From an uncultured bacterium (GTDB lineage: Bacteria; Babelota; Babeliae; Babelales; Babelaceae): a stretch of 64,000 nucleotides of DNA. The stretch lies in NCBI GenBank assembly GCA_963713855.1, contig OY970209.1, positions 1,440,001 to 1,504,000 of the forward strand, read 5' to 3'. Shown here piece by piece: positions 1 through 64,000 of the stretch; the stretch's first letter is position 1; every line of letters begins with the position of its first letter. A program made the translations under genes and the position numbers. The notes under the pieces are model-generated. The model worked only from the letters and a program-made list of their open reading frames with translations. It was not told the DNA's origin and searched no databases.

Positions 1-1396
1 GTTCTAATAGATCGGGATCTTGAGCACGTAAAAGATCAATCATGAATTGCTGAGCGATAACAGTGTTGTCCACAGAAATCAAAGTATCTTCGCCATGCGC
101 CCTTTGCGCGTAAGACAATACCGAATAAGCTATAGCGGTTATAAGTTTTTTCTTTTTTTCTGTTTGGGTCTCATTGTGGTAAGCATTAATGAACTCTGGA
201 ACAAGCTCGTAAGCTGACATAGCTCCTAATTTATCAAGCAGATATGAAAACTCATCTACATCACGGTGCTGCGCCAAGCTCCATAGGTAACTCACTTTTG
301 TCCCATGGGAAATGTTCTCATCGTTGACGTAGGCTTGTATTCTGTCCTGGAATGAATCTGCAGACACTGCTCTTGTATTTTTTATATCAAACGGCGCATT
401 TTCGCTGCGCTTAAACAAAAAGCTGTTATACGTATGCCGCGGAATTAGTTTTACGTAACGTACGGTCGGTAGTCGTACGTTAAATCCTTTCAGATAACAG
501 TCAATTACAAAAGTATCACAACGAAATTTACCCCTGATTATACCTCTTTCGGTGATAAATCGATTTTGCGTTTGGTCGTAAACAGATCTTGAAGTATAGC
601 TTCCTTCTCTCCATTCCTCATCAGAAGTATACTCGGGATTAAATGACATTTGGGCTTTGCCAGCAAATACTGCAGCTTGTGCTTGATAAAAGTCAACAAA
701 ACCTGAGCCATCAAGCCCGTAGACTTCTCCCCAGTAAGGACTCAATTTTTTAAAACCGCTTAACTTGTTAACTTGTAAAACAGGATGCTCATTCAAAGCT
801 TCAATGACTGAAGGCAAACCAAACTCCATAAAACCTATATGCCCAGCAAAACTCCAAGGGGGCTGGTTTAAATCGCGCCCCAATACGTCAGCAGTACAAC
901 TTGAAGTGTACGAACAAAGAGCAGAACCGTCCGAACAATCTGACCTCGAGCCATGGGGACAGCGATAAGACGGCTTTATGACAGCACCTCTGGTAGCTAC
1001 CACATAATTAGGGTCTCGATTATGAATGCATTCAGCTTTCCAAAATTCACTTCTTGCACCCCCTCTACTAATAATCTCATTGTAAACATCCGCTCTATAT
1101 GCCGGAAAATCTTCGGGATATTGATCGGAGTAACTATCAAATTTTGGCCCAACCCAATGGCAGTCCTCAATTGGCTCAGTTTTTATCAATGCGTCTATTA
1201 GTTTGTCCTTACTAGATTTGTGAACATACTCAAAATGAGCATCACAACAACTATCATATTTCGTCGAGGCGTACACAACCGAATCAAACCAATCACCCGA
1301 AAATTCAGGCATAACATCAGCACATAATGACCAACATATATTTGCACTAACAACGAGCGCTATGAGGCGTATCGTGATACTTTGAATGAGCGTCAT
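1..1396 (-). CDS. Secreted protein with putative permuted papain-like (NlpC/P60, YiiX/LRAT-type) domain; runs off window edge
   Basis: Not in ORF track. Hand translation from ATG at 1396 (AGGAGG RBS upstream) is open to position 1: MTLIQSITIRLIALVVSANICWSLCA..., with DVLGRDL..AGHIGF (His) before KFRCDTFV (Cys). Confidence 0.65.
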   Translation of the reverse strand, partial: MTLIQSITIRLIALVVSANICWSLCADVMPEFSGDWFDSVVYASTKYDSCCDAHFEYVHKSSKDKLIDALIKTEPIEDCHWVGPKFDSYSDQYPEDFPAYRADVYNEIISRGGARSEFWKAECIHNRDPNYVVATRGAVIKPSYRCPHGSRSDCSDGSALCSYTSSCTADVLGRDLNQPPWSFAGHIGFMEFGLPSVIEALNEHPVLQVNKLSGFKKLSPYWGEVYGLDGSGFVDFYQAQAAVFAGKAQMSFNPEYTSDEEWREGSYTSRSVYDQTQNRFITERGIIRGKFRCDTFVIDCYLKGFNVRLPTVRYVKLIPRHTYNSFLFKRSENAPFDIKNTRAVSADSFQDRIQAYVNDENISHGTKVSYLWSLAQHRDVDEFSYLLDKLGAMSAYELVPEFINAYHNETQTEKKKKLITAIAYSVLSYAQRAHGEDTLISVDNTVIAQQFMIDLLRAQDPDLLE

Positions 1397-1494
1397 AGAC
1401 AATTCCTCCTTGGTTATTTTGTCCATTAATCAAACCATCTTTACCATACCATGCAAACTTGTGAAGTCGCAGAAAGTTTAAGACTCGGTAACAA

Positions 1495-2763
1495 TTAATT
1501 TACCTGCACCGAACTAAGCAACTGTAGGCGCTCAGCAGAGTTTTTATTAAAATAATATTTCTTCAACAAGAAAGCACTAATTAGTATAGCAGTACCTAAA
1601 GCTAAGGTGCCCCCAACACTAACCCCGATAATACAGCCAACACCACAACCATCATCATCTTGAGAACCACTATTTTGAGATGCAAGTGTTGCTATAATTA
1701 TCGAGCTATTTGGAGTTTCGTCAGAAGGGCCATATGTATTAGCAATAGCAATAAACATACCGTTAGGCGAAAACGAAACTCCAAAAGGGTTGCCGGTTCC
1801 CGATGGTAAGCTGTACGAAAATGGATTAGTTAAACCACCATTCTTTGGATTGGCTGCCGTAAACAAGTTCATATCATTTGATTGGTAATTCACAACAGCC
1901 AGACAATTACCGTTAGGTGAAAACGCCAATGCATTCGGCTTATTGGAATTTGATGGTAAAACATACGAGGTCGGCTGACCAATCACCTTATCATTTACCT
2001 CAAACAAAGTTACATCATTTGAATCGTAATTTGTGGAAGCAAGATACGAGCCATCTGGCGAAAATAGAACGGCGCCCGGCTTACGAGAAGTAGAGGGCAA
2101 TGGGTGCGAAGTACCATTCGTGAGTTTTCCTTCTATGACTCGAAAGACAGTCACATCATTGCTAACTAAATTAGCAGTGGCAAGCAGCGAATTATCAGGT
2201 GAAAAAGTTACCCAATACGTTTCCGATGAGCCTACTGGTAAAGCGTATGATACGCCAGGGCTCAATATTCCACCGGGTTTTACACCAAACATCGTCACGT
2301 CATTTGAAAATACGTTAGCAGTTGCAAGATATAAACCATTCGGCGAAAATGCTATCGATTGAGGATAGGTTGATCCTGAGGGCAAAGCATACGTAGCATT
2401 GACAGCTAAAGTACCACCTGGACTTACGTTAAAAACTGTTACATCGTATGAATAATAATTAGAAGTAGCAAGATATAAACCATCCGGCGAAAATGCTAAT
2501 GAAGAAGGATTATTAGAATGACCTGGCAACGGATAGGTGGCACCTTCATTAATTACTCCATCATTGAATGCAAACATAGTTATTGCATTTGAATTAAGAT
2601 CGGGGCTAGCAAGATATGCGCCATTGGGGGAAAATAATACCAAATTAATCCACTTAACATTGGTATGCAACGAATGCGCCTCCAAGGACGATACATCGCA
2701 GTTCTTAGACTCCAAGTTAGCCACAACAATAAACAGACTCGCTACAAAATACATCTTCATCAT
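1495..2763 (-). CDS. Beta-propeller protein (lactonase/WD40-like repeats), signal peptide and C-terminal TM anchor
   Basis: Seven repeats of xxFSPdGxyLAtxNxxSNdVTxF; hydrophobic C-terminal helix followed by KK. Confidence 0.85.
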   Translation of the reverse strand: MMKMYFVASLFIVVANLESKNCDVSSLEAHSLHTNVKWINLVLFSPNGAYLASPDLNSNAITMFAFNDGVINEGATYPLPGHSNNPSSLAFSPDGLYLATSNYYSYDVTVFNVSPGGTLAVNATYALPSGSTYPQSIAFSPNGLYLATANVFSNDVTMFGVKPGGILSPGVSYALPVGSSETYWVTFSPDNSLLATANLVSNDVTVFRVIEGKLTNGTSHPLPSTSRKPGAVLFSPDGSYLASTNYDSNDVTLFEVNDKVIGQPTSYVLPSNSNKPNALAFSPNGNCLAVVNYQSNDMNLFTAANPKNGGLTNPFSYSLPSGTGNPFGVSFSPNGMFIAIANTYGPSDETPNSSIIIATLASQNSGSQDDDGCGVGCIIGVSVGGTLALGTAILISAFLLKKYYFNKNSAERLQLLSSVQVN

Positions 2764-3073
2764 TATCTCCTACTCGCCTTTAAGCTTCTAAACTACCGTC
2801 ATCTCCTTGATGATCCACAAGCGATTTTAAGATATCTTTTACTTTTATTTTTGTCTCCAATTACTTTAGCCATAATTTATAGAATCATTAATTGATTATC
2901 GTCTTATATTTCTCAAACTCAACCATGTAAACCCCATTTAGAAAACTCGAATTTTTTAAAGCCCTTGCTTGAGCTGCAGGTAAAATAATGCAATTATTGA
3001 TATTTTGTACGTAAGTATGGTTAAATATAAAATATAAGTATTTTAAAAACTGTATCATTAGTAGGAAAACCAC

Positions 3074-3511
3074 ATGAAAAAACGTGTACTGTTAATGCTC
3101 TTATTATGCGGTAATTTTTTTAGTACGTCATTTGAGAGTAGCGCGTATACCTCTTTTTCATATGGCGCTAAAGATATATCTCATCGCAAAAGTCGTTCTT
3201 TTAAAAGATTTTTATGGCGCCAAAAACATCGGTTTCCTTTTTTTAGGCGTAGCCCTCAAGCCTCTAGTTACGTTTTTGACGTTTTAGATTACATTGAAAA
3301 GCACAACGGAAAGGCGCCGCCGGGATATGTTGGAGGCAGGGTTTTTAGTAATTATGATCGTCGGTTGCCAATAAACGCTTATTATCATGAGTATGATGTG
3401 CATCCTTTAAGGCAAGGAGTCAATCGAGGAGCTGAACGGCTTGTTAGAGGAAATGACGGCACCGCTTTTTATACACAGGATCATTATAGAACTTTTAAAA
3501 GAATAAAATAA
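3074..3511 (+). CDS. Secreted barnase/RNase Sa-family ribonuclease
   Basis: GGRVFSNYDRRLP, YHEYDV, RGAERLV, FYTQDHYRTF motifs; signal peptide. Confidence 0.92.
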   Translation: MKKRVLLMLLLCGNFFSTSFESSAYTSFSYGAKDISHRKSRSFKRFLWRQKHRFPFFRRSPQASSYVFDVLDYIEKHNGKAPPGYVGGRVFSNYDRRLPINAYYHEYDVHPLRQGVNRGAERLVRGNDGTAFYTQDHYRTFKRIK

Positions 3512-3524
3512 TAAGGGATATCTT

Positions 3525-4028
3525 ATGGAATTTTTAAAACGTATAACAAGCCTTTGCCCACCATATATACACCTTATTTCCGGTAGCAACGAAAAGCTTA
3601 ATCGCCTGGATGAGCTTATTAAAAAAGCAGAAGGTCAAAAGGCGCTCGTAAAGATCATTGATGGTAATAATTGTAAAACGCGTGAACAACTTTTTGAAGA
3701 ATTTGAAGATGTTCTGGAGTTTCCAGACTATTTTGGTCATAATTGGCAGGCACTTGACGAGTGCTTACATGACTTAAGTTGGCTTCCAGCAATGGCATAC
3801 ATTCTCATTATCAAAGATTTTAATAAAGTTCTGAAAGATTCAAAAGAAGATAAAAAAATTCTCATCGATATACTTGTAAAGACCTGCAATGCGTGGGCAA
3901 GCGGACAACATTACGGTGCTCTTACAAGAAAGCCAACCCCATTTCACGTTCTTTTACATGCCACTGAGCACACGAGGGTGGAGATTCTCCTTCTTTCGGA
4001 AACTCCCCAAGTTCATGAGCTTGATTAA
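3525..4028 (+). CDS. Barstar-family RNase inhibitor
   Basis: FPDYFGHNWQALDECLHDLSW motif, directly downstream of the RNase. Confidence 0.93.
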   Translation: MEFLKRITSLCPPYIHLISGSNEKLNRLDELIKKAEGQKALVKIIDGNNCKTREQLFEEFEDVLEFPDYFGHNWQALDECLHDLSWLPAMAYILIIKDFNKVLKDSKEDKKILIDILVKTCNAWASGQHYGALTRKPTPFHVLLHATEHTRVEILLLSETPQVHELD

Positions 4029-4148
4029 CTATTATTGGCTTCTAGAAGTATTTTTGAGTGATATTCTTATTTATTGATATCTGAAAATGTGCTATCTTGA
4101 TAGTAGCATCATTATTGCAAAAAGACCTATCAGATGGGTTTTTAACTC

Positions 4149-4928
4149 TTGGGGATATCAATGACAACTTTAGTACGATTTTTAAATATTGCCGTGTGTG
4201 TGCTGGCGGTAGCCTCTTCAACGCATCTTTCGGCTCAAGACCGTAAAGGGATACGCTTAAAACTTGTAGGCCAGGACGGATATTATGATCCTTATCTTGA
4301 TCGACACGTTTCATGGGATGAGCATCATAGAAACGAGTATGAAAGGGCTACCCAAAAACTGGCAAAACCGGTTGAGCAGGTTGACCCTCTTTGCCGTAAG
4401 CGCTTACTTGATACTTTAGAGGCTACCGGCGCTGGTAGGATATTTGTTGGCGCCATGAAAAAAGCTTTCGGCCCTCAATGGCTTTCAAAAATCCCTGCTT
4501 TAACACTTCCTACCTCTCAAGAAAGAGCTGAGGCTGGCAGATTCAAAGGTGGCACTGGTTACATTGATTATATTGTAGCTTCTGAGCTAGAACAGCTTGG
4601 CACCGCTATTGCGTGGGGATGTGATGAGTACCGAAGACCATTTATTGCTGTGGTATACGATGTCTATATGCTAAACAAACAAGATATTCTTAAACGTGGC
4701 ATAGTCCAAACATTCTTCTTACGATATACCGAAATTCCTGATGTGTGGATGCTTGCAGGTACAGGCTATCTAGGCGCTACAGCTGGGTCAGGTCTTGTGC
4801 GTGCTCAAGATTTTGAGGATGTAGTTACACTCCTTAAAGACGGCTTTGTAACTGTTAAAGGTCCTGAAGGATCACAAAATTATCCATTTGTTGAATTACA
4901 TATACCCCGTTTTGCATCAAGAAATTAG
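4149..4928 (+). CDS. Hypothetical secreted protein (start probably ATG 4161)
   Basis: 259-aa ORF with signal-like N-terminus, followed by a terminator. Confidence 0.7.
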   Translation: MGISMTTLVRFLNIAVCVLAVASSTHLSAQDRKGIRLKLVGQDGYYDPYLDRHVSWDEHHRNEYERATQKLAKPVEQVDPLCRKRLLDTLEATGAGRIFVGAMKKAFGPQWLSKIPALTLPTSQERAEAGRFKGGTGYIDYIVASELEQLGTAIAWGCDEYRRPFIAVVYDVYMLNKQDILKRGIVQTFFLRYTEIPDVWMLAGTGYLGATAGSGLVRAQDFEDVVTLLKDGFVTVKGPEGSQNYPFVELHIPRFASRN

Positions 4929-4939
4929 GCTCTATAGAT

Positions 4940-4970
4940 AAAGGTGCTGGCAAAGCCAGCACCTTTTTTT
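4940..4970 (+). terminator. Intrinsic terminator
   Basis: AAAGGTGCTGGC-AAA-GCCAGCACCTTT then T-run. Confidence 0.9.
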
Positions 4971-5202
4971 GTCAGCTCTTTTAAGCTATCGCTTTGCCTA
5001 AAGCTCTTGAAAATCGAATCAAGTACCAGAAAGCTACATCAAGTGATGTCTTTGTTGAATTGACTTTGCGCAGATGATCTTGATACATTTATTAGTACAA
5101 ATATTAAGTTATTTTTATTTGAAAAATAGCTGATGGTAAATTTTGTGTGGGTTTTACTTTCTCCATCTTTAAAAAAGAGCTTTCAGAAAAAAGGAGAATG
5201 CA

Positions 5203-5631
5203 ATGAAGTATTTTAAGAGTTTAGCAATGTTACTCGTTGCGACGCTAATGCCTGTGGCTGGGCATGCCGCGTTATTCACGATTCAAAATAATGGAATAAA
5301 CTCCGTTCAGGTCACTCTCGATGTAGTTAATGAAATTACGGGTAATAGCCTGACGCCGCTCACCGGTACTGCTGTCCCAGGAAAGCCACCTATACAGCTT
5401 GATGCTCATGGGGGTAACTGCGCTTGGGGTGTTAGACTTTCAAAAGGAGAAGGAAGATTTGATGCATGGGGTGCAGCCACACAGGTTAACGGAACGGATG
5501 CTACCGGAACGAAGCCTGTTCAAATGTGTCACGACGGAACCATTACGTTGACCACAGCACCGGCTTCTGGACCACAGGGTGCAGTGGGTATGGTAGTATG
5601 GACTATAAACAATCCAACTTCTTACCCTTAA
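5203..5631 (+). CDS. Small secreted protein, tandem paralog A
   Basis: Signal peptide; shares TIxNxGIxSVQ, LTGTA, LDA..NC, RLSKGEG, WTIxNP with the next ORF. Confidence 0.8.
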   Translation: MKYFKSLAMLLVATLMPVAGHAALFTIQNNGINSVQVTLDVVNEITGNSLTPLTGTAVPGKPPIQLDAHGGNCAWGVRLSKGEGRFDAWGAATQVNGTDATGTKPVQMCHDGTITLTTAPASGPQGAVGMVVWTINNPTSYP

Positions 5632-5724
5632 ACGTACCAGTGCAGCGTTTTTGTGATTATGAATCTATCGGCAAGGGCAGTTTTCTGAGGCTGTATCAAA
5701 ATGAAGAATTATAAGGAGAGAAAA

Positions 5725-6147
5725 ATGAAGTTTTTAGGAAGATTACTATGGTCAATTAGTATAATGTTAACGCCGGTAACAGCTCTACAGGCAGCGGTAT
5801 TGACCATTGAAAATAGAGGAATATATTCTGTTCAGATCGATCTTTCTTTAGTCGACCGCGATAACCAAATCAAAAGTGCCGGTATACTTACTGGCACAGC
5901 TCCTGCAGGAAGGATGATACGACTTGATGCGGGCAAAAATTGTGTAACAACAATCAGGCTTTCCAAGGGAGAGGGAGGACTTGATGTCCATGGTGACATT
6001 ACGAAATACAATGTTAACGACGCCGATGCCAGCGGAGCAAAGCAGGTAAGAATATGTAATAATGCAACCATTACCTTAACAAATGAGCCCGTTCCAGGCG
6101 TATGTCCCGTACGGTGGACTATTCAAAATCCATCAATCCCACACTAA
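5725..6147 (+). CDS. Small secreted protein, tandem paralog B
   Basis: AAGGAG RBS before ATG 5725; motifs shared with 5203-5631. Confidence 0.8.
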   Translation: MKFLGRLLWSISIMLTPVTALQAAVLTIENRGIYSVQIDLSLVDRDNQIKSAGILTGTAPAGRMIRLDAGKNCVTTIRLSKGEGGLDVHGDITKYNVNDADASGAKQVRICNNATITLTNEPVPGVCPVRWTIQNPSIPH

Positions 6148-6421
6148 CCATTTTGACTACAGTCTGCAAATCTTCTATTTAAACCGCCAAAGCTTCTCGT
6201 TCACAGTTTTTCTTGTGCGCAGGAAGCCAAGGCGGCTTTCATTTGATCTTTTTTTTTGCTCCAAAGCGCTTCTTTTTCCTCAACTTCTTTTAATTTGATA
6301 AAATCGAGCGAAGGTACTATGATGACTTCGTTCATCAACGAAATATACAATTCTTGAGATACCTATACCAGCAATTAGCTGAAAAATACGTCGGGTTTCA
6401 TACTTAAAAAGGAGAGTATCT

Positions 6422-7273
6422 ATGTACTTGAAAGCTACAGCATTGTGTCTTATTGGTCTTTCGTTCCTACTTACAACTCATGAAACGCGTCCATTTAAAG
6501 TGGGAAACGTAGAGGTTACCAAAGAAGGTGCAGCGATGGGGGTGGGCGCTACAGGACTGGCGATATATTTTGGAATCGCAAATCTTAATAGGGATGCAAT
6601 TGGAACCGTTCGTGGCCTCGGTTTTACCCAAGAGGAAGCTAAAGGGCTTACAGTTATTTTAACCGTGCTCTTTGTATTACAAGCACTAGGTTTTCATAAC
6701 ATAACGTGGCCTGTATGGCTGTTAGGTATTGTAACGGTATCTAAGTTGCTTCAAGGTGGCGTTGATCCAGTTCGAAGATTGGGAAGGCGTATAGAATATG
6801 GCCATTTACCTTTAGCAATGGCAGTTATTCTTATGGGCGTTTTTGCGATTTGGCAGCAGGGCGCAGTAGTATTCAATCATAAAACCTTGTCTGATTTTAT
6901 AGGTATGTTTTTAGCTACTTTTGGCACACTGAAAGCAATAAACTTTGAACACTTCATAGCTCCTTTCGTGCAGTATGACTTAATAGCGTCGTTTTTCAGT
7001 CTGTACGCCTACCTGTATCCGATTATTGAACTCGCTGTTGGGTCAGCTATCTTGAGCAATGCATATGTTGATGTAGCAACAACAGTAACAGCAGGATTAG
7101 CCGGTCTTGGTATTGTGGATGCGCTTGTTACATTGTTGAAGGGTAAGGTTGTCATTCCTAATCATTTAATCAGTTTCAGAGTAGCACCTCCTTTGCAGGT
7201 GACTGAAACGATACTGATGGCCATAGCAAGCTGGGCCAAACTATTACCTCTATTTCGTAAGATAGGTTTTTAA
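6422..7273 (+). CDS. Membrane protein with C-terminal MauE/DoxX-like domain
   Basis: Multiple TM helices; F..FVQYDLIA..YAYLYPIIEL motif. Confidence 0.65.
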   Translation: MYLKATALCLIGLSFLLTTHETRPFKVGNVEVTKEGAAMGVGATGLAIYFGIANLNRDAIGTVRGLGFTQEEAKGLTVILTVLFVLQALGFHNITWPVWLLGIVTVSKLLQGGVDPVRRLGRRIEYGHLPLAMAVILMGVFAIWQQGAVVFNHKTLSDFIGMFLATFGTLKAINFEHFIAPFVQYDLIASFFSLYAYLYPIIELAVGSAILSNAYVDVATTVTAGLAGLGIVDALVTLLKGKVVIPNHLISFRVAPPLQVTETILMAIASWAKLLPLFRKIGF

Positions 7274-7346
7274 GTTTTTGTGACAGGTGAGGTTGATCTT
7301 TTTGGCCAACCTTACCTGTTTTTTGGCGTTTGCGGTCATATAAAAA

Positions 7347-8411
7347 GTGAGCTATGATAGCACTACTTATGCGACTTTTTCAAAAAGGAGCACCGTGATA
7401 AAGCATAGCATAGCTCTCATACTTAGTGCCTTATTGTGCACTTTCTTATTTTGCGCAGCCGATGGCACTAAAGAGGTGTTTCTTGCAGAATCGCCTTACT
7501 CTTTAGAAGCACATTTTAGTGCTCTTTTTTTACGGCCAACGAGTATTCTTGACTATGCTGCTGAAGCCCCACCACGTCCTTCATCACAGCGCACCAGAAT
7601 ATTCGATATAAATCCTGATTTTCATTTTGGTTTTGATGTAGGCTTTGATGCGGTTGTTTCAGGCACTAACACAAGTATAGCCTTTGACTGGAAGCATTTA
7701 AGGTCTGCACATTCGGCAGCCCATAATGCCTTACGTGAAAACGTGATCGGACCCCTATTTGCGATAGGCGAGTCTGACTACAAAAAAGCTCGCGGCCATG
7801 TGAATTTCAAGTTTGACGAAATTACCGTTACTGCTGGCCAATTGGTGCATTTTGGAGATTGTTTGCAAACAAATTTATTTGCCGGTGTTCGTTTTGCAAG
7901 GATCAGGCAATGCTTGCTTTCACGTTTTGCAAATACTGACAAGTCCATTGTACGTACACTTGAAGCTCCTTCTCAATTTATGGGAACTGGACTTCTTATC
8001 GGGTTTAGTTTTGCTTATAATTTCTTAAGTAATCTCTACTTTACGGGAAATGCATCAGCGGCACTTCTTGTGGGATCTATACACAATCAGACAGATTTTA
8101 CTGCCATTTCACCAACAATACCTCCTGTGCAAAGTACGGCCGTACAAAAAAGGCGTTGCACCGTGCCTACTTTTGAGGATAAGATTGCTCTCGCATGGTA
8201 CTTTGGCATAGGTGAGGCACGTATGAGTATTGAGGCAGGTTATTTTATTACCCTTTTTATTAATGCCCTACAGTCTATCAATATAAGCAACGATGTTATC
8301 ACTTTACCTAAAGGGCCTGACGCAGCTCGCGTATTCGCCCATACTTTTCATCGAACAGCAAGCAATTTCGCTCTCAGTGGACCTTACGTGACCGTATCTC
8401 TTGCTTACTAA
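7347..8411 (+). CDS. Legionella MOMP-like (Lpg1974 family) outer-membrane porin
   Basis: ALFLRP..LDYA, INPDFHFGFDVG, FAGVRFARI, SQFMGTG, C-terminal NFALSGPYVTVSLAY. Confidence 0.8.
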   Translation: MSYDSTTYATFSKRSTVIKHSIALILSALLCTFLFCAADGTKEVFLAESPYSLEAHFSALFLRPTSILDYAAEAPPRPSSQRTRIFDINPDFHFGFDVGFDAVVSGTNTSIAFDWKHLRSAHSAAHNALRENVIGPLFAIGESDYKKARGHVNFKFDEITVTAGQLVHFGDCLQTNLFAGVRFARIRQCLLSRFANTDKSIVRTLEAPSQFMGTGLLIGFSFAYNFLSNLYFTGNASAALLVGSIHNQTDFTAISPTIPPVQSTAVQKRRCTVPTFEDKIALAWYFGIGEARMSIEAGYFITLFINALQSINISNDVITLPKGPDAARVFAHTFHRTASNFALSGPYVTVSLAY

Positions 8412-8548
8412 AACACATTAAATTTGATGAAATGGCCTACCAAAAGAGCTATCTAACTATCTTTCTGTATGAAAATGTCACAAATTCTTGATTTTTAGTA
8501 ATTAAAATTGCTAACGTTAATTTAGAGTGATGTTATGGATGGTATTTT

Positions 8549-8812
8549 ATGATAAAATATATTTTGTTTCTGGGGATCATCACCTGGTGCTTTCAAGTTC
8601 AACCTGATGACCCCAAACCGTGTCTAACGGCATACGATTGCACAGATTTAAATAATCCGTGCCCATGCTATTCTGCAAAAGAGTGCAAGCTCAGGTCAAA
8701 CGAAGCTACCGATTTTCCAATATTTGAACTGAGAGACTCTGCGCGTAATTACTGCTATTGTACTCCATGGGATTTTGACAATTATAAAAAGTTGTGCGCG
8801 GCTAAGGAGTAA
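8549..8812 (+). CDS. Small Cys-rich secreted protein
   Basis: Signal peptide and 8 Cys in the mature part. Confidence 0.65.
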   Translation: MIKYILFLGIITWCFQVQPDDPKPCLTAYDCTDLNNPCPCYSAKECKLRSNEATDFPIFELRDSARNYCYCTPWDFDNYKKLCAAKE

Positions 8813-8821
8813 GAAGCTCTT

Positions 8822-9574
8822 ATGACAGTCTTAGTAACGGGTATTGCGCTGCTCATACTTTATTTATTCGGTATGATAGTTCTTGTCACCTATAAGGGTG
8901 ATACAAGTATTGCTAATTTTACCTGGGGCGGAGGCGTGCTGCTTGTAGCGGTTTATTCCTTTTTTACGCTAAGTCAGATGGGACCGCGACAGATACTGAT
9001 TACTACTATGACAGTACTCTGGGCGTTGCGTTTAATTGTTTACCTCTACGTTCGCTACACTGGTAAAGATCCCCGATTTACGGCTTGGAAATGGCAAGGA
9101 TTAAAGGCGCTTTTGATTAATACCGTTTGGGTGCTTGGGCAAGGCGTTATGATTGCTCTCATGAGTATTCCTGCATTAATAGTCAATACAAGCTCAGTAA
9201 ATCACTTAGGACCTCTTGACGTTCTCGGAGCGGCTTTATGGTTTGTTGGCTTTCTTTATGAGGCTATGAGCGATTACCAGTTATTTACCTTCATGCATAA
9301 TCCTGCCAATAAGGCCCACGTTATGCAGTCTGGTCTTTGGAGATATTCTCGTCACCCTAATTATTTTGGTGAAGTTGTTATGTGGTGGGGTATGTACCTC
9401 ATTGCTTTATCGGTGCCCTATGGCTATATCGCCATCATAGCTCCGATTACTATTACCTTTCTAATCTTATTCGTAACGGGCGTTCCTATGGCTGAAAGGC
9501 CATTTTCTAAAAACCCGGAATATCAGGAATATAAGCGCAGAACGAGCGCGTTTATCCCTTGGTTTTTAAAATGA
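8822..9574 (+). CDS. DUF1295 / steroid 5-alpha-reductase-like membrane protein
   Basis: KDPRF, SDYQL, GLWRYSRHPNYFGE, EYQEYKRRTSAFIPW. Confidence 0.92.
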   Translation: MTVLVTGIALLILYLFGMIVLVTYKGDTSIANFTWGGGVLLVAVYSFFTLSQMGPRQILITTMTVLWALRLIVYLYVRYTGKDPRFTAWKWQGLKALLINTVWVLGQGVMIALMSIPALIVNTSSVNHLGPLDVLGAALWFVGFLYEAMSDYQLFTFMHNPANKAHVMQSGLWRYSRHPNYFGEVVMWWGMYLIALSVPYGYIAIIAPITITFLILFVTGVPMAERPFSKNPEYQEYKRRTSAFIPWFLK

Positions 9575-9577
9575 ATT

Positions 9578-9790
9578 TCAACGAATTTTCGTTAATGCGG
9601 AGCCTTTATGCATGGCTAAGTGATCAGTTTTATCACTCTTAATTAAATACTGTGGCTCCTCCTTTGAAGCGTGAACAATGTAATTTTTAAACAGTATTTG
9701 GGATGTTATTTTTTTCTTAATGACTCCGGAAACTCGGCCAGCCTCCGAGTTCCACTCTACGTGGTCGCCGACCTTAAATTCTTTTGCCAT
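9578..9790 (-). CDS. DUF2945 (HVA1-like) protein
   Basis: FKVGDHVEWNSEAG...ASKEEPQYLIKSDKTDHLAMHKGSAL. Confidence 0.9.
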   Translation of the reverse strand: MAKEFKVGDHVEWNSEAGRVSGVIKKKITSQILFKNYIVHASKEEPQYLIKSDKTDHLAMHKGSALTKIR

Positions 9791-9859
9791 ACTCTTTACC
9801 TAGTACCTAAAAAACCTGTAATGCTATAAAGTACCTTATGCAGAGTGTGAGATGTAAGC

Positions 9860-10411
9860 ATGACTCAAAGCAAGCAAAAAATTACCGTTTTTACCATAGG
9901 CCATTCAACGCGCTCTTTGGAGCAGTTTATTGAGCTTATAAAGCACTATGGCATTAAGCACGTTATAGACATCCGAACAATTGCTAGATCCCGCTTTAAC
10001 CCGCAATTTAATGAAGAAACGCTTCCAAAATCTCTTAAATCTAAAGGGATCAGCTACACTCACATGAAAGAGCTTGGTGGTCTTCGCCATGCATCTCCCG
10101 ATTCGATAAATACTGGTTGGCATAACGCTTCATTTCGCGGGTATGCTGACTACATGCAAACGGACGCATTTGCTAAAGGTATAGATCTACTTATCAAGTA
10201 CGCTTTACATGATCAAATAGTGATAATGTGTGCAGAAGCTGTACCTTGGCGCTGCCACAGATCACTTATAGCAGATGCCCTTCTTGTTAGAGGCATTGAT
10301 GTTGAAGATATATTCTCGCAAACCTCTGTTAAACCACACAAGCTCACACCATGGGCCCAAGTTCATGGACACACTATTACGTATCCCGAAAGTGACGAGC
10401 CTAAAAGTTAA
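9860..10411 (+). CDS. DUF488 family protein
   Basis: TIGHSTR, SRFNPQFN, LGGLR, MCAEAVPWRCHRSLIAD. Confidence 0.93.
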   Translation: MTQSKQKITVFTIGHSTRSLEQFIELIKHYGIKHVIDIRTIARSRFNPQFNEETLPKSLKSKGISYTHMKELGGLRHASPDSINTGWHNASFRGYADYMQTDAFAKGIDLLIKYALHDQIVIMCAEAVPWRCHRSLIADALLVRGIDVEDIFSQTSVKPHKLTPWAQVHGHTITYPESDEPKS

Positions 10412-11312
10412 TGTTCAGTGACGCCCAAAGTGTAACGATATATTTATTTCCAAACACCTTTGGCTTGTGGTCATAACCGTATGAAATATCGAATAATAAC
10501 CTGCTTGGCAGATCGTTGATAAAGAATTTATATTTGTACACGGCGTAAAAGTTACTTCTCAGGTAGTTAGCTTTTTCTGTAATGTCATCAAGGTGTGGAT
10601 GAACGCGGGCTCCAAAACGAGCGCGCGCTGTATACCCTGCCTCAATGCCTTGATTTTCCCAATTGTGTTTATAGGCAAAAAACAAGTCTCCGACATTTCC
10701 AAGGGTAAAAAGATGATCTTTTTCTGTGGTATCTCTGCCATGTCTGGAAATAAAGCGAATGTATCGTGCACCGTATAAAAAGGCGCTCGTCTGTTGTGAT
10801 CCGTAAAAACCGTCAAGTTGTACACCAAAGCCAACTTGGCTGTAGCCAAAATCGGTGTGCTGTAGTCTCAACAGCCTATGTGTTGGAATTCCGACTAACC
10901 CTGATATCGTCACGTCTGCTTTTTTATTGAGGATAAAATTGTGTCCTACTGTAAAAAGAATATCATCAGCTTCGGTGTCTGAAAAGGTACTTCCATTAGG
11001 CTCATGCTCTTTTATATGCGAGAACGCAAAATCAATACGAAAATAATTATGACCAAAGTCATAAATATAGGATCCCAAGCTTCCTAAAAAATTTTGACGG
11101 GTGCCATCGTGCTTTTTTCGAAATTGGTCAAAGGGCAAGATGACAGCCATATGAGGTTTTTCTTCCGTCTTTTCAAAGATGGGCTGCTTTGTAATTTGCG
11201 CGATGCGAAAGTTATATACCATCGATACTGCCAAAAGATTTGCGTGCGGCAGCGTGCTTAAAAGTATAGCACATAATATGAATTGCTTCATTAATAACCC
11301 TTTTGAGCGCAC
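10401..11312 (-). CDS. Hypothetical exported protein, probable outer-membrane beta-barrel
   Basis: Signal peptide, alternating aromatic strands, terminal Phe. Confidence 0.6.
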   Translation of the reverse strand: MRSKGLLMKQFILCAILLSTLPHANLLAVSMVYNFRIAQITKQPIFEKTEEKPHMAVILPFDQFRKKHDGTRQNFLGSLGSYIYDFGHNYFRIDFAFSHIKEHEPNGSTFSDTEADDILFTVGHNFILNKKADVTISGLVGIPTHRLLRLQHTDFGYSQVGFGVQLDGFYGSQQTSAFLYGARYIRFISRHGRDTTEKDHLFTLGNVGDLFFAYKHNWENQGIEAGYTARARFGARVHPHLDDITEKANYLRSNFYAVYKYKFFINDLPSRLLFDISYGYDHKPKVFGNKYIVTLWASLNINF

Positions 11313-11554
11313 TTGTTTAATCCTAGATTTAATAAGCTAAAAGCCAACAAGCTTAAATATTGACGCCCGTAATTCCTCAATTTTGTACAAATCATAAACT
11401 AGAGTTACATTATTGTACAAAATCTCTCGCAATGGTTTATGGTTAGGTTTAGCAAAAGCCATAGCGACATATTTTACCCAGAAAGTATTCTCAAAATGAT
11501 TTAATTCTGGTAATATGAGGTTAGAAATCTCATATTGCAAGGAAAAATGAGATC

Positions 11555-12697
11555 ATGTTTAACAGATTGCTGAATTTGCCTCTTAAATCAAAGACGAGCA
11601 TTTTTCTATTTGGCCCTCGAGGTACAGGTAAGACTTCATGGCTCAAGAGCCATTTGCCAGAAGCTGTCTATCTTGACCTTCTTGATTTTAATACCTACAG
11701 TTTTCTTTCCGCAAATCCTACTAGACTTGAGCAGTTTATTCCTCCGCTCTATAATGACTGGATCATTATAGATGAGGTTCAGCGTGTACCGGAGCTACTC
11801 AATGAGGTACACCGCCTCATTGAAAGCAAGAGGTATCGTTTTATACTTACAGGTTCTAGTGCTCGAAGTTTGCGGCGCAAGGGCGTAAATCTGTTAGCTG
11901 GCAGAGCTTTTAAATATCATATGCACCCTCTCACTATTCAAGAAATTGGTAACGTTTTTAACCTCACTCATTCGCTTCAGTATGGCCTCTTGCCGATGGC
12001 TGTGACTGGTGAACATCCTAAACAATATTTAGAAAATTATGTGCAGACCTACCTTCGTGAGGAAGTTATTCAGGAAGGAATTACGAGGAATATTGGTGCG
12101 TTCAATCGTTTTTTGGAAATAGCAAGTTTCTCTCAAGGAAATGTACTCACAATGACGGAAATCGGGCGCGAATTGGCCCTTAGCAGATTTACCGTCGCTA
12201 ATTACTTTGCAATTCTTGAGGATTTGCTGATAGGTATCAGAATCCCGCCTTTTATGGAACGCGCCAAGCGCAGAATGGTAGCTCATGAAAAGTTTTACTT
12301 TTTCGATACGGGTGTATATCGCACCATACGTCCCATGAGGCCACTAGACACTCATGAAGAAGCTGATGGAGCAGCGTTAGAGACACTCTTTTTGCAATCT
12401 GTCAGGGCTATCAACGATTATCTGGAGCTAGGTTATGGAATATACTTTTGGAGAACTTCATCTGGAAGCGAGGTAGATTTTATTCTCTACGGTCCACGTG
12501 GCTTACATGCATTCGAAATTAAGCGATCGCCACGTGTAACAAACAAGGAACTCAGAGGATTACGCTCTTTTGGAGAAGATTACCCAAGTGCAAAGTTGCA
12601 TCTGCTTTTTATGAGCGCACAAAAAGAATATCATAGCTCCATTATTGCAAGACCTTTTGAAGCTGCTTTAAAAGAGTTACCTGAACTTCTTAGGTAA
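11555..12697 (+). CDS. AAA+ ATPase with DUF4143 domain
   Basis: GPRGTGKT, IIIDEVQ, LTGSS, LAGR, KFYFFDTG, FWRTSSGSEVDF. Confidence 0.92.
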   Translation: MFNRLLNLPLKSKTSIFLFGPRGTGKTSWLKSHLPEAVYLDLLDFNTYSFLSANPTRLEQFIPPLYNDWIIIDEVQRVPELLNEVHRLIESKRYRFILTGSSARSLRRKGVNLLAGRAFKYHMHPLTIQEIGNVFNLTHSLQYGLLPMAVTGEHPKQYLENYVQTYLREEVIQEGITRNIGAFNRFLEIASFSQGNVLTMTEIGRELALSRFTVANYFAILEDLLIGIRIPPFMERAKRRMVAHEKFYFFDTGVYRTIRPMRPLDTHEEADGAALETLFLQSVRAINDYLELGYGIYFWRTSSGSEVDFILYGPRGLHAFEIKRSPRVTNKELRGLRSFGEDYPSAKLHLLFMSAQKEYHSSIIARPFEAALKELPELLR

Positions 12698-12904
12698 GAG
12701 AGCCAACTTCAAACTCAGAATTTACCCGAGGGCAAATAATCATCTCAAACATAAAAAACGAGCGTTTATAAAAAGGCTCGTTTCACTTGTCATGATCTTG
12801 ATTTGTTTTAAGTAAAATATTGACTATTTTAACATGTTTGTATTAAAGTAGAGAGTAATTGAAACAAACTAAAAATTGCTCTTTCTGCTAAAGGAGAAAT
12901 CTTA

Positions 12905-14344
12905 ATGAGCCGGCTGAGAAAGAAACACTTAATCATTTTTACTCTTTGTCTTGTGGCATCCGGTTATATTGATGGTATGGAAAAGAAGAAATATTCACCT
13001 AAGGCAACTAAGGAATTAATTATTGCTGTTGAAGGTGGGGATCTTGAGGCAGCTAAAGCAGCGTTTGAGCAGGGAGGTGACCCTAATGCCCAGTTACCAA
13101 TTTTCCTGCCCGGCATGCAGGGATTGAGAGAACTCCCACGCTTTTACCTTAAATTTGGATTTAACCTTCTAGAGTACGCTATTGCGACCGGTAATTTACC
13201 AATGGCTCGCTTTCTGGCTAGACATGCGACCTTTAATCCTCACAAATTCGAAAAACTTGGGCTAGGAAACCTTTTAAATCTTGCGGTTCAATCAGGCAAT
13301 CTTGACATGGTACAATGGGTACTAGGGGAAGGCGCCGAAGTACTCGCACCGAGCGGTTTTTATCGTGATAGGCCCATTGATATGGCTCTTATCTATGGTC
13401 ATCCACATCTAATTAGCTATCTGAGGTCACAAGGTGCTTACATACCGGGGGGCCCTAGGGATCTAATCGCGCAAATCATTGAAGAATCCCTCCGCGTGGG
13501 AAGAACGGAAGAAAGTATCATTGAAAGCGTCGAACTTGCTCTTGAAAATGGTTATGACATCAATGCTCCTTTGCTACGTTTGTTTCGTCCCTTAGTCCTT
13601 GGTATCGAGGCTGGCCTCAATAATCTTGTTCAACTTCTCGTTGAACAAGGTGCGACACTTACTAATTCAGTAAGAAAAATTCTCAAAGACAAAAACATAA
13701 AAAGTATCTTTAATAACACTCTTCTAGATGCGATTGCGTTCGGGTATAAAGACACAGTTTTAGTTTTACTTGCAGAACTAAAGAGTAAGGAGAAGTTGAG
13801 CAATAGTGAGATACTGCTCATCCGCCGCGCTTTAAATCTTGCATCAGCGCAAGGTTTTGAAGAGATTGTCGTAGAACTTTTAGCTCATTTTAGTAATTAT
13901 CTAAACAGAGAAACTATTGGCCGGTCACTCTATCTAGCCACGAGAAACGGTCATCTAAATGTGGTCCAAGATCTCTTTGAAAGTCAAAGTGGTTCGATTC
14001 AGCACAATTCTTTAGATTGGAGACCATACTTAGCAAGAGCTTTGCGTGCCGCAATCTTAAGAAGCCAAACCAACTCAGAGATTCTTAGTTTTTTTCTTAC
14101 CAACGATTTTCTTTACAATTTAGGAATCCCTATTGATGCGGTTGACCAAATAAGGGATATGGTTAATGACCCCCATATTACGATGGAAAACAGACAGTAC
14201 CTTGAGGAACTACTGGCGACCTTGACACGCCATCAGCGTGCAGTGGGACTTAGGGAGGCTGAGCTACTCGCACAACAAGAAACCAGTTTGATTAGAACAT
14301 TACCTGAATCAGTTTTAAGTAGAGTCGTCGGCTATCTCCATTAA
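12905..14344 (+). CDS. Ankyrin-repeat protein with signal peptide and C-terminal F-box-like motif
   Basis: Repeated LxxAxxxGxLxxVxxL units; ends LIRTLPESVLSRVVGYLH. Confidence 0.85.
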   Translation: MSRLRKKHLIIFTLCLVASGYIDGMEKKKYSPKATKELIIAVEGGDLEAAKAAFEQGGDPNAQLPIFLPGMQGLRELPRFYLKFGFNLLEYAIATGNLPMARFLARHATFNPHKFEKLGLGNLLNLAVQSGNLDMVQWVLGEGAEVLAPSGFYRDRPIDMALIYGHPHLISYLRSQGAYIPGGPRDLIAQIIEESLRVGRTEESIIESVELALENGYDINAPLLRLFRPLVLGIEAGLNNLVQLLVEQGATLTNSVRKILKDKNIKSIFNNTLLDAIAFGYKDTVLVLLAELKSKEKLSNSEILLIRRALNLASAQGFEEIVVELLAHFSNYLNRETIGRSLYLATRNGHLNVVQDLFESQSGSIQHNSLDWRPYLARALRAAILRSQTNSEILSFFLTNDFLYNLGIPIDAVDQIRDMVNDPHITMENRQYLEELLATLTRHQRAVGLREAELLAQQETSLIRTLPESVLSRVVGYLH

Positions 14345-14489
14345 CTTCCTAGGGCTATCTCGATCCCCGCTCTTTGGATGACTATGCGCTTGCAGTTGAT
14401 TTGCTGGCATTACGATTCTGAGAATTAGCCCCAATGTTAAGCTGAAAATTCAAGTTATATAAGAAAGAATATAACGGTTAATGATTGCT

Positions 14490-14522
14490 CTCTGGGGATG
14501 ACGCTAGACGTCATCCCCAGAG
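14490..14522. terminator. Perfect 14-bp stem between convergent genes (bidirectional terminator or REP-like)
   Basis: CTCTGGGGATGACG-CTAGA-CGTCATCCCCAGAG. Confidence 0.65.
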
Positions 14523-14556
14523 CAGATCCCTTTATAGAGCTTATTTGAACTATTTC

Positions 14557-16653
14557 CTAATCTGCAGATGCATTACTTAGAGGTTCTCTTTGCAAGAAAT
14601 CTCTAAGAAGGAGTGTAGGATGCTTGCTGCCGCCTTTACTTAGAATGGTATTTCTATAACGCTTTCCTGTTTCTACGTTATCGATTCCTTGCTCTTTTAT
14701 ATACTTAAATAGATCGCGGGCATATTCTTGCGCCCAAGCGTATCCATAATAGCGTGAGCCATAAACACCAAGATGCAAGAAGGCTGATTCAAGGTGTTCA
14801 TCTTGCGAAGTCTGCTTATGTGGACAGTATTTTTGTTGCATAGAAAGCATAATCGAATGGGCACTCTGACTTGCGCTACGCTTAAATAACTGAAGTGAAG
14901 TTTGGGCAAAAACAAGCTGTCGTCTTACAAAATCTATGTCATCGATCTCTTTAAGAGCGATCATTGAATCGATGATTTCATCAGGAAGACTTTCGCCTGT
15001 CTTATAGTGTTTGCTGATGCGCTTTATCATATCTTTTTCCCACATCCACTCTTCAAGCATCTGGGACGGCATCTCGACAAAGTCAATCTTGTCTTTTGTT
15101 CCAGCGAATTTTGCCATTCGCGTATTACTAAATAGTGTGTGAAGAGCATGTCCAAATTCATGGAAAAAGGTTGTAACATTATCGTGCGTCAAGAGAGAAG
15201 GACGGTCAGCCTGCGGTTTTGGAAAGTTTGCCATCACAATCCCTACACTAGGTGATGTCTTACCATCATTTTGCTTTAAAGGATGAATGACAGGTAAATG
15301 GGCAGCGTGTGAATATTTCCCTTCACGCGGAAAAAGATCAAGTATGATATATCCAAGGAAAGTGCCGTCTCCTTCGCTTGCTTCTAGAACAATTGTATCT
15401 TTATTCCAAGGCATTGAGTAATCAAGTCTTTTTAGTTGAATACCGAAAAACGACTCATAGAGCTCAAGAAGAACTTTGAGCGTGTAATCTGCCGGGAAAT
15501 ATTCTGCAATCTTTTGGTGATCGATATTATAATGCTTTTTTCGATAGGTATTTTTAATCAAAGTCCAGTCCCAGGGTTTAAAAATGCCTTGTTCTGTTAA
15601 TGCTATCCCCTTGGGAAGATTGGCCTTGTAGATCTTAAGAAGCTCATCCATTTTCTCACGGGTTTTTATATCTAAGCGGTCAAGAAACTTTTCCACCACT
15701 TCTGGAGACTGTGCCATCTCATCCTCAAGCTCATAGTGAGCGGTGGTTTTATACCCAAATAGGTGAGAAAGCTTTTCTTGAGCCTCTCTTAAATCCTCGA
15801 GCACCTTATCGTTAACGGGCCAGGCGTGAGTAGCATATGCAGCCCACAAGGCCTTACGAGTAGCTTCTACCGTGCAATTTTGAAAGACGGGAACGGACGT
15901 TGATGAGCCGATTCCCACTTTACAGAGGCCTTCAGGCGTTCGTTCCAGACCCTTTATAAAATCTTCAGGCATGCCTGCTAGCTGGCTTTCTGTAACGCAG
16001 ATATGCTTCTTTGCATCTTCATTAATATTAAGGCCAAAACTTACCTTAAGTTTGCTGATTTTTTTTCTTAGCGCTTGAGCTTGCTTTCGTATACCCTCTG
16101 GAAGCCCCATGCCGCTTTGCTTGTACGCCTTGAGGACTTCCTTGATATAATCGCTTGATTCTTCATCAAGTAACTCGTATTTTCGTGCGCCGAGTTCATA
16201 TCCCTCGAGTGCTTTATAAAGCGACTCATTTTGCGTTATCGCTCCAATCTGAAACTCAATAAAGCGATCGAGCTGCGTCTTACAAATATCCCGTATCGCT
16301 TTATCTTCGCTTAGTTGCAAAAGGGCCGCTATAAGAGAGGATTCAATTTCCAAGTGGTTTGAGGCTTCATCGTATGCTTTAAAAGTATTTTTAAACGTTC
16401 TCTTACTATCTGGAAGTGCAATAATAGTGTCAAGAGCCTTTCGAGTCAGGTCTAACGCGCTATCGGTTCGTTTAATAATGTCTTTTTCTGATGTGGGAAA
16501 TACCTCCATCAGATCATGGACATTTCTTACAACCCGGGGGTTTAAAGAGGGCTTTGCCCTATTACTCGAAATAAAAAAACCCGCCACTAAAATCGGAAAG
16601 GTATAAAGTAAAAGCTTACACATATTTTTCATTGTTCTTGATGTATTGTCCAT
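14557..16653 (-). CDS. M3 family oligopeptidase (thimet oligopeptidase/PrlC-like)
   Basis: LDLFPREGKYSHAA, FFHEFGHALH, DFVEMPSQMLEEW, YYGYAWA. Confidence 0.95.
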   Translation of the reverse strand: MDNTSRTMKNMCKLLLYTFPILVAGFFISSNRAKPSLNPRVVRNVHDLMEVFPTSEKDIIKRTDSALDLTRKALDTIIALPDSKRTFKNTFKAYDEASNHLEIESSLIAALLQLSEDKAIRDICKTQLDRFIEFQIGAITQNESLYKALEGYELGARKYELLDEESSDYIKEVLKAYKQSGMGLPEGIRKQAQALRKKISKLKVSFGLNINEDAKKHICVTESQLAGMPEDFIKGLERTPEGLCKVGIGSSTSVPVFQNCTVEATRKALWAAYATHAWPVNDKVLEDLREAQEKLSHLFGYKTTAHYELEDEMAQSPEVVEKFLDRLDIKTREKMDELLKIYKANLPKGIALTEQGIFKPWDWTLIKNTYRKKHYNIDHQKIAEYFPADYTLKVLLELYESFFGIQLKRLDYSMPWNKDTIVLEASEGDGTFLGYIILDLFPREGKYSHAAHLPVIHPLKQNDGKTSPSVGIVMANFPKPQADRPSLLTHDNVTTFFHEFGHALHTLFSNTRMAKFAGTKDKIDFVEMPSQMLEEWMWEKDMIKRISKHYKTGESLPDEIIDSMIALKEIDDIDFVRRQLVFAQTSLQLFKRSASQSAHSIMLSMQQKYCPHKQTSQDEHLESAFLHLGVYGSRYYGYAWAQEYARDLFKYIKEQGIDNVETGKRYRNTILSKGGSKHPTLLLRDFLQREPLSNASAD

Positions 16654-16898
16654 GCGCTACTCGGATAAAGGTTTAAAATGATTTTCTGTATTTGACTATA
16701 CCAATAGTAACTTTATTGTCAATAATTTGATAATTATATTTTAAAACTGAATATAAATATCATTATTTTACGACTCGAGTGAGTTAGCACACTATGCAAG
16801 ATAAAATCGTTCTCGTCAACGCTGAGTGCATTTGTTTTGACTTTCCTATTTTATATATTTATAACTGTATAAAACAGACTACCCTTAAGGATATTTTT

Positions 16899-17624
16899 AT
16901 GAAAAAAACGCTCGTAGGTATATTTCTATTGACTAACTTCTGGTGTTTCATCAGTTGCTCCGATGTACAAAACTTCGAGTTAAAAATAATTAATAATTTG
17001 AAAGATGAGCTTGAAGTTGTTATAGCAGATTCAGCTTCTCCGTTTAGGCGTTTGAGATGGACGGTGCCAACCGGAACCTATAAAACGAAACTGGGCGTAA
17101 CTGATCTTAATAAGCCATATCTGCAATATATAAGTGTATCGCAATGCGTAAGTATGGCTGCCAAGCTTTGGTCTTTAGCTCATGGGTATGTCAAAGAGAT
17201 TATTTATGAGGAAAATCTTGTCGAACTGCCAACAACATTTTCAACGTACGGTCCTCTTATTATTGAAATATCTAAAGATAATACTGGAAAGATATTTACA
17301 AGAAGATACTGGGAAAAAACAGCAGACCTATTTCAAAAGACAAATGCTCATTATGCTAAAGAGTACATTAATCTCGAAACATACGAAAAAGGACAAGAAA
17401 CGCCTGACCATCGACCTATCAGATTCTTTGATGAGAATTTAGCAGAACAGTATGAAATTCTCGGCTTAAAACAGGGCAGTACAGAACAAGAAATCAAAAA
17501 AGCCTATCGAAAACTTGTACTTGAATGGCATCCTGATAAACACGAAAACAAAGCTATGGCACAACAGATGATGCAAAAAATTAATCAAGCTTACGAGGCT
17601 CTTTTGGCCTTTCGAAATCAATAG
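16899..17624 (+). CDS. Exported protein with C-terminal DnaJ (J) domain
   Basis: YEILGL..EIKKAYRKLVLEWHPDK..INQAYEAL; AAGGA RBS and signal peptide at ATG 16899. Confidence 0.88.
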   Translation: MKKTLVGIFLLTNFWCFISCSDVQNFELKIINNLKDELEVVIADSASPFRRLRWTVPTGTYKTKLGVTDLNKPYLQYISVSQCVSMAAKLWSLAHGYVKEIIYEENLVELPTTFSTYGPLIIEISKDNTGKIFTRRYWEKTADLFQKTNAHYAKEYINLETYEKGQETPDHRPIRFFDENLAEQYEILGLKQGSTEQEIKKAYRKLVLEWHPDKHENKAMAQQMMQKINQAYEALLAFRNQ

Positions 17625-17678
17625 GTAAACAAGATTAGCCTTTTTGCGGTGCTATAAAAACAATCATATTTATTCGTT

Positions 17679-18551
17679 TTAGCCTGGTTCCATTGAAAAT
17701 TCGTGCAACCATGGCTCTTTTGAAAGCTGCTCAGCAGTGACTGCTTCACTATTCCTGCCATAAAGCTGTCGTGTATCGATGTATTGAGGTATGTTGTTTT
17801 TGCGTGCACTATCACTAAAGATAATGAACTCATATCTTTTGGTCTCGTCAGTATACGTGAGTCTGTCTAGATACGGGTACTGTATTAGATAAGTACAGTG
17901 GACAAGAGGCACTTCAACGATCCCTTTAACTGTAGAGAGCAATGGAACGTAGCGAAAATCGTCTTGCATGTAGCCCCAAGAATTAACTCCTGCAAAAAAA
18001 TTTGCCCACAACGAGTTATCTGATTTACGAAGAAGTGGCGCTATGATAGGAACATCTGCATCAATAAGAGATTCCAAGGTTGAAGGTTGTATAAAATTAT
18101 CACAATCAGCCGTAAAATAATGAGACTTGTGCGCGATTGCCCACCGTAATGACTCATTTCTCATTTTTCCAAGCACGGACAAACGAAGAGCATTCCACTC
18201 GTGATGGCCATAATCCTGAACGTTTTCAGCAACGTCAACGTCGTTAAAGTAAATACTTTTATAGCGATGGCTAACGCGGTCAATCCATTCTCTCAAAAGT
18301 TCTTTGGTTCTATCAGTATTATTATTTGTTCGAATCCATAGGTGTGTGCGACTTGCCGGCCATGTTTGTCTTTCTATACACTGCAGGTAAAGAGGCAAAC
18401 AATGCGCCTTGTCTTTAGCTAAGATTGCGATAGTTACGGTAACGCCATCAGGATCTGAATTTTCAATTGATGAAAATATTCTGGTATACATCAGTAGCGC
18501 TAAAAGAAATACGATAATCTTCATGAACACCTCGCGTGCCTTTAAAAACAC
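17679..18551 (-). CDS. GT-A glycosyltransferase, PLOD/COLGALT-like
   Basis: IAILAKDKAHCLPLYL, IRTNNNTDRT, FTADCDNF, PIIAPLL, VPLVHCTYLI. Confidence 0.8.
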   Translation of the reverse strand: MFLKAREVFMKIIVFLLALLMYTRIFSSIENSDPDGVTVTIAILAKDKAHCLPLYLQCIERQTWPASRTHLWIRTNNNTDRTKELLREWIDRVSHRYKSIYFNDVDVAENVQDYGHHEWNALRLSVLGKMRNESLRWAIAHKSHYFTADCDNFIQPSTLESLIDADVPIIAPLLRKSDNSLWANFFAGVNSWGYMQDDFRYVPLLSTVKGIVEVPLVHCTYLIQYPYLDRLTYTDETKRYEFIIFSDSARKNNIPQYIDTRQLYGRNSEAVTAEQLSKEPWLHEFSMEPG

Positions 18552-18567
18552 ATTTTGTTTACGTTGC

Positions 18568-19395
18568 TCAAACAGTTAAAATGTTCGCCATTTCTGACTC
18601 AATGATTTTAGATAGCGACCTGTATCCTCTAAATTCGCTGATCCAGGGTTCTTTTGAAAATGACTCGACATCATTAGAAAAACTTATATGCCCATATATA
18701 ATGCGTGTATCAAGGTACTGTGGTATTGCATTGTTGCGAGCTGATTGACTGAAAATGACGTAGGGATGTCTAGTTGTTTGATCCACAAAAGACAATTTTG
18801 GTATAAATTCCCATCTAACAAGATAGGTGCCATGCACTACGGGTACCTCTATCAATCCTTTGTATTCTTGCCCGAGAAGATGATGATAGAATAGACAGTC
18901 ACTATAATAGCCTTGCGCGTCTATGCATGCGTGATAATTCGAAAATAGGGTGCTTCCAGTACGCAATAACGGAGCTATTATGGGTAATTTTGGCTTTAAA
19001 AGCAGCTCAATTGTCGATGGTGCAATAAAAGCAGTACCGTCAAGTTCAAAATAATGTGATGAGCGTGCATGAGCCCAATAAGCTGCTTTCTCGTGAATAT
19101 TGCCATCCACATACACCTCGTCACTGTCCCTTTGAACATAGTGGATGCCGCGGTATTGATATTTTACTTCACCAATCCACTGCTCAAATATGCGACAAGA
19201 TTGCACATCGGTAGAGGGTACAGAAATGTAAAGATAGGTTTTATTTTTAGGCCAGGTCTGATTTTCTATCGTCGCTAAAAAAAGTGGCAATAGATGCGGC
19301 TTACTGTTTTGTAGAAGAGCTATCGTAACAACATCCTCTTTACAGATAGCGCGAAAGCAAATCAGAAAACTAACTATAACTAACCATAAGCGCAT
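18568..19395 (-). CDS. GT-A glycosyltransferase paralog (DxD degenerate)
   Basis: Same motifs (ENQTWPK, PIIAPLLR, VPVVHGTYL); ELDGT at the DxD position. Confidence 0.75.
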   Translation of the reverse strand: MRLWLVIVSFLICFRAICKEDVVTIALLQNSKPHLLPLFLATIENQTWPKNKTYLYISVPSTDVQSCRIFEQWIGEVKYQYRGIHYVQRDSDEVYVDGNIHEKAAYWAHARSSHYFELDGTAFIAPSTIELLLKPKLPIIAPLLRTGSTLFSNYHACIDAQGYYSDCLFYHHLLGQEYKGLIEVPVVHGTYLVRWEFIPKLSFVDQTTRHPYVIFSQSARNNAIPQYLDTRIIYGHISFSNDVESFSKEPWISEFRGYRSLSKIIESEMANILTV

Positions 19396-19419
19396 GCGTA
19401 CCTCACTACTTCAAAAGTG

Positions 19420-20910
19420 CTAATTTGGAGCTTTCGTGTGCTGAATTAATAAAACACGGCTTCTGTAGCCCGTCTTTGGTACCACATAGGTAAGAATAGG
19501 GTTGCCCTTACAATTAAATGGTGGTTTTGTAAGATCCAGAGAGCGGTATTCTCCACGCTTGATATCCTGATTAAGCCACTCATCCGGATCGAGGCTGTTG
19601 GTTATAAGGCAATACTTATACTTTTTAAACATCTCAATAAGTTTTTCAACGTCCTGATTGGTTAAATGTTGCAGAACGTCCTTACAAATGAGAAGATCGG
19701 CTTGTGGTAATTCAGACTTAAGGGCATCAAACTCTTCAAAATGAATGTGATCATTTTCATAACGGGACTTATTGAGTGCCACAACACTCGGTACCACTTC
19801 TAGACCACGATACTCTATTCCTTGCCAGTCGATAAGATGAGAAAACTCCCATAAGCCACAGCCAAGATCTACGACCGATTTTATGGCGTGATCTTTTAAA
19901 AAGTTTTGCAACATGATGCGATAGCTTATTGTTGCCTCTACGGTGGATCCTTTTCCAGAGGTACTTTCTCCGTCCTTATCGATACGCCAGATTTTTTGGT
20001 CATAAATTTCAGTAAAAACGGCTGACGAATCTCTGTTTTTAAGAAAGCCTAATTGGTCATTAATGCTAGCAACCTGAGAAACGCAGCTTGCAAATTCATT
20101 AATCCAAGGTTCTCCAATCAGTGCTTGTGCATTTTCGGCGAATGTTATACGTCCCTTCGTCGAGCGTGTATCAATATACTGACGAATTCCCGTTTTCCGA
20201 GCGACGTCACTAAAAATAACGTAAGGATAACGATCACTGTTGTCATCGTAAGAAACTTTATCAAGCACAGCGTGGCGAATGAAATACGTACCATTTACGA
20301 CGGGAACAGTTATAAGGCCGCGCACTTCTTGCGCTAATAGATTGGCATAAAGAGGGCAATCTTTAAAATAACCATTTTGGTCAATACACGCATGGTAATT
20401 AGAAAATAAATTGTTTCCCGTTCTCAATAAAGGGGCAACAATAGGCAATTTTGTTTTAACAAGTGTCTCAAGCGTAGATGGAGCAATAAAATGGTTGCAA
20501 TCAACAACGAAGTAATGTGACTTATTATCATTAGCCCAATCAACCGATTTTTTCGAGATTTGACCAGAAGTCTTCAGCCGAATAGGGTCCCACTCGTCAC
20601 GATCATAAAGGTTTGCCTTTTCCTGCTCATCAGCATAGTCAAAATGAATACCAAGATAATCGCTCTTTACTACATCGGTCCAGTCCGTAACAGTCTTTAC
20701 AACGTCAATGTCTTTACAGTCTACATGTATATATAAATATGTTTGCTTTTTGGGCCAGGTTTGATTTTCTATAGAAGCAAGATGTAAGGGCAATGTATGT
20801 GGCTTATTTCTTAGTAACAGGGCCATAGTTACGGTTTCCTGTTCTTGCACCTTACAATCGCAGCAGAAAAATGTAAAAAAACAAATAAAAGAAAAGTAGA
20901 TGAGATTCAT
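19420..20910 (-). CDS. GT-A glycosyltransferase paralog fused to class I SAM methyltransferase
   Basis: N-terminal half as above; C-terminal half FTEIY..W..SGKGS, VVDLGCG, DLLICKDVLQHL. Confidence 0.85.
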   Translation of the reverse strand: MNLIYFSFICFFTFFCCDCKVQEQETVTMALLLRNKPHTLPLHLASIENQTWPKKQTYLYIHVDCKDIDVVKTVTDWTDVVKSDYLGIHFDYADEQEKANLYDRDEWDPIRLKTSGQISKKSVDWANDNKSHYFVVDCNHFIAPSTLETLVKTKLPIVAPLLRTGNNLFSNYHACIDQNGYFKDCPLYANLLAQEVRGLITVPVVNGTYFIRHAVLDKVSYDDNSDRYPYVIFSDVARKTGIRQYIDTRSTKGRITFAENAQALIGEPWINEFASCVSQVASINDQLGFLKNRDSSAVFTEIYDQKIWRIDKDGESTSGKGSTVEATISYRIMLQNFLKDHAIKSVVDLGCGLWEFSHLIDWQGIEYRGLEVVPSVVALNKSRYENDHIHFEEFDALKSELPQADLLICKDVLQHLTNQDVEKLIEMFKKYKYCLITNSLDPDEWLNQDIKRGEYRSLDLTKPPFNCKGNPILTYVVPKTGYRSRVLLIQHTKAPN

Positions 20911-21239
20911 TGGAAGCTCTTAATTTTGCGTATGTATCAAAGCCCTTTTATTTTGGCTAGTGATATGTATACCACACATAGGCTGTAAATGGAAGCGACC
21001 AAGTTACTGCAAATCAAAAAAATATCCTGAAATTCCTGCTTTTCATGATTTCCATTTACCGCCTTCTTAAGCTCTCGTATAAGCACGAAATACGGCGACG
21101 AGGGGAGTACCAATCGCCCTACCAAAAATAGCTCTTAGAAATCATTTAACCTTGTTCTTAGCTTCTCGCTTGAAAAGAAACCATATTGTTGCTGAAAACC
21201 CAGTAGCAGTTAGCACCACCAGGTATTGCAACCACTTTT

Positions 21240-22466
21240 TTAAACGGGCGTTGTTCGCAAGATCCGATGTATCAGGAAACTAGCTATACCTGTTCCTACC
21301 ATCAAAAGCACAAGGGTAGCTGGCACCCCTAACGTCGTTCCTAGAATTACGCCCGGAGGTCGCAGCCATTTATTCCAAAAGAATTCATTTCGAGAGAGCT
21401 CTTGAGAAAGACCGCTGACCACAAACACTGTCATATCATTGAGATTGGAAGTAATTAATAATGTCTCGTCACCATTTTGCGCAAAAACGATTGATGTAGG
21501 CTTTATAGAGTTGGATGACAGACCATAGGTTGTCGCTCCGTTACCGCAATCTAAAGGGTGATAACCATATATAGGTAAACCCCATGTCGTGACATCGTCT
21601 GATTCTGTATTTACGGCAACAATGTGCTGACTATCTGGTGAAAAGACGATAGCACTAAGGCCCTTTGAAAGGAAAGGTTCTGCACATGGAATAGCATCAA
21701 TCAATAGACCATCTTCGGTTACCTTAAAAAACGATACATCGCCTGACTTATTAGCAGTAACAATATGTTTTCCATCGGGAGAAAACGCTATAGATACGGG
21801 ATTGTTCGAAGGCTCTGGCAACGCAAAAGGCGACTTATAAGTTTCACTCAAGGTGCCATCTTGATTCACCTCAAGAATTGTTATATTGTTTGATTTTTCA
21901 TTAGCTATAGCAAGAAGCTCACCATTCGGTGAAAAGGTTGCATCATGTTTACCATCAGGAAAAGCTGAAAAGGTGTAATTAGAAACTTTGCTTAATTCTG
22001 CGTTGCGAGTTACGTGTAACAATGTCACTTCGTTCGAATTTTTGTAGGTAATAGCCAAATGCTTACCATCCGGAGAAAATACCGTTGAAGAGAGATCTAA
22101 AGAGGGCAGAGTGAAAGTAAAATCAGTTTGAGTCAGCAGACCATCATCATTTACCAGAAACATAGTTACAAGAGTATTACAGCTAAAGGCTAAGAACTGG
22201 CCATCCGGCGAAAATGCTAACGAGTAACTTTTAGAAGTCCCCAGAGATACAGTAGACCTGTCACTCAATGAAAGTCCCTTATCTTTTATTTTCAAGATAA
22301 CGATTCTTGACCTTTTATCAATCATAGCCAAATGACGACCATTTGGACTTACCTTGAGGGAATCGCCAGCAAAATCAAAGCTTTTTGCGTGCCGCAACAA
22401 GATTGCGTTTATGGGAACGAAAACTGGCATGAGTATAAAAATATACTTTACGATGCTTTTTAACAT
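21240..22466 (-). CDS. Beta-propeller protein with C-terminal TM anchor (paralog of 1495-2763)
   Basis: FSPDGxxLA repeats, signal peptide, C-terminal hydrophobic helix. Confidence 0.85.
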   Translation of the reverse strand: MLKSIVKYIFILMPVFVPINAILLRHAKSFDFAGDSLKVSPNGRHLAMIDKRSRIVILKIKDKGLSLSDRSTVSLGTSKSYSLAFSPDGQFLAFSCNTLVTMFLVNDDGLLTQTDFTFTLPSLDLSSTVFSPDGKHLAITYKNSNEVTLLHVTRNAELSKVSNYTFSAFPDGKHDATFSPNGELLAIANEKSNNITILEVNQDGTLSETYKSPFALPEPSNNPVSIAFSPDGKHIVTANKSGDVSFFKVTEDGLLIDAIPCAEPFLSKGLSAIVFSPDSQHIVAVNTESDDVTTWGLPIYGYHPLDCGNGATTYGLSSNSIKPTSIVFAQNGDETLLITSNLNDMTVFVVSGLSQELSRNEFFWNKWLRPPGVILGTTLGVPATLVLLMVGTGIASFLIHRILRTTPV

Positions 22467-22885
22467 ATTTTACCTATTACAATAAGTCCAGATTTCAGTA
22501 CTATATTTCGTATTTTAGATCATCAGTTATTTTTGTAAAGCGAAGAAGCATCGATTTCGCTTCTAGCTGGGCTTTCAAGTGAAATACAAGAGCTTATTAG
22601 AATACAGTCAGCCAAACTTATTATCTTTATACTTCTAAATCTTAAAACCCGAATTTATAAATATTAGAAATTATTATAATTGCTAGGTAACACTATCGTG
22701 AAATCATTAACGCTATACCTAATTGCAGTTCTTGTGTTCTGTTGGCCAAGCAAAAGAACAGGAGGCGTTAATAAGCGAGGCTCAAGGTGTTGTGCTAAAA
22801 GGCCAGGAAGCTAAAGGAGTATTTACGTCAGACGATAAGAAGTACGCTTACATTTTATATCAGGAGCTTTAACAAGCCTTAAAGG

Positions 22886-23578
22886 CTATGCCTGCTGATT
22901 ATTGCTTGTTCTGTATTGCTTTAGCATTTTTTTGACCTTATTTACATATGCCTCACGTGTATCTTGCCAAGCCTTAATAACTCGTTCTTTTGAAGCATCG
23001 GGATTTTGTAACAAAAACTGTTGAGTAAAATTAATATAAGCCCATTCTTTTTTAGGAGGCACTTTCTCATGTTGTCTACGGGTATATTGTTGCTGCCAGA
23101 ATGCGGCAAACTCTGCATATGTAGGAGGATCACCCAGCATCCAGCGGTTTTTAAGCCAGTCAATTCCGAACGCAGTAAAATGAAAATGATTGCCCACAAG
23201 TACTTTAAAAAATGCCCGAGTTTTGGCATCATTCTTGTACGCGCCATATAACATCAAGGCACTGGTTTCTAGACGATATCGCACACCTTTTTTTGCCTTC
23301 GATATGGTCGGAATTTGCTTTGGTGGTACTATTTTGCCAGTCTCTATATATGTCATAATACGATGGATCAGCTCAATTTTATTGCCGTTTGTTGGCAAAC
23401 TATACGATAAGCACACATCTTTAAGCTCATTCATTTTCATATAGTGCAAAGCTTCATTTAATGCAAGTAATTCGGCTGCTGACCATAGATGCGCCTTCAT
23501 ATCTTCCCATTTCAGATTTTTTCGGCTTCGATTGCGAGCTATCAAATCTAGTTTTACGTCTTTAAGAATTGCTTGCAA
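22886..23578 (-). CDS. SAP-domain / DUF6434-like protein (start probably ATG ~23500)
   Basis: MKMNELKDVC..LPTNGNKIELIHRI; YKNDAKTRAFFK..FHFT; YINF. Confidence 0.7.
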   Translation of the reverse strand: MQAILKDVKLDLIARNRSRKNLKWEDMKAHLWSAAELLALNEALHYMKMNELKDVCLSYSLPTNGNKIELIHRIMTYIETGKIVPPKQIPTISKAKKGVRYRLETSALMLYGAYKNDAKTRAFFKVLVGNHFHFTAFGIDWLKNRWMLGDPPTYAEFAAFWQQQYTRRQHEKVPPKKEWAYINFTQQFLLQNPDASKERVIKAWQDTREAYVNKVKKMLKQYRTSNNQQA

Positions 23579-23937
23579 GATATTTGCTATTTTATTCGGA
23601 GCCCTGTTCGATCAATAATTTCACGATTGTCGTGAGCACCGCAACTCTGATGAAAAAATAGCGCGAATCAAAGATGTTTGGGCGCTGGTGCAGAATAAAT
23701 AATTTCCACATCTCGAATCTTGAATTTCAGCTACCTCTATAGCCCAAATTCTAAGTCGCGAGGATTGTACTATCGCTGGCTGTCCACGCTTAATCCAACT
23801 ATCTGGAATCAGCCTAGAAAAAGAAAACTGATCTGCGCTTGATACAAAAGAAATCATTGACTAATATACTTATAAAATCTTATATTTAGATTATATATTT
23901 CATGAATTATATTTTCGGGCTTTCATGAGAGGCAATC

Positions 23938-26403
23938 ATGAGGATTTTATGTTCATACCTATTTTTAATGTGTTGTATAGGCTCAGCTTCATTGTACAGT
24001 AACGCTCCTCTAGAAATTGAAATTGCAAGTAAAGATCTCGCCTTAAAAAATCAACAAGAGTTCGAAGAAAAATTAAACTCTTTAATAAGCGTCGCTAAAT
24101 CCACCCTTGCAAAACCTCTGACCGAGAATAATAAAAGATACGCTTCTCAAATACACACCCAGCTATCAGTTTTGCTTGATATTTATGGGCATCGATATCC
24201 TATCGAGCCATCATTGCGTAAAGAAATCGTAAACCTACTCACTAAGCCTTCCGATACTGCGCCAACTAAAAAAGAAAGCCCTATAAAAGCAACAGAGGTA
24301 TCTATACCTGCACTCGGACTTACTTATCACCCAGGCTTTAAACTTCCTTTCATAAAGCAAAGCCCTGGTCAAATACTTACCCAAACACAAGTTTATTTAC
24401 AGGTTCCCGAATTGAGGAGCCGGGCATATAGTCTTATAAGATCATTAGAACAAGAACATGGCACTGAAGCTATTGCTCCTTATCTCTCATTAATACCTGA
24501 TATTATACGACAAGAAGTTGCGCTCAAGGATTATGATGTATTCTACCATGGACAACATGGTGATTTCGCATTTTTATACGATGTTATTAAGGAAATACAA
24601 CAGTGGCTAGCTGTTCGTCAAGAAACGAAGCACTTTGAGTATCTTCGAACTCCAGGTATGTTCCATCTCGATCAAAGCCTAAAAGAATTTCTTAAAGCAA
24701 CTTTTAGCGAAGATCAAAGTGCTTTCTCTCAGGGAAGTTTTGACAAAACACACCAAGATCTTCTCCTCTCTGTTAATTTATCACTTTTTGGTAGTTCTGA
24801 TGCATCTAATGAATCTTCATTTGCTTATTTCGTTGCAGGATATAATGCCTACACATCATCAACTCGTCCTCTGCTAGAGAAGCTTTTTGACCACTTTGAT
24901 TTCAAGAAATCGTACCTTGACGAGTTATTAGCTCTTTCAGAAAAATTTAGAAAAGGTGCTGAAAAAGGTAACCTTCTACAAATTTTTATGCCACGAGACA
25001 AAGTAAACGACTTGGTCTACTTAAGCGGTGGTTTTGGTGGGTTACCTGTAGGAGTAAAACCTTCATACTTCCATCCATTGGATTTTCCAAGATATGCACA
25101 AGCCCACCCAATCAAGGTAAAGGATGATGCAGGCAAAATACGAACGTATAACTTAAAGACAATGGATACCAGAACCTATCTGGATTTCTACCGCAGCAAT
25201 CCTCAAGCTATTAATCCTGATGATATGGATGTAATTCAAGGAAGGATTCTTCTTAATAATGATTTTCTAACGTACTCTCGCGAAGGAATAAAAATCTATT
25301 CTTACAATTTTATAACCATTAACCACGTCGAACAATACAAAAAAGAATTTAAGAGAATTATTAGCCGTATGATGCTCGACTGGCTTACCAGTCCAACTGA
25401 TACTTTTCTTAAAGAACGTTACCATATTGTTCAGAAAGCTTTTAAAAAATACACACCGGCTTCAAAAGTTGGAATAACTATAACACCTAAGCAAGAAAAC
25501 AAGCATCCATTGGTAAATGAGCAACAACAAGCACGGGATTTTTGGAAAAAATATTTTGCCCTTCAAAAAGCTCGCCGTAAAAAATTTCAGACACCTATAC
25601 CGTCCAGAAGACCCTATGCCAAAGGTGAAAAAGATGTAATGACGGTACGTTGGGCATTAGATCAATTTTTAACAGCAAGTGATAAAAGAGAGAGACTGGA
25701 TGCCTACAATGCTCTTAGAGAACTATTTAACCTTGAGCTTGCAGTTGCTCCCATTGAGATCGATACAGAATGGGTCTCAAATGAGAATCGCCAATCCCTT
25801 ATACAAATTATGAAAAATAACCTAGCATTAAATGAATCCTCAGTTGAAAAGAAGGTCTATCTGCTAAATTCCATATTTGAACCGGAATGTTTCGGCGAAG
25901 ATTATCTCCACTTATTTAAAAGTACTTCGGAACGCAGCACTATCTTAGATGAGATGCGGCTTATAGCTTATAATGAACTACGTAGCATGCTTCATCAATC
26001 AACCGCTCTATCAACAAACGATATAGATGAGGCATGGTTAGACCACCAAGATACTACTCTGTTTAAATACATCGTTAATACACATTTAGTACAGAGCTTA
26101 AATACATCTCCAAAACAGCAGTACTTTCTTACAGCCCTTGCTCTTGGTGACGTGTATCCATTAAGTCATCTTTTAGAGAACTCTACGTACGACTTATGTT
26201 TTTCCGAAGAACGTGAAGAGCGAATAAGATTTAACGCTTATAATCTCCTACGTCAGATGCTCAATCTTGCTGTAGCACCCTCGCCATTTCACATGGATAA
26301 AACCTGGCTTGAGAACATACACGGAAAATTAAACGATGTGTTTCATTCCACTAAAAAAGGACGGCAGTTTCTAGATTCTTTAACAGAGTCTTTTTTTGGA
26401 TAG
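23938..26403 (+). CDS. Large exported hypothetical protein with three YNxLRxxL..ID..W repeats
   Basis: 821-aa ORF, signal peptide, AYNALRELF/AYNELRSML/AYNLLRQML. Confidence 0.75.
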   Translation: MRILCSYLFLMCCIGSASLYSNAPLEIEIASKDLALKNQQEFEEKLNSLISVAKSTLAKPLTENNKRYASQIHTQLSVLLDIYGHRYPIEPSLRKEIVNLLTKPSDTAPTKKESPIKATEVSIPALGLTYHPGFKLPFIKQSPGQILTQTQVYLQVPELRSRAYSLIRSLEQEHGTEAIAPYLSLIPDIIRQEVALKDYDVFYHGQHGDFAFLYDVIKEIQQWLAVRQETKHFEYLRTPGMFHLDQSLKEFLKATFSEDQSAFSQGSFDKTHQDLLLSVNLSLFGSSDASNESSFAYFVAGYNAYTSSTRPLLEKLFDHFDFKKSYLDELLALSEKFRKGAEKGNLLQIFMPRDKVNDLVYLSGGFGGLPVGVKPSYFHPLDFPRYAQAHPIKVKDDAGKIRTYNLKTMDTRTYLDFYRSNPQAINPDDMDVIQGRILLNNDFLTYSREGIKIYSYNFITINHVEQYKKEFKRIISRMMLDWLTSPTDTFLKERYHIVQKAFKKYTPASKVGITITPKQENKHPLVNEQQQARDFWKKYFALQKARRKKFQTPIPSRRPYAKGEKDVMTVRWALDQFLTASDKRERLDAYNALRELFNLELAVAPIEIDTEWVSNENRQSLIQIMKNNLALNESSVEKKVYLLNSIFEPECFGEDYLHLFKSTSERSTILDEMRLIAYNELRSMLHQSTALSTNDIDEAWLDHQDTTLFKYIVNTHLVQSLNTSPKQQYFLTALALGDVYPLSHLLENSTYDLCFSEEREERIRFNAYNLLRQMLNLAVAPSPFHMDKTWLENIHGKLNDVFHSTKKGRQFLDSLTESFFG

Positions 26404-26471
26404 CAATTGAGCAAGAGCACTTTTAACGACTCATCTATACGTGATGTCTAAAAACGCACTTAACAGATTTA

Positions 26472-27245
26472 TTATTCTGAGCTATCTTTTAAGCAGCCTT
26501 TTAAAAGTTCTACTTCTTCAATTGGCGTAAGATTCGAGATACCCATAAGCAAGAGAATTGACTTTACCAGAAAATTAGGCATGCGTATAGCTTCAGAAGC
26601 CTCATAGTTTTTTATCATAGAAAGCACTACATCGGATCTACCATTTTTAACAAGTTTTTGGCATGCAAATAAATCTGCCTCACGTTCGTGGTCAATTTTA
26701 TGGGCAGCATGCATAGATGATTGCAAAGTGCTAAATAGCGGTATTCCTATCAAATATGAAAACCCCAATAACGATTTGCCTGCTTTAAAATGAGCAAAAG
26801 ACTTATACAAAAAATAGCACGCCAAAATGGCCGCTATTAAAGACTCCGCCCTCATGAGTATAGATTCTTGTATAGCTGTAGCGTGATCATAATGAAGGTG
26901 ACCCACTTCATGATAAATTGCAAAGAGTTTTTCAGCTTGAGAGTATGCTGATGTTGATTGAGATGGAAATACGATAAATCTTTGTCCCTCCTGCCTAAAC
27001 GTATGAGCCCATTCACCACCGCTTTCTAAAATAATAACGTTCTCGGTAATTCCGCACTCATCTAAAACTTTTCGCGCCTCAGTCTCAACCAAAACTGAAG
27101 CCGGCCTAAGATTTCTTTCGGACATAACGCGCGCCTTGATGCTCTCTGATTCTAATATATCATTACTACCGGTGGCATAAACGCAATTGATTAATAAGAT
27201 ACCCATACAAAAAATCTTTAAAGCACAACTCATGCGAAACCTCAA
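26472..27245 (-). CDS. M48-like zinc metalloprotease
   Basis: YHEVGHLH, two TM segments, HEREADLFA. Confidence 0.8.
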   Translation of the reverse strand: MRFRMSCALKIFCMGILLINCVYATGSNDILESESIKARVMSERNLRPASVLVETEARKVLDECGITENVIILESGGEWAHTFRQEGQRFIVFPSQSTSAYSQAEKLFAIYHEVGHLHYDHATAIQESILMRAESLIAAILACYFLYKSFAHFKAGKSLLGFSYLIGIPLFSTLQSSMHAAHKIDHEREADLFACQKLVKNGRSDVVLSMIKNYEASEAIRMPNFLVKSILLLMGISNLTPIEEVELLKGCLKDSSE

Positions 27246-27530
27246 GCTTTAAAACGAATATCAATTTGTAATACAGCTCTCATATAATACGATCTGAAAA
27301 TAAAAAGTCAATATGAGTTAAATCCGAAATATCCTCAAATTACATTCAAACATGGCGGAGCATGAGTTATGCGCCCACTAAAACGGATAAAATATCTTTT
27401 AAATGCACAAAACACAAAGCCTATTTCATGAATTTGAATAAGTATATGCCATTCTCGCCCGGAGCTGTGAGAATACCGTTCTCTGTCTGGGCGTCTAAAG
27501 TTTCTTGAAAATCCAAAGAAGTCATTTTAA

Positions 27531-27971
27531 TTAAGAGGCCTTCTTTCTTAATTGGTTGAATTCATCGTGAGTCCACCATTCGATATTTAAAACACCTGAA
27601 TGGCTCTTGAGTGAATCGTCAATCGCGTTCTTAATAGTTTCTACAAATTTTGTAGTGTCTACCTTCTTAAAAAAGAAGCGCCTAACGAATGGAACATGTG
27701 GTTCGATAAAACACAAAAAACCATTTGGATATTCTTCGTAATTTGCACAACCTATCCACGTATTAAAATTTTCATTACGAATGGGTACAACCCAGCCCCA
27801 ATCTTCAACAAATGGCTCATCTACAGGTATTCCTCTTTTTTCAAGTTCAAGGTGTAGAAAGTCAGCAAGACGTTTGCCAAATATTCCAGGGTTAACCATT
27901 TCCGCTTCATCTTCGTAGGCAGGAAATTGATCGGAACAAAATTCTACATAAGTCTTCATCTTAAAGCCCAC
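27531..27971 (-). CDS. Hypothetical protein, possibly orphan immunity protein
   Basis: Acidic small protein with VNPGIFGKRLA and EDWGW motifs; no adjacent toxin. Confidence 0.6.
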   Translation of the reverse strand: MGFKMKTYVEFCSDQFPAYEDEAEMVNPGIFGKRLADFLHLELEKRGIPVDEPFVEDWGWVVPIRNENFNTWIGCANYEEYPNGFLCFIEPHVPFVRRFFFKKVDTTKFVETIKNAIDDSLKSHSGVLNIEWWTHDEFNQLRKKAS

Positions 27972-28123
27972 TTAATATGTTAGGTCGATTTTTTGTTAAG
28001 GATAGACTAAATAACTGGCTTGCTCAATAATGGCATACCTAGATTATAGACGGCGCCATCTAGCAGTATCTCGGCCACTCATTAAGTAGCAAAAAAGCCA
28101 TTTTTAGAATAATCGGCCTACCC

Positions 28124-28696
28124 TCATTGAGCTTTTTGAAGGAGCTCTAATATCTGCACCGTTTTTTGAAGTTCGTTCATGGTTTCTTCTTTTGTTAATT
28201 TCAAACCTAAGAGGTTATCAGAGTTCGCTTTTATTAACTCTAATAAGCCAGTTGCTATTCCTACTATTAACGCTAAAGCTCCGATACCCGTCAGTGCGTA
28301 GGTATATCTCGAATCACATTGAACCGGACGCCCTGTCAAGCGCGGAATTTGCTTATATATCAAATAAATACTTAATGGAATGAGGGCTGCGCCTCCAAAT
28401 GCATTGTAGAGATTAACCTGCTCTTGCTCTTCATCTTCTAGCTCGATTTTCAAGCTTTCTATCTCTTCAAGAGCTAAAGCAGAAAGAATGCGCCGTTCCT
28501 TCTTAGCAAGTGATCCGTGCTGATACAGCAGATGACTAACAGACTCTGGGTCATGCTGCTCGACAGCTCTTTCAATGTCTTTAAGAGATATAGCAGGGCT
28601 AGAAGCCTTAAAGTGAAAACAGCCAAAGAACAGTGCCATGTATGCAAATAGCGCTATAACATTTTCATTTTTAATCATGAATGCTCCATCAAACAT
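28124..28696 (-). CDS. Hypothetical membrane protein
   Basis: Signal peptide and two TM helices. Confidence 0.65.
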   Translation of the reverse strand: MFDGAFMIKNENVIALFAYMALFFGCFHFKASSPAISLKDIERAVEQHDPESVSHLLYQHGSLAKKERRILSALALEEIESLKIELEDEEQEQVNLYNAFGGAALIPLSIYLIYKQIPRLTGRPVQCDSRYTYALTGIGALALIVGIATGLLELIKANSDNLLGLKLTKEETMNELQKTVQILELLQKAQ

Positions 28697-29380
28697 GCTT
28701 TAGGCCTAAGATCATACTAAACGTATGTTAACATAAATTCTAATATTGAAAAAAAATAGCACTTTAGCAATAAAAAGGTCAAGCTTGAGCAGGCCGAAAA
28801 CAATTGAATGAGAAAAGACATAGAGAGCCTTGAACAAGTCATGCTTAAAGTAGCCTAATACTTTGAAATGAGGCGCCTAGAATATAAGCAATTATTCTAA
28901 AATATAGTTAAAAAATAGCTTATTTATCCATAGATAGTCAAAGAGTTTCGAACTCTGACTCGCAAGAGAAAGTTTCAAAGAGCATACTAGTGCTGTACTT
29001 GAAAACAAGCATAATCTTTACTCCAAAGAGCTCAAGGAACTGCCAGCAGCTGATCAGATTATTAAATTACCGCAGGAAATTGCGTAATGTATAGCAAAGA
29101 CTCTAATTCTGCCACCCTCGGCGGAAGTTTTTTTTCTAAAGCGATCTTGCATGATTGGGATGATAAGCGTGCTTTTTAATTCTGGGAATGTATCAGTGCG
29201 ATGCAACTTCAATCAATTTTGTATATCATCGAATCGATATTTGATCATTGTGAAGATGAAAGAAAAATGGGTGATGAAGAGCGCAATAAATTGGCTCGCT
29301 CCCGCAATATTGACATTATTTTGAGATTTTAGTTATTATTTTAATGTCGGTAGATAATTTAATAATAAAGGAGATAGAGC

Positions 29381-29752
29381 ATGAAGAAAACATTACTACT
29401 GATACTTTTAGTGTCATATACCCATATAAGTAACACCAGCACGACTAAGCAAGAGTGCTCACAAGGTCAGTCCTATGATGCAGTAGCCAATGTATGCTGC
29501 GATAATAATCTTTTTAGCGCAGCAAGCAAGCGTTGTTGCCCAAGTGGATATGCTCCGACATCGAATAAAGGTGGTGGTCTTATGCTATCGCCTTGGAGTC
29601 CGAAATTTCTTCCTGATTCAGATAAGATTTGTTGTCCTTTAGGCAGCCAAGCCGTTCCTGTTGGGGGAGGGAAATATTACAAATTCGTTTGTTGTGCTAA
29701 GCGAACCGAGGATTTTCCTTGTCAAGTAAAAAAAACAAATCCTCCGGTATAA
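29381..29752 (+). CDS. Cys-rich secreted protein (CC/CCP repeats)
   Basis: AAGGAG RBS, signal peptide, four CC pairs. Confidence 0.75.
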   Translation: MKKTLLLILLVSYTHISNTSTTKQECSQGQSYDAVANVCCDNNLFSAASKRCCPSGYAPTSNKGGGLMLSPWSPKFLPDSDKICCPLGSQAVPVGGGKYYKFVCCAKRTEDFPCQVKKTNPPV

Positions 29753-29887
29753 ACCTGCCTATTTAAGCAAGCTTTTTCTAATAGAGGCATCCTGACAACG
29801 CTAATACAAGATTGATAGGAATAAGTGGATTGCTGTTTTCATGCATTGCAAAAAGCTTGTATAAGCTACAACTCGTTGGCGCATTAA

Positions 29888-30160
29888 GATAGGTTTTACC
29901 AGACTATTCGAGATCAGACCATTGGCGTTAATATCCAGCTCGAGCAACTCCAAGAGGACCAAGATAATTATTACGTTACAGCAAAATGCCTTCTGGGTTT
30001 AGCTAATCGAGCATTTGAACTTTTTACAAGTTCTGAAATTGAAGAAAAGCGACAGGTTATGAAACTTGTACTATCGAACGTCGAGATGGCCGGAAAAGCG
30101 CTCTACGACGTTCAACCGCCATTTGATATGATCCTAAAATGTTCGGATCGTCAACTATGG
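29888..30160 (+). pseudogene. 3' remnant of the large serine recombinase (copy 1)
   Basis: Aligns to 56609-56884 (EDNYY.TAKCLLGLANRA...KCSDRQLW). Confidence 0.92.
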
Positions 30161-30192
30161 CGTACCTAAGAGACTTATTCAGGAACAGAGAA
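30132..30192 (+). repeat. R1: attP-like junction (recombinase arm + right arm)
   Basis: TCCTAAAATGTTCGGATCGTCAACTA-TG-GCGTACCTAAGAGACTTATTCAGGAACAGAGAA (one G missing). Confidence 0.88.
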
Positions 30193-30277
30193 ACAAACTA
30201 GACACATTTTCACGTGCTTTAAGAATAGCTACGTGAAACACTAACCAAAAATACCTGCTCTTTCAAAGCTTATGCTG

Positions 30278-30559
30278 CTACTTCATTTCTCTGAACATTT
30301 TTAAATGCTTATTTTCGTCATTCATAAACACTTTCAGTTGACTCATATTGTAGCCATATCGCTCAAAAAGACCTCGAAGCTCAAGCAAGTCTAGCTTGGG
30401 TATATTTTTTGATACGACATACACGTATACCTCTTTCCCAATTCCCTTACATCCTATTACAGATTTAATCTTTTTAAGCCACTCAAACATTGCATCTTCA
30501 TCATATTGAGGAGAATAAAAGGTGAGCGGAGTTAATATAAGAGTAACTTGATCATTCAT
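30278..30559 (-). CDS. Putative immunity protein for the upstream Ntox37-like toxin
   Basis: Directly downstream of the toxin; FYSPQYDEDAMFEWLKKI..LLELRGLFERY..MSQL. Confidence 0.75.
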   Translation of the reverse strand: MNDQVTLILTPLTFYSPQYDEDAMFEWLKKIKSVIGCKGIGKEVYVYVVSKNIPKLDLLELRGLFERYGYNMSQLKVFMNDENKHLKMFREMK

Positions 30560-30566
30560 AATTTTT

Positions 30567-31450
30567 CTATTTAGTAGGAGGTCTAGTTTTTCCGCCGGGA
30601 TAGATATTATTTACACGATCTCCATCGGGATTTACAATATCCAATGTGGACCGGCATGACCATAAGGACCGCTTGGTACCCAATAGTTGCCATCTTTATC
30701 TGGCCAACCATGCTGATCAGTTTCGGGATGAGGCTGCTTTTTCCCATCAGAATTTTTGGGAGGAATATATCCATCTTTTTCACCAGGCTTATCAGGAATG
30801 GAAAGGTCATAAAGACGGTTGAACTCTTCCTAATTTGCAGTTCTTCCTGATGCACCAAACAACTTTTTAAAAGCTCCATTTACAAAGAATTTTGAAGCTA
30901 TTCCACCTAAAGTAGCGAGAACTCCCATTCCTACGGCATTCCAGCCAACAAAAGCTAAACCTTGGCCTGCTCCCCATGCAAAAAGCGGTATTATATTATG
31001 CACTAATATATCTTCTCTTGATACACAGAAATTATGATACTCCTCTACGGTAAGATCATAAGCAATATCATGAGTAACTATTTCTAAGATATGACCAACT
31101 TTAACGAACTCTAAGCAATTTTTTAAAAGTGAATGGCCTACTTTGAGCTCTTCTGCTTTTACCCACTTTCCTTCTAAAGGGAGATAAAATATGTGATCAT
31201 CTGCTACAACTATTTCCTCGCCATTAACAACAACGCGAAAAAAACGTGAAGCTCCTTTATGTTCTATATGCGTAACACTTCTCTCAATACAAGAGCCCTT
31301 AAAATCAAAACAAATGACTTTATCACCTTCTTTAAGCTCTTCTATTGGTATGTAGCCATTTGAGACTTTAACTAAAGTTCCACTTAAAAACCCTTCTCCT
31401 CGAGCAACGTTTATCGCCAAGAAACATATAAGTATTAAGATTCTTTTCAT
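30567..31450 (-). pseudogene. Hint-domain polymorphic toxin with Ntox37-like C-terminus, disrupted
   Basis: Signal + Hint (GFLSGTLV...YDLTVEEYHNFCV..ILVHN). In-frame TAG at 30830-30832, then PGEKDGYIPPK..GWPDKDGNYWVP..GHAGPHW, a 1-nt frameshift near 30641, then DIVNPDG..NIYPGG. Confidence 0.85.
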
Positions 31451-31663
31451 GCTTTTTCTCTTTAGATATTTCTAACGTACAATCAAATCTGCTTCAGTGT
31501 AGAATGAACTTTAATAAAGTCAACGGTGTGTTTGCTTGCAAGACAGTTGCTGTTAACAAGAAAGAAAACATAAATCAGGGCTGCGGTTAGAAAATGATGA
31601 GCTTAAAATTATTGAGGTTTTTAAAGCGGCTTAAAAACCTCTACCAAGACAGTATAGATAATA

Positions 31664-31714
31664 CCAGCCTTTAAGTGCTGGCGGCACCTAAGCGACGCAT
31701 TCGGAAATAGAGAG
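31664..31714 (+). repeat. R2: hairpin + right arm
   Basis: CCAGC-ctttaagt-GCTGG CGGCACCTAAGCGACGCATTCGGAAATAGAGAG. Confidence 0.9.
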
Positions 31715-31763
31715 ATTAAACCAAACTTACTTTTTAAAATAGGAGATCTCTTTAATTTCTTAC

Positions 31764-32828
31764 TCAATAAGTAATGGCAATAGTTTTGTCTTTACAATTT
31801 ATATGCACCAGCCCACCATTAGGAACAACTATTTGCGGGTCTGTATGACCAAAATTCAGATTAAAAACAACAGGAAGATTAGCGTTGTAATCCTGCAAAG
31901 CTTGCTGAATTGCTTCTCTCTGATTTGTTACATAGTGCCCTCTACCTTCAGGCGGCAACATATGCATAAACTGCGTCTTTGGTAACCCAACTAAGATAGC
32001 TTTCAATCGCCTAAGTATGTTACGCTCAGCAAGTGCCGCAACAAAGCGATAAATAAATCCAGAACTTGGCAACTCTTCTGATGTCTCAATATATAAGACA
32101 ATATCATCATGCTTTTCAAATTGGGGAAGATAATAGGGACTATTTACAGCAAGCTGTAAGTCCAAAACTTCTAAACAGCCTCCCCATAACCTACCCGATA
32201 GTACGCTATCATCACAATTATACCATTCCCAATTCGGAGTCCTTTCCATAGGACGCTTAATGAAAAGTTTACTTGTGTCACTCCAATCAAAATCATAATC
32301 AGTATATTCCGCGGGCTTATTTATATAACCAACTTCAGTATCAAACAAAGCCTTTTTTATAGAATTAATAGTGTAATCATGCATAGCACCTTGCATACCA
32401 AATTGCGACATAAGTGCACCGCCATAGTAAGAAATTAAGCCAAGATTCCATAATAAAACATGTATATTGGTTATATCACTATACCCTAGAAATATCTTAG
32501 GGTGAGCTAAAATAATTTTGCGATCTAAATAAGGCAAAATTCGAATACAATCACTTCCACCAGTTGTAGCAATTATTGCTTTAATTGAAGCATCTTCAAA
32601 AGCTGTATTGATGTCATCAGCACGTGCTTCTGGATTACGCGACAAATATTCTGGGCTTTTACGAGTAGTAGGCAATTCTATGGGAATAAGATTGAAAATA
32701 GTCTGCAAACGCCGAATACCAAGTTCGTAGACTTGGGGAAATAAGTAAGCACATGCTGCTGATGGAGATACAATAGCGACTTTGTCACCAGGTTGTAAAC
32801 GTGATGGTATAATAAAAGAGGCACTCAT
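31764..32828 (-). CDS. S66 peptidase (LD-carboxypeptidase / MccF-like)
   Basis: GDKVAIVSPS, ARADDIN, TGGSD, GYSDIT, GGCLE, YIETSE, FGHTDP. Confidence 0.93.
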   Translation of the reverse strand: MSASFIIPSRLQPGDKVAIVSPSAACAYLFPQVYELGIRRLQTIFNLIPIELPTTRKSPEYLSRNPEARADDINTAFEDASIKAIIATTGGSDCIRILPYLDRKIILAHPKIFLGYSDITNIHVLLWNLGLISYYGGALMSQFGMQGAMHDYTINSIKKALFDTEVGYINKPAEYTDYDFDWSDTSKLFIKRPMERTPNWEWYNCDDSVLSGRLWGGCLEVLDLQLAVNSPYYLPQFEKHDDIVLYIETSEELPSSGFIYRFVAALAERNILRRLKAILVGLPKTQFMHMLPPEGRGHYVTNQREAIQQALQDYNANLPVVFNLNFGHTDPQIVVPNGGLVHINCKDKTIAITY

Positions 32829-32830
32829 AG

Positions 32831-33334
32831 TTACAACTTTCTATTTCTTACCTTTCTCTTAAGCTTACCACGTTCTTTTTCTATAATTTTCTGATCTTGG
32901 GCATACCAAAGCATTTCTTCGGTATTTTTAAGTTTGCGCAAAAGCAATATGTTATGACCCCAAGCGAATCTAAAGACAGGAAGATTTTCAAAAAGTGGCA
33001 CAGCTTGTGCTACTTTTTCGTAAGCTAAGAAAAAAGCCTTCATTCTAAATATATTACTTCTTGAAAACCCTTCTATTCCAGGAAAAGCATTTTGTAAATC
33101 TTTGACAAGACGCTCAATGATCTGAGACCCCCAATGGCTAATCTCTTGTTTCTCTGTTATTGTTTTGCCTAAAGAGTAATGGAGTTTGATTAACTCTTTG
33201 TTTCCCCAAACAGCTGCTTTAATCTGAGACTCATAGATTTGTCTCTTCAGCGCTAATAGTATCTTAGTATAATCTTTAGCTAGAGCGAGAGTCGGCTTAG
33301 ATGTAGTTTCGCTTTTTTTCTTTATGCTTTTCAT
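32831..33334 (-). CDS. DUF1016/YhcG N-terminal domain only (truncated)
   Basis: QIKAAV..NKELIKL, WGSQIIERL..DL, GFSRSNIFRMKAF, WGHNILL; no nuclease half. Confidence 0.8.
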   Translation of the reverse strand: MKSIKKKSETTSKPTLALAKDYTKILLALKRQIYESQIKAAVWGNKELIKLHYSLGKTITEKQEISHWGSQIIERLVKDLQNAFPGIEGFSRSNIFRMKAFFLAYEKVAQAVPLFENLPVFRFAWGHNILLLRKLKNTEEMLWYAQDQKIIEKERGKLKRKVRNRKL

Positions 33335-33458
33335 TGAGTTCTCTCTACATAGTTCTTTAGCAAAAGCGATTTTGCTGGTAATTTTATCTTTTAATAATAA
33401 ACAAAAAACTTCCTAGAAAGGTGATAACCGCTTTTGAATGGTCTTATCGTAATAGATC

Positions 33459-33793
33459 TTGCAATTACCGTCAAACCTGGATATACCCACTTTTGATCTA
33501 ATAATCACTTCTTAATGAAGGATAAGCCAACGACCGTACTACTAACATATAGCGCGTATGAGCGTCGAGGAAGTACGTTCAAATTTGGCTCGCATAACTT
33601 CAAAGATGCAGATGCTTCAGCATCAGCGTCGAGCTCCTTCAAGCAGTAAGCTCATTCCTAGCCTAATGGTCCGAATGTCAGCTTCCATTTTAAGCGTCAA
33701 AGCTTACACGAAGCTTTTTCAATACTTTAAGCAAATTACACAACACACGATCAGCATAACTCATATGGCAAGGGCCATGAGGAAAACTATGTT
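33459..33793 (+). ncRNA. Promoter + conserved structured leader/ncRNA, copy A
   Basis: TTGCAA-17-TATACC; homologous to 51849-52158 with a covarying stem. Confidence 0.6.
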
Positions 33794-34031
33794 TTTGATT
33801 TATTTTTGAGTTCTGACGTAGAAGAGAAGCGTCATATTATTAAACTTGAGAGTGGAAGCTGAGTATGTCCTCTATGACGTTCAACCGCCATTCGATGTGA
33901 TCCTAAAATGTTCGGATCGTCAACTATGGCGGTACCTAAGCAACGCATTCAGGAATCGAGAAGCAAGCTTAAGGCAGTTACCAGCCTCTTTAAAAACTCT
34001 TGATACATTTTGCAGACAAAATGTCCTTTAA
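33794..34031 (+). pseudogene. 3' remnant of the recombinase (copy 2) with its attP-encoded tail
   Basis: LFLSSDVEEKRHIIKL...LYDVQPPFDVILKCSDRQLWRYLSNAFRNREASL... Confidence 0.9.
33901..33962 (+). repeat. R3: intact attP-like junction
   Basis: TCCTAAAATGTTCGGATCGTCAACTA-TG-GCGGTACCTAAGCAACGCATTCAGGA; 26-bp arms symmetric about TG. Confidence 0.92.
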
Positions 34032-34078
34032 AAGCTTAATCTATTGACTTTTTTTCCAATTTATTGGACAATTGCTCT

Positions 34079-34399
34079 ATGAGAGTAGTACTTAAAAAAG
34101 TTTACAAGCTTTATAAAACTCCTGAATATGGTGCTTGGCTTGAACAACAGACTTTTAAGTCCCAAGTACAGATTGCTGATCGCCTCTCTAAAATAGAATT
34201 AGAGGGACATTTCGGTAATCATAAATTTCTTGAAAATAATATTTGGGAGTTAAAGTGGGAAAATGGCAGAAGAATTTACTATGCCTATATTAGCTCTTTA
34301 GATATTTTAGTTTTACTTGGGGGAAATAAGAATGGGCAGAACAAAGACATTACACAAGCAAAAAGAATCTACAGAAAAAATGTTGAAACAGAAGATTAA
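34079..34399 (+). CDS. RelE/HigB-like addiction-module toxin
   Basis: WL..QIADRL..GHFG, IWELKW..GRRIYY, LLGGNKNGQNKDI. Confidence 0.88.
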   Translation: MRVVLKKVYKLYKTPEYGAWLEQQTFKSQVQIADRLSKIELEGHFGNHKFLENNIWELKWENGRRIYYAYISSLDILVLLGGNKNGQNKDITQAKRIYRKNVETED

Positions 34400-34676
34400 A
34401 AAAAGTGCTCAATTAAAACCTTACAATCCAACTGAAGATCTTTTAGATGAGAATTTTATTGGTAAAGCAATTTTAGAGTGTTTAAAAAATAATGATCCTG
34501 AGGGTGTAATGGAAGTGCTTTCGGTATATTTAAAAACAGTTAATAAGGTTAAATCTGCCCAACAAGCAAATATTGCACGTTCAACACTTTATCATAGCAT
34601 CAAAAGCAAAAATCCTACCATCAAGACATTGGCTAAGCTTGTTTCAATTCATTCATTAGAGTTTCGCACAAAGTAA
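34380..34676 (+). CDS. HTH addiction-module antitoxin
   Basis: Overlaps toxin end; IARSTLYHSI..NPTIKTL. Confidence 0.85.
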   Translation: MLKQKIKKSAQLKPYNPTEDLLDENFIGKAILECLKNNDPEGVMEVLSVYLKTVNKVKSAQQANIARSTLYHSIKSKNPTIKTLAKLVSIHSLEFRTK

Positions 34677-35025
34677 GCTGTTGGCAAGAAATTCTGTTAA
34701 TCGTCTTATAAAGAATGGAAAGTGCACAAATTTTGAGTATATCGAGATAGCGGGGCAAATGTACTTAAGGTGCTTTGGATCGGGAGCATAGAGGTAATGA
34801 AATTATAGGCTAAGAGAAAGTTAGCACTGGGTATCTAAGCTCAAATAGAAGTTGAAGCTTATCGAGAGCCTTATCATTCGTCTTGCCGGTCGCATTCAGT
34901 GTAGCATATTGATTACCACGAATATGAAATGCTCCCTTACGATCTCTCTAAACCCTGAATCCTTTATTAGCAAGACTAGCACGAAATCTTGTATGATCAA
35001 GCATCGTTTGCTCCCCCTCAAAAGA

Positions 35026-35076
35026 CCAGCTGTAAAAAGCTGGCGTTACCTAAGCGATGCATTCAGGAATAAAGAA
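35026..35076 (+). repeat. R4: hairpin + right arm
   Basis: CCAGCT-gtaaaa-AGCTGG CGTTACCTAAGCGATGCATTCAGGAATAAAGAA. Confidence 0.9.
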
Positions 35077-35158
35077 GTTAGACTAGATTTACGCTATCAT
35101 GCTATTCACGTCTCGTTATATAGATTTGTTAAATAACTAATATTTTGAAGCAAAGCGA

Positions 35159-36400
35159 TTAAGCAAGCCGTTTCATGTTCCACACAGCATACGCTTTTTC
35201 AATTTGTTGGCGAATTTGTGATGGTGGAATAAAAAGATAAGCATAGTTTTTTACCACTTCACCAGACTGACAAATGCCTTTTTGTTCCCATGCGTTGATA
35301 AGAGTTGCAATGTTAAATTCATGTGCAATGAGAAAGCCTATTATATAAAGGGCTCTCTCAACATGCGACGGATGTCGATCGGATAAACCTATTGTAATAA
35401 TACTTGGCTTTTCGTCTTCTTCTTCAGAAAGAAGTATGGTTATAAAGTTTAGTATGGCACTCATTTCTCCTAACTTTAAAAGTTGTCTCAATGCGAAAAG
35501 GTCAGCTCGTTGCTCAGTTGTTCGCTCATATAACGACAGAAGCTTGTTCTTTTCGCCTTCGGGCGGGATCCAAAGGAAACCGTAACGCTTAAGCACTCTT
35601 TGAGCTTCTGGCTCGGCTAATGCTTCCACTAATATTTTTCCGATCTTTGTATGACCGAAAGAAGGGAGTGTATGTATGCCAAGCTCTAGATAATCTTTAA
35701 TATCTTTTTGGTCGGATTTTACTAAAGGCTCGTTTAGGAAGCCCTGCATATCAACATCTCGAGTATCTCCGTGAACAATATGTCCGATCTCATGATAGAG
35801 GGTATACAGTCGAGAATCCAAATCAGGTGTTTTACACATGATTATATAGCTCTTCAAAGGTTTAGTGACTGCTTCACCAGCAAAGGATTTGGTTGTACTA
35901 AGGGCCCTTACTTCTTCTTGAAGACCCGCCAAACGTACGCCTTCGTCAACCAGTTTTTTCTGCATCGCTGTTGGTATTTCAACACCTTTTTCTTTAATAA
36001 GCAAATCAAGCTCAACTTCAGTTATTACTTCCTTTAGCCATGTTCTATCTATCCCATATATTGAAGAAGCTGGTACTAGTCCAAGAAGCTCTCTTAAAAA
36101 ATTGTAAGGATATAATAATATGTTCGGCCTCACACTAAGGTTAGGCTGAACAAGTCCATAATTAGCTCGATAAGCAACATTTTCTAGCCAATCAAAAAAC
36201 GTCAAGTCAGATTTGTCCAACTCTTTTAACAGCTCTTGTTTCCAACTCTTGTAATCTTTTCCTTCCACAGTGGGTTTTTCATTATAAACAAAGCTTCCTT
36301 TGTCAAAATCCATTACAAGGGTTATTCCACGAGGTGTTTTGCCATAACTGACTACAGTGAAGGCAAAAGATAAAATAATCGCTTGCATGATTTTTTTCAC
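35159..36400 (-). CDS. Exported M48-like zinc metalloprotease with one YNxLRE repeat
   Basis: YHEIGHIVH, TEQRADLFA, RHPSHVERALY. Confidence 0.8.
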   Translation of the reverse strand: MKKIMQAIILSFAFTVVSYGKTPRGITLVMDFDKGSFVYNEKPTVEGKDYKSWKQELLKELDKSDLTFFDWLENVAYRANYGLVQPNLSVRPNILLYPYNFLRELLGLVPASSIYGIDRTWLKEVITEVELDLLIKEKGVEIPTAMQKKLVDEGVRLAGLQEEVRALSTTKSFAGEAVTKPLKSYIIMCKTPDLDSRLYTLYHEIGHIVHGDTRDVDMQGFLNEPLVKSDQKDIKDYLELGIHTLPSFGHTKIGKILVEALAEPEAQRVLKRYGFLWIPPEGEKNKLLSLYERTTEQRADLFALRQLLKLGEMSAILNFITILLSEEEDEKPSIITIGLSDRHPSHVERALYIIGFLIAHEFNIATLINAWEQKGICQSGEVVKNYAYLFIPPSQIRQQIEKAYAVWNMKRLA

Positions 36401-36976
36401 AAAGAGCTCTCAAGAGGCATGATATTCATTAAATTTTTTTACTACCTATATATTTAATATTAGTTTTATTAATGCCAAAAAGTCAATGGTGTATTTTTAT
36501 AGCAAAACTTATCTCGTCAAATAGCCAATGAAAAGATCTTGAGGCTATAGGTAAAAAACTTTCTCGAAAGTCAATACCATTTTGCTTGACAGTATTGCTT
36601 ATAAACGGGATTATTGAATTATATTTTACCAAATTTTTCTAGATTTATGACCTAATCAACTCTATATCTGATCAGGGTAGCTAGACTGATGCGATAAACA
36701 TAAAATAGCTGTGATAGGCGTTTCTCTTCTTCTCCATGCTAGATAATGGAGAAGCTCGGTTGGTATATATTCCAAGTTTGAAAGGCTCAGATAGAGGTGA
36801 TTATTCGTTGCTACCTAAGTTGCTTCATCTTTATGGGGCGCCCGAAATCCCTCTGTTGCGATTTAGCAAAGAACTCTTTACTATAGGCGGGATTTTTCGG
36901 AAGAACAAAGATTAGCGATTATTAAGGCATTATTTCGCTGGCCCAGCGTAAATCGAAATAATGCAGGAGCTGCAAT

Positions 36977-37032
36977 CCAACTACTTTTTAAAGAGCTGGC
37001 GGTACCTAATTGACGCCTTCAGGAATAGGCAA
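36977..37032 (+). repeat. R5: hairpin + right arm
   Basis: CCAACT-actttttaaag-AGCTGG CGGTACCTAATTGACGCCTTCAGGAATAGGCAA. Confidence 0.88.
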
Positions 37033-37161
37033 GTAAGGCTTTTGTATATTTAAGCTGACTTTTAGTTTTACTAAAGAGAAACTTTGCTAAAGCATACTAT
37101 TATGCTCTTTCTACAGTAAATTATTGACATGCTATACTACACAGTGGTATGGTATAAGCAC

Positions 37162-37512
37162 GTGCTTAGAAATATTACCAACAACCTATTTCAGCAAAAT
37201 GAAAGACAATCTTCTAAAAAAGAGACAACTCTTTTAAGAAGATTATGATGTATTTCTTGAAGAATTAGCCAAAAACCCAGATTCAGGTGATGTGATTTCT
37301 GGCACAGGTGGTGTTCGAAAGATACGATTAAAATCAGCATCCAAAAGAAACGTGGTGGGTTTAGAGTTTGCTACTTTTACTTTCAGGCAAAGGAACGAAT
37401 ATACCTGTTTTATATCTTTGGAAAAAATGAGCAAGAAAAGATAACAGAAGAAGAGAAGAAAATTCTTAGGGACTTAGCAAGCTATTTTGAGAGGGGTTCA
37501 GAGCGTGAGTAA
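37162..37512 (+). pseudogene. RelE/HigB toxin, disrupted
   Basis: LAKNPDSGDVISGTGGVRKIR..KRGGFRVCYFY..GKNEQEKIT by hand translation; TAA at 37235 and frameshift near 37345. Confidence 0.85.
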
Positions 37513-37822
37513 ATTATTCAAAGCTTTAAAAGCAGGCTTCGAAGAAGCTATTGCACACGATCAAGGAAAGTTACAGCTTCGCTCAGAATGCATAGAGATT
37601 CCAGAACCACCTGCTCAATATAAAGCTAAAGAAATAAAGAAAATAAGAGAAAAAAATAAATATTCCCAAGCTATTTTTGCAAAGGTTCTTAACGTAAGTG
37701 TTAAAACCGTACAATCATGGGAATCGGGACAACGTGTCCCGAGCCAATCAGCATTACGCCTTCTTGAAATCGTAGAAAAAGGAATTTATAATCCTCAAAT
37801 TTATAGAAAATCAATTAGTTAG
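37505..37822 (+). CDS. HigA-like Xre HTH antitoxin
   Basis: IKKIREK..SQAIFAKVLNVSVKTVQSWESGQRVPS. Confidence 0.9.
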   Translation: MSKLFKALKAGFEEAIAHDQGKLQLRSECIEIPEPPAQYKAKEIKKIREKNKYSQAIFAKVLNVSVKTVQSWESGQRVPSQSALRLLEIVEKGIYNPQIYRKSIS

Positions 37823-37907
37823 ATGACGAATTACTGCCACAGAACAGTTGATTTATCCTAATCTCTTTCTTTACTTATTCTTTAAAGAGCTATTAAAAGC
37901 ATTGTTT

Positions 37908-37961
37908 GCCAGCTTTATTAAGCATTGGCGGCACCTAAGCGACGCATTCAGTAAAAGAGAA
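37908..37961 (+). repeat. R6: hairpin + right arm
   Basis: GCCAGCTT-tatt-AAGCATTGGC GGCACCTAAGCGACGCATTCAGTAAAAGAGAA. Confidence 0.9.
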
Positions 37962-38099
37962 ATAAGAATAATCTCTGTAAGACCCAATAAACTCAAATAA
38001 AGCCTCTTTTTTACGTTAAAGAACAAATGGTTGACTTTGACTTAGCTTATTTTAGAATAAGCACAAAGTTGATTATGTATTAAAAGTGTATCAAAACTT

Positions 38100-39020
38100 A
38101 TGAAAAATCTTCTAGCTTTTATTTATTTTTTAGCAGCAGCCTGCGCTCATGGAGAAGGCTTCTTAGCAGGAACTTTAGTTAAAACTCCAAATGGCTACAC
38201 TCCTATAGAAAAACTGCAAGAGAAAGATTTAGTAATTTGCTATGACTTTCAGGGAAACTGTGTCACAAGAAGGATAACAAAGACTTTTAAGCAATCTACC
38301 TCTGATTATATCCGCTTGTGGATTAACGATGAGTTAATTGAAGTTGCTTCTGATCACAAATTTTTTCTACCTCTTGAAAATCGCTGGATCGAAGCGAAAT
38401 GCGCTAACTCTAAGCATGTTTTTTTGAGTAGATGTATCGATTTAGTTCTAATTACTGCTGCTCAATATCTGACAAAACAAGCAGAAGTTTACGACATTAC
38501 GGTAGAAGAGTTTCATAACTTTTGTGTTTCCAATCAAGATGTTCATGTGCACAATATATCACCTGTAGTAGCAATTGGTATCTCTTGGGCCTTTGAAGGA
38601 CCTATTGTCTGGACAGCTTCTATCGGACTTGCCGGCTTAGGATGGGGAATTGGATACTTGCTTTCAAGTAATCGTCATGCGAGACCGCAAACTCACTTTA
38701 ATGCCGACGAATTTGGACAAAGATTTAACAACAAAAAGCATCACGAAGAAAGCTATCACACAACAGCAGCTAGTGGAGGATCTTCTGATGACTTTGATGA
38801 TGAAGATCCTTATAAAGAAGAACAACACAAAAGCAAGCAAATGAAAAAGCTTTCCGAAGGAGAAATTAAAAAATTGGAAGCTGCTGGAATTGATGTGCAC
38901 ACGCTTAAGCCAAATTCAAAATTTGATCTTTTCAAGAATCAGGCCGGTGAAATTTTCGTAAAACCCAAAGCAGGCAATGGTCCTGGCGACTCAACAGGCT
39001 TTAACATCAATAATTTTTAA
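38100..39020 (+). CDS. Hint-domain polymorphic toxin with Ntox33-like C-terminus
   Basis: Signal + Hint (GFLAGTLV..VYDITVEEFHNFCV..VHVHN) + hydrophobic linker + GIDVHTLK..FDLFK..IFVKPK.G.GPG..TG. Confidence 0.85.
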   Translation: MKNLLAFIYFLAAACAHGEGFLAGTLVKTPNGYTPIEKLQEKDLVICYDFQGNCVTRRITKTFKQSTSDYIRLWINDELIEVASDHKFFLPLENRWIEAKCANSKHVFLSRCIDLVLITAAQYLTKQAEVYDITVEEFHNFCVSNQDVHVHNISPVVAIGISWAFEGPIVWTASIGLAGLGWGIGYLLSSNRHARPQTHFNADEFGQRFNNKKHHEESYHTTAASGGSSDDFDDEDPYKEEQHKSKQMKKLSEGEIKKLEAAGIDVHTLKPNSKFDLFKNQAGEIFVKPKAGNGPGDSTGFNINNF

Positions 39021-39023
39021 GCT

Positions 39024-39422
39024 ATGAAATACGAATACAAAACCCTTGTCCGTCTTAAAATTTTGAGCACGACTCTTAGCCCCGAACAAATCACCTATGA
39101 ATTAGGAGTTGCTTGTGAACAATCTTGGAAGATTGGTGATAATCGAGCATCGAGTATTATTAAAGAAACAACCAATGGGTGGGTTCTTGGTTCAGGGTTT
39201 TCTCAATCAACACCCCTGGAAGAACAACTTGAGCCTTTCCTTAACCGTTTAACTACCTATTCTGCTAAAATTCGTCGATTATCTGTACACAATATTGTTG
39301 AGCTTTCTTGCATTGTCTACGCTGTGGCCCCTCCTGCTCTCTATTTTAATAAGAACGTTATCTCATCCATTGCTAAACTCGGGGCAAATTTTGACATCGA
39401 TTTGTACATTTTAGCAAAATAG
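39024..39422 (+). CDS. DUF4279-type immunity protein
   Basis: PEQITYELGV..WKIGD, W.L.S, LGANFDIDLY; 3 nt after the toxin stop. Confidence 0.85.
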   Translation: MKYEYKTLVRLKILSTTLSPEQITYELGVACEQSWKIGDNRASSIIKETTNGWVLGSGFSQSTPLEEQLEPFLNRLTTYSAKIRRLSVHNIVELSCIVYAVAPPALYFNKNVISSIAKLGANFDIDLYILAK

Positions 39423-39485
39423 TATTCATCTTATCCGGGCTCTACTTCACTCCAAAACTCCGTAGAACAAGTTTAAGAAAAAGAA

Positions 39486-39803
39486 TCATCGTTTTGCCGG
39501 CAAGCTAAATTTTAAATCAAATCCCATTGCTTGCACGATTACTGTTAAAGTACTTAAACGCGGGTTGCCGCTAGGCGATAATGTTTTATATAAACTTTCT
39601 CTACCTAAACCAGTTTTCCGCGATAGCTGCGCATAACCACCTTGAGCTAACGCAACAATTTCAAGAGCCATAAGAAGTAGTTTTTGTGATTCTTCATCTC
39701 CTTTTTTGCATTCGTCTAAAACTGAGTTTAGATAAGCAATAGCTTCTTCTGGATCCTTTAAAGATTCGACTAAGAGATCTTGATATTTTTTACTTCTTGG
39801 CGT
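39486..39803 (-). CDS. Orphan HTH addiction-module antitoxin (start codon appears mutated to ACG)
   Basis: Frame extends upstream of the ORF-track call: PRSKKYQDLLVESLKDPEEAIAYL...GLGRESLYKTLSPSGNPRL; RBS GAGGGG before ACG. Confidence 0.8.
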   Translation of the reverse strand, partial: TPRSKKYQDLLVESLKDPEEAIAYLNSVLDECKKGDEESQKLLLMALEIVALAQGGYAQLSRKTGLGRESLYKTLSPSGNPRLSTLTVIVQAMGFDLKFSLPAKR

Positions 39804-39951
39804 ATTTCTTACCCCTCATAATATGGTTGAATAAATAGCAAAATAGCCTTACCGCGTAGTTTACTTGGACGCAAGTTTCTATAAATTGCTAATCCAAAAG
39901 CAGAGATGGAAAGTGTCTTAATAAAAATTATTTAACTTTTGACTGAAAGAT

Positions 39952-40011
39952 GCCAGCTGAAAGCCTTTCGAAAGCTGGCGGTACCTAAGCGACGCATTCA
40001 GGAATAGGGAA
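39952..40011 (+). repeat. R7: hairpin + right arm (consensus copy)
   Basis: GCCAGCT-gaaagcctttcgaa-AGCTGGC GGTACCTAAGCGACGCATTCAGGAATAGGGAA. Confidence 0.93.
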
Positions 40012-40159
40012 ATTAAGTTTCATCTACAATATATTCAAAATTAACTTTTACCCTTCTAAAAGTTCTAAGCCGTTTAAGATCTTCTTTGCTTCATCCATTG
40101 AGGATAGATCATATATAGGATATATTAATAGTATAAGTGTTATATAAAGGAATAATCCT

Positions 40160-40366
40160 GTGGAAATTATAGCGTTCGAAGCAACAACAGAAAAGGGAGT
40201 CATAAAGATCCCTCAACAGTATCTTAAATCAATGACTCCTTACGTACAGGTAATTATAGTAATTGAGGAAGAAAAGAAACATAAAAAGCCTAAGGTTGAA
40301 TTTAAAGCTCTCAGTATCGATACAAAAAAAGTTAAATTTAACCGAGACGAAGCAAATGAACGATAA
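40160..40366 (+). CDS. Putative VapB-type antitoxin
   Basis: GVIKIP..VQVIIV, FNRDEANER; overlaps the PIN gene. Confidence 0.75.
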   Translation: MEIIAFEATTEKGVIKIPQQYLKSMTPYVQVIIVIEEEKKHKKPKVEFKALSIDTKKVKFNRDEANER

Positions 40367-40766
40367 TATCGTTTTCTTTGACACGAATATACTCGTTTAT
40401 CTTTACACGCAAAGTGAACCTGAAAAAAAGGATGCTATTATAAAGCTTATAGGCTTATATAAATCTCTATTCATTAGCACGCAAGTTATTAATGAGTTTA
40501 TTAATGTGATGCTCAAAAAACATCAAGCATCATATGAGCAGGTAATGGCTGCCTTACAAAAAGAAATACTCGTCCAATTTAACCTTCTTACTGTTACGCA
40601 AGTTACTATCCACAAGGCTCTCACGATAGGAGATAGATATAAATACTCTTATTACGATTCTTTAATAATAGCTGCAGCGCTGGAGTGCGATGCCTCCGAA
40701 TTATATTCAGAAGACATGCATGATGGACATACAATTGAGTCGCTTCAGATAACCAATCCTTTCTGA
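40356..40766 (+). CDS. VapC-like PIN toxin
   Basis: FFDTNILVY, ISTQVINEF, YYDSLIIAAAL, LYSEDM, ITNPF. Confidence 0.92.
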   Translation: MNDNIVFFDTNILVYLYTQSEPEKKDAIIKLIGLYKSLFISTQVINEFINVMLKKHQASYEQVMAALQKEILVQFNLLTVTQVTIHKALTIGDRYKYSYYDSLIIAAALECDASELYSEDMHDGHTIESLQITNPF

Positions 40767-40796
40767 GAAAGGCTTTTTTAAGGCATAAGCTTCCAT

Positions 40797-40853
40797 GCCA
40801 GCTGCTTTAACGAAAGCTGGCGGTACTTAAGCGACGCATTCAGGAGCAAAGAA
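40797..40853 (+). repeat. R8: hairpin + right arm
   Basis: GCCAGCT-gctttaacgaa-AGCTGGC GGTACTTAAGCGACGCATTCAGGAGCAAAGAA. Confidence 0.92.
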
Positions 40854-40966
40854 ATTAGACTTAGGTTAAGTTTGAGCGATATAAAAGGGCTTTATTGCAA
40901 GCTGCGACGTTATGAACATCTATTCTTAGAAAGCAGAAAACTAGTTTGACCATCAATAATAATACA

Positions 40967-41539
40967 CTAAGCCGCAGGTGCAGCTGGAGCAGCATAGGGC
41001 AGCGCTGTCAAAATAGCTATTACCTTTAAATAATAGTAAATTTTCCTAAAAACTATAAGAGGAAGTCCCACAAAAATTACAATAACTGCGGCAATTACAT
41101 ACAGAATCGCACTAAAAATCATACTCCTTATAGCTGCATCGAACAGCAAGTAAAGACCTGCTATTATTGGCCTTTCTTCAAAAAACTTAAATAGCTGTTC
41201 TATGTCATCAACTTTAGCAACAGCATCAAGGATTGCGGTAGGAAGCCCCATAAAAATAAATATAGCTAAAGTATACTTTGCGCCTCCAATAGGAAGCGCC
41301 ATTGCATGAAGAATGATACCCTCTACAGCCGTTGCACATAACAAGAATAAATCTTGCATTTTTGGCGGCATGTCTTTAAAAAAATTAGATGAGCACTCTA
41401 ACCTACCATCATTATTGGCTATATCGGCCCGTTTACAAGCCTCAGGGTCAATTGTCGTAAAATGCATCAAATCTAGAGTAGGATCAGCCTCATAAGAAGA
41501 CTTTTTAATACGACATTTACAACCTAGACTAACACTCAA
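40967..41539 (-). CDS. Hypothetical membrane protein, probably 5'-truncated
   Basis: Hydrophobic C-terminal half; 5' end abuts a TA remnant at ~41551. Confidence 0.5.
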   Translation of the reverse strand: MSVSLGCKCRIKKSSYEADPTLDLMHFTTIDPEACKRADIANNDGRLECSSNFFKDMPPKMQDLFLLCATAVEGIILHAMALPIGGAKYTLAIFIFMGLPTAILDAVAKVDDIEQLFKFFEERPIIAGLYLLFDAAIRSMIFSAILYVIAAVIVIFVGLPLIVFRKIYYYLKVIAILTALPYAAPAAPAA

Positions 41540-41604
41540 TGGCTCTTCGAAAGCCGCGATATTGAAAAAGCAAAGCGATATTGGCTTGATTGCGAAAGGT
41601 TATT

Positions 41605-41907
41605 ATGAAAAGAAGATTTAGGGATTATCAAGAAAAACCTTACGCAGACTTAAAGGACTCAGAATTAGCTAGTGCCTATCTTAACGTAGCGCTTATGGAG
41701 GAAGATCCACGCGTCTTTTTATTTGCGTTAAAGAATGTTTATGAAGCTCAAGGCGGAGAAATGGCTGATCTTGCTCGAAAGACAAAATTGAGTCGCGAAA
41801 ATCTTTATCGCATACTTTCAGAAAAAGGCAATCCCAAGCTTAGTATCGTATCTTTGCTTAATGCTATAGGATTCTCACTCGCCGTGCAACCTCGTAAAAA
41901 TAAATAA
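41605..41907 (+). CDS. HTH antitoxin, near-identical paralog of 54113-54415, with only the last ~55 nt of its toxin upstream
   Basis: 41551-41907 aligns to 54059-54415. Confidence 0.9.
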   Translation: MKRRFRDYQEKPYADLKDSELASAYLNVALMEEDPRVFLFALKNVYEAQGGEMADLARKTKLSRENLYRILSEKGNPKLSIVSLLNAIGFSLAVQPRKNK

Positions 41908-42062
41908 TCTTAGAAAGAAAGTTTTAGTTTTCTCAAAAGGAAGCACTACCATGGCTAGCGTAAACAAAGATGCTGTTGGCTTAAATTTATTTGGGTCAAT
42001 CATGCTGAACTTGTCTTGGCTTAAAATTAGAGCAATTCTATAAGAAAATAATAGCCCATCTA

Positions 42063-42091
42063 TTGACCGACGGTCGGTCGCATGCTATAAG
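42063..42091 (+). promoter_or_regulatory. Sigma70 promoter overlapped by a probable TetR operator
   Basis: TTGACC-17-TATAAG with extended TG; perfect palindrome GACCGAC-G-GTCGGTC at 42065-42079. Confidence 0.8.
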
Positions 42092-42129
42092 ATGTCTATT
42101 ATCAATTATCAAAACAGTGGAAATTAAAT

Positions 42130-42795
42130 ATGGCTAGAATTGTAAAAAAGCCCACCGAACGAAGATCAGATATTGTGAATGCTGCTCGCTGCCTGTTACT
42201 GACAAAGGCATATGACAAAACAACCATGCAGGATGTAATGGACTATTTAGGTATTGCTAAAGGAACTATTTATCACTACTTTGAATCTAAGGAAGCACTT
42301 TTGGAAGCTGTCATAGCAAGCATCGTTGATACGCATATCGAACAAATGCAGGCCCTGATCAATGAGGCAACTGGAAATGCCTTAGTAAAAATTAAGATTC
42401 TGGTAGAAGCGAGCAATATGGCCAAAGATAACAACGTCATTTTTGATCATCTTCATCGGCCAGGCAGTCATGCCATACATATAAGTCTCCTTGCAGCAAC
42501 TTTGGTAAAATTGGCTCCCTTATATGAAAAACTGATTCAACAGGGCTGCGAAGAAGGCCTTTTTCAGACAGATACCCCGCTTGAATGCGCTGAGTTTATT
42601 CTTTCTGCTATTCAGTTTCTAACTGATGTGGGGATTTACCACTGGACACAAAAAGATTTAAGTCGTAGAGCACACGCTTTCCCCAAATTAATAGAGCAGC
42701 ATTTGAGAGCGCCGCCAGGTTCATTTTACTTTATGGCGACGCATATTAAACCCGCCGCTAAAAGTGATTTACAGCATACTTTAGTTGAAAGGTAA
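42130..42795 (+). CDS. TetR-family regulator
   Basis: YDKTTMQDVM..LGIAKGTIYHYFESKEALL. Confidence 0.93.
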   Translation: MARIVKKPTERRSDIVNAARCLLLTKAYDKTTMQDVMDYLGIAKGTIYHYFESKEALLEAVIASIVDTHIEQMQALINEATGNALVKIKILVEASNMAKDNNVIFDHLHRPGSHAIHISLLAATLVKLAPLYEKLIQQGCEEGLFQTDTPLECAEFILSAIQFLTDVGIYHWTQKDLSRRAHAFPKLIEQHLRAPPGSFYFMATHIKPAAKSDLQHTLVER

Positions 42796-42801
42796 TCTAT
42801 C

Positions 42802-44018
42802 GTGTCAAATTTTGCTGTTGATATACATGAATTATATAAATCATATGGGATTTTCATGTATTAAAAGGCGTTAACATGCACGTAGAGTCTGGTACAATCT
42901 TTGCGTTACTTGGCCCAAATGGGGCGGGAAAAACAACAATGCTGCGTATTTTAATGACACTTTTAAAGCCTGATTCAGGTTCTATCTTAATAAATGGTAT
43001 TGATACAATTAAACATCCAAATCAGGTTAAACAGGTAATAGGAATAGTTGGTCAGTGTGCATCAGTTGATGGCCAATTAACTGGTTTAGAAAATCTGCGA
43101 ATGATCGATAGGTTGCATCATTTAAGCATAGAAGAGGCTAATAATAATGCACATAGACCAACATCAGATGATGTATTTAAGACCCTGACAAAAGCAAATG
43201 GAAGGGTAATTATGACTGTGTATAGAAACTCTATCAAAAAATTAAGCTGGTTCTTAAGTGATGCATTTGTACTTGCTAAGCGAAATTTATTACATATATC
43301 ATGTGATCCTGATCAAATCTCTGGGTTACTCGTTTTACCAATTATGTACACCCTATTATTTCGTTATTTGTTTGGCGGAGCTATAGATAAGATGACATTC
43401 GCTGATGTGGGGACTGGAGATTATATTACTTATATTATGGCTCGGGCGTTTGTTATAAATATTTTATTTGCCTCAATAATCACCTGTGTAGGAGTTGCAA
43501 ATGATTTGACAAAGGGTGTTGTAGATCGCTTTCGCTCACTACCAATTAGCCCGTCATCGGTGATTTTGAGTTATCTTCTTGCCAGTGGTCAGTCAATGAT
43601 TATTATTGCAATAATGACTATTCTGGGACTCATTATGGGATTTCAGCCAACGACGATTCCAATCAAATGGTTAAGTGCTTTGGAAATGTTAGTACTTATG
43701 ACATTAGCAATCTCATGCCTTATGATATTGATTGGTGTATCATCTAAAAATGTTGAATCAGCACAACAATTTGGCGGTCTACTCGTTTTGTCATTATCAA
43801 TGATTAGCTCTGCTCTTGTTCCAACCCAGACAATGCCATCTTTTTTACGTATAATTGCACAAAATCAACCATTTACTCATGCAATTGAAGCAATACGTTC
43901 ATTGCTTTCTGGAACCGATATTGGTAATCATCTTTTTATGTCTTTGATCTGGTTTATAGGTATTATCATCATTACTTTCACCTTGAGCACATATTTATTT
44001 TCTAGCTCGAGTGAATGA
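42802..44018 (+). pseudogene. DrrAB-like ABC exporter: internally deleted ATPase running into ABC-2 permease
   Basis: Walker A GPNGAGKTT without signature or Walker B, jumping to the RPT..DDVF C-terminal motif; frameshift near 42850; six-TM permease follows. Confidence 0.78.
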
Positions 44019-44040
44019 GAACCGGATAAAGGGCTATGAA

Positions 44041-46356
44041 ATGTGGATATCAATACTAAAAAAAGATTTTCTCAAAAACAAAGGCATCACTTCAGCATTA
44101 GTCATTTTCATCTCAGTATCAGCATTACTTATTGCTTGTGGAACAAGCATGATCTCTGAATTATATAATTCTTTAAACTACCTATTTGCTAAATCTAATG
44201 TTCCTCATTTTCTTGTAAAGCATTCTGGAAAAATCAATCAAGCAGAGATTGAGCAGTGGTCATTGAATAATAGTCTAGTAAAGAACGAACAGACAACTGA
44301 GATGCTTAGTATCGATAGATCAAACATTTATTTAGGCTATAGCAACAGGTCTGAGTATGATAGCGTAATGAACATTGATTTTGTTAAGCAGAATTCTTCT
44401 ATGGATATACTGCTTAACAAAAAAGGGCAAGTCATTCGGTTATCAAAAGGGGAAGTTGCAGTTCCACTCTATTATATGCAATTAAAAAACATGAAAATTG
44501 GCGACAGGGTTAGAGTTGCCAATAAAGATTTTGATATGAGTTTTACTGTTGTTGATTTCGTTCGAGATGCTTTGATGAACCCATCATTAGTGCATTCAAA
44601 GCGCTTCGTAGTAAATGATGATGATTTTGAAATCCTTAAAAAGAATATTGGAGAAATTGAATACTTTATCGAATTTCGCCTTGCTGATATAAGTAAGCTA
44701 AATGAATTTAGAAATGCATATCAGGCATCCAATTTGCCCCAAAATGGACCAATGCTTGATTTTAACTTGATAAAACTTTTAAATGCTTTATCAGATGGTC
44801 TTGTGGCTGCAATAATATTGCTGATAAGTATATTGCTTACTATTATTGCTGTTCTTTGCTTTAGATTTACTATTCTTACGACTCTCCAAGAGGATTATAA
44901 AGAAATTGGCGTAATGAAAGCAATTGGCATTTTGCAACAGGATATCCAAAGAATATATCTGGCCAAATATATCTTAATAGCTGCTATAGGTACAGTGCTT
45001 GGATATTTGGCCTCTTTATTTTTTAATCAGCTGTTTATGGAGAATATCATTATCTATTTAGGGATTGCGCCAAAAACTATTTTAAACCACGTAAGTCCTT
45101 TGATTGCAGTTATCATAATATTCTTGATAATAATATCCTCTTGTGGGGTGGTACTTCGAAAAATAAATAAAATATCACCCATAGAAGCCTTGCGTGGTGG
45201 AATTATCGGGGAAGCACAGAAACTCAAAAGTAATATGTCTCTGTACAAGAATAGATTATTACCTGTTGATATTTTTCTGGGAGCACAAGATGTATATCAA
45301 CGATTAAGAAGCTATATGGTTTTACTCCTAATTTTTTTCTTTTGCTCATTTATGATCATTGTTCCTATAAATTTTCTTAATACTATTAAATCGCCTAATT
45401 TTATTACATACATGGGGATAGGCCGTTGTGATATCAGAATAGATTTGCAACGGACAGATAACATTCCTGAAAGATTTAATAATCTGATTACATATCTCAA
45501 AAATGACCCGGATGTTGCACAGTTTTCCCCGTTAGTTACCAGTCGGATTAAGACGATAAATGATGGTGTCCAGCAAAATATTAATGTTGAAACAGGGAAT
45601 TTTTCGGGATTTCCACTAGAGTATTTGGCAGGCTCAGCTCCAAAGCATATTAATGAAATTGCTCTTTCCGTTCTTAACAGTAAAGAATTTAGAAAGCACG
45701 TTGGAGATAGCTTGCGATTAATAATCGATAAACAAGAAAAAAACATGAAGATTACCGGTATTTATCAGGATATAACTAATGGTGGGCTAACAGCAAAAGC
45801 GGTATTGCCATTTAATCATGAAACAGCGTTATGGTATATAATTAACGTAAATGTAAAACAGGGCGTTAACGTACAAAAAAAAATTGATGAGTATGCAAAA
45901 ATTGCTAATCCAGCCAGGATTAGTGACTTGGCAAAATATCTATCTCAAACCTTAGGGAATACTATCAACCAATTAACGCTTTTCACAATCTCTGCTATCC
46001 TCATCGCCCTGTTTATTTCACTATTAATTACCTATTTATTTCTAAAATTGATACTTGCAAATGAATCCTCTCAAATAGCTATTATGAGAGCTATTGGTTT
46101 TACATTAAACGATATTCGACTGCAATATGTAACGAGAGTATTGCTAGTGCTTGTCCTTGGAATAATTTTCGGGACAATTATTGCTAACACAGTTGGTCAA
46201 AGCATAATTAATTTATTGTGGTCATTTTTAGGTGCTTCGAAGGTTAAATTCGTTGTATTTCCTATACAGACTTATGTTATTATCCCTCTCGTAGTAATGT
46301 TTGTTGTAGCTATTACTGCATTAATGAGCATGTTGTCCATACATAAAGCTAAATAA
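44041..46356 (+). CDS. FtsX/MacB-like ABC permease
   Basis: Two FtsX halves: EDYKEIGVMKAIG and ESSQIAIMRAIGF. Confidence 0.9.
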   Translation: MWISILKKDFLKNKGITSALVIFISVSALLIACGTSMISELYNSLNYLFAKSNVPHFLVKHSGKINQAEIEQWSLNNSLVKNEQTTEMLSIDRSNIYLGYSNRSEYDSVMNIDFVKQNSSMDILLNKKGQVIRLSKGEVAVPLYYMQLKNMKIGDRVRVANKDFDMSFTVVDFVRDALMNPSLVHSKRFVVNDDDFEILKKNIGEIEYFIEFRLADISKLNEFRNAYQASNLPQNGPMLDFNLIKLLNALSDGLVAAIILLISILLTIIAVLCFRFTILTTLQEDYKEIGVMKAIGILQQDIQRIYLAKYILIAAIGTVLGYLASLFFNQLFMENIIIYLGIAPKTILNHVSPLIAVIIIFLIIISSCGVVLRKINKISPIEALRGGIIGEAQKLKSNMSLYKNRLLPVDIFLGAQDVYQRLRSYMVLLLIFFFCSFMIIVPINFLNTIKSPNFITYMGIGRCDIRIDLQRTDNIPERFNNLITYLKNDPDVAQFSPLVTSRIKTINDGVQQNINVETGNFSGFPLEYLAGSAPKHINEIALSVLNSKEFRKHVGDSLRLIIDKQEKNMKITGIYQDITNGGLTAKAVLPFNHETALWYIINVNVKQGVNVQKKIDEYAKIANPARISDLAKYLSQTLGNTINQLTLFTISAILIALFISLLITYLFLKLILANESSQIAIMRAIGFTLNDIRLQYVTRVLLVLVLGIIFGTIIANTVGQSIINLLWSFLGASKVKFVVFPIQTYVIIPLVVMFVVAITALMSMLSIHKAK

Positions 46357-46389
46357 TTGAAGTAATTCAGGAGTAATAGGATAATTTTT

Positions 46390-47154
46390 ATGGAAAACAT
46401 ATTAGAAGCTAAAGCATTAAATAAATCTTACATTATAAATAACAAACACTATGACGTCCTCAAAGATATAAATTTGTACATTAAAAAAGGTGAATTTATA
46501 TCGGTGATGGGTCGCTCTGGTTCTGGAAAATCTACATTACTTTACACAGTCAGTGGCATGGATAGAATGACATCCGGCAGCGTAATCTTTAATGGGCAAG
46601 ATCTATCACGGCTTGCAGAAAAAGAACTTTCTAAGATACGCCTTAATAAAATGGGATTTATATTTCAGCAGTTTAATCTTTTAAAAAATCTTTCTATTTT
46701 TGATAATATTATCCTTACAGCTTACTTGAGGCGAAAAGTAAATCGCACAGAGATTAATAACCGCGCTCTTGAATTGATGAAAAAAACAGGTATTGAAGAA
46801 CTTGCCGATAATGACATTACCCAGGCTTCAGGTGGTCAGCTACAACGAGTAGGAATTTGTCGGGCTCTTATCAATAATCCTGAGATTATTTTTGCAGACG
46901 AACCTACGGGGGCGTTGAATTCAACGGCTGCAGATGGAATCATGGAAATTTTAACCGAGATCAACTCGTCTGGGACGACAATTTTATTGGTGACACATGA
47001 TCTTAAAGTCGCATCGAAAACAGAGCGAGTTCTTTTTGTGTTGGACGGCAACATTGTTGCCGAACAAAAGCTTGGCAAATACATAAAAGAAAATATTGAT
47101 GTTAAAGTGAGAGAAGAAAAACTATCAAAATGGTTAATAGAACTGGGCTTTTAA
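46390..47154 (+). CDS. LolD-like ABC ATPase
   Basis: GRSGSGKST, SGGQLQRV, FADEPTGALN, VTHD. Confidence 0.95.
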   Translation: MENILEAKALNKSYIINNKHYDVLKDINLYIKKGEFISVMGRSGSGKSTLLYTVSGMDRMTSGSVIFNGQDLSRLAEKELSKIRLNKMGFIFQQFNLLKNLSIFDNIILTAYLRRKVNRTEINNRALELMKKTGIEELADNDITQASGGQLQRVGICRALINNPEIIFADEPTGALNSTAADGIMEILTEINSSGTTILLVTHDLKVASKTERVLFVLDGNIVAEQKLGKYIKENIDVKVREEKLSKWLIELGF

Positions 47155-47289
47155 TGTGGCTTAAAAACATTGAGATTTCTTATTTTTCATAAAAATAAGA
47201 AGGATTTTGTTATTCTTATGTAACTTATGGAGATAGCGTGGTTCATCGCAAATTACAGCCTATTTTGCCCACGGGATACGAGCTCCGTG

Positions 47290-47828
47290 ATGAAGCTCAT
47301 AGTAATATACGATTCTTGCGTTCTTTATCCAGCACCATTGAGGGATCTTCTTATGCGCCTTGCACTTACGGACCTTTATCAGGCAAAGTGGACCCACAAG
47401 ATTCATGAAGAATGGATTTATAACCTTTTAAAAAAGCGCCCTGATCTAACGGAAGAACGACAAAAGAAAACATGAACCTGTACGTTAGAGATTGTCTAGT
47501 TAGAAGGCTATGAGAAATTAATCGATAAGCTAACATTACCTGATCCATGCGATCGGCACATTTTAGCCGCAGCCATCGATACGAAAGCGCATTTAATTAT
47601 CACTTTTAATCTGCGAGACTGTTCCCCTTAATATTACGGCTCATTATGGGGTCCAAGCGATATATCCTGATGTGTTTCTTGCATCCTTGCTAAGTAAAGA
47701 TATAGATACAGTTATCCAAACAATGCGAGAAACAAGGCTCAGTTTAAAGAAGACAGCAAAAAATCCTGAATACTTAGCTACTTCCTAAAACTGTTGCTTA
47801 TGTGCGCAAATACATAAACTTCATTTAA
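47290..47828 (+). pseudogene. PIN-domain toxin, multiple frameshifts
   Basis: YDSCVLYPAPLRDLLMRLA..W...IHEEW; later frames give LVxGYE, LPDP.DRHILAAAI, IITFNLRD, PDVFL. Confidence 0.82.
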
Positions 47829-47880
47829 TGACGCAATGCCTTAATAGGATAATATTGCATAATCAGGCTCGCTAAATGAT

Positions 47881-47934
47881 GCCAGTTCATTAAGGTGGTG
47901 GCGGTACCTAGTTGACGCATTCAGGAATGAAAAA
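47881..47934 (+). repeat. R9: hairpin + right arm
   Basis: GCCA-gttcattaaggtgg-TGGC GGTACCTAGTTGACGCATTCAGGAATGAAAAA. Confidence 0.88.
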
Positions 47935-48008
47935 GTACGCTTACCTATTTTTCATAAACACAACACAATAGGCAAAAATATTTTATTTAGCATAGTTTCT
48001 AAACAAAC

Positions 48009-50285
48009 TTAACGCCCCAACCAATATCCTAGCTTTGTAATGATTTTGTATACCTTACTTAGAGATGACATGCTTTCTCTGTAAAGAGATTCTTGCTGAC
48101 GAATCCACTTAAAATCAAGCTGTTTTAATGACCATATATGAGGGCTTTTTGCAGTCTCATCTAGAAGTAGATTATAGCAACAAAGAGCTTCTTGCTCATG
48201 ATAGTTTGATAACGTGCTAGAAACTTCTTGTGCTTCAAATTCATCAAGGTGAAAGTTAAGCTGCTTAATTAATTCCCTTATTGTAAGCATAGTAATATGA
48301 GTATCATTATAATATTCATACCAGGCTGCATAATAAGTTTCCTGCATCCAAAGAAAATTAATCTCGGCAAAGGAAACTGCTGGAGATTGACCCAAAAGCT
48401 CTCTAAGCAGATTGTAATTATAAAGAGCTTGTAATTCATAATCAGCAGGCTTAGAGATAACACGCTCCATTTCGCGTTGAGCAATATAGTAAAAGTGCTT
48501 TATAGATGAAAAAAGCATATTTACTTGCGCGTAAAGAGTTGTTAATCCCTCTCTCTGCCAGCTGGCCTCAACATGCATTTTCCACTGTTTGAAAGATTCT
48601 GTTGTTGCATCTTGTTGCCATATTTGCTGCGCTTTTGAAAAAACTTCATTATTGACAGCATCTTTAGATGATGCAGCAAAAGCGATGCTTGGTTTGTGTG
48701 CTTGAATGTCTTTCTTTGAATACCATTCATCAAATGCTTGATTAATATCTAGACCCTTATCCACCAAGAAACCTATCATATAGAGTGCTCTCTCAAAGTT
48801 TGAAGGATGCTCATCTTCATTGCCATACGCAGTGATATAATTTGATAAAGCATAAAGTTCAATAGTTGCTAAAATAGGATCTAACTTGCCAAGCTTCAGA
48901 AGCTTATCACATGCAAAGAGGTCTGCTTGCTGCTCATACTCTCGCGCAAGAGTTGTTTTCTTGTATTCGTAATCATTCAGAGGAAGCACCCATAATGGCA
49001 ACATACTTGATACTATACTGTTAATAGTTTTTCCCAAGCGTGTTTTATTGGTAAAAGCTTTTTTTCCTATATTGATAAATTTGCTAATCTTCTCTCTCCC
49101 TTGGATAAAATCATCGCTGGATAGCAGTAAATCAATTTCTTCTAGAGAAATAGTGTTATTCCGCATTTCAGGAGTTTTATCATGCTTAAGCATGATGTGT
49201 CCGAGTTCATGGTAAAATACTTTATATTGGTGATTATGCTCATTCGCCAATCCTAAAACAATATAAAAGTTTATTCCATTACCATAGGCATTTGTTCCGC
49301 CTTTCCCTTTACGTACAGCTAAAACAATACTATCATCTAGATGAAATGCTTCTCGTGCTTCTGTCAAAATATTTTCTAAAATATCTGGTGCTAATTCATA
49401 ATGATATTTTTCAAGAAATTCGTTAAGTAAAGCTTCTTTTCTTATACTTTCAATCCAAGGGTAATCTATTTCGGTAATGGTTTTAGCATTGTCCAAATGT
49501 AACATTTCTCGCAACAAATTATAGCAATAAAGAAATCTCTTTTTAAAAAAAAGATTGTTTGAATCCGCTCTAAATTCTTTTAAAGCATTTTCTATTTTTA
49601 TTAAAATATCAACTATCTTGCAAGCAAATGACTCTATTTTTCTTTTTTTCCACTCCTGCTTGATTTCGTCATTCCATGTTACATAGACATGATCGTAAAG
49701 CCAATCGCTATCTATAGTGCTTAAAAAAGTTCGACCAAGCGGAAATTCACTTAGTTCGTTTAGAAGATTATAATTAAAAAGAGCTTGTCGTTTATGGGCA
49801 CCTATGGGTTCATTATTAGAGTTTAAAAAATGATTAAGTGACGTTACCAATTTGTTTTTTTGCTCTTTTTTAGTATCTATCCCTTGTTTTTCCCATATCT
49901 GTTTTTTCTCTTCTTTCCATAGAGGGTATACACAGTCATTAATCCACGTATCATCTATTTGATCTAAGGTGTGTATTAAAGGAAAAGATAAACTTTCTCT
50001 TAAGAAGTTGTATGTTACTAGCACCGCTCCTTGATAAAAGCTATTATTAAGATTTTGCCGTAGAGCGCTTAAATCGTGATCAAAGCGGTAAATCAAGTCC
50101 AGAATACGGTCTTCAGGTGGCTGCTTTGACCAAAAATACTCTAGAGCTTGTTTCCAGTCACTGTAAGAAAATTTTGATGTCTCTGTATATGGTATTGTGT
50201 TTTCTGCTTTTAAGAAAGAGGGTAACGTATATAAGCCAATGGAAAACAAAAGCGCTATTCCAACTATAAATTCCTTATAATTCAC
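48009..50285 (-). CDS. Exported M48-like zinc metalloprotease flanked by five YNxLRE repeats
   Basis: YHELGHIML, YEQQADLFA, EHPSNFERALY; paralog of 35159-36400. Confidence 0.82.
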   Translation of the reverse strand: MNYKEFIVGIALLFSIGLYTLPSFLKAENTIPYTETSKFSYSDWKQALEYFWSKQPPEDRILDLIYRFDHDLSALRQNLNNSFYQGAVLVTYNFLRESLSFPLIHTLDQIDDTWINDCVYPLWKEEKKQIWEKQGIDTKKEQKNKLVTSLNHFLNSNNEPIGAHKRQALFNYNLLNELSEFPLGRTFLSTIDSDWLYDHVYVTWNDEIKQEWKKRKIESFACKIVDILIKIENALKEFRADSNNLFFKKRFLYCYNLLREMLHLDNAKTITEIDYPWIESIRKEALLNEFLEKYHYELAPDILENILTEAREAFHLDDSIVLAVRKGKGGTNAYGNGINFYIVLGLANEHNHQYKVFYHELGHIMLKHDKTPEMRNNTISLEEIDLLLSSDDFIQGREKISKFINIGKKAFTNKTRLGKTINSIVSSMLPLWVLPLNDYEYKKTTLAREYEQQADLFACDKLLKLGKLDPILATIELYALSNYITAYGNEDEHPSNFERALYMIGFLVDKGLDINQAFDEWYSKKDIQAHKPSIAFAASSKDAVNNEVFSKAQQIWQQDATTESFKQWKMHVEASWQREGLTTLYAQVNMLFSSIKHFYYIAQREMERVISKPADYELQALYNYNLLRELLGQSPAVSFAEINFLWMQETYYAAWYEYYNDTHITMLTIRELIKQLNFHLDEFEAQEVSSTLSNYHEQEALCCYNLLLDETAKSPHIWSLKQLDFKWIRQQESLYRESMSSLSKVYKIITKLGYWLGR

Positions 50286-50431
50286 TTTTTATCTCCATAA
50301 AGAATTACATTCTTTATTATACCATCAAAAATAAAAACCTGGAATCAAGAATTAGCAAAGCTTTTGTCAATCTATACACTGGAGTTTCATACACAATAAT
50401 TTGAACTCGTAATTTAAGGATAAATCCTAAT

Positions 50432-50476
50432 ACAGCTTGATCTTAAGAACTGGCAGTACAAGGCGACGCTATTCAG
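50432..50476 (+). repeat. R10: degenerate copy
   Basis: ACAGC-ttgatcttaaga-ACTGG CAGTACAAGGCGACGCTATTCAG. Confidence 0.6.
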
Positions 50477-50678
50477 TTTTCTTTAGCGCTTTGAGATTTA
50501 TGTAATCATGTATTAATGTTTCAGTTAATTTCTGCTTTTTATATAAGCAATATTCAAGGCTATCTGCAATTGTTGACAATATATTACTTAGGCATCCAAG
50601 CTCGCTTTCTATGCTTGCTTCACGATAATATAAGTATATCCCATGACGATTTTTGATTATTTCTACAGGTTCGTTCAT
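50469..50678 (-). CDS. Small hypothetical protein (69 aa), sole content of a 270-bp cassette
   Basis: ATG at 50678 with AGAGGAG RBS; lies between R10 and R11. Confidence 0.55.
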   Translation of the reverse strand: MNEPVEIIKNRHGIYLYYREASIESELGCLSNILSTIADSLEYCLYKKQKLTETLIHDYINLKALKKTE

Positions 50679-50703
50679 TAACTTGCTCCTCTTATTTAGC
50701 AAT

Positions 50704-50756
50704 GCCAGCCTTTTAAGCGCTAGCGGCATCTGGTTGACGCATTCAGGAACAGAGTG
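50704..50756 (+). repeat. R11: hairpin + right arm; left end of the recombinase-bearing element (TG mutated to TA)
   Basis: GCCAGC-cttttaagc-GCTAGC GGCATCTGGTTGACGCATTCAGGAACAGAGTG. Confidence 0.85.
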
Positions 50757-50833
50757 ATTGAGCCAGAATTACAAAAGGCACCATTTCTCATACATTAGAT
50801 TGCTGATGCTCAACTTAAATTTAAGACTTAATA

Positions 50834-51637
50834 TCATAACTCCAACACAGTGGGCACGTCGATCTCTTTAAAGATTATAAAAATACGCTCAAAGCCTTTT
50901 TTTATATGACTATCAATAGCTCTAAGTCTTTTAATTGCCTCTCTATAACTAGACCTGTCAAAGCCTGTTCCACTAGTTATTATTAACCACATAGCTATTG
51001 TGGTATCGTTTACAATAGATCGCAGTTCCTTTGTGCGCTTTAATTCCTTCTTTTCAATCAAGCTCCTTAAATGTTCTGGATCTTCTGGTCCATTTTTAAC
51101 TTGTATACGATTAATAAAAAATACTCTGTGCTGGCTAATCCCAGATAAGCTATAATACGGGAACTTAAAAATAAAAGTTTCGTTATACGTTAAAAATCGT
51201 GCTGAATCAATTGCTATTTCATTTATAAAACTCGAAAAGTCCTCCCTAGAAAGATATAATCTCCCGGCTTGAAAACATTTCTTTAAGTAATTCGATAATT
51301 TGTGGGCAAGAAAGTGGCCTCCTCTCCTTCCGATAATAAACTTACTAACGTTTATAAGCAGAGTATATTCATTAGGAACCCAAGCGGAAATCAACTGATT
51401 CAGCTGTTTAATTCGCTTTATATCATTATTGTCGTCTTCTCTCAACTGATTGTGTGAAATCTCAAGATAAACCTGTTTATTATCAATCATCGCAGAGAAA
51501 TCTGGAAATGTTTTAATTCCATTAGGCTCATACTTTTCCTCCTCTATAAGACTCCCTTCTTTATGATGCAAGTGGTTTTTAATGATTTCAAAAGCTTCAA
51601 ATTCTTTTACTTTCGCTTGCGTAAACATTTTCGACAT
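50834..51637 (-). CDS. Hypothetical protein with PD-(D/E)XK-like nuclease motif
   Basis: N-terminal E..A, then TFPDFSAMIDNKQVYLEIS. Confidence 0.55.
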   Translation of the reverse strand: MSKMFTQAKVKEFEAFEIIKNHLHHKEGSLIEEEKYEPNGIKTFPDFSAMIDNKQVYLEISHNQLREDDNNDIKRIKQLNQLISAWVPNEYTLLINVSKFIIGRRGGHFLAHKLSNYLKKCFQAGRLYLSREDFSSFINEIAIDSARFLTYNETFIFKFPYYSLSGISQHRVFFINRIQVKNGPEDPEHLRSLIEKKELKRTKELRSIVNDTTIAMWLIITSGTGFDRSSYREAIKRLRAIDSHIKKGFERIFIIFKEIDVPTVLEL

Positions 51638-51848
51638 CCTGTATTTTTATGTGCGCTCTAAAAATTACTTTCAATTTCGTAAAAAAGCATTATGGAATTT
51701 AGAAGCTTTCTTACTTAAGTATCAATCTATTTAAGAGTCTTTACTAAAACATGGCATATTTAATCTATGTAAAAGCTCTTAATTGTCCAACTAGCTGTTG
51801 GACTTTTCATACACAAGATGATAGATAGAAATAAAACGTTAATAAATC

Positions 51849-52153
51849 TTGCAATCACCATCAAGCATCCATATACTCATCTTTATCTAATAATCACTTC
51901 TTAATGAAGGGTAATCCAATGACTGTACTACTAAAATATAGCGCATATAAGCGTTTAGAAAGTACATTCACACTTGGCTTATATAACCCGCAAGATAGAC
52001 TTTGCTTGTTCGAACTACAAGCTTATTCGCATCAACCCGAATGTTAGCTTTCTCTTTAACCGCCAAAGCTTATATAAAACTTTTTTAATACTTAAATAAA
52101 GTCAATAGATGATCAGCACATATCTCTTGTAGTTAAGAGTCGTGAGGAAGACT
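51849..52153 (+). ncRNA. Promoter + conserved structured leader/ncRNA, copy B, upstream of the rep region
   Basis: TTGCAA-17-TATACT; homologous to 33459-33793. Confidence 0.6.
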
Positions 52154-52420
52154 ATGTTTAAAAGAGATCCTCCGGCTAGGCCAAAGGCAATTTTGACCAT
52201 TGATCAGCGTAATAAATTTGCACATTTCTTTATCTTGCTTATGACTATTGATAAGCAATTACAAAAGAAAAGCAAATCAAAAGAAATAAAGAAATCAAAA
52301 ATCAAACTAAATGACGAGACAAGCTTCACCACTAGGCGAACCTTGTTTTTCTTACTAGCTTATTTATCTTTAAGTAGTCAAAGAGCTCCCCAACCCTGCA
52401 CTTGTGAGAGAATGCTTTAA
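52154..52420 (+). CDS. Small basic hypothetical protein of the element backbone
   Basis: GAGGAA RBS and ATG conserved in both leader copies. Confidence 0.5.
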   Translation: MFKRDPPARPKAILTIDQRNKFAHFFILLMTIDKQLQKKSKSKEIKKSKIKLNDETSFTTRRTLFFLLAYLSLSSQRAPQPCTCERML

Positions 52421-52642
52421 AGAGTGCATTGTATTTGAAACGAAGCTAAGAAACATCTGACGAATGGACACCATCTTTCACTTTCTATGCTATCGATGAA
52501 AACTGCCACCAGTAATGGCAGAATTAGAAAGTAGCCTAAGCATCGCATTACCTAACCTAATTACGCAGCAGTTGCTGCGCAATTGATTAAGATTTATCCT
52601 TAGCTGAATGATTCGCAAAGAGAGGAATCGATAAAGTAATTT

Positions 52643-53760
52643 ATGATAGATACTGTCGTTTTAATACTGAGCCAAGATATGTATCATATCAGTGAGCCTG
52701 ATAAGTTTGTACCATCTGCTCGATGGATTGGCAATCCATCGCCAGCTCTTCATGGTATTTGCTCTAAGCAAAACCCCACTAAAAAAGAGCTGTTAAGTCG
52801 CATATATAAGCCACGCCTTCTCTTTCATATCACTATAACAAGGAAAGCAAACAAGAAATAACACTTAAAATTGAGCTTTCATTACCCAAACTAGTTTTTG
52901 GCAATAACTTCAATGAGCTCATGCGTAAAGACTTTACCTCAATACTACAAAAGCTAGTTTATGTGCTCAAAGAAATGGGAGTCATAGTAACCGAAGAAGT
53001 GCTCACGAAGGCGCCTGTTTCCGCTATTCATTATTCTAAGAATATTCCCTTAACTGACGGTTCTTTACCTTACCATTTCATTAACAAAGCCAAAGAAGCC
53101 AATCTTAAGTTGTCACTAGATACTAATCAAACAGATTATAGCGATGGTCATAGCTATAAATGGCATTGTAATTCCTATGAAGTTGTCTTTTACGACAAGA
53201 TCAAAGACCTTGAAATGGCTAAAAAGAGTAGTAAGCGTGCATTAGAAAAGGACAGTGATGTACAGCTCAATCTTTTCGAAGCTTTGCGTAAAAGAAAGAA
53301 GTTTGAAGTTTTACGCATAGAAGTTCGGCTTAATAAGCGCCAGAAAATGAAGCAGCTTTTTAAAGATCTTGAGATTATATCAAACCTCACTTTGAAGAGT
53401 TTGTTCAAGCCGGCTATCTCCAAAAAAGTTTTATTACATTACCTTGATGAGTTAGAAAGGAAAAGGCCGGCTTTGCTTGATTATAGAACATCAAGTGATC
53501 AAGCACTCTTAGCTGCTTTAGTTATTAATAACTCCAAGCTGAATCCGAAAGCTGTCCTTCAAATGTTCGGCCTAAAAAAAGCTTTAGAAACAGTTACAGC
53601 TCGTGAGCTGAGAATTATCTTTGCTAAACATCATTCAAGAAGCTGGAATCGCCTTATAGCTGACGTTCAGAAGCTAAAGCTCCCTATAGCACAACGTTCT
53701 TTGACAGTTCTAAGGGATTTGATCAAAACTAAGCCCTTAAGATTACCAATCTTGCGTTAA
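52643..53760 (+). pseudogene. Putative rolling-circle replication initiator (phage/plasmid gene II/X, Rep_trans-like), one frameshift
   Basis: MIDTV..., YKPRL|TLS...LKIELSLPKLVFGNNFNEL, AIHYSKNI, VFYDKIKD, LRIEVRL; 1-nt loss near 52820 joins the two ORFs. Confidence 0.7.
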
Positions 53761-53786
53761 TGTAACTTTTATATTACACTTATAGC

Positions 53787-54116
53787 ATGAGCTTGATAAA
53801 AATTATTATTTACTCTACAAACACAGGCAAAGAGCCTTATTCCGAGTGGGAAGATGGACTTGATAAGATGGCAGTAGCTATCGTTAAAAACAGATTAGAC
53901 CGGATTCGCCTTGGTAATTTTGGTGATGCTAAAATGATCAAGGAAGGAGAGGGAATTTGGGAACTGCGCATCGATTTTGGTCCAGGCTATAGGATTTATT
54001 TTGGAAAGAAGGGAAAAAAAATCATTATCTTATTAGTGGGTGGTGAAAAAAGGAGTCAAAGCCGCGATATTGAAAAAGCAAAGCGGTATTGGCTTGACTG
54101 CGAGGGGTTATTATGA
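53787..54116 (+). CDS. RelE/HigB-like addiction-module toxin
   Basis: GKEPYSEW, RLDRIRLGNFGDAK, IWELRIDFGPGYRIYF, GGEKRSQSRDIEKAK. Confidence 0.93.
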   Translation: MSLIKIIIYSTNTGKEPYSEWEDGLDKMAVAIVKNRLDRIRLGNFGDAKMIKEGEGIWELRIDFGPGYRIYFGKKGKKIIILLVGGEKRSQSRDIEKAKRYWLDCEGLL

Positions 54117-54415
54117 AAAGAAGATTTAGGGATTATCAAGAAAAACTTTACGAAGACTTAAAAGACTCAGAATTAGCTAGCGCCTATCTTAACGTAGCGC
54201 TTATGGACGAAGATCCACGCATCTTTTTACTTGCATTAAAGAATGTTTATGAGGCTCAAGGTGGAGAAATGGCTGATCTTGCTCGAAAGACAAAATTAAG
54301 TCGCGAAAATCTTTATCGCATTCTTTCGGAAAAAGGCAATCCCAAGCTCACGAGTATCGTATCTTTGCTTAATGCTGTAGGATTCTCTCTTGCCGTGCAA
54401 CCTCGTAAGAAATAA
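54113..54415 (+). CDS. HTH addiction-module antitoxin
   Basis: ATGA overlap with the toxin; LSRENLYRILSEKGNPKL. Confidence 0.93.
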   Translation: MKRRFRDYQEKLYEDLKDSELASAYLNVALMDEDPRIFLLALKNVYEAQGGEMADLARKTKLSRENLYRILSEKGNPKLTSIVSLLNAVGFSLAVQPRKK

Positions 54416-54465
54416 CCTTTGTAAGATAAACCATAAGCGTCAAAAAACAGATTTTAGTTTTTAAA

Positions 54466-54837
54466 TTATTTACAGAATAAGTTATCAAGATAGTTGTTAA
54501 CCTCTTTCAACCCACTTACTAAGGATGAAGGCAAAAGCTTTTTAGCAGCTTCTCGGCTCATGCCAGCTTTACTTATTCCTTCAAAATGTAAATGTTCTAG
54601 GTAGGACACATAGAAAGCATTTTTCAATTCTGGGTCGGCAATTCTAAAGAAACGATCAGCTATTTTGAAGTATTTTTTTAATAACTCAAAATTGCTCGAA
54701 TCAATTGCTTTTTGTGTAGCGTTAGCAAAGCGAGACATTTCGAGATGGCATAATCCAGCAATTGTTTTATCTTGGAGCTCATGTTGTAATTCAGGGAATT
54801 CATGAGATAGCAATTCGAAAAAATCTCTACAAGTCAT
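54466..54837 (-). CDS. Probable orphan immunity protein
   Basis: EFPEL..HLEMSRFA..ELKNAFYVSYLEHL pattern; no toxin adjacent. Confidence 0.6.
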   Translation of the reverse strand: MTCRDFFELLSHEFPELQHELQDKTIAGLCHLEMSRFANATQKAIDSSNFELLKKYFKIADRFFRIADPELKNAFYVSYLEHLHFEGISKAGMSREAAKKLLPSSLVSGLKEVNNYLDNLFCK

Positions 54838-55036
54838 CTTTTATACCTTTTCATAGTAGGCAGTCTTAAGTTCATTTTATTGCTTGATGAATTTTAACAC
54901 AAAAGTTCAAGATGGCTTAGAAAGCCCAAGGTCGTTTATAATTGAAAGAAGGATGGGATTATTAAGTTCATGGTAGCAATATGCTTCAAAGTATTCTTTA
55001 ATAAGTGTTATTTCTTGAGGATCCCATGCCAGCCAT

Positions 55037-55339
55037 TCAGCCTTGATAAAGAGCAACTTTAAGACAACAAAGAAGAGTTATTCTTGAAGCGAAGCCATTC
55101 TGGGATGCTAACTCAAGCACACGAGGCAAAAGTCGAGCTAAATTAGATTTTGATCCAGATGTGGTCATCCCATCTTTCAGGAAAACTGAAACATCCCAAT
55201 AATTAAGCGATTTTAGATCTAGAGCATTCAGATTATCTAGCGTATCCTGGTCAATGCAGCATGGACAGACATTTTCGATAAGAATTTGTGGATAGATACT
55301 AAAAATCAGATAAGCTTTTTCAAAATCAAAATACAGCAT
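55037..55339 (-). pseudogene. Hypothetical, immunity-like protein, frameshifted (continues toward ~54900 in another frame)
   Basis: CPCC..., MTTSG..NL..LLPRVLEL; after the shift AEWLAWDPQEITLIKEYF. Confidence 0.5.
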
Positions 55340-55435
55340 GATTTTTGGTCTTTGGCGTTTATTGACATTAAGATTTAAGATGTAGCGCTTTACTTGAAAA
55401 TATCAAGCTCAAAACAGAAATAAAAGAGACTAAAT

Positions 55436-56893
55436 ATGAAAGCCATACTTATCGCTCGCGTGAGCACAGAAGAACAAAAAGAAGCAGGTAATTCTTTACC
55501 AGCTCAAATTTCACGCCTTAAAAGCTATTGTGAAAGTAGAGATTTTGAGGTTATACGTACTTGTAGCTTTGATGAAAGTGCTTACTCTAATGACCGTTCT
55601 GAGTTTGACCGTATTATTGATTTTATCTTAAAGCAAAAAGAAAGGGTTGCTGTCTGCGCTGATAAAGTTGATAGGCTTTCGCGTAATGTCTTTGATAAAC
55701 GCATCTCTGTTTTATATGAAAAAGCACTGAGCGATGAAATAGAACTGCATTTTGTATCGGATGGTCAGGTTATTAATAGCCGTATATCAGCCGTTGAGAA
55801 GTTTCAGTTTAGTATTAGCTTAGGCCTTGCCAAGTATTATTCTGATGCCATAAGCGATAACGTTAAAGCGTGCCCACGAACAAAAGCTACGTAAAGGTGA
55901 ATGGCTTGCTAAAGCGCCTTATGGTTATAGAAATGTAAAGAATGCGAATGGCAATACTGACATTATCATTGACGATTATGCTTCTCAAATCGTTAAAAAG
56001 ACGTTTGAATTGTATGCGACTGGCTCTTATTCAATGGAATTGCTCTGTAAAAAGCTTAAGAATGATTATGGCCTTGAGTGGCCAAAAGGCTATTTAGGTA
56101 AACTCCTTGATAATCCTTTTTACTACGGCGTTATGGTCATCAAAGGGAAGGAATATCCTCATCGATACCCAACTGTTATTACCCAAGCTCTTTTTGAGGA
56201 AGTACAGAGCATCAAAGAGGGATTTAAGAAACAGCCTTTTAAGTACGCAGGTAAGCCATACGTCTATCGAGGTCTTTTACGTTGTGGCCACTGCGGATTA
56301 GCCATAACACCGGAAAAGCATAAAGGATTCGTATATTACCATTGCACGCAGTATAAAGGTAAGCACGGAGCAAAATGGCTTCGGGAAGAGGAAATCACGC
56401 GCCAATTAGTAAAGTTTTTAGGAATCTTCAAATACCAGAGTACATCCTAACAGAAATTACTCATACGCTCGATACTCTTCATAAGGATAAAATAGATTTT
56501 CATAACAAAGAGTTCGATAAGCTTACTACTGAACAGAAAACACTTACTAAGATGATTGATAATCTTTATATAGATAAACTCAAGGGGAGAATTACTGAGA
56601 GCGACTATGACAGATTTTACCAGTCTCTTAAAGATCAAAGCATTGATATTACTATTAGACTTGAGCAACTTCAAGAGGCTGAAGATAACTACTACCTTAC
56701 AGCAAAATGCCTTCTGGGTTTGGCTAATCGAGCATTATGAATTTTTACGAGTTCTGAAGTTGAAGAAAAACGGCAGGTTATGAAACTTGTACTATCGAAC
56801 GTCAGGATAGAAGCTGGAAAAGTGCTCTACGACGTTCAATCACCATTTGATTTCATCCTAAAATGTTCGGATCGTCAACTATGGCGGGGCTAA
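55436..56893 (+). pseudogene. Large serine recombinase (resolvase + recombinase + Zn-ribbon + coiled coil), with indels
   Basis: ARVSTEEQ, DKVDRLSRN, APYGY, NPFYYG, LLRCGHCG, YYHC. Indels near 55866, 56407 and 56735-56746. Ends ...KCSDRQLWRG* with the stop (56891-56893) inside the tRNA antisense. Confidence 0.93.
56856..56887 (+). repeat. attR-like junction: recombinase arm + tRNA-Asp 3' end
   Basis: TCCTAAAATGTTCGGATCGTCAACTA-TG-GCGG; left arm identical to R1 and R3. Confidence 0.9.
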
Positions 56894-56958
56894 CGAGACT
56901 CGAACTCGCGACCTTCCGCGTGACAGGCGGACGCTCTAACCAACTGAGCTATAGCCCC
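56882..56958 (-). tRNA. tRNA-Asp(GTC)
   Basis: GGGGCTATAGCTCAGTTGGTTAGAGCGTCCGCCT-GTC-ACGCGGAAGGTCGCGAGTTCGAGTCTCGTTAGCCCCGCCA. Confidence 0.97.
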
Positions 56959-57000
56959 TTAAGAAATTTTTGGCTTGCCATACAAGGCCTCGGCGTAGTA

Positions 57001-57074
57001 TGGCTCCCCGGGCTGGATTCGAACCAGCGACCTCCGATTAACAGTCGGGCGCTCTACCACTGAGCTACCGAGGA
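57001..57074 (-). tRNA. tRNA-Asn(GTT)
   Basis: TCCTCGGTAGCTCAGTGGTAGAGCGCCCGACT-GTT-AATCGG...GTTCGAATCC..GGGGAGCCA. Confidence 0.97.
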
Positions 57075-57088
57075 AAACAGAATTCTTC

Positions 57089-57164
57089 TGGTGGGCGGTG
57101 CAGGACTCGAACCTGCGACCCCCAGTTTGTAAGACTGATGCTCTACCAGCTGAGCTAACCGCCC
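57089..57164 (-). tRNA. tRNA-Val(TAC)
   Basis: GGGCGGTTAGCTCAGCTGGTAGAGCATCAGTCT-TAC-AAACTGG...GTTCGAGTCCTGCACCGCCCACCA. Confidence 0.97.
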
Positions 57165-57308
57165 AGACTCTTGTATCTAACCATAAAGTATATCTAATTT
57201 GTTGCTAACAGTCTAATGAAAGAACCCTAAAAAGTCAAAAAAAACATCGCTTAAAAAAGGGTATACTAAGGAAGATCCAGCATCTCATTTTACCTGAAAG
57301 GACACTGT

Positions 57309-58211
57309 ATGTCTCGCCTCGCGACGTATCTTAAAAACCTCTTGCTAGTCGTTCTTCTGATATCATTTATACGACCTCTTATAAGAGGCATATGGGGACA
57401 GTATAGCAGCCTTGTGGAGCATAAAACCAAAATTGGGGTTGTGGAGATAGACGGAACTATTGCTAATGGCTCAGCCTACGTACCACATTTAAGAAATTTC
57501 TTTAAGGACCCTGAAATTAAAGGACTCGTACTTAAAATAGATTCACCCGGGGGTTCGTCAGGTTCTGCTCAAGCTGTTTTTCAAGAAATTAGCGATCTTA
57601 AAAAGCAGTACAATAAACCAATCATAGCCTTCTGCGAAAATATATGTACATCTGCAGCATACTATATAGCTTGCGCCACAGACTACATCATTACCCAGCC
57701 GTCAACGCTTGTCGGCAATATCGGGGTCTACCTTGCCTATCCTAACTTTCAAGATCTTCTTAAACAGTTACAGGTAAAATACACTGTCATCGAGACCGGA
57801 GACTATAAAACGGGAGGCCTCTACTTTAAAGACCTTACACCGGCTCAACAAGCCATGTACCAATCAATCACCGATGACACTTATAAGCAGTTTGTCTACG
57901 ACGTGTCGCAGCGACGCCCTAAAGTTGCCTCCAAAGACCCTAAAGAATGGGCGGATGGGAAGACATTCACAGGAAAACAGGGCTTAGAAATCGGACTTGT
58001 CGATGATCTTGGAGCCCAGGCCCTACTTGAAAAAGCTCTACGTGATCGCATCGCAGTAGAGGGCGATATTGAATGGGTACATATACCAAAGCCAAGCATG
58101 TTTTCAAAATTATTTGGCACAGAAGAAAATAATAACGGAGAGACATTTATGGCCGCGATTGGTAGTAAACTTATGAATACTTTTTTTGCCCTAAAGCCAG
58201 TGCAATTATAA
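57309..58211 (+). CDS. sppA: Signal peptide peptidase SppA (S49)
   Basis: LKIDSPGG, TSAAYYIA, VGNIGV, TGDYK, ADGKTFTG..GLVD. Confidence 0.93.
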   Translation: MSRLATYLKNLLLVVLLISFIRPLIRGIWGQYSSLVEHKTKIGVVEIDGTIANGSAYVPHLRNFFKDPEIKGLVLKIDSPGGSSGSAQAVFQEISDLKKQYNKPIIAFCENICTSAAYYIACATDYIITQPSTLVGNIGVYLAYPNFQDLLKQLQVKYTVIETGDYKTGGLYFKDLTPAQQAMYQSITDDTYKQFVYDVSQRRPKVASKDPKEWADGKTFTGKQGLEIGLVDDLGAQALLEKALRDRIAVEGDIEWVHIPKPSMFSKLFGTEENNNGETFMAAIGSKLMNTFFALKPVQL

Positions 58212-58219
58212 CGCCAAAG

Positions 58220-59086
58220 CTACTTCTTCTTGGCATTATTTTGAGCACCAGCACCGTATTCAGCTCCCCGAGCTAGAACCAGGCAATAAGGAATTTCTCT
58301 AAAATTAACGAGCGGCGACAGAACTAAGACCTGCTGAAAGTGCTCTTCGCTAAAATCTTTAATGCTGCCCAGACCAAACCCCTTGGGAAAGACTTTTCCC
58401 TGGCCACTAGAAAGCACAAGGTTCCCCTTTTTAACTCGTTTTTGCAAGGCTCCTTCATGTTCAGAAAGATGGGGTAACTGTAGTCTTGTTTTCATATAAT
58501 CAAGTGTACCACAGCCCTCATTCATACCCTCATCATATGAGCCTTCACATAAGGCTGCAACCTTGCAGCTTGGGTCAGTAATAAGAACAATACGGCTATA
58601 TGATGGGTATACTTCACTTACGCGACCTAAAAGGCAATTTTTATACACTGCGACCATGTTTGTTGTGATGCCACGATTGTGTCCCGCATCGATAAGAAAA
58701 AAGTGGGAGTGTGGCGAAAATTGCTTTAAAATAACTTGAGCAATAACACCATTATCATACGTATATCTCTTTTTAAACTCAACCAATTCGTCAATATTTC
58801 GATACGCATCCAAGAGGCTCGTAAGCTCTATATTTTCCTTGATGATTTCCTCACGTTCTCTCGAGTACCGCTCACACAAGCTTGTAAGATCTTTATGGCT
58901 CTTAAAAAAGAAACATGCCTTATCGACGCAATCAACGCAGTAGTGCTGAAGAGCAATAAAAGGGTATACCATGCGCGAAAGTAAAGAATCAACAGTACCA
59001 ATTTTAACCTGCGCCCCCCAAGAAAAGGCATAAAGAGAAGCCGCTATAAGAAACACTCGGATAAAATGGGTAGCCAGAATTTTCAT
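58220..59086 (-). CDS. mreC: Rod shape-determining protein MreC
   Basis: Coiled coil, AQVI, IDAG..GI, LLGRVSEV..SRIVLITD, SSGQGKVFPKG. Confidence 0.88.
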   Translation of the reverse strand: MKILATHFIRVFLIAASLYAFSWGAQVKIGTVDSLLSRMVYPFIALQHYCVDCVDKACFFFKSHKDLTSLCERYSREREEIIKENIELTSLLDAYRNIDELVEFKKRYTYDNGVIAQVILKQFSPHSHFFLIDAGHNRGITTNMVAVYKNCLLGRVSEVYPSYSRIVLITDPSCKVAALCEGSYDEGMNEGCGTLDYMKTRLQLPHLSEHEGALQKRVKKGNLVLSSGQGKVFPKGFGLGSIKDFSEEHFQQVLVLSPLVNFREIPYCLVLARGAEYGAGAQNNAKKK

Positions 59087-59358
59087 TTTAAAAGTCTTAA
59101 CTAAATGAGCCTTACTATGAGTAGCATACTGACTTATTTTTCCACTTGCAAACATGCTCGTTTCCCTTGCTTCTTTTTTTAGTATACTTTTCGACAATGA
59201 AGATCTGCTTCAAGAAAAAATTTGATTTAAGAAAATTCTTTCTCTGGGTACTCAAAATTTGCTAAAGTACTACTATAGATAAATAACACAAAATCACGAG
59301 GCAAATTATTACAAACATAAAGAATAGATTTTAGTTAGGATTATAGTTTACTAAAAAG

Positions 59359-60756
59359 GTGCTTATGGTCCGTAAAGACAATCCCAAATTTATTATTCTG
59401 GATACAAATGTTTTTGTAGAAAACCCCGAAGCTCTCTTAGGATTTGAAAACGATCAGATAGTAATACCGATCGTTGTCCTTGAAGAGCTTGACCGCCTAA
59501 AAACTGAGTCTTCATTTAGAGGAAGGAATGCGCGAGAAGCTATACGCGCGCTTGACGCTCTTCGGAGTGAGGGTTCTTTAAAAGATGGGGTGCGCTTAAG
59601 TAATGGAAGCGTGGTAAAAGTTACTTTACCGCCTTCGGACCACTTCTTCCAAAAAGAGATTCTGGAAAGGACTGCGGACAATGAGATACTCAACATAGCA
59701 AAGTCCATGCAAGAACAGGGCGCAACGGTAGAGCTTATTTCAAAAGACATTAACTTGCGCGTGAAAGCGGACGCTTTAGGTATTCCAGCGCATGACTACA
59801 GAGCAAATCTCGTAAATGAAGCAACTATTTATCGCGGTTGGCGAATACTCGAAACTTCAGCTTTCCAACTAAAAAAAGAAAACCCTGAGATTTTGCTAGA
59901 AACGCATAAGGAGCATCCGTTCACCGTTAATGAGTTTGCCCTCGTACAAAGTATGCACAATGCGTTCAACGCTCGAGCATTCATATACAAAGGTGGAGAC
60001 CGGTTTCAAGCAGTGCAAGTACCTGATCTTAAATGGTCTTTACAGCCACGAAATATTCAACAAAGAATCGCTCTTGATCTCCTTTTTGATGAGACTATTA
60101 AGCTCATAACACTCGTAGGCTCGGCTGGTACAGGTAAAACCTTTTTAGCACTCGTAGCTGCGTTACACGAGGTGTTAGTGCATGAAAATTATGAAAAGGT
60201 ACTGATTACAAGACCTGTCATTCCGTTAGGCCCTGACATTGGGTACTTACCAGGCGATGTACGCGAAAAACTCTTTACCTGGATGCAACCCATATACGAC
60301 AACATGGACTTCATAGTACACGCCTCCCATACCACTCAAAAGCACCTCGGGCTCTATAAAGAAGAACAAGCCGATAGAAGCAAATACAAAAAAAGAAAGC
60401 TATCAAGAGAAGCTAATTTACCTACGCTTGATGAACTCATAGCAAGACACAAAATAAGCCTTGAAGCAATCACCTATATGCGCGGTAGATCCATACCGTA
60501 TCAGTTTATAATCATCGATGAAGCTCAAAATTTAACGCCACACGAAGTAAAAACTCTCATTAGCCGCGTTGGTGAAGGAAGCAAAGTCGTATTAACTGGT
60601 GACCCATATCAGATTGACGCACCACACTTAGACTTTAGCAACAACGGACTCGTAATTACAACCGAGCGCTTTAAAGGTCAATCCATATTTGGAACAGTGT
60701 TTCTGGAAACAACGGAACGAAGCGAACTCAGTAGACTTGCAGCAACACTTTTATAG
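59359..60756 (+). CDS. PhoH2 (PIN + PhoH ATPase)
   Basis: ILDTNV, VLEELD, SKDINLRVKA, GSAGTGKT, GYLPG, YMRGRS, DEAQN, GDPYQID. Confidence 0.93.
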   Translation: MLMVRKDNPKFIILDTNVFVENPEALLGFENDQIVIPIVVLEELDRLKTESSFRGRNAREAIRALDALRSEGSLKDGVRLSNGSVVKVTLPPSDHFFQKEILERTADNEILNIAKSMQEQGATVELISKDINLRVKADALGIPAHDYRANLVNEATIYRGWRILETSAFQLKKENPEILLETHKEHPFTVNEFALVQSMHNAFNARAFIYKGGDRFQAVQVPDLKWSLQPRNIQQRIALDLLFDETIKLITLVGSAGTGKTFLALVAALHEVLVHENYEKVLITRPVIPLGPDIGYLPGDVREKLFTWMQPIYDNMDFIVHASHTTQKHLGLYKEEQADRSKYKKRKLSREANLPTLDELIARHKISLEAITYMRGRSIPYQFIIIDEAQNLTPHEVKTLISRVGEGSKVVLTGDPYQIDAPHLDFSNNGLVITTERFKGQSIFGTVFLETTERSELSRLAATLL

Positions 60757-60767
60757 CATGAAATAGT

Positions 60768-60802
60768 GAGCACGAGAGCTTTTTGACAGAACTCTCGTGC
60801 TC
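60768..60802 (+). terminator. Hairpin after PhoH2
   Basis: GAGCACGAGAG / CTCTCGTGCTC 11-bp stem; weak U-tract. Confidence 0.55.
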
Positions 60803-60900
60803 GTCTTCACCTGAACGAATAAAACTATACTTTTTCTTTTACATGTGCCATAAAAAAAAAGAATAATTAACAGAATTGTTTATTATTCGGAGGCACATCT

Positions 60901-61947
60901 ATGAACAAGTTCGCATTCTATTTCGTCTCATTATTTTGCTTTGGTTCTACACAACTTAACTTTGCTAGTGATTACCTATTAAGAGCGTATGATTGGGTCA
61001 AAGATTATGCACAAGCAAGTGCTCTTTGCCAACAACATTGGCAACTGCTTGGCGAGAACGACAGTTTTTGTTCGCACACGTTTGAAAAATATCTTTATGC
61101 AATTACTTTTCCATTCACACTTCCGGAATTCAGCCTCGAGGCTTTAGTTCTAGAAAGTCAAGGAGAATTAATAGGCCTTTGTATTTATCAGGTGACTCCA
61201 AAAGGCCTTTCGGCTGAGAATATGAACTTCATGGAAATGAGCTACATAATAATTGATACAAAATATCAAAGACAGGGATATGCTTCAGCGTTATTTGATG
61301 GGGTTAAAGCTGATCTTTTAGAACAAGGCTGCAAAACCGTTTTTGCGAGGGTGCAAGAAACAAATATACCAGCTATCGCATGGCACACAAAACAAGGCTT
61401 TGTAGATGTTGAAGAAGAATCTAATGACGGCCTAGAACAAACTCACTACCTTCACGCTAAAAGCTATGGATATAGGTTCATGAAGTTAGTGCTTGCGCCA
61501 AAATCCAAAAGCCGCCATAAATCCCTCGATTCTGAAACATTGCTATCTTTGAAAACTCAGCTTCGAATGCGAGCTGAAGTGGATAAGATAACACTTGATC
61601 GACAAACTCGTATTATTAAACATGCTTCCGTGCTCTTTCATCCTCTCATTGAGGTAAATGGGCTCAATTGTGCTCAATTTTTTAAAATGGCACGTTATTA
61701 CATAAATGCTTCAAGTGATGCAAACAAAACAATGGCGTATATTGTGTATTTGATGAGGCATCCTTTGAACGACGAAGAGGAAGCAACTTTTGCTGAAATT
61801 TTTGGACTTATCGATATATACATCAATCTCGTCAACGAGTTTCGCAAACAGAATAAAGAACTCTCGTTTGATGAGGCTTTAAAAATGGCTGACGCCGCTT
61901 ACCACAAAGATAAAAAGTCCCTAGAATCAGAGGGCATCTTGTTATAG
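60901..61947 (+). CDS. Exported GNAT acetyltransferase with C-terminal extension
   Basis: IDTKYQRQGYASAL, NIPAIAWHTKQGF. Confidence 0.85.
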   Translation: MNKFAFYFVSLFCFGSTQLNFASDYLLRAYDWVKDYAQASALCQQHWQLLGENDSFCSHTFEKYLYAITFPFTLPEFSLEALVLESQGELIGLCIYQVTPKGLSAENMNFMEMSYIIIDTKYQRQGYASALFDGVKADLLEQGCKTVFARVQETNIPAIAWHTKQGFVDVEEESNDGLEQTHYLHAKSYGYRFMKLVLAPKSKSRHKSLDSETLLSLKTQLRMRAEVDKITLDRQTRIIKHASVLFHPLIEVNGLNCAQFFKMARYYINASSDANKTMAYIVYLMRHPLNDEEEATFAEIFGLIDIYINLVNEFRKQNKELSFDEALKMADAAYHKDKKSLESEGILL

Positions 61948-62085
61948 CGGTGGCCATGATAAACATCTAAGGCTAGCTACAAAAAATGCGCGAAAAATTC
62001 GATAAACCATTGCTTCTCAATAGACAAATTGCTAGTACTATTCTATATCTGAATATTTTACATGAATATTTTTGAAAGGTGATCG

Positions 62086-63168
62086 ATGAAAAAAATCTTA
62101 CTTTGTTCACTTAGTGTACTAGTGCTTACGGGTGCAATATGTGATTCCGTATTTGCAAACCAAGACTCCACCTCTGCTAAACCCGGTTCAAAAGCTTTAT
62201 GTAAAGGTGAAACTTGCGTCTATGAACGATCAAGCAATGACTCGCTTGAAAAAATGGTTTACGAAACCGCAACAAAAGATCCAAAATTCTTATCTTGGTT
62301 GGTTGCGCGCGGCCATGCAGCTCTTATTAAAACACTTCTCGAGCATGGCTTTAAGCCATCAAAAGAAAACCTAGTTCATCTAGCAGCAATTAACAATAGA
62401 GTTGATGTGCTTAAAGTGCTCAAAGACGCAGCATTTGACATTGACTTGAAAGATGAAGACGACCTAAAACCAATCCATAAAGCAGCGCAGCACGGTGCTG
62501 TTGAGGCTATGCAATGGCTCATTGCTAACGGTGTAGACATTGACACTCTCGTACGAGAAGGCTTGGAACGAGTATCCCCAGTCTACTTAGCCGCTGAAAA
62601 CCATGAATGGGATACTGTTCGATGGCTTCTAGAAAACGGCGCTAGTCCATACGTTATAAAAGACGGCTATTCATTGTTAGACCTTGCCGTTAGGAACGAC
62701 AGACCTGATATCGTTGAGTTGGCACTCAAAAAAGGCGCCATTTGGAGCAATGATACACTTGAAATAGCAGTCTACCAAAATATAGTACCGATCGCAAAAA
62801 TTCTTCTTTCCCATGAAGCTAATTCTAGCATAACTCCCGGTGGGCTTAACACCGCTTTTAGCGACGCGGTACATCACGGCAATCTTGAGATGGCAGCGCT
62901 ACTTCTTGACCATGGAGCAAATGTAGATACCATAGACGCTTCAGGCTTTACATCCCTTTATTGGGCTATTTTTAATGACCAAACCGAAATGGTTGAGCTT
63001 CTTATTAAGCATAATGCAAACGTTAATCTAGCAACAGTTTACAGCGCGCCGCTTTCACACGCAAAATCTAGAGGCAACGAGGCGATTATTGATTTATTAA
63101 AAAAACACGGTGCTGTTGAAGTTCCGTGGGGGAAAAAATCGTCTGGAGATCGAAAGCCGCAAAATTAA
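62086..63168 (+). CDS. Ankyrin-repeat protein with signal peptide
   Basis: PIHKAAQHG, PVYLAAEN, TSLYWAIFN, HGANVD repeats. Confidence 0.93.
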   Translation: MKKILLCSLSVLVLTGAICDSVFANQDSTSAKPGSKALCKGETCVYERSSNDSLEKMVYETATKDPKFLSWLVARGHAALIKTLLEHGFKPSKENLVHLAAINNRVDVLKVLKDAAFDIDLKDEDDLKPIHKAAQHGAVEAMQWLIANGVDIDTLVREGLERVSPVYLAAENHEWDTVRWLLENGASPYVIKDGYSLLDLAVRNDRPDIVELALKKGAIWSNDTLEIAVYQNIVPIAKILLSHEANSSITPGGLNTAFSDAVHHGNLEMAALLLDHGANVDTIDASGFTSLYWAIFNDQTEMVELLIKHNANVNLATVYSAPLSHAKSRGNEAIIDLLKKHGAVEVPWGKKSSGDRKPQN

Positions 63169-63221
63169 TATTTCTTGAGACACATTAGAAGGGAAAGGGC
63201 ATACCTGTCCTCTTTTTATGC

Positions 63222-63851
63222 TTACAGCTCTTCTATAAAGTGCCTGAATGCGTAAGCTGCCAAGAAGGCGCCAAGAAACGCTCCACCTACGTATAATCCT
63301 ACGTCATTCCATACAACTGGAATCCCCTTTAGTAAGCTGAAAAATGCTGCACCAAGGGCTACAGCCGGGTTAAAGAGCCCGCCTGAGATAGGACCTCCTA
63401 GCATTGAAAGAGCCGGAATGGTAAATCCTATGGCAAAGCCAAAAATCTGGTTGCCGCGATACTTGTCCGATGTGGCCATGGTAAGAACGATGAGAGCAAA
63501 AACAAACGACAGAAGAACTTCCACAAGAAAGGCTTGCCAGAAGCTTACACCAACAGAAGGGGCAGGAATAACTACGTGACCCTTAAGAAACGATGTTGTC
63601 AGAAAAGCAAGAAAGCCACCAAGTACTTGAGCAATTATGTAACTTGGCACTAAGTCCCAACGTAACCGGCCTCTTAGCGCAATTGCAAATGAAAGCATCG
63701 GGTTATAATGTGAACCTGAAACATTGCTACCAATGTATATCCACGCCATAAGCATTGACGCTATAGCAAAAGGATTTGCTGTCGCAGCAATGGTAAGAAT
63801 AAAAAAGAACGTACCTAAAAACTCCATTATTTGTCGTTTCATAGACTTCAC
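63222..63851 (-). CDS. Aquaporin / MIP channel
   Basis: EFLGTF, SGSHYNPM, ISGGLFNPAVALG. Confidence 0.92.
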   Translation of the reverse strand: MKSMKRQIMEFLGTFFFILTIAATANPFAIASMLMAWIYIGSNVSGSHYNPMLSFAIALRGRLRWDLVPSYIIAQVLGGFLAFLTTSFLKGHVVIPAPSVGVSFWQAFLVEVLLSFVFALIVLTMATSDKYRGNQIFGFAIGFTIPALSMLGGPISGGLFNPAVALGAAFFSLLKGIPVVWNDVGLYVGGAFLGAFLAAYAFRHFIEEL

Positions 63852-64000
63852 CTTGCGTAAGAAAATATCGATGCACTAGTGCATACTAACACCAACACTG
63901 TCAAAGCGCAATGCAAAAACTGACAAACTTCTTAAGTTCTGGGAAGCATACGCCTACGCGGCGAGCGCAAGGGCAGACGCCCTTGACCCAGGCTTTATGA

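Follow-up and report, generated by a model that had tools for sequence, protein, structure and literature searches.

Behind the tRNA-Asp gene of this bacterium lies a stack of approximately eleven small units of foreign DNA, with a serine-recombinase docking site at each join. Based on the anatomy of these joins, we propose that the stack probably grew through repeated site-specific insertions at the CCA end of tRNA-Asp, with autonomous large serine recombinase (LSR) elements and small recombinase-less units both taking part.

Results

A repeat confined to the tRNA-Asp locus separates functional modules

The joins are marked by a repeat of ~46 nt, present in ten copies on the + strand and one degenerate copy between positions 30158 and 50766 of the window (the whole stretch of DNA that was analysed, 64,000 nucleotides). 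All 11 repeat positions in an initial annotation of this DNA were reproduced, as were the sizes of the units that they delimit (1521, 2248, 1114, 1956, 929, 2050, 842, 7081, 2552, 270 and 6161 bp). The host is a protist-associated Dependentiae bacterium of the order Babeliales with a genome of 1,521,901 bp (1.52 Mb). A profile scan of this genome, a check that had been proposed together with the annotation, gave 10 matches (E 4e-11 to 7e-7), all on the + strand at 30158-50754, and the next-best match in the 1,521,901 bp scanned had an E value of only 1.6; the repeat is not scattered over the genome, and all copies lie at the recombinase/tRNA-Asp locus. Similarly, a 29-nt consensus allowing at most three mismatches matched eight times on the + strand and not once in 100 shuffles. 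The TG cores ascribed to all copies hold for most of them, but the copy at 50721 begins with TAGCGG and the copy at 30158 lacks one G of the core.

In what follows, Pr denotes the constant right arm of a junction, and Pl (a recombinase tail) and Hl (a hairpin-forming arm) the two types of left arm. Recombinase tails stand before two of the ten profile-matched junctions (1 to 9 and 11) and hairpin-forming arms before the other eight. The features of the array are:

29885..30163, + strand: leftover 3' tail from an older recombinase gene, left arm Pl (repeat families D5, D6, D8)
30158..30203, + strand: junction 1; Pl, core minus one G, Pr
30278..31450, - strand: unit 1 cargo; N-terminal piece of a PT-HINT toxin and small ORFs
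31660..31724, + strand: junction 2; Hl, TGGCGG, Pr
31764..33334, - strand: unit 2 cargo; LD-carboxypeptidase (S66) and N-terminal fragment of DUF1016
33450..33932, + strand: remains of a recombinase element within unit 2 (repeat families D6, D7, D8, D11, D19)
33927..33972, + strand: junction 3; Pl, TGGCGG, Pr (attP-type)
34064..34676, + strand: unit 3 cargo; Gp49 (HigB-like)/HI1420-antidote toxin-antitoxin pair
35021..35086, + strand: junction 4; Hl, TGGCGT, Pr
35159..36400, - strand: unit 4 cargo; 413-aa secreted protein, weak match to a metalloprotease signature
36977..37042, + strand: junction 5; weak Hl, TGGCGG, Pr
37487..37822, + strand: unit 5 cargo; HTH gene (MqsA/XRE-like)
37906..37971, + strand: junction 6; Hl, TGGCGG, Pr
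38100..39422, + strand: unit 6 cargo; PT-HINT-Ntox33 toxin and DUF4279 (likely immunity)
39486-39671, - strand: antidote fragment in unit 6
39956..40021, + strand: junction 7; Hl, TGGCGG, Pr (consensus copy)
40160..40766, + strand: unit 7 cargo; PIN-domain gene with a small ORF upstream
40798..40863, + strand: junction 8; Hl, TGGCGG, Pr
40967..47475, unstranded: unit 8 cargo; antidote gene, TetR regulator and ABC-transporter genes, partly fragmentary
47879..47944, + strand: junction 9; Hl, TGGCGG, Pr
48009..50285, - strand: unit 9 cargo; 758-aa protein for which a family search gave no match
50451..50496, + strand: junction 10; decayed copy (TGGCAG...), missed by the profile and visible by eye and with a loose pattern alone
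50702..50766, + strand: junction 11; Hl, TAGCGG, Pr; attL of the resident recombinase element
52921..53760, + strand: 279-aa core gene of the recombinase element family
53787..54415, + strand: Gp49/HI1420 toxin-antitoxin pair, cargo of the recombinase element
55436..56893, + strand: LSR pseudogene (frames 55436-55885, 55854-56411 and 56408-56887; in-frame TGA)
56882..56958, - strand: tRNA-Asp, its CCA end being the shared core; attR is Pl, TGGCGG, tRNA
56959..57000, + strand: lone Hl-type hairpin abutting the 3' end of tRNA-Asn

As had been described, the repeats separate functional modules, among them the Gp49/HI1420 pair, PT-HINT-Ntox33 with DUF4279, the PIN gene, the LD-carboxypeptidase and the ABC-transporter block. 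The array had been taken to start near 30132; the junctions listed from there on stand, but the recombinase tail at 29885-30163 (aligning at 53% identity with residues 392-485 of an intact relative and containing one stop) places a further element to the left, and the stack therefore extends beyond that start. Its left border was sought and not located. In unit 2, a stretch resembling 51840-52096 is followed by a recombinase tail at 33803-33932, and at least three units (U0, U2 and U10) are recombinase elements or remains thereof. The 279-aa gene has homologues adjoining the recombinase in nine further loci, and a lead that we mention only as such is that its product might be a rolling-circle Rep.

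The repeat is the cut-off end of the recombinase gene

The last unit carries an LSR, as annotated, with matches to Resolvase (PF00239), Recombinase (PF07508) and zinc-ribbon (PF13408) domains across the three broken frames; an intact relative matches the phrog_95 integrase (5e-70). The gene is disrupted by two frameshifts and one stop and, because it is the sole LSR of the genome, the stack is now fixed in this genome. The other LSR matches genome-wide are the two gene tails alone, and with a single serine-recombinase domain in the whole genome, most units lack a recombinase, in agreement with the initial annotation. No tyrosine recombinase is near the array: the one PF00589 match in the genome (409347-409853) is ~1 Mb off and none occurs among the ORFs of the array, where no other candidate enzyme was found either. 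Identity of the LSR with a Ccr recombinase was rejected based on scores of 75 bits for CcrB (cut-off 900), 72 for CcrA (cut-off 700) and 33 for CcrC (cut-off 900).

The last codons and the stop of the LSR pseudogene fall within the tRNA-Asp gene. Because this tRNA gene is on the - strand, the TGGCGG at 56882 with which the last unit ends complements its CCGCCA end, as had been noted. Of 16 intact LSR genes sampled, 11 terminate within a gene for a tRNA (Gln, Glu, Asp or Arg). The repeat itself consists of the TGGCGG core and the first ~15 codons of the LSR's own cut-off C-terminal coding end (Pr). Thus, the earlier reading of the repeats as recombination junctions linked to the LSR is borne out, in that they are in frame with its tail and encode its missing C-terminus. 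Across the order, the frame stays open for at least 30 codons past the core in 26 of 30 loci chosen with the Pr pattern alone, and the entropy of Pr at the three codon positions is 1.21, 0.74 and 1.48 (27 sequences, bases outside the search pattern).

These observations bear on whether the repeat could be a regulatory or RNA element (a terminator, leader or small RNA) that was copied along with genes. The hairpin is placed as a tRNA trailer or terminator would be, and in a tRNA-Gln array of another genome (G174) the left arms are copied from a trailer and resemble terminators; nevertheless, a repeat that is restricted to this locus and reads in frame with the recombinase C-terminus, to which it is homologous, that has no family match in an Rfam search, and that is flanked by cassette genes on both strands makes this explanation scarcely credible.

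Two left arms interchange at one core

Four combinations of arms surround TGGCGG. Pl is joined to Pr at 30158 and 33927, in G001 (another species of the genus) and in locus L085; Hl is joined to Pr at eight junctions of the window; Pl is joined to the tRNA in the window, G003, G020, G039 and G174; and Hl is joined to the tRNA in G001, G004 and others. These four combinations are expected from reciprocal exchange in the core, and hybrid attL and attR sites with arms swapped around a short common core are what we find. Hl is present in about 18 of the 30 Pr-selected loci, as judged by reading the sequences, and has a 7-bp outer stem in which the three variable pairs co-vary. Among 23 Hl-like sites picked by eye, eight have a perfect 7-of-7 stem; the rate in control TGGC sites is 8.7%, and none of 300 shuffles gave more than five.

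The initial annotation placed the crossover at TG, which is only one option inside the 6 nt of the shared TGGCGG. An ungapped dyad test scored 11 of 25 at TG where the background is 6.6 +/- 2.3, an excess that is not decisive. Because copies away from the tRNA in G001 retain only GG and the right arm, core positions 5-6 are favoured, and the crossover may lie there. The TAGCGG variant of junction 11 also occurs at its counterpart in G001.

We considered that Hl might be the true site of a structure-specific, integron-like mechanism, in which folded single-stranded DNA is recognised by another enzyme and the LSR elements are mere neighbours. The outer stem of Hl takes in the core, the crossover region lies in the 3' arm, the pairs left of the core co-vary, and the geometry presumably resembles that of attC, to the boxes of which Hl is probably unrelated in sequence. 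However, the only tyrosine recombinase is the distant one, the array encodes no other candidate enzyme, the constant arm at every junction is recombinase coding sequence, recombinase tails and Hl interchange at one core, and the G039 array has no Hl arm at all. Accordingly, we consider this mechanism very improbable.

Probable serial insertion at tRNA-Asp and the origin of the small units

The LSR gene in this family spans the attachment site of its own element, so that integration severs it after Trp-Arg, the tRNA then provides Gly-stop, and the last ~30 codons land at the opposite, left-hand end. Each newcomer would enter at the tRNA and shift older units outward, and each unit would therefore begin with Pr and finish with a left arm, be it the LSR tail (Pl) or the non-coding hairpin arm (Hl). 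Two kinds of units may be distinguished, namely autonomous elements of about 6 kb or their remains and small one-module units that lack a recombinase; the latter most likely depended for their movement on the LSR of a neighbour, acting in trans. In textbook large serine integrases, recombination takes place between attP and attB only, and stacking into a P-type site or a site with an Hl left arm would therefore be non-canonical, which counts against the insertion reading. Also counting against it are the broken state of the genome's sole LSR, the absence of Hl from the G039 array, and repeat decay that showed no gradient with distance from the tRNA.

The units are not all tidy cassettes: unit 2 holds element remains, unit 8 shares an antidote gene with the recombinase element (94% identity; repeat families D2 and D10) and several genes are fragments. 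We weighed a second origin for the small units, namely that all units arrived as complete tandem recombinase elements and decayed in place, the small ones being deletion leftovers without any movement in trans and toxin-antitoxin pairs persisting since their loss harms the cell. The features just listed agree with such decay, as do the recombinase tails at two junctions and the fact that each small unit opens with a piece of recombinase coding sequence. In G001 and in a metagenome relative (~93%), the homologue of the unit 5 HTH gene stands leftmost in a complete recombinase element, and the toxin-antitoxin module of the recombinase element shares 71.5% identity with a cassette that stands alone in G039, both of which also fit decay. 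Conversely, decay requires two deletions per unit, one of which stops exactly at the next core; a conserved structured Hl at eight of ten junctions in the window and about 18 of 30 order-wide is unlike random deletion ends; and G039 contains five complete toxin-antitoxin pairs (700-850 bp, each bounded by junctions) that comprise two full genes and about 100 nt on either side. On balance, decay alone appears rather unlikely, and we favour serial insertion of both kinds of units.

Related arrays in the order

Data from the same genus comprise one other species (G001, too far diverged) and three public runs that hold only contigs of the metagenome relative (~90-94%); no circle junction, empty site or polymorphism of a single cassette was seen for the genus, which speaks against the insertion reading. 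A survey of 261 genomes across the order found the Pr pattern in 38, a reversed control pattern in three and LSR homologues in 93. Combining the two surveys in our own tally, an LSR is present in 29 of the 38 Pr-positive genomes compared to 64 of the 223 others, with related genomes being non-independent. In another Babeliales family (G039 and G174), small toxin-antitoxin cassettes are followed by an 11-14-kb element with an intact LSR and then by tRNA-Asp. These two species have one cassette and its junction in common, beyond which their cassette content differs at the junctions; a comparison of cassettes at tRNA-Asp between strains had been suggested with the annotation.

Discussion

The stack is a miniature relative of stacked islands in staphylococci and Dehalococcoides. 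The initial annotation knew of no description of such an array; however, SCC/ACME islands with CcrAB (PMC7029739) and the ssrA islands of Dehalococcoides (PMC3146451) are serine-recombinase stacks with recombinase-less units. In SCC composites (SCCmec with ACME, COMER or pseudo-SCC), the LSRs CcrAB or CcrC target the 3' end of a single conserved gene, a site is repeated at each junction, units excise singly or jointly, and the recombinase-less ACME, with the same flanking repeats, is moved by the ccrAB of its neighbour (PMC7029739). The present stack likewise combines one conserved gene entered at its 3' end with a repeated junction site and recombinase-less units, whereas the target is a tRNA CCA end rather than rlmH, the units are 0.3-7 kb and mostly single-module, many of them finish in a hairpin arm, and the recombinase gene spans the site and is cut on integration.

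The Dehalococcoides islands (DsiB, CcrB-like) are arranged in tandem downstream of a small-RNA gene and bounded by the ssrA 3' end or its direct repeat; 16 have an integration module including a serine recombinase and 15 do not, the latter being proposed to be cis-mobilisable elements gathered through accretion (McMurdie et al. 2011, PMC3146451). These islands are larger, their repeat is a 20-bp ssrA copy and two recombinases (DsiA/B) lie on the attL side; here, 6 nt are common with the tRNA and the remainder of the repeat is recombinase coding sequence. Site-specific accretion is likewise described for CIMEs and ICESt1/ICESt3, in which recombinase-less units keep att sites beside an autonomous element (cited within PMC3146451). 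Similarly, unit 2 retains Pr and a Pl tail and eight units retain Pr and Hl; ICESt1, ICESt3 and CIMEs, however, use tyrosine integrases and a long identical core and, unlike in ICE systems, no conjugation genes were seen in this array. Prochlorococcus tycheposons are also anchored at tRNA genes, with successive integrations pushing older elements out and leaving remnants of integrases and partial tRNAs in islands of which a minority have large serine recombinases; of these elements, 910 of 937 use tyrosine recombinases, junctions are partial tRNA copies, and small-cassette arrays are not described in the parts of that account on which we draw (bioRxiv 10.1101/2020.12.28.424599).

With integrons the locus has in common arrays of small cassettes at one site, often toxin-antitoxin pairs; at most junctions the cassette ends may also fold as a hairpin with the crossover region in the 3' arm. 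The proposed analogy does not hold in the strict sense, because there is no IntI and no fixed attI/Pc platform, the serine recombinase rides on a mobile unit, and cassette genes lie on both strands without co-orientation. Our literature search for Dependentiae and serine recombinases found no paper, and that for integron-like cassettes with serine recombinases returned two matches, both of which, by title and abstract, concern integrons or tyrosine recombinases.

A wider reading, which we put forward tentatively as a possibility, is a gene-capture system in which a serine recombinase takes up cassettes of 0.7-2 kb serially at tRNA CCA ends. Such a system might be widespread in Dependentiae and probably beyond, and its cassettes would mostly be toxin-antitoxin and toxin-immunity pairs, each with its own two-arm site made of a structured hairpin and the recombinase's own C-terminal coding sequence. 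Integration would remove the C-terminus of the recombinase and a cassette landing behind the element would restore it, giving the enzyme a switch of its own between rest and capture. A recombinase gene that its own reaction cuts and re-joins could allow control of direction without a separate factor, and the short structured arm may turn any DNA into a substrate. Large serine integrases serve as tools in genome engineering, which lends practical interest to a natural family that adds cargo repeatedly at one tRNA site. If the small units move in trans, integron-like capture has evolved around a serine recombinase in reduced bacteria that live inside cells. Dependentiae show few other ways of exchanging genes, and such capture would provide them with a compact reservoir of modules for toxin-antitoxin, toxin-immunity and transporter functions.

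The repeat array is confined to the tRNA-Asp locus

The genome is a single contig of 1.52 Mb, in which the array lies to the left of a cluster of three tRNA genes:

56882-57164, - strand: tRNA-Asp, tRNA-Asn, tRNA-Val

The initial annotation had described eleven same-orientation repeats with TG cores. Left of tRNA-Asp, a repeat finder recovered one family of nine copies with the annotated spacings as well as a copy at 50721; a 29-nt consensus, allowing at most three mismatches, matched eight times in the window and never in 100 shuffles; and a repeat profile run against the whole genome identified ten copies (E 4e-11 to 7e-7), all on the + strand at 30158-50754 of the window, with the next best match in the genome at E 1.6. 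These searches confirm the annotated copies, positions, and spacings, the eleventh copy, at 50451, being recognised by eye alone. Scattering of the repeat across the genome, which was to speak against the annotation, is not the case, as all ten profile matches lie in the array. The TG core holds in general, except that the copy at 50721 begins TAGCGG and that at 30158 is without one G. A left border of the stack was not found, and no junction was recognisable around the gene at 26472-27245, which has a homologue in a cassette adjoining the tRNA in G001, the only other species of the genus. An Rfam search gave matches to the three tRNAs only.

The recombinase gene is cut by its own integration

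In the last unit (50721-56881), here termed the resident element, the Resolvase, Recombinase, and zinc-ribbon domains of a large serine recombinase (LSR) are spread over three frames. The whole genome has a single serine-recombinase domain and one tyrosine recombinase, the latter ~1 Mb distant. A whole-genome search with an intact relative as query returned the following matches and no others:

55436-55885: LSR, first piece
55854-56411: LSR, second piece
56408-56887: LSR, third piece, with an in-frame TGA
29885-30163: leftover LSR tail
33831-33932: leftover LSR tail

The LSR frame crosses the junction and ends at a stop codon within the tRNA gene (...Trp-Arg-Gly-stop), and the repeat copies of the window extend it: after TGG CGG they read Tyr-Leu-Ser-Asp-Ala-Phe-Arg-Asn-Arg-Glu-Ile-Lys. 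Among 30 loci picked across the order Babeliales by the pattern of this right arm (Pr) alone, the frame is open for at least 30 codons past the core in 26; the exceptions (L092, L098, L102, and L105) close at 5-22 codons, and some of them are probably chance matches. The conserved peptide encoded by Pr is W-R-Y-L-V-D-x-F-R-N-G-x-I-E-F-x-x-S-L-x-x-I-Q-T-V-F-S-S-F. Moreover, the entropy by codon position was 1.21, 0.74, and 1.48 for codons 11-29, which the search pattern leaves unconstrained, in 27 sequences (the 26 open-frame loci and the metagenome locus L085), and this is the signature of a coding sequence. Because Pr continues the LSR frame, the LSR gene is ~30 codons longer when excised, and integration cuts it. 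The annotated repeat accordingly consists of the core followed by the first ~15 codons of the severed LSR end.

We also sampled 16 intact LSR genes: 11 have their 3' end within a tRNA gene (Gln, 4; Glu, 4; Asp, 2; Arg, 1), and in the remaining five, for which no tRNA was found, the frame runs on into other sequence. None of the 16 reads through into a canonical Pr, and three loci at which an LSR tail adjoins Pr (L104 and L113, both from the order, and L085) have tail remnants only and no intact LSR. Separately, the intact LSR frames of L129, L134, and L137 (genomes G147, G242, and G161) run 25-60 codons beyond the Trp with no tRNA near; this tail differs from Pr, looks conserved (..L-R-T-F-x-W-K/N..), and may represent another family of tails or else a junction of attP type. 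Because the only LSR of the window's genome is broken, the system is dead there. At the left junction of the resident element the core is TAGCGG, a reading shared with G001, and this fits a long residence of the element.

Two left arms and two right arms meet at the core

Around the 6-nt core TGGCGG, the complement of the CCGCCA end of tRNA-Asp, there are two left arms, Pl (the LSR tail before Trp-Arg) and Hl (non-coding), and two right arms, Pr (the C-terminal coding end of the LSR) and the tRNA.

Arm combinations at the junctions (G003, G004, G020, G039, and G174 are genomes of the order)
Pl with Pr: 30158 and 33927; also G001 and L085
Hl with Pr: eight window junctions
Pl with tRNA: window, G003, G020, G039, and G174
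Hl with tRNA: G001, G004, and several further genera

All four combinations are present, and this is the pattern expected from reciprocal exchange in the core. In an ungapped dyad (symmetry) test, the TG scored 11 of 25, the background being 6.6 +/- 2.3, an excess that does not fix the crossover there. In G001, several copies away from tRNAs retain just GG and the right arm, which favours an exchange at core positions 5-6.

In G001, the TGGC core is missing from the right-arm copies L012, L015, and L024-L027 (cores CGGGGG, AGTCGG, AGGTGG, and ATCTGG), whose left flanks are unrelated; either insertion at non-tRNA sites or decay of junctions may account for them. In G003 (L094; region L070-L071), the sole site with Hl, core, and Pr near the tRNA-Asp element is 14 kb off and inverted, as an inversion between sites would fit. 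Finally, the window's own genome has, outside the window, a second unit without a recombinase at tRNA-Glu (351893-356169; L119 3894-8170; ~4.3 kb); its left end carries the Glu-type core TGGCGT and a right arm whose recombinase-tail frame is open for 32 codons, and there is no recombinase homologue inside.

The hairpin arm Hl

Hl is kept across the order, with the short form TGGCC(T/G)TGCCATACGAAGCTTTAGCGAAGTA ahead of the core, and occurs with the cores of tRNA-Asp (TGGCGG), tRNA-Glu (TGGCGT), and tRNA-Gln (TGGCTG). Read by eye, the left arms of the 30 Pr-selected loci are Hl in 18, Pl in two, and other in ten. The fold has an outer 7-bp stem around a variable inner stem, the 3' strand of the outer stem being the three bases preceding the core and TGGC itself; accordingly paired, core and upstream arm appear in the minimum-energy fold of 22 of 27 sequences (dot-bracket lines read by eye), with z-scores of 0 to -5.3. 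The three pre-core bases vary (GTA, GAC, GAA, AGC) and the upstream arm varies to match (TAC, GTC, TTC, GCT). Perfect 7-of-7 stems occur at eight of 23 sites as against 8.7% of 4000 control TGGC sites, with five at most in any of 300 shuffles, a test weakened by the 23 sites having been picked by eye as Hl-like. The window copies have a simplified form, GCCAGC-loop-GCTGGC.

We considered that Hl might be an ordinary tRNA trailer and rejected this: 7-of-7 stems accompany three of the 38 tRNAs of the genome, with a true Hl only at tRNA-Asn. A consensus-Hl profile gave one good match only in this genome, in the tRNA-Asn/tRNA-Asp spacer (56959-57000), and most genera have an Asn-Asp spacer of 0-12 nt, an Hl-like insert being present in a few, one of them (L060) with two tandem copies. 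Thus, Hl is neither an ordinary trailer nor a dispersed repeat. Of note, the consensus-type Hl at 56959-57000 stands alone and directly abuts the 3' end of tRNA-Asn. A loosely defined motif for the Hl end was dropped as too unspecific, and comparison of Hl with Pr or the tRNA as its mirror gave only weak, shifting similarities by eye. Hl could serve as a left half-site through which the site next to the tRNA stays usable, as a replacement tRNA trailer, or as a structure-specific site. The G039 array is without Hl, and the tRNA-Gln array of G174 has terminator-like trailer copies in its place.

Sister arrays in the order and a relative of the window

Of 261 genomes examined from the order, 38 have the right-arm pattern and three match a reversed control pattern. 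LSR homologues (E <=1e-30) are present in 93 of the 261, namely 29 of the 38 pattern-positive genomes versus 64 of the 223 others, with the proviso that related genomes are not independent. Metagenomes scanned for a degenerate Pr pattern gave five contigs, none close to the window (three chance matches in unrelated DNA and the two relatives L084 and L085). In G001, the arrays at tRNA-Asp are weaker, with two small units between a broken LSR and tRNA-Asp, and LSR paralogues lie at tRNA-Gln and, intact, at tRNA-Glu.

The closest counterpart is offered by G039 and G174, which represent two species of a single genus in a family other than the window's. In both, small units are followed by an 11-14-kb element with an intact LSR and then by Pl, TGGCGG, and tRNA-Asp-Asn-Val. 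In G039, the small units comprise five complete toxin-antitoxin pairs, each ~700-850 bp long:

ParE/RelB
Gp49/HTH
DUF5615/DUF433
Gp49 (frameshifted)/HI1420
ParE/RelB

G039 and G174 have one cassette and its junction in common (87% identity) and then different cassettes, the homology stopping at the end of Pr. A difference in cassette content at tRNA-Asp, which the initial annotation had proposed to look for between strains, is seen in this sister system and not in the window's genus.

Contigs of three biofilm metagenome runs (contigs only; 6-7% of words) represent a relative of the window at ~90-94%. This relative has single-base indels at the two frameshift places of the window's LSR (at 55863 in two of three runs and at 56407 in all three) and a further one at 56737, next to the in-frame stop; its LSR may therefore be intact. 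The element stretch 53702-55436 is replaced by ~1.4 kb of other DNA. After the unit 5 gene (37040-37798) come 4.8 kb of other DNA and then an LSR tail, the layout of G001, where a homologous HTH gene heads an LSR element. The window's unit 5 may accordingly be a truncated remainder of a complete element. No circles were seen in the contigs of the three runs. A joint of 40016 to 47899 (side 30), considered as a deletion, was discarded as a single repeat copy aligned at two places.

Cargo of the array

A conserved 279-aa gene lies beside the recombinase in every element examined, these being nine further loci, one of them in an Alphaproteobacteria MAG at 47%. Its protein has no Pfam match even at E 10 and none in NCBIfam or PHROG, and the AlphaFold model is poor (pLDDT 50.6); a protein atlas points, below its usual level of recognition, to Phage_CRI rolling-circle initiators, weakly suggesting such a role. 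The relevant genes are:

52921-53760: 279-aa gene
26472-27245, - strand: secreted paralogue, weak metalloprotease-like match; left of the recognised array
35159-36400, - strand: secreted paralogue, weak metalloprotease-like match
48009-50285, - strand: secreted paralogue, no family match
41550-41900 and 54058-54411: end of a Gp49 toxin gene and whole HI1420 antidote gene, two copies, 93-94% identical

The unit 8 copy of the Gp49/HI1420 pair has lost its toxin. Far outside the array, at 3074-4028, a barnase-like ribonuclease gene is followed by a barstar-like inhibitor gene.

A model for growth of the array

We suggest that elements of this family leave the chromosome as circles carrying an uncut LSR gene and insert at the CCA end of a tRNA; later arrivals would enter on the tRNA side and older units would thus be pushed outward. 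The units that are certainly LSR elements or their remains are the one to the left of 30158, unit 2 (an inner piece and a tail), and the resident 6.2-kb element, while unit 8, which has the 94% antidote gene in common with the resident element, is less clear-cut. Each of the other small units keeps Pr, the conserved Hl arm, and one compact module, and we think that these are non-autonomous members moved by the LSR of a neighbour. If, instead, the units had arisen by decay in place only, each would require two deletions, one ending exactly at the next core, a poor fit to the eight Hl junctions and to the tidy cassettes of G039; we regard this as unlikely and leave little room for explanations other than these two. 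Serial insertion on the tRNA side, combined with small units moved by a neighbour's LSR, is in our judgement the probable history. The initial proposal of cassettes mobilised in trans by an LSR is thus borne out in part: the junction anatomy, the tie to the LSR gene, the restriction to this locus, and the spread of the system are shown, and movement in trans, the order of insertion, and the crossover position are inferred. A Pl-Pr junction restores the long LSR frame even inside the chromosome, and we speculate that this restored frame, with its swapped C-terminus, may be relevant for LSR activity.

Among described systems, the closest are SCC composite islands and the ssrA islands of Dehalococcoides. 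In the former, as described in PMC7029739, the same direct repeats flank ACME, ccrAB of SCCmec moves ACME, and units excise alone or jointly. The latter are described in PMC3146451 as islands in tandem, with a repeat of the target gene's 3' end as their boundary, 16 with a CcrB-like recombinase module and 15 without, the module-less islands being proposed as cis-mobilisable units gathered by accretion. Tycheposons, according to bioRxiv 10.1101/2020.12.28.424599, share with the window array outward-pushing growth at tRNAs, mostly with tyrosine enzymes. Literature searches found no paper for Dependentiae with serine recombinase and, for serine recombinase with integron-like and gene cassettes, none on the subject by title and abstract. 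The window LSR is outside the Ccr family and the array is not an integron; it differs from all these systems in unit size and regularity, in a recombinase gene cut by its own reaction, in the hairpin arm, and in the host group.

Follow-up and report, generated by a model that had tools for sequence, protein, structure and literature searches.

The question raised by this locus is why ten short repeats, all resembling spare ends of a recombinase, stand in a row in front of a tRNA gene in a member of the Dependentiae. The initial annotation considered them a library of interchangeable C-termini which complete the recombinase. We have analysed the window (the whole stretch of 64,000 nucleotides), and our results indicate that the region at 29.9-56.9 kb is probably an accretion array at the 3' end of tRNA-Asp, whose builder was a large serine recombinase (LSR) from a family common in Babeliales. 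The features of the locus are collected in Table 1.

Ten direct repeats around a common core

The existence of the repeats was confirmed: both a fuzzy search and nhmmer with a profile made from the copies found ten of them in the 1,521,901-base genome, all on the plus strand and all within the window (E-values 1.7e-12 to 1.5e-18 over the whole genome). An eleventh copy, annotated initially as R10, was absent from a relaxed search. The array spans 30157-50765; the orientation is direct in all ten repeats, and none of them is invertible. In a general repeat search nine copies formed family D1 and the tenth (50721) belonged to D3; a further D1 member at 28061 was discarded as spurious (61% identity).

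Each repeat consists of the 6-nt core TGGCGG, matching the ..CCGCCA end of tRNA-Asp in antisense, between a left arm and a right one (P'). Eight sites have a hairpin as left arm and two (R1 and R3) a 3' fragment of the recombinase. To the left of TGGCGG there is either the LSR 3' end or the hairpin, to its right either the P' arm or the tRNA, and TGGCGG is the only stretch common to the P-O-P', hairpin-O-P' and P-O-B' junctions. Since the arms switch on either side of it, the exchange point should be located within the 6-nt core. The eight hairpin-armed repeats are predicted from their sequence to be attL-type junctions.

The left-arm hairpin (GCCAGC..GCTGGC) overlaps the core and is tRNA-trailer-like; hairpins of this kind occur natively right behind tRNA genes in the order. 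Six of the eight hairpin arms fold together with the core, with z values of -1.65 to -3.2 in five of them, and the native trailer in the tRNA-Asn/tRNA-Asp spacer is of the same type. The form TGGC..GCCA was present at 9 of 29 foreign sites, and it abutted the tRNA in 7 of the 29 tRNA-Asp loci shown (by-eye reading). Alternatively, the role of this arm could be that of a terminator or other cassette feature and not of a B-type arm of the recombinase. Dyad symmetry was rejected as a proof of half-sites: in the window sites it reached at best 13-14/28, not above shuffled sequence (mean 12.8), therefore the half-sites were assigned by position and conservation. An 8-nt inverted repeat, GTCAACTA/TAGTTGAC, occurred only with the type of arm seen in R9 and in the genome G039. 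The conserved part of the window arms comprises only the first ~10-15 codons, roughly one attP half-site.

Table 1. Features of the array and of the adjacent tRNA-Asp locus (positions within the window)
Feature	Positions	Strand	Core start	Basis
Older LSR gene (unit U0), 3' fragment ending ..KCSDRQL; P arm of R1	29885..30160	+		tblastn
R1: core (one G lost) and P' arm; P-O-P' junction	30158..30202	+	30157/8	fuzzy search, nhmmer, translation
R2: hairpin left arm, TGGCGG and P' arm; putative attL type	31655..31723	+	31679	fuzzy search, nhmmer, translation, folding
Second older LSR gene (unit U2), 3' fragment; P arm of R3	33796..33932	+		repeat D6, tblastn
R3: core and P' arm, in frame with LSR fragment (..KCSDRQLWRYLSNAFRNRE..); P-O-P' junction	33927..33971	+	33927	fuzzy search, translation
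R4: hairpin arm, core TGGCGT and P' arm	35017..35085	+	35041	fuzzy search, translation, folding
R5: degenerate hairpin arm, core and P' arm	36977..37041	+	36997	fuzzy search, translation, folding
R6: hairpin arm, core and P' arm	37907..37970	+	37926	fuzzy search, translation, folding
R7 (consensus copy): hairpin arm, core and P' arm	39950..40020	+	39976	fuzzy search, translation, folding
R8: hairpin arm, core and P' arm	40795..40862	+	40818	fuzzy search, translation, tail model
R9: hairpin arm, core and P' arm (TAGTTGAC variant)	47879..47943	+	47899	fuzzy search, translation
R11: hairpin arm, TAGCGG and P' arm; putative attL of the last, LSR-bearing unit U10	50702..50765	+	50721	fuzzy search, translation
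U10 frameshifted gene, conserved among LSR-bearing relatives	52643..53760	+		comparison with relatives
HigB/HigA-like toxin-antitoxin pair of U10	53787..54415	+		Gp49 E 3.4e-6; dnstrm_HI1420 E 1.4e-15
LSR pseudogene, ends WRG and stop	55436..56892	+		Pfam, frame analysis
tRNA-Asp(GTC); 3' end ..CCGCCA gives core and B' arm (attR = P-O-B')	56882..56958	-		ARAGORN, Rfam
Native trailer hairpin, tRNA-Asn/tRNA-Asp spacer, same type as left arms	56959..57000	-		folding, -7.3 kcal/mol

The recombinase gene and the proposed growth of the array

The recombinase has a Resolvase catalytic domain (PF00239, E 2.3e-18, on 55436-55894), as well as Recombinase (PF07508, E 3e-8) and Zn_ribbon_recom (PF13408, E 3.7e-8) domains, both on 56010-56450. 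Frameshifts near 55873 and 56414 and an in-frame TGA at 56738-56740 leave no intact frame, and tblastn detected no other LSR gene elsewhere in the genome. The C-terminus reads ..KCSDRQLWRG and stop, where TGGCGGGGC corresponds to the tRNA-Asp 3' end in antisense, so the stop reported at the tRNA junction was correct. The older fragment of U0 had 72-84% identity to LSR C-terminal pieces (tblastn), and its DNA (repeat D6) was 95% identical with 33870-33931. R1 and R3 proved to be in-frame P-O-P' junctions, in line with the suggested crossover site inside the recombinase ORF.

The LSR C-terminus was present in 22 of 61 relatives. An upstream frame that is intact over 400 aa or more was seen at 14 loci, all of which end with W and tRNA-antisense residues, and the three loci checked (L058, L077, L078) directly abut tRNA-Asp. 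From the best 120 database homologues 76 stop at most three residues past the W and 27 have DSN-type tRNA-antisense tails, i.e. 103 have the ends of an integrated, tail-less enzyme, versus nine with a W-x5-[LF]R[TN]F tail. This comparison of homologue ends, proposed together with the library, bore out the claim that integration swaps the C-terminal end for tRNA-antisense residues. The tail of the family is 31-32 aa long (W-R-x-L-[VI]-D-x-F-R-N-x-x-I-E-F-x-F-[ST]-L-x-x-I-Q-x-[IV]-F...), and a natural full-length tailed enzyme of 522 aa was found (L111/P0121). The right arms are homologous to this true C-terminal coding end, as had been supposed; judged by this homology, the P' arm represents the 3' end of the coding sequence in an LSR gene that spans its own attP.

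The LSR gene reads toward the tRNA and crosses the recombination core. In the attP configuration its ORF runs on into the P' arm, which encodes the family tail, and in the integrated state it enters the tRNA antisense and stops at WRG. Since the crossover is inside the LSR's own gene, the relics of the junctions resemble spare protein tails. In the proposed model, units probably entered serially at the tRNA-proximal junction, therefore the newest unit would adjoin the tRNA. Three units (U0, U2 and U10) would be LSR-bearing and the other seven LSR-less cassettes of 0.8-7 kb, presumably mobilised in trans, whose hairpin end would have restored an attB-like site at which the next unit could enter. 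In the right arms, the first ~30 nt would have been conserved mainly as P' half-site, and the peptide-like look of these arms would be inherited from their double duty as coding sequence. Serial entry at P-O-B'/hairpin-O-B' junctions, together with hairpin-O-P' circles, is a non-canonical element of the model which we infer. Canonical phage LSRs recombine attP x attB only, and phage serine integrases are reported not to accept the junction pairs that serial entry would require (Rutherford et al. 2013, PMC3783163).

The cargo of the LSR-less cassettes comprises toxin-antitoxin pairs, polymorphic-toxin/immunity genes, peptidases and an ABC transporter; the genes of the array lie on both strands. 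An intact 385-aa relative of the frameshifted U10 gene gave a weak match to a phage replication-protein family (phrog_702, E 1.1e-4).

It was also considered that the ten units were never LSR-less cassettes, but once complete, recombinase-bearing tandem elements from which the recombinase genes were deleted later. Three units still contain remains of an LSR, and tandem accretion with decay has been described at tRNA genes in work on tycheposons (10.1101/2020.12.28.424599). Nevertheless, a similar hairpin abuts the core exactly at eight of the ten junctions, which random deletions would not re-create. Furthermore the units R4-R3, R6-R5 and R8-R7 (0.84-1.1 kb) are shorter than the 1.46-kb gene and contain no LSR fragments according to tblastn, and the units of G039 (0.7-0.85 kb) are also below this size. 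We consider this history unlikely compared to accretion with LSR-less cassettes.

As regards the age of single units, in a genome of the same genus (G001) the LSR is likewise broken, the TAG variant recurs at an R11-like site, and the units stand in a different order; its synteny is rearranged too far for dating by a unit-by-unit comparison. No closer strain with gain or loss of single cassettes was found: a pattern scan of metagenome contigs gave 0 matches, and that of genome contigs two sites, both in other genomes.

Coding signal of the tails

In the recombinase frame the right arms read WR[YH]L[SVI]DAFRN..., and the initial translations from TGG were matched letter for letter. The distance from W to the stop is 18-43 aa (14 for R1 if the lost G is counted). 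The tail of R8, at 43 codons, exceeds all others in length and retains the closest resemblance to the family tail, and proximal DNA nearly identical to that of R9 bears a full tail in another genome. R1 is frameshifted by the missing G, and R11 opens with a stop (TAG for TGG).

In the family the full tail evolves like coding sequence, as far as the substitution pattern tells. For 29 tails the entropy at codon positions 1/2/3 was 33.8/22.4/42.8, and pN/pS was 0.475 in frame versus 0.91 and 1.51 out of frame, a test biased by the collection of these tails with a protein model. In ten sites found by the proximal DNA motif alone, pN/pS of the distal part was 0.66 in frame versus 0.97 and 1.17, and the distal part was stop-free at 8/10 sites in frame versus 3/10 and 0/10.

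The arms in the window behaved otherwise than the claim of largely synonymous variation had implied. The minimum numbers of changes at codon positions 1/2/3 were 18/13/21 (48 nt in 10 copies), and synonymous differing codon pairs amounted to 97 in frame versus 85 and 44 out of frame: a weak trend of third-position bias among the ten arms, which was not significant (hand chi-square, p ~0.4). Past codon 15 the tails continue for 3-28 codons (mean 15, median 16), which is at chance, since random starts in the same region gave a median of 11 and P(>=16) = 0.41. When compared with a model of the tail derived from other genomes, the window arms scored 14-24 bits, covering only positions 1-12 to 1-25, and three of the ten had no match; singleton tails of other genomes reached 40-69 bits over positions 1-31 with the same model. 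On these scores, the distal tails in the window are decayed, and the window tails differ mainly by decay.

Of 151 genomes of the order, 51 contained free-standing tails, and 16 genomes other than this one carried at least two of them on one strand within 10 kb (hand count from one table). In these arrays most copies match only the proximal part of the tail model. The clearest case is G039, with six P' sites 0.7-0.85 kb apart and an intact 496-aa frame adjoining tRNA-Asp.

These data bear directly on the suggestion that alternative tails are maintained in the array as a library, tuning the directionality, activity or stability of the recombinase. Excision between a repeat R_i and the tRNA junction would formally fuse the ORF to tail i, and this part of the original idea stands; such in-frame fusions are visible at R1 and R3, coding constraint acts on the tail of the family, and five of the ten window arms are open through codon 31. 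However, the enzyme in the window is dead and the genome has no second LSR; the matches to the family tail end at positions 12-25, with lengths at chance and no significant third-position bias; R1 and R11 carry the defects mentioned above; direct repeats lead to deletion or excision and not to in-place switching; and the array of G039 is likewise conserved only proximally. A working library of interchangeable C-termini is therefore very improbable here. The pseudogene state of the LSR and the decayed distal tails argue that the recombination system is extinct in this genome, and we regard the region as a fossil SCC-like array and not as an adaptive C-terminus library, because the LSR is dead, conservation is proximal only and the lengths are those of chance.

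The idea that the repeats derive from displaced 3' pieces of a tRNA, or from some other RNA element, with a coincidental peptide reading has next to no probability. The core is the antisense of the tRNA CCA end, and behind it a CTAA(G/C)(C)GA motif is common to the right arm and the tRNA arm, but ARAGORN and Rfam found three true tRNAs only, no known RNA family matched the repeats (Rfam, E <= 0.1), the arms of R1 and R3 prolong the LSR fragments in frame, all arms show homology to the tail on the full LSR of L111, and the recombinase belongs to the serine and not to the tyrosine enzymes.

An AF2 model of the 522-aa enzyme had a mean pLDDT of 79, falling below 50 at 487-522 (48-row alignment, two rows with the tail type), and is thus uninformative as to the tail. 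MAFFT twice put free tails on the enzyme's own coiled-coil base (L-I-D-x-Y-x-D-G-x-I / F-R-D-Q..L-Q); this likeness was dropped, since it was not significant (tail HMM E 0.4-5).

Relation to known systems and significance

The accretion array is comparable to SCC/SCCmec of staphylococci, in which the LSRs CcrAB and CcrC act at a single site, the 3' end of the conserved gene rlmH, and the islands are rows of elements, including recombinase-less cassettes, with direct att-core repeats between them and defence or toxin cargo. Tandem units mobilised together are described in PMC11470126 and PMC13739063. The array likewise consists of an LSR and recombinase-less cassettes in a row, with direct att repeats, at one chromosomal site. 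The target is, however, a tRNA CCA end instead of rlmH, the crossover is in the ORF of the recombinase and not in that of the target, there is one recombinase versus the CcrA/CcrB pair, and the host belongs to the Dependentiae.

An attachment site inside the integrase ORF, by which integration alters or splits the enzyme, is known from Myxococcus phage Mx8 (IntP/IntX) and from archaeal integrases of SSV type (the latter in PMC7253208). The crossover of the window LSR is similarly intragenic, with a C-terminus altered on integration, but those enzymes are tyrosine recombinases with long identity segments, whereas here a serine enzyme with a 6-nt core exchanges only the last ~31 residues of the family protein. 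Tycheposons integrate one after another at a single tRNA, where older elements are displaced inward and degraded integrases and repeated junctions remain behind; tyrosine recombinases were found in 910/937 of them and the junction repeats are partial tRNAs (10.1101/2020.12.28.424599). The array shares tandem units at a tRNA, degraded recombinases and repeated junctions, but its junction repeat is the recombinase's own coding end.

With the phiC31, Bxb1 and A118/LI integrases the window LSR shares the Resolvase, Recombinase and zinc ribbon domains and short sites with a small core; in the AF2 model of a 33%-identical relative, long coiled-coil helices are predicted at 339-443. Unlike in those integrases, attP is intragenic in this family. 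Rows of small, toxin-antitoxin-rich cassettes recall integrons, and alternative C-terminal ends at recombination sites recall shufflons, where site-specific recombination picks among alternative C-termini. The window, however, is without IntI or Rci and without attC or sfx sites, its only recombinase being the LSR; its genes are not co-oriented as in integrons, and unlike shufflons it has direct repeats with decayed tails and no segments flanked by inverted repeats.

In mycobacteriophage integration-dependent immunity attP lies in the repressor gene, and integration by a tyrosine integrase takes away a degradation tag at the C-terminus. Among known systems this comes closest to the proposed switch, as a C-terminal end is swapped by integration there too, although the gene cut is a repressor and not a recombinase, and no degradation-tag-like end was evident in the tails described here. 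It is conceivable, though we put it forward only tentatively, that the tail is a built-in sensor of state: the excised element would produce the full-length LSR and the integrated one the tail-less form, and the two might differ in direction, activity or stability, replacing or supplementing a directionality factor. One enzyme could then lift variable blocks of cassettes, because every attL-type junction in an array would have a usable proximal tail.

The window itself is a fossil, and its apparent library is a by-product; beyond the window, the family-wide tail swap may act as a switch of directionality, activity or stability. In the literature searched no published description of a C-terminal tail swap in an LSR family was found. 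Serine integrases are widely used genome-engineering tools, and a tail swap on integration throughout a family would be a simple candidate for directionality control in these enzymes. Little is known about the Dependentiae, which are intracellular and have small genomes, and this locus and its relatives point to a possible route by which they may acquire toxin-antitoxin, polymorphic-toxin and transporter genes, through SCC-like rows of cassettes that a serine recombinase builds at tRNA genes.

The recombinase gene and the junctions of the array

The gene that runs into tRNA-Asp is that of a large serine recombinase (LSR), as shown by the domains found on its pieces: Resolvase at E 2.3e-18, Recombinase at E 3e-8 and Zn_ribbon_recom at E 3.7e-8. 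By the names of its database homologues, the organism belongs to Candidatus Dependentiae/Babeliales. The frame is broken by frameshifts at about 55873 and 56414 and by an in-frame TGA at 56738. The end proposed in the initial annotation (..KCSDRQLWRG*) was borne out, its final nine bases (TGGCGGGGC) being the antisense of the tRNA-Asp 3' end. Searching the genome by tblastn with four pieces of this LSR revealed no second LSR, only two 3' fragments (29885-30160 and about 33830-33932) immediately before the repeat junctions R1 and R3.

Ten repeat copies were recovered by fuzzy search with the consensus arm, and the same count by a profile of the copies run against the whole 1,521,901-base genome (E 1.7e-12 to 1.5e-18); all ten lie on the + strand and inside the window, and a relaxed search found no further copy. 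In the repeat search of the window nine copies belong to family D1 and the tenth to D3; a D1 copy at 28061 (61% only) was rejected as spurious. Re-translation of the arms from TGG agreed exactly with the initial annotation, the observation of which was confirmed as a whole. R1 has TGGCGG minus one G, and R11 has TAG in place of TGG.

TGGCGG is the sole stretch common to every junction type. On its left stands the LSR 3' end at R1, R3 and the tRNA junction, and in the other eight junctions a short hairpin, GCCAG(C)...(G)CTGGC, the right half of which overlaps the core; on its right stands a conserved arm or the tRNA. Since the flanks switch on both sides of this only common stretch, the exchange point lies inside the 6-nt core. 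The hairpin arms fold together with the core in 6/8 cases, five at z -1.65 to -3.2. Because a hairpin of this kind is native in the tRNA spacer, precedes 9/29 foreign sites in a longer TGGC..GCCA form and directly abuts tRNA-Asp in 7/29 loci (tRNA-Asp loci inspected by eye, G001 of the same genus included), it is taken for a bacterial-side, B-type arm, and the eight junctions that carry it for attL-type (B-O-P', O being the core and P' the LSR coding end past it). R1 and R3 are read as P-O-P', and the tRNA junction as attR (P-O-B').

The native spacer hairpin has the antisense of the tRNA-Asn 3' end as its pairing partner. Hairpin trailers like it stand after tRNA-Gln in this genome and after many tRNA-Asp genes of relatives; it may serve in termination, in processing or as a landing pad. 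The window sites showed no more dyad symmetry than shuffled sequence, and the half-sites are assigned by position and conservation. With the LSR 3' end opposite an arm of the R9/G039 type (G039, another Babeliales genome), there is an 8-nt inverted repeat (GTCAACTA/TAGTTGAC, 10-nt spacer), whose midpoint would fall on the final two G of the core.

Features of the array, its surroundings and the second island (unit contents from gene and domain calls)
Feature	Position	Strand or direction	Description
Core starts of ten repeats	30157/8, 31679, 33927, 35041, 36997, 37926, 39976, 40818, 47899, 50721	+	fuzzy + profile search
Recombinase	55436-56892	toward tRNA-Asp	ends ..KCSDRQLWRG*
tRNA-Asp	56882-56958	minus	3' end antisense = last nine LSR bases
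Native hairpin, TGGCTTGCCA...GGCGTAGTA then TGGC	56959-57000		42-nt tRNA-Asn/tRNA-Asp spacer; -7.3 kcal/mol
Second island (outside window)	G000:C1:351893-351985 and about 354843-354935		genome of the window; tail search
U0			LSR remnant
U1			PT-HINT fragment
U2			LD-carboxypeptidase, DUF1016, LSR remnant
U3			HigB/HigA
U4			M48-like protein
U5			HTH antitoxin
U6			PT-HINT/Ntox33 toxin with DUF4279 neighbour
U7			PIN
U8			TetR + ABC transporter genes
U9			758-aa protein
U10			rep-like gene, HigB/HigA, DUF7674, LSR

The C-terminal tail in the family and in the window

The LSR C-terminus was present in 22/61 relatives; where the upstream frame is intact over 400 aa or more (14 loci), it always closes with W plus tRNA-antisense residues. 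Both kinds of ending which the initial annotation had proposed to compare, tail and tRNA antisense, do exist, the short or antisense ends being the majority: in the best 120 of 585 database homologues, classed by their C-termini, 76 stop at most 3 residues past W, 27 carry a DSN-type tRNA-antisense tail, 9 a W-x5-[LF]-R-[TN]-F tail, 5 another ending, and 3 could not be placed. In a second subfamily such tails were found in 4/37.

The free-standing arms of other genera encode a 31-32-aa peptide, W-R-x-L-[VI]-D-x-F-R-N-x-x-I-E-F-x-F-[ST]-L-x-x-I-Q-x-[IV]-F-x-x-L-x-I. With the tail alignment as query the tail was found in 51/151 genomes of the order, nearly all matches within open frames of just 23-120 codons, the sole one joined to a full recombinase having 534 codons; a complete 522-aa LSR reads straight into the tail on one chromosome (locus L111, protein P0121). 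In 29 tails from other genomes the entropy at codon positions 1/2/3 is 33.8/22.4/42.8 and pN/pS is 0.475 in frame vs 0.91 and 1.51 out of frame, a test biased by the picking of these tails with a protein model. At ten sites collected through a proximal-only DNA motif, pN/pS over the distal nt 31-93 is 0.66 vs 0.97 and 1.17 out of frame, and this stretch is stop-free at 8/10 in frame vs 3/10 and 0/10. Because of the homologue ends, the free tails, the 522-aa LSR and the codon signature, attP is placed inside the LSR gene, the excised form encoding a tailed and the integrated form a tail-less enzyme.

No confident AF2 model of the tail was obtained. MAFFT twice placed free tails on segments of the recombinase coiled-coil region (L-I-D-M-Y-L-D-G-R-I-D; F-R-D-Q..I-R-L-x-x-L-Q), a likeness rejected as not significant (HMM E 0.4-5). 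At L111 (G165:C1, 2960-9914) the tailed LSR has two neighbours, one primase-like (Toprim, CHC2 zinc finger) and one for a DUF5906/D5-like NTPase, and is faced by a second LSR gene ending before W; the locus is like a plasmid or satellite element. In the array of another genome (locus L113, G139:C7) three P' arms (4857-4950, 6873-6966, 12541-12634) contain a ~30-nt hairpin-like module, GCTGCCTGTGCGCCATAGCTTTATG..GGC, between ..TTGAC and the F-R-N codons.

In the window the arms are strongly conserved for ~30 nt, moderately to about nt 45 and not beyond. Scored with a tail model that contained no window sequence, seven match over positions 1-12 to 1-25 (14-24 bits) and three not at all; singleton tails elsewhere reach 40-69 bits over positions 1-31. 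Past codon 15 the first stop comes after another 3-28 codons (mean 15); for random starts the median is 11 and P(>=16) = 0.41. The distal pattern is left only in R8 and R4, and more weakly in R2 and R3. That the variation is largely synonymous, as claimed initially, was not confirmed by the codon-position test, which gave no significant coding signal within the window (changes 18/13/21 at positions 1/2/3; synonymous pairs 97 vs 85 and 44). G039 is alike: its six sites, 0.7-0.85 kb apart, are near-identical for about 33 nt and unrelated after. An attP half-site extends about 25 bp from the crossover, and since the conserved length resembles this, we take the proximal conservation to reflect mainly a DNA-binding constraint. 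The window arms are decayed copies of the family tail; with such arms and a broken enzyme, the suggested library of interchangeable C-termini is unsupported.

Origin and cargo of the array

Each new circle would enter at the tRNA-proximal junction, and recombinase-less units, ending in a B-type hairpin, would restore an attB-like site; these two steps would leave hairpin-O-P' junctions one after another, with P-O-B' as the last, and we infer that the array arose by such serial entry. That ten complete recombinase-bearing elements inserted and later lost their recombinase genes is unlikely, since gene deletion would not yield hairpins that are alike and abut the core exactly at eight junctions, and several units are shorter than the LSR gene. 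In G001 the LSR is broken too, its R11-like junction carries the same TAG change, and a gene found here left of the array (26467-27224) stands between LSR and tRNA. Because of this shared junction and differing gene position, part of the array is probably older than the split from G001, its units having been rearranged since.

The second island, 4.3 kb from tRNA-Glu (356169-356246), has no LSR or other recombinase. One of its tails is intact (31 aa, WRRIIDMFRNGEVDFDFTSNAIQTVLSTLHIE*) and directly follows a housekeeping-looking gene, the other is decayed (frameshifted); its units contain, besides small ORFs, one of 850 aa.

Among the cargo, two polymorphic-toxin-like genes (30830-31450, 38100-39422) encode a PT-HINT domain behind an N-terminus like a signal peptide; one has Ntox33 at its end and a DUF4279 gene, probably for immunity, after it, the other is without toxin tip. 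Three secreted proteins (26472-27245, 35159-36400, 48009-50285) look paralogous: the first and second have weak M48-peptidase motifs, the genes of the second and third have the D9 DNA repeat in common, and in G001 one homologue adjoins tRNA-Asp. In the TetR-ABC cassette an ORF (42876-44018) joins the N-terminal part of an ABC ATPase (residues 2-92) to an ABC-2 permease and looks like a fusion or deletion product. The recombinase-bearing U2 and U10 have in common a 160-nt stretch (33450-33607 / 51840-51996, 78-82% identical; D4, D8), which fits a shared element backbone with a deletion in U2.

Relation to known systems

Mx8, with a tyrosine integrase, is one precedent for an intragenic attP. 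SSV-type tyrosine integrases are another (PMC7253208), and as far as we found such precedents occur among tyrosine integrases only. Tycheposons are known to accrete in tandem at tRNAs (10.1101/2020.12.28.424599). In literature outside subscription journals, no account was found of LSR arrays in Dependentiae or of an LSR whose own gene contains attP. Nearest in working principle is the staphylococcal SCC composite island, with its LSRs, its single site where a conserved gene has its 3' end, and its tandem recombinase-less cassettes (PMC11470126, PMC13739063). The window array is the fossil of a cassette system not described before: SCC-like, anchored at a tRNA, LSR-based and with intragenic attP.

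Follow-up and report, generated by a model that had tools for sequence, protein, structure and literature searches.

What sets apart the repeated sites beside the tRNA-Asp gene of an uncultured member of the Babelaceae (GenBank assembly GCA_963713855.1, contig OY970209.1) is that one and the same core and right arm are preceded either by the 3' end of a recombinase gene or by a hairpin, and the question is whether this hairpin is a recombination arm in its own right, comparable to the attC sites of integrons, or belongs to the tRNA. An earlier note on the 64,000 nt of DNA analysed here (the window) had offered both kinds of answer, i.e. recognition of the hairpin as folded single-stranded DNA that could be supplied by the replication protein of the element, or a role in RNA, in which a tRNA trailer would pair with the GCCA end. 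Our analysis favours the trailer and places it in what, on balance, is probably a fossil accretion island at the tRNA-Asp 3' end, built by a serine recombinase of the LSR type acting at tRNA CCA ends, with the trailer hairpin serving as B arm.

Repeated sites with two kinds of left arm

On the + strand between positions 30158 and 50765, there are ten copies of a right arm of 30–45 nt (TGGCGGTACCTAAGCGACGCATTCAGGAAT), which start at 30158, 31679, 33927, 35041, 36997, 37926, 39976, 40818, 47899 and 50721, and the tRNA-Asp gene at 56882 provides an eleventh site. The right-arm copies gave nhmmer E-values of 8e-15 to 5e-10, with the next match at E 0.94, and all nine right-arm matches found by BLAST in the 1.52 Mb genome are located within the island. 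The earlier note had correctly distinguished two classes of left arm: the recombinase 3' end is found at 30158 and 33927 (sites R1 and R3) and again at the tRNA-Asp junction at 56882 (repeat D6), and a hairpin closing on the core TGG is found at eight sites. The distances from CCAGC to TG at these eight sites (15, 15, 20, 17, 23, 20, 19 and 16) agree with those listed before, whereas a ninth hairpin site in that list, with a second distance of 17, is absent from 40863–47879, where both profile and pattern searches detected no extra hairpin site.

All these sites can be described with few components. Each would consist of a core TGGC-GG, a left arm (P or H) and a right arm (P' or B'), with P being the last ~45 nt of the recombinase gene, H the hairpin, P' the conserved tail and B' the tRNA body. 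P and P' would then each contribute one half to a dyad-symmetric attP, and H would be the chromosomal B arm, in which 3–7 trailer bases plus TGGC may fold back on the (N)GCCA end of the tRNA. Accordingly named, H-core-P' would be attL and P-core-tRNA attR, P-core-P' would mark where tandem elements join, and H-core-tRNA, which is present in relatives, would be attB.

On the left, the array probably once ended at a pseudo-core (TGGCGGAG, 27353–27360, + strand) to the right of an M48-like gene (26472–27245), the orthologue of which in the genome of a sister species (G001) resides in a cassette adjoining tRNA-Asp. M48-like paralogues were also considered as recent segmental duplications beside hairpins, an idea rejected at 23–27% identity only. 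From R1 to site 50721, all sites and their recombinase arms are on the + strand. A 3' fragment of an LSR gene (29885–30163, residues about 392–485, six-frame match E 1.8e-24, one internal TAA, repeats D5 and D6) forms the P arm of R1 (30158–30202), an attP-type junction of P arm, a core TGGCG with one G missing and P' arm. R2 (31664–31723) joins a hairpin CCAGC-8 nt-GCTGG and core TGGCGG at 31679 to its P' arm. The P arm of R3 is a 34-codon remnant of the recombinase gene 3' end (33831–33932), and R3 (33927–33971) again is an attP-type junction of P arm, core and P' arm; here, the recombinase arm forms a long-range inverted repeat with the core, with CCGCCAT complementing ATGGCGG across 34 nt. 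With R4 (35026–35085; hairpin CCAGCT-6 nt-AGCTGG, core TGGCGT at 35041, P' arm), the left arms of R1–R4 alternate P, H, P, H.

Further to the right, every site combines a hairpin, a core and a P' arm. R5 (36977–37041, core 36997) has a degenerate hairpin CCAAC...GCTGG, in which the mismatch is a G.U pair on the − strand, and R6 (37908–37970, core 37926) a bulged one (GCCAGCTT...AAGCATTGGC). The hairpins of R7 (39952–40020, core 39976, P' arm without deviation from the consensus) and R8 (40797–40862, core 40818) read GCCAGCT-14 nt-AGCTGGC and GCCAGCT-11 nt-AGCTGGC, respectively, and that of site 47899 (47879–47943) is weak (GCCA...TGGC). Site 50721 (50704–50765), with a hairpin GCCAGCC...GCGCTAGC that again has a mismatch corresponding to G.U on the − strand and a core variant TAGCGG, is the attL of the last and most complete element (50721–56887, + strand) and has a near-identical counterpart in G001. 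This element comprises, in this order, the P' arm, an unknown gene, a replication-protein-like gene (52921–53760), a Gp49/HI1420 toxin–antitoxin pair, DUF7674 and a recombinase pseudogene. The latter runs up to tRNA-Asp(GTC) (56882–56958, − strand), whose 3'-terminal CCGCCA, when read on the + strand, is the core TGGCGG; since a recombinase end lies to the left of the tRNA, junction 56882 is of the attR type.

The recombinase and its attachment site

The pseudogene (55436–56890, + strand), now in three frame pieces with one internal TGA, carries Resolvase, Recombinase and Zn_ribbon_recom domains (Pfam PF00239, PF07508 and PF13408 on three ORF pieces, 55436–56740), and its homologue in G001, which adjoins tRNA-Glu, is intact, with 486 amino acids. 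By similarity, the recombinase belongs to a very large LSR family in Babeliales (Dependentiae), as 3184 proteins, several of them named Babeliales or Dependentiae, score at E ≤ 1e-20 among 8000 candidates scored. In 79 genome loci, a tRNA 3' end (Glu, Asp, Arg, Gln or Asn) adjoins 57 of 81 recombinase C-terminal ends, and for 74 of the 81 the last Trp codon supplies TGG, i.e. the reverse complement of CCA. In the genome studied here every recombinase copy is broken or fragmentary, and for want of an intact enzyme the island is inactive now.

The frame of the pseudogene crosses the core (…DRQLWRG stop), and the recombinase ends in ...W-R-G-stop at the tRNA but reads ...WRYLSDAFRNREI... across an attP-type junction. 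The attP dyad is CGTCAACTA-TGGCGGTACC-TAGTTGACG at sites 33927 and 47899, with the same register at locus L047, and T-W-GTTGAC occupies positions 6–13 from the central GG in both P and P'; attP and tRNA have only TGGCGG in common. The right arm has the features expected of a P' half-site, and it encodes a C-terminal tail of the recombinase as well. Translation of 33 distinct P' sites yields W-x-x-L-[VS]-D-[ATM]-F-R-N-[RGK]-[EK]-I-x-[FL], such tails are present in database proteins of the family, and the P' arms of recombinase-less cassettes keep the tail reading frame. The second codon position is the least variable (0.166 versus 0.294 and 0.294), in a sample partly picked by a DNA pattern that inflates conservation at codons 5–10, which it spans.

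The hairpins of the island

The exact motif CCAGC...GCTGG is found in four of the eight hairpin arms; the window contains five matches against 0.54 expected, and of 19 loci genome-wide, four are in the island, i.e. in about 2% of the genome. At the core, perfect stems comprise 5 bp in R2, 6 bp in R4, 3 bp in R5, 4 bp in R6, 7 bp each in R7 and R8 and 4 bp at both 47899 and 50721; the four hairpins outside the exact motif are mismatched or bulged, with minimum-energy folds that still close on the core. Stems of at least 5 bp occur at 8.0% of 2123 other genomic TGGCG sites, and four such stems among eight therefore correspond to a binomial P of 0.002.

This excess, the accumulation of four of 19 exact-motif loci in 2% of the genome and the homology of the island hairpins to those in other genomes all speak against chance matches or generic terminators of the organism. 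The latter idea derives some plausibility from four weak stems in eight and from one arm (31663–31682, − strand) that fits the terminator pattern of a G+C-rich stem and a T run, but seven of eight arms are not terminator-like, and we regard it as hardly credible; as generic terminators, the hairpins were rejected on motif clustering and this single terminator-like arm. Terminator-like sites number 18 in 20 kb, versus 13.1 ± 3.4 in shuffles.

Could the hairpin be recognised as a folded single strand arising in rolling-circle replication, with structure mattering and spacing not, as the likeness to attC had suggested? A stem that is kept while loop length varies, that covaries among relatives and that is accompanied in the last element by a gene that weakly matches a 'replication protein' (phrog_702) would suit this idea. 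The loops are indeed AT-rich and of variable length, but they are not unrelated: at a fixed distance from the core, TTTAAG.GC or CGAAAGC recurs in their 3' parts, and 8–10 core-adjacent bases are conserved at fixed spacing, as expected of a double-stranded half-site. Moreover, the enzyme is an ordinary three-domain LSR, with no tyrosine recombinase among the 32 ORFs of 27.5–56.7 kb, and the same hairpin follows tRNA genes without a nearby element. The replication-protein-like gene has a weak PHROG match (E 0.0038; E 0.00073 for the G001 homologue) and matched no Pfam or NCBIfam family, which makes the rolling-circle mode putative. Recognition as a folded single strand is thus unsupported and very unlikely.

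The hairpin as a probable tRNA 3' trailer

The alternative, in which a trailer pairs with the GCCA end, agrees best with the data. Relatives have CCA-anchored trailer hairpins with covarying flanks after tRNA-Asp, Asn, Lys, Val and Arg, many of them without a nearby recombinase or right arm. Direct contact between hairpin and tRNA-Asp, which the earlier note had proposed to look for in relatives, was found in G001, where the hairpin directly adjoins the gene, and in L059. Single elements show the same hairpin at their attL (L047:748 and L059:5296, and with an Arg-type core L066 and L105). In the window itself, tRNA-Asn has a native trailer hairpin without P' arm (GCCATAC-14 nt-GTATGGC, 56977–57004, − strand), the 5' strand of which begins with the GCCA of the tRNA. 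Thus, of the two properties of the hairpin that the earlier note had named as refuting its interpretation, being common without the right arm applies to the hairpin, whereas being a generic terminator, with one case in eight, does not.

Quantitatively, 215 distinct trailers include 44 stems of at least 6 bp (15.9 expected) and 23 of at least 7 bp (3.9 expected). With an anchor that is independent of pairing (CT[TA]C-N3'-TGG), N3 and N3' are fully complementary in 14 of 22 trailers, with five different pairs, whereas 5000 permutations gave 3.5 such trailers on average and never more than 9. In the family, 29 tRNA-Asp loci were examined, 25 of which have no LSR within 1.5 kb; perfect CCA-anchored stems at these 25 comprise at least 6 bp in eight, 5 bp in seven and fewer in ten. 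The ten of 25 LSR-free loci without a good stem, like the degenerate state of four of the eight island hairpins, are observations that weigh against our overall reading of the island.

Taken together, comparative sequence data suggest that the hairpin, which is not specific to the island sites, is a structured element of tRNA 3' trailers in this lineage. As such an element, often found without a recombinase within 1.5 kb, it makes hairpin-core-P' an attL-type junction of B arm and P'. Its stem would be conserved because the trailer hairpin has a function beside the tRNA, which it most likely exerts as part of the precursor RNA. By folding energy, neither strand is preferred (17 sense versus 26 antisense, P 0.14), so that this role on the tRNA strand is putative. 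In an Rfam search of 27000–58000, nothing besides three tRNAs matched at E <0.1; four weak matches (E 0.13–0.87) are far below gathering thresholds, none of them on a hairpin or P' arm. The core-adjacent CGAAAGC or GCGAAG-NN-TGGC is probably the double-stranded B half-site.

A different origin of H has to be considered, however. Among the 38 tRNAs of this genome, a CCA-pairing trailer hairpin is found at tRNA-Asn only, with tRNA-Gln having a CTTCGC-type hairpin that leaves CCA unpaired, and tRNA-Asn and tRNA-Gln are LSR target types in relatives. Because H trailers are limited here to Asn and Gln, and because a second (N)GCCA often follows H, the hairpin could belong to the recombinase system, i.e. 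be a footprint or mini-insert left at tRNA ends, a dyad unit between direct (N)GCCA repeats that is sometimes tandem. Besides the H-like trailers at both target types (partly so at Gln), this could explain why AGGCCA, GCGCCA or CTCCGCCA comes after the terminal TGGC of the trailer units, with tandem units at L121, L141, L144 and L059, and why TGGCGGAG precedes each H in G001. Yet H is also found after tRNA-Lys, Val and Ser, which are used by none of the 57 tRNA-abutting recombinase ends (in a trailer sample with a bias for operons in which a target tRNA is present as well), and the flanking repeats are inexact with respect to the local tRNA end, which together render a footprint unlikely.

Proposed growth of the island by elements and cassettes

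Returning to an accretion island with H as chromosomal trailer arm, its eight H arms demand more than one process. Classical attP × attB integration and tandem accretion keep a single B arm, so that an additional step is needed, either the import of H-bearing circles, which are putative, or recombination between non-canonical site pairs; a cassette mechanism of the SCC or integron type is possible. The order recombinase end–tail–cargo–hairpin had been recognised before at R1–R2 and R3–R4, where we confirm it, and the arrangement P-core-P'-cargo-H-core-tRNA is also found in G001 and L059, i.e. recombinase-less P'-cargo-H units lie beside tRNA-Asp in two other genomes. Relaxed tblastn revealed no recombinase remnant to the left of any H arm. 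Recombinase-less P'-cargo-H units may act as cassettes: a unit between recombinase end and tRNA would restore the trailer hairpin and recreate attB, which would then allow another full element to insert. Two kinds of insertion in alternation, followed by deletions, could in this way have produced the observed order.

Traces of decay are seen in the individual units. R2–R3 retains pieces of the element backbone (D7 and D14), the cassette between R8 and 47899 has kept an antitoxin gene that shares 94% identity with its counterpart in the last element (D2), and a 0.9 kb HTH cassette is 80% identical to the left end of the full element in G001. The cargo, with genes on both strands, includes toxin–antitoxin pairs, PIN and PT-HINT/Ntox33 with DUF4279. 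An iterated P' profile mostly found one site in each of 79 genome loci (a subtype ..TLRTFNW.. lies outside the profile). A 19-nt P' pattern retrieved 28 metagenome stretches, in which the profile places P' in 18 loci, with two P' sites, 742 nt apart, in L170 only. Neither the 79 genome loci nor the 28 metagenome stretches contain a second array of such size.

Alternatively, P'-cargo-H units could be true mobile cassettes of an integron-like system based on a serine recombinase. Their circles would bear a hybrid junction of the attL type, the resident recombinase would insert and excise them in trans beside the end of its own gene, and H would be an active recombination arm of the cassette. Recombinase-less units in three genomes (R1–R2 and R3–R4 of the window, G001 and L059), cargo typical of cassette arrays and the tail frame retained in their P' arms are consistent with this, and P-core-P' and H-core-tRNA in direct order should, by the site logic of LSRs, be an attP/attB pair that the enzyme alone can resolve. 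Recombination of the kind attL-type × attP-type is not known among characterised LSRs. No circular or excised form, empty site or shuffled cassette order was observed, cassette genes are in both orientations, the genome has no intact recombinase and, among the 79 genome loci and 28 metagenome stretches, a long array exists in this genome only. As for directionality, some serine recombinases (TndX) integrate and excise without a directionality factor (PMC5704250), which would be in favour of mobile cassettes. All in all, an integron-like system is a tentative reading with a minor, though not negligible, chance of being correct.

Implications

Genomic islands at tRNA genes are usually attributed to tyrosine integrases (PMC4383910). 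The family described here is a very large LSR family in an uncultured, host-dependent phylum, with the CCA end as its target and a reading frame that crosses its own attachment site. Its description is apparently new to the literature, since a limited literature collection yielded no published description of a serine recombinase–tRNA cassette system in Dependentiae or Babeliales. A second undescribed feature is a covarying structured element that pairs with several tRNA 3' ends.

It is a rather doubtful idea that Babeliales possess a serine-recombinase counterpart of the integron, in which cassettes between recombinase end and tRNA bring along both an attB half, i.e. a trailer, and a C-terminal tail. 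If this is true, the portable attB half would be a replacement trailer, whereby landing site and tRNA are renewed with each capture, and the new tail would make the recombinase C-terminus report whether, and what, has been inserted; the tail may even decide in which direction the reaction runs, making a separate directionality factor dispensable. Should the recombinase-less hairpin units be mobile, they would represent cassette capture on a non-integron enzyme and would supply genome engineering with a set of natural serine integrases that target tRNA genes. Should they be immobile, the window still displays four combinations of att arms that are legible in a decayed accretion island.

Comparison with known systems

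SCC and SCCmec elements of staphylococci are inserted at the 3' end of rlmH by the LSRs CcrAB or CcrC, with recombinase-less units residing beside recombinase-bearing ones. The island shares with them insertion by an LSR into the 3' end of a gene that is conserved, arrays of units between short direct repeats and this mixture of units with and without a recombinase, as well as a weak NCBIfam similarity of its recombinase to CcrA and CcrB. With 75 bits for CcrB (cut-off 900), 71.7 for CcrA (700) and 32.6 for CcrC (900), however, the recombinase is no Ccr orthologue; in addition, its ORF spans attP, its target is a tRNA CCA end and a structured tRNA trailer serves as chromosomal arm.

Accretion of ICEs and IMEs, as described in a review (PMC5704250), proceeds by integration, decay to an element that retains its att sites and new insertion at the target-side att site. 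The decayed elements and P-core-P' junctions in the window resemble such accretion with decayed cis-mobilizable elements (CIMEs). Those systems, however, mostly employ tyrosine integrases and have the whole target in attR, whereas the island repeats the chromosomal arm H, which goes beyond what accretion alone produces.

With integrons, the island has in common a variable-length imperfect palindrome at one cassette end, the stem of which includes the crossover region as in attC, and a cargo rich in toxin–antitoxin genes. In contrast to integrons, the adjacent enzyme is a serine recombinase and not an IntI tyrosine recombinase, genes have both orientations, core-adjacent spacing is fixed, the hairpin pre-exists at tRNA genes and its recognition as a single strand is without support.

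Finally, attP is located within a gene also in the case of the SSV1 integrase and of the repressor of mycobacteriophage BPs. As in these examples of integration-dependent truncation, integration at the tRNA alters the C-terminus of an element protein; here, however, it is the serine recombinase itself that is altered, and a neighbouring cassette can supply the tail.

Attachment sites and their left arms

An island of about 29 kb lies to the left of tRNA-Asp (56882–56958, minus strand), where the plus strand starts with TGGCGG, i.e. the reverse complement of the CCGCCA end of the tRNA. Within this island nhmmer located ten plus-strand right arms (R1 to R8 at 30158, 31679, 33927, 35041, 36997, 37926, 39976 and 40818, then 47899 and 50721) with E-values from 8e-15 to 5e-10, the next match having an E-value of 0.94. 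Their consensus is TGGCGGTACCTAAGCGACGCATTCAGGAAT, followed by 15 more bases of weaker conservation. No right arm was found in the rest of the 1.52 Mb genome, with 9 of 9 BLAST matches lying inside the island. Left of R1 there are a degenerate right-arm-like sequence (28061–28106, matching at 19 of 30 positions) and, at 27353, a TGGCGGAG pseudo-core; the array may once have reached to about 27.3 kb.

The two classes of left arm proposed in an earlier note, a recombinase end and a hairpin, are both present. At 30158, 33927 and the tRNA junction the left arm consists of the final 100–280 nt of a recombinase gene (repeat D6); at the remaining eight sites it is a hairpin whose 3′ strand continues into the core TGG. 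The variable CCAGC-to-TG distances of the note are matched at these eight sites, but its ninth hairpin site is absent, with none between 40863 and 47879. As a set the stems are well above chance, but they are less uniform than described, four sites having mismatches or bulges. Perfect stems closing in the core measure 5, 6, 3, 4, 7, 7, 4 and 4 bp, and stems of at least 5 bp, present at 4 of 8 sites in the window, occur at 8.0% of 2123 other TGGCG sites (P = 0.002). The exact CCAGC...GCTGG motif has 19 loci in the genome, 4 of them within the island, which makes up 2% of it. A generic terminator as an alternative identity of the hairpin fares poorly, since only one of the eight resembles an intrinsic terminator. 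The sequence ...CGAAAGCTGGCGG is common to R7, R8 and the tRNA-proximal copy in G001, the genome of a sister species, and ...AAG.GCT.GCGG to R2, 50721 and one G001 site.

The recombinase and its tRNA targets

The large serine recombinase gene at 55436–56890 (Resolvase, Recombinase and Zn_ribbon_recom domains) is split into three frame pieces with an internal TGA, and two further copies are 3′ fragments, so that the genome is left without an intact recombinase. An intact 486-aa relative adjoins tRNA-Glu in G001. Among 8000 candidates scored, this protein has 3184 relatives at E ≤ 1e-20, several of which carry the names Babeliales, Babeliaceae or Dependentiae; members of the family are also present in genomes with the label Patescibacteria or CPR. 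At locus L035 of G001 a recombinase gene has shrunk to about 190 nt (4806–4999, reverse-complement coordinates), its first 110 nt now abutting 84 nt from close to the 3′ end. This remnant, 480 nt left of a hairpin/right-arm junction, shows the extent to which full elements get trimmed.

In 79 loci of species-representative genomes (L037–L115), 57 of the 81 C-terminal ends surveyed adjoin a tRNA 3′ end (Glu 15, Asp 11, Arg 11, Gln 7, Asn 13), and in 74 of the 81 the TGG of the final Trp codon corresponds to CCA on the opposite strand. The recombinase thus ends on the reverse complement of the tRNA CCA, and its reading frame crosses the attachment site. The attL sites of three Patescibacteria/CPR loci (L086, L088, L111) have no TGG, as would be expected if CCA were not encoded in the native tRNA-Asn.

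The right arm as coding tail and probable half-site

At the tRNA the recombinase frame reads ...DRQLWRG-stop, and across the right arm it reads on as WRYLSDAFRNREI.... Because the frame crosses the attachment site, the C-terminus of the recombinase varies with the state of the element. A set of 33 distinct right arms, taken from this genome and others, shares the translation W-x-x-L-[VS]-D-[ATM]-F-R-N-[RGK]-[EK]-I-x-[FL], with Leu and Arg codon families swapped and least variation at second codon positions; in this sample, partly picked by DNA pattern, the unbiased sign of coding constraint comes only from codons 11–15. Recombinase-family proteins with such tails exist in the database. Integration beside a tRNA either truncates the recombinase, at W-R-G or W-R-P, or lets its frame run some 15 codons into the tRNA (..RPQGDSNP..); an attP-type junction instead appends the conserved tail (..LVDAFRNREIEF..), a contrast noted for the window gene (55436–56890) and L032:5830–7290.

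Right arm and recombinase end are mutual inverted repeats (CGTCAACTA-TGGCGGTACC-TAGTTGACG), with locus L047 in the same register, and in their sequence they resemble the two halves of an attP site. On our reading of this symmetry, GG (bases 5–6 of TGGCGG) would be the central dinucleotide.

The hairpin as a probable tRNA trailer

G001 carries the hairpin directly beside tRNA-Asp that the earlier note had proposed to look for in relatives. In window orientation its order is recombinase end–TGGCGG–TPR gene–small hairpin–degenerate right arm–M48-like gene–hairpin (CAGC-10 nt-GCTG)–TGGCGG–tRNA-Asp. Among 29 tRNA-Asp loci in the family, 4 have a recombinase within 1.5 kb; the other 25 have perfect stems of at least 6 bp in 8 cases, of 5 bp in 7 and of fewer in 10, and the 5′ strand of the 8 longest starts inside the tRNA's own GCCA or CCA. 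The bases flanking GCCA/TGGC vary between genomes yet remain complementary (GCCATCT/AGATGGC, CCATGT/ACATGG, GCCAGTC/GACTGGC, GCCATCC/GGATGGC, CCGCCATTTTAC/GTAAAATGGCGG). Across all loci, CCA-anchored stems of at least 6 bp occur in 44 of 215 distinct trailers, recombinase-end trailers included, where shuffles predict 15.9, and stems of at least 7 bp in 23, where 3.9 are expected. In a pairing-independent test on 22 trailers anchored on CT[TA]C-N3'-TGG, the N3 after CCA is fully complementary to N3' in 14, via five base triplets (5000 permutations: mean 3.5, maximum 9); these 14 stand after tRNA-Lys, Asn, Val, Arg and Asp.

On the tRNA strand many elements share a common build. CCA-N3 leads into a pyrimidine internal loop (TTC or TAC) and a short inner hairpin; TTC or TAC then returns, before N3'-TGG(C) and often another (N)GCCA. 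A two-tier version (outer stem with the CCA end, TTC/TTC internal loops, inner hairpin, (N)GCCA; sometimes in tandem) follows tRNA-Lys, Val, Asn, Asp, Arg and Ser in Babeliales (L038, L041, L047, L062, L064, L071, L072, L084 and others). Rfam holds no family matching the trailer element. In the window's genome tRNA-Asn has its own trailer hairpin (56977–57004, GCCATAC-14 nt-GTATGGC), and most other tRNAs have none.

Single integrated elements elsewhere have the same hairpin joined to a right arm at their far end (L047:748, L059:5296; with an Arg-type TGGTGT core, L066:3862 and L105:1546). Standing both after tRNAs and at the far end of single elements, the hairpin is thus the chromosomal (B) arm, and hairpin–core–right arm is an attL-type junction. 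The window hairpins are short, partly degenerate relatives of the trailer element.

The earlier note had offered two interpretations. Its tRNA trailer pairing with the GCCA end fits the data: the hairpin pairs with that end and stands directly after tRNA genes, where it covaries and occurs without a right arm. For action as RNA the signs are mixed. Folding energies of 47 elements reveal no strand bias, with 17 more stable on the tRNA strand and 26 on the opposite one (P = 0.14), but in both R5 and 50721 the one mismatch forms a G.U pair if the tRNA strand is folded and not otherwise, which favours that strand (−8.1 versus −3.0 and −8.2 versus −3.9 kcal/mol). The recombinase end also supplies the tRNA with a CCA-pairing partner about 34 nt downstream (CCGCCAT...ATGGCGG at 33927, GCCATT...AATGGC at several other loci), a sequence pattern that fits a need to retain a trailer after integration, but could be a by-product of codon constraints (K-P-F-D) alone. 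The other interpretation, an attC-like site folded as single-stranded DNA supplied by the element's Rep, has the variable loop as its sole point in favour. Freedom of spacing holds for the loop, but not for the 8–10 core-adjacent bases, which are conserved at fixed spacing as in a double-stranded half-site; the enzyme is an ordinary serine recombinase, and the supposed Rep matches a PHROG only weakly and belongs to no family of Pfam or NCBIfam.

Units and growth of the array

Units between sites measure 1.5, 2.2, 1.1, 2.0, 0.9, 2.1, 0.8, 7.1, 2.8 and 6.2 kb. Pfam matches include PT-HINT proteins, LD-carboxypeptidase, DUF1016, Gp49/HI1420 pairs, an HTH protein, a PIN protein and a TetR regulator with ABC transporter genes. 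The PT-HINT proteins are polymorphic-toxin-like, with signal-peptide-like N-termini, and lie in separate cassettes (30830–31450, 38100–39422); in one of the two the C-terminal domain is Ntox33, and the DUF4279 gene that comes after it probably confers immunity. An M48-like protein matches Peptidase_M48 at a borderline level, and a larger one, without a Pfam match, is similar to it. Several divergent M48-like paralogues (23–27% identical) lie inside and beside the island, in a secreted-looking family with repeated Y-N-L-L-R-E-L-L...W motifs (23938–26403, 26472–27245, 35159–36400, 48009–50285); three of the four members have an HExxH-like M48-type core, the 821-aa protein (23938–26403) has repeats only, and the G001 orthologue of the 257-aa member is a cassette adjoining tRNA-Asp.

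The last unit (50721–56887) is an integrated element of the classical type; its attL is the 50721 site, and its attR lies at the tRNA. Recombinase arm and hairpin take turns from R1 to R4, beginning with the recombinase arm; seven consecutive hairpin junctions come next. Some units are decayed full elements: R2–R3 retains backbone pieces and 34 recombinase codons (repeats D7, D14), R8–47899 an antitoxin gene with 94% identity to its counterpart in the last element (D2), and the 0.9 kb HTH unit is an 80% match to the left end of a G001 full element. A search of 79 genome loci and 28 metagenome stretches found no second long array. On one metagenome contig (L170), two right arms with Asn-type cores, at 3569 and 4311, lie 742 nt apart without hairpins; the unit is cassette-like, very small and from another organism.

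Classical integration with tandem accretion (PMC5704250) yields recombinase-arm/right-arm junctions, and the number of chromosomal arms stays at one. Eight hairpins therefore need a further step. Recombinase-less right arm–cargo–hairpin units also adjoin tRNA-Asp in G001 and L059. In the simplest addition, such a unit would be inserted at the recombinase end/tRNA junction, restoring a hairpin–tRNA site at which the next full element could integrate, and later deletions would strip internal junctions. This path of growth is our inference: neither a circle nor an empty site nor an intact enzyme was observed, and no recombinase remnant was found left of any hairpin. A cassette-capture system seems to us unlikely, though not remote.

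Comparison with known systems

Overall, we rate the array as a serine-recombinase accretion island in which the chromosomal arm is a structured tRNA trailer and the recombinase gene spans attP. In the literature searched we found no description of the recombinase family, its tRNA targeting or the trailer element in Dependentiae. Integrons are a more distant parallel; their defining enzyme is missing here and cassette genes run in both directions. The closest known systems are ICE/IME accretion with CIMEs (PMC5704250) and SCC composite islands. In the latter a serine recombinase likewise targets a conserved gene at its 3′ end, and some units lack a recombinase. The enzyme here is not a Ccr orthologue.

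Follow-up and report, generated by a model that had tools for sequence, protein, structure and literature searches.

A probable fossil junction of serine-recombinase elements within a tandem array at the CCA end of a tRNA-Asp gene

The 54 bp at positions 33901–33954 of the window—the whole 64,000-nt stretch of DNA analyzed here—most probably constitute a fossil junction left by integrative elements that are driven by a large serine recombinase (LSR) and insert at the 3′ CCA end of tRNA genes. Judged from its composition, the site is a hybrid, in which a decayed, recombinase-bearing unit meets the unit inserted next: its left neighbor is a unit with the last ~150 bp of the LSR gene left, and its right neighbor is a HigB/HigA-like toxin–antitoxin unit. 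The site is regarded as a fossil because the sole LSR gene of the genome is a pseudogene, and the array to which it belongs is now frozen, since every LSR copy and the partner Rep gene are broken here. To judge from the reading frames, the recombinase is dead in this genome and intact in many little-studied relatives.

The left (P) arm (33901..33926, + strand) comprises the final 26 coding bases that precede the Trp codon in an LSR remnant and is identical in three copies; recombinase residues 450–484 were mapped by tblastn to 33828–33932. The core, TGGCGG (33927..33932, + strand), is the reverse complement of positions 71–76 of tRNA-Asp (CC, the discriminator G, and CCA), and reads as Trp and Arg codons in the recombinase frame. 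The right (R) arm (33933..33972, + strand), part of the next inserted unit, was recognized from a profile match (nhmmer, E = 5.6e-9), its in-frame translation, and its coding signature, and it prolongs the recombinase reading frame (…QLW|RYLSNAFRNRE…, within the ORF 33846–34031). The conserved right arm is ~45 nt long and encodes a recombinase tail.

A sequence-only reading had earlier described the 54 bp as an attP-like site symmetric about the TG that matches the terminal CA of the tRNA. Its landmarks were confirmed: TCCT at 33901–33904 and AGGA at 33951–33954 place the midpoint between T33927 and G33928, TGG at 56882–56884 corresponds, as its reverse complement, to the CCA that the tRNA-Asp(GTC) gene encodes, and the outer arms, compared by hand over 15 nt, match at 9/15 positions. 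The left arm together with the first five core bases (32 nt, ATCC…TGGCG) is indeed identical at 30131, 33900, and 56855 (three matches, 0 mismatches; 0 expected from 100 shuffles), and the reported divergence upstream of it is borne out by ~6 variable sites in 30 columns. The GAC assigned to positions 16–18 is present in the right-arm consensus but reads AAC in the 33901–33954 copy, and the right arm is not confined to the three recombinase ends, there being 10 copies in the window. With respect to symmetry, 10/24 arm positions agree about TG at 33901–33954 alone, and other registers score 9–11, so the TG symmetry is not distinctive there; across 11 homologous elements, it holds for the outer arms but not for the inner arms. 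The term attP-like is apt for the composition of the site (recombinase 3′ end, core, and conserved right arm), but a stand-alone 54-bp attP is not present. Assignment to an attachment-site junction of an LSR is supported, as is the claim that the tRNA is kept intact without a long duplication, just 6 bp being common to the tRNA and the junctions.

The sole recombinase gene of the genome occupies 55436..56890 (+ strand) as a pseudogene: its frame shifts near 55890 and again near 56430, an in-frame TGA interrupts it at 56738, and it terminates as W-R-G-stop within the target tRNA-Asp(GTC) (56882–56958, − strand), whose CCA end abuts the recombinase 3′ end. Two 3′ remnants accompany it in the window, which holds no intact, expressible LSR gene: one at 33785..33932 (+ strand; tblastn), covering residues ~431–484 with one frameshift and the rest of the gene deleted, and an older one at 29888..30163 (+ strand), covering residues 392–484 and ending in a junction core that lacks one G. 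The domains found by Pfam are those of an LSR—namely Resolvase, Recombinase (PF07508), and Zn_ribbon_recom (PF13408)—and were found also in an intact relative and in a circular element described below; the PF00239 match of the window fragment (2.3e-18) likewise recurs in both. The catalytic-region residues R8 and S10 are invariant (11 and 14 sequences). In an AlphaFold model of a natural full-length recombinase, with a mean pLDDT of only 69, long helices (335–414) follow the zinc ribbon, and the tail residues 458–507 have pLDDT values below 50 and no confident fold.

The site is one of 11 junctions (10 internal junctions plus that at tRNA-Asp itself) in a tandem array of inserted units that covers 27 kb at the CCA end of tRNA-Asp. 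The internal junctions span 30157..50765 on the + strand, with the core T at 30157, 31679, 33927, 35041, 36997, 37926, 39976, 40818, 47899, and 50721, and the right arm (TGGCGG TACCTAAGCGACGCATTCAGGAA…) occurs in ten copies between 30157 and 50721, all on the + strand. Nine of these copies were matched by an nhmmer profile of the right arm at E ≤ 1.1e-8, and the tenth, in which one core G is lost, at 0.008; beyond the ten, the profile found none elsewhere in the window, and none was found elsewhere in the 1.52-Mb genome at ≤3 mismatches. Left of 30157, no right arm was detected by nhmmer, and the original attL of the island was not found; the 821-aa gene flanking the island shows no synteny with the related genomes G001, G003, and G004. 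The left arm is a recombinase 3′ end at three junctions and a short hairpin-prone arm at the other seven.

Ten units of 0.8–7.1 kb each are delimited by the 11 junctions. Their cargo includes Gp49/HI1420 toxin–antitoxin pairs, a PIN protein, an ABC transporter, an LD-carboxypeptidase, a PT-HINT/Ntox33 toxin with DUF4279, and others. The segment 33450–33794 is homologous to 51840–52159 of the youngest unit. One unit carries, at 38100–39422, a PT-HINT/Ntox33 polymorphic-toxin C-terminal module and its DUF4279 partner, and a second PT-HINT fragment lies in a different unit (30830–31450); these pieces look like orphan toxin–immunity cassettes. A HigA-like antidote gene occurs twice, in two different array units (41550–41900 and 54058–54411), with 93–94% identity between the copies. 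Cassettes common to several genomes were limited to scattered 65–80% matches, too few for breakpoint mapping. Outside the window, the same genome has a flank resembling the L modules described below after tRNA-Gln (~42.4 kb) and a Glu-type right arm (TGGCGT…) 4.3 kb from tRNA-Glu (351.9–356.2 kb), indicating that the same system visited other tRNAs, with no recombinase left there.

Right arms are coding sequence. Past the Trp codon, right arms encode W-(R/L)-x-L-V-D-x-F-R-N-x-x-I-E-F-x-F-S/T-L-x-x-I-Q-T-I/L-F…, adding 25–50 conserved codons in the LSR frame. This frame is open for at least 15 codons at 32/37 sites, compared with 8/37 and 7/37 in the other two frames, and the entropy of the right arm by codon position is 1.03, 0.73, and 1.34 (n = 10). 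Furthermore, two metagenome records of 7698 and 7702 nt (L235 and L236) begin and end with the same sequence (exact repeats of 123 and 127 nt) and are 99.99% identical once circularly permuted. The resulting ~7.6-kb circle carries an uninterrupted 540-aa LSR ORF (1054–2676 in L235) across attP, compared with ~485 aa in the integrated state, together with a Rep-like gene (gene X), an MvaI/BcnI restriction enzyme, a DNA methylase, and a SpoVG-like gene. Because a single ORF runs over the site, attP is placed inside the recombinase gene, with integration removing the tail. In the free circle as assembled, attP thus lies within the 3′ part of the LSR gene and comprises a left arm encoding …CSDRQLW, the core, and a right arm encoding the tail of 25–50 residues. 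An att site within the recombinase ORF is the defining feature of self-splitting integrases, and on the evidence of these records it is present here, in proteins that have serine-recombinase domains, rather than those of the archaeal SSV-type tyrosine recombinases, and in hosts that are bacterial by their record titles.

LSR homologues were found in 22/61 related genomes, the present one counted. At 13/14 loci of relatives, the ~485-aa gene runs up to a tRNA and has its 3′ end on the CCA, always with the identical register …(A)TGG; the contig of the 14th stops before the 3′ end of the gene. Among public genome contigs (281 loci in total), 55 of the 80 kept loci have a tRNA in frame with the ORF; the other 25 comprise 11 junctions of recombinase end, core, and right arm, eight loci whose tRNAs are uncalled, cut, or offset, two with a different end, and four that are truncated. 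Metagenome contigs (80 loci kept of 371) gave 44 loci abutting a tRNA of 54 evaluable ones, some of these LSR loci duplicating genome records. The targets of the family are tRNAs for Asp, Glu, Asn, Gln, Arg (four anticodons), Leu, and His, and the hosts, as labeled in record titles, are Dependentiae/Babeliales and some Patescibacteria. None of the IMG/VR viral contigs encodes a protein related to the recombinase, and no two near-identical genomes were found of which one has the site occupied and the other empty.

A simple rule describes the core: in every type, the first six bases of the right arm are those of the last six of the cognate tRNA, and this holds also at distal sites and attP-like sites. 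The core is TGGCGG for Asp; TGGCGT for Glu, or TGGCAT if the tRNA, too, carries A; TGGCTG for Gln; TGGCTC for Asn; and TGGCGC or TGGTGT for Arg. Identity between core and tRNA mostly ends at base 6, extending to nine bases in G006 and the circular element. A degenerate pattern of the right arm gave 43 matches in 20/61 genomes, compared with eight for the reversed control. In two loci labeled Patescibacteria (L106 and L116), the tRNA-Asn junction reads TG, not TGG, and the encoded CCA lacks one C; the recombinase there has Met or Leu in place of the otherwise invariant Trp.

The left side of the target is variable. Among tRNA-Asp flanks in 30 relatives, classified by eye, six are a recombinase end, nine (plus three doubtful) are an L module—the distinct 30–60 nt sequence in which units without an LSR end—and 11 are unrelated and often terminator-like; one genome (G038) fits no class, with no TGG before the tRNA body at the junction. 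The 11 unrelated flanks imply a virgin target without a conserved left half, which would fit insertion beside any left arm. Target left arms range over a recombinase end, an L module, and an unrelated flank; as attB sites of LSRs normally have two recognized half-sites, such variability is unusual. In G001, 2.2 kb separate tRNA-Asp from an LSR remnant, and a unit lacking a recombinase occupies this interval, a layout that fits insertion at the tRNA side, with the younger unit nearest the tRNA.

L modules open with a core-like TGGC(NN), continue with (A)GCCAG, and end with …GAAGAC before the core, and their GCCAG can pair with either flanking (C)TGGC. Examples are found at L033 (16371–16425 and 19374–19428) and in the tRNA-Asp flanks of L132, L133, L136, L139, L140, L150, and L156; G019 has two in tandem. 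In G004, a 49-bp L module stands on both sides of a 3-kb unit. Comparison of the L module with the right arm across 21 recombinase-less junctions showed no clear center of symmetry, the best score being an internal palindrome of the right arm. Among eight left arms, the minimum-energy folds of six pair (G)CCAG(C) with a (G)CTGG(C) that stops at core base 4; the z-scores are only −0.4 to −3.3. The idea that the L module is a native tRNA trailer was rejected, as it is absent both from the 11 plain tRNA-Asp flanks of relatives and, in this genome, from the tRNAs that are not targets. In G003 (L034), a complete site of L module, core, and right arm, located ~14 kb from tRNA-Asp, is inverted relative to the intact recombinase, and may be the trace of an inversion.

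The recombinase has a frequent partner, gene X (373–396 aa), which lies directly upstream of it in 49/95 loci. In the youngest unit of the window, it is present as a frameshifted copy (52643..53745, + strand; tblastn); other copies are at L034 (2027–3214, − strand) and L235 (5352–6524), and that of the circle is 45% identical to the G003 copy. No Pfam or PHROGs match was obtained for gene X. Its language-model neighbors bear Phage_CRI/G2P domains, and a structural model (pLDDT 84) matches Inoviridae G2P at 1.7e-6 and unnamed viral proteins at 7.7e-9, with a weak match to a RepDE rolling-circle initiator (2e-3, probability 0.95). Gene X is thus likely, on the strength of the predicted fold, to be a rolling-circle replication initiator of the G2P/RepDE-like kind.

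These observations suggest how the array may have arisen. Integration at a target of the form X-core-tRNA splits the tail from the LSR gene, and, to judge from the junction sequences, the integrated LSR then ends a few codons into the tRNA, with the discriminator and CCA kept or regained. Later units would insert at the tRNA-proximal junction, pushing older units outward, and repeated insertion would leave junctions composed of the left arm of an older unit, the core, and the right arm of a younger one. The same arrangement could in principle have been produced by the partner: the junctions would then be start and stop sites of a rolling-circle Rep protein, with units copied out between neighboring origins and the recombinase acting at the tRNA only. 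The fold matches of gene X and its pairing with the recombinase speak for this, as do the hairpins contained in the L modules that end recombinase-less units, and one island has right-arm-like modules without a TGG core. We consider it improbable, however, as no nick-site motif was identified, the tRNA-type core is kept at every junction, and the right arm is already explained by its coding for the recombinase tail and by its inverted repeat with the recombinase 3′ end. The island in question is the tRNA-Arg island of G004 (L038, oriented), with modules (…GTTGACGCATTCAGGAAC…) at 315, 8991, and 10965. It is extremely improbable that an integron-like or tyrosine-recombinase system built the array with the serine recombinase as a passenger. 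Small toxin–antitoxin-rich units separated by imperfect palindromic sites are what such a system would leave; against it, a Pfam scan of 50 window ORFs revealed no domain of a tyrosine recombinase, three tRNAs were the sole Rfam matches in the window, the tRNA and the site have 6 bp only in common, and the 3′ end of a serine recombinase is part of the site in three window copies and at more than 100 loci elsewhere. Insertion of LSR-driven elements at tRNA ends is the preferred reading of these junctions.

On this sequence evidence, strand exchange must fall within the 6-bp core, whose six shared bases hide the exchange point, so that sequence comparison cannot place the crossover within it. 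The variant cores (TGGCGT at 35041, TAGCGG at 50721 and in G001, and one G missing at 30157) may be later mutations or inherited junctions, and so are no help in placing it. A crossover at bases 5–6 (C72–C71 of the tRNA; GG here) is given nearly an even chance, and one at TG or GG inside CCA is conceivable, its chance being distinctly below even; what remains goes to an exchange elsewhere or to no classical 2-bp exchange. The symmetry of 11 elements bears on both: the outer arms (15–26 bp from the center) are symmetric about TG at 61/132 positions, compared with ~36 in other registers, and the inner arms (1–14 bp) about bases 5–6 at 71/154, compared with ~36, TG scoring 32. Two nested inverted repeats are thus present with centers 4 bp apart—the inner about bases 5–6, the outer about TG—which do not appear to fit a simple symmetric dimer site. 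In the Asp type, the inner repeat is CGTCAACTA … TAGTTGACG, centered on bases 5–6, and compensatory changes within it are seen as GTCAAG/CTTGAC (Arg), ATCAAG/GTTGAT (Glu), and ACCCAC/GTGGAC (Gln).

The earlier model combined a symmetric ~54-bp attP centered on TG with a 2-bp crossover at the CA that closes the CCA; the tRNA would stay chromosomal in full, and the universal CCA would let any tRNA be targeted. We rate it as rather unlikely, a TG crossover being a minority hypothesis, for all that several observations favor it: the symmetry of the outer arms about TG, the near-equal half-sites formed about TG by the identical left block (27 nt) and by a right arm taken as far as AGGA or GGAAC, and the switch from variable recombinase coding sequence to tRNA sequence exactly at TGG. 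The lack of palindromy at TG also favors it. Among 55 loci, core bases 1–2 (TG) and 2–3 (GG) are palindromic in 0/55, bases 3–4 in 47, 4–5 in 23, and 5–6 in 7, the last of which argues against a general crossover at bases 5–6. However, the inner arms are at background about TG and bear the compensatory changes of the Arg, Glu, and Gln types about bases 5–6, and the outer match about TG is A/T-rich and, read by hand, free of covariation. A TG crossover furthermore leaves without reason the copying by the right arm of the tRNA-specific bases 4–6, which extends to the single-base variant TGGCAT, seen in G054 at the tRNA as well as at the distal site. A crossover at bases 5–6 alone explains the six shared bases, since four would rebuild the discriminator and CCA and two must match.

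A broader reading with four parts is put forward tentatively, its chance of holding as a whole being somewhat short of even. It proposes bacterial serine recombinases with attP in their own gene, in which loss of the tail at the tRNA would act as a switch from an integration-competent circle to a locked or excision-only form. The two acceptor-stem bases beside the discriminator would be the crossover dinucleotide, so that retargeting among at least 10 tRNA species would come down to these two bases plus the four that rebuild the tRNA end. With a rolling-circle Rep partner, recombinase-less units would be moved in trans, and the outcome would be integron-like arrays of toxin, antitoxin, restriction, and transport genes in the reduced genomes of Dependentiae and Patescibacteria. 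If true, a recombinase cut by its own integration would be a new means of setting directionality with no additional factor. For the insertion of large DNA, serine integrases serve as the main tools, and their target choice and direction are open engineering questions; the readable rule found here, with the core equal to the last six tRNA bases in a naturally retargeted family, makes specificity directly testable. The elements also offer an account of accessory-gene gain (toxin–antitoxin, polymorphic toxin, and restriction genes) in symbiont-like Dependentiae and Patescibacteria of 1–1.5 Mb, the latter label being taken from record titles and not from phylogeny.

The elements apparently represent a widespread and undescribed variant of serine-integrase elements. 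In the open full-text literature, supplements aside, no serine recombinase at tRNA CCA ends was found, nor any serine recombinase gene spanning attP, nor elements of this kind in Dependentiae, and the word tRNA is absent from the available main text of a large LSR survey (PMC10083194). Like the phage-type LSRs (phiC31, Bxb1, A118, and TP901-1), the recombinase has Resolvase, Recombinase, zinc ribbon, and long helices in that order, and short att sites with apparently imperfect dyad symmetry and little sequence common to attP and attB. It differs in having at most 32% identity to any phage record, the solved-structure match being to the N-terminal domain of TP901-1 alone (1e-5). It also targets tRNA CCA ends and not the interior of protein genes, whereas serine-recombinase elements integrate within genes, according to the available part of a review of integrative mobilizable elements (PMC5704250). 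A further difference from the phage-type LSRs is that attP lies in the recombinase gene and repeated insertion makes arrays.

Staphylococcal and enterococcal cassette chromosomes (SCC) employ Ccr serine recombinases at the 3′ end of rlmH, a gene that is not destroyed, and form tandem composite arrays with repeated short sites and recombinase-less units. The present system is alike, by description, in combining a serine recombinase at the 3′ end of a housekeeping gene with tandem arrays, and unlike in having a tRNA target, one recombinase in place of a pair, a gene that spans the site, and a Rep partner. Integrons resemble it in their arrays of small cassettes with many toxin–antitoxin or toxin–immunity pairs and in sites with hairpin potential; here, however, there is no IntI among the 50 ORFs scanned and no attI by an integrase, the genes do not share one orientation, and insertion takes place at the end of a tRNA.

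Tycheposons share the tandem tRNA-linked islands: in the available text of their description, successive integrations occur at one tRNA, with older elements pushed inward and degraded integrases, and tyrosine recombinases serve 910/937 elements of the set, with partial tRNA copies of ~40 nt (10.1101/2020.12.28.424599). The present system has a serine enzyme and repeats 6 bp of the tRNA, and the hallmark of tycheposons, a deep-branching tyrosine recombinase with partial tRNA repeats, was not encountered at this array. A parallel in design is offered by the archaeal SSV-type "suicidal" tyrosine integrases, in which the site also lies inside the integrase gene, integration at a tRNA splits that gene, and, as far as the available text describes, the intact gene exists in the circular form only (PMC8371274). 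They differ from the family described here, in which the enzyme is a serine recombinase, the hosts are bacterial, and the last 25–50 codons rather than the catalytic part are removed. Self-disrupting recombinases are known from archaea only, according to the available part of that 2021 review (PMC8371274); the present elements would, if the reading is true, extend this archaeal-exclusive design to bacteria and to serine enzymes.
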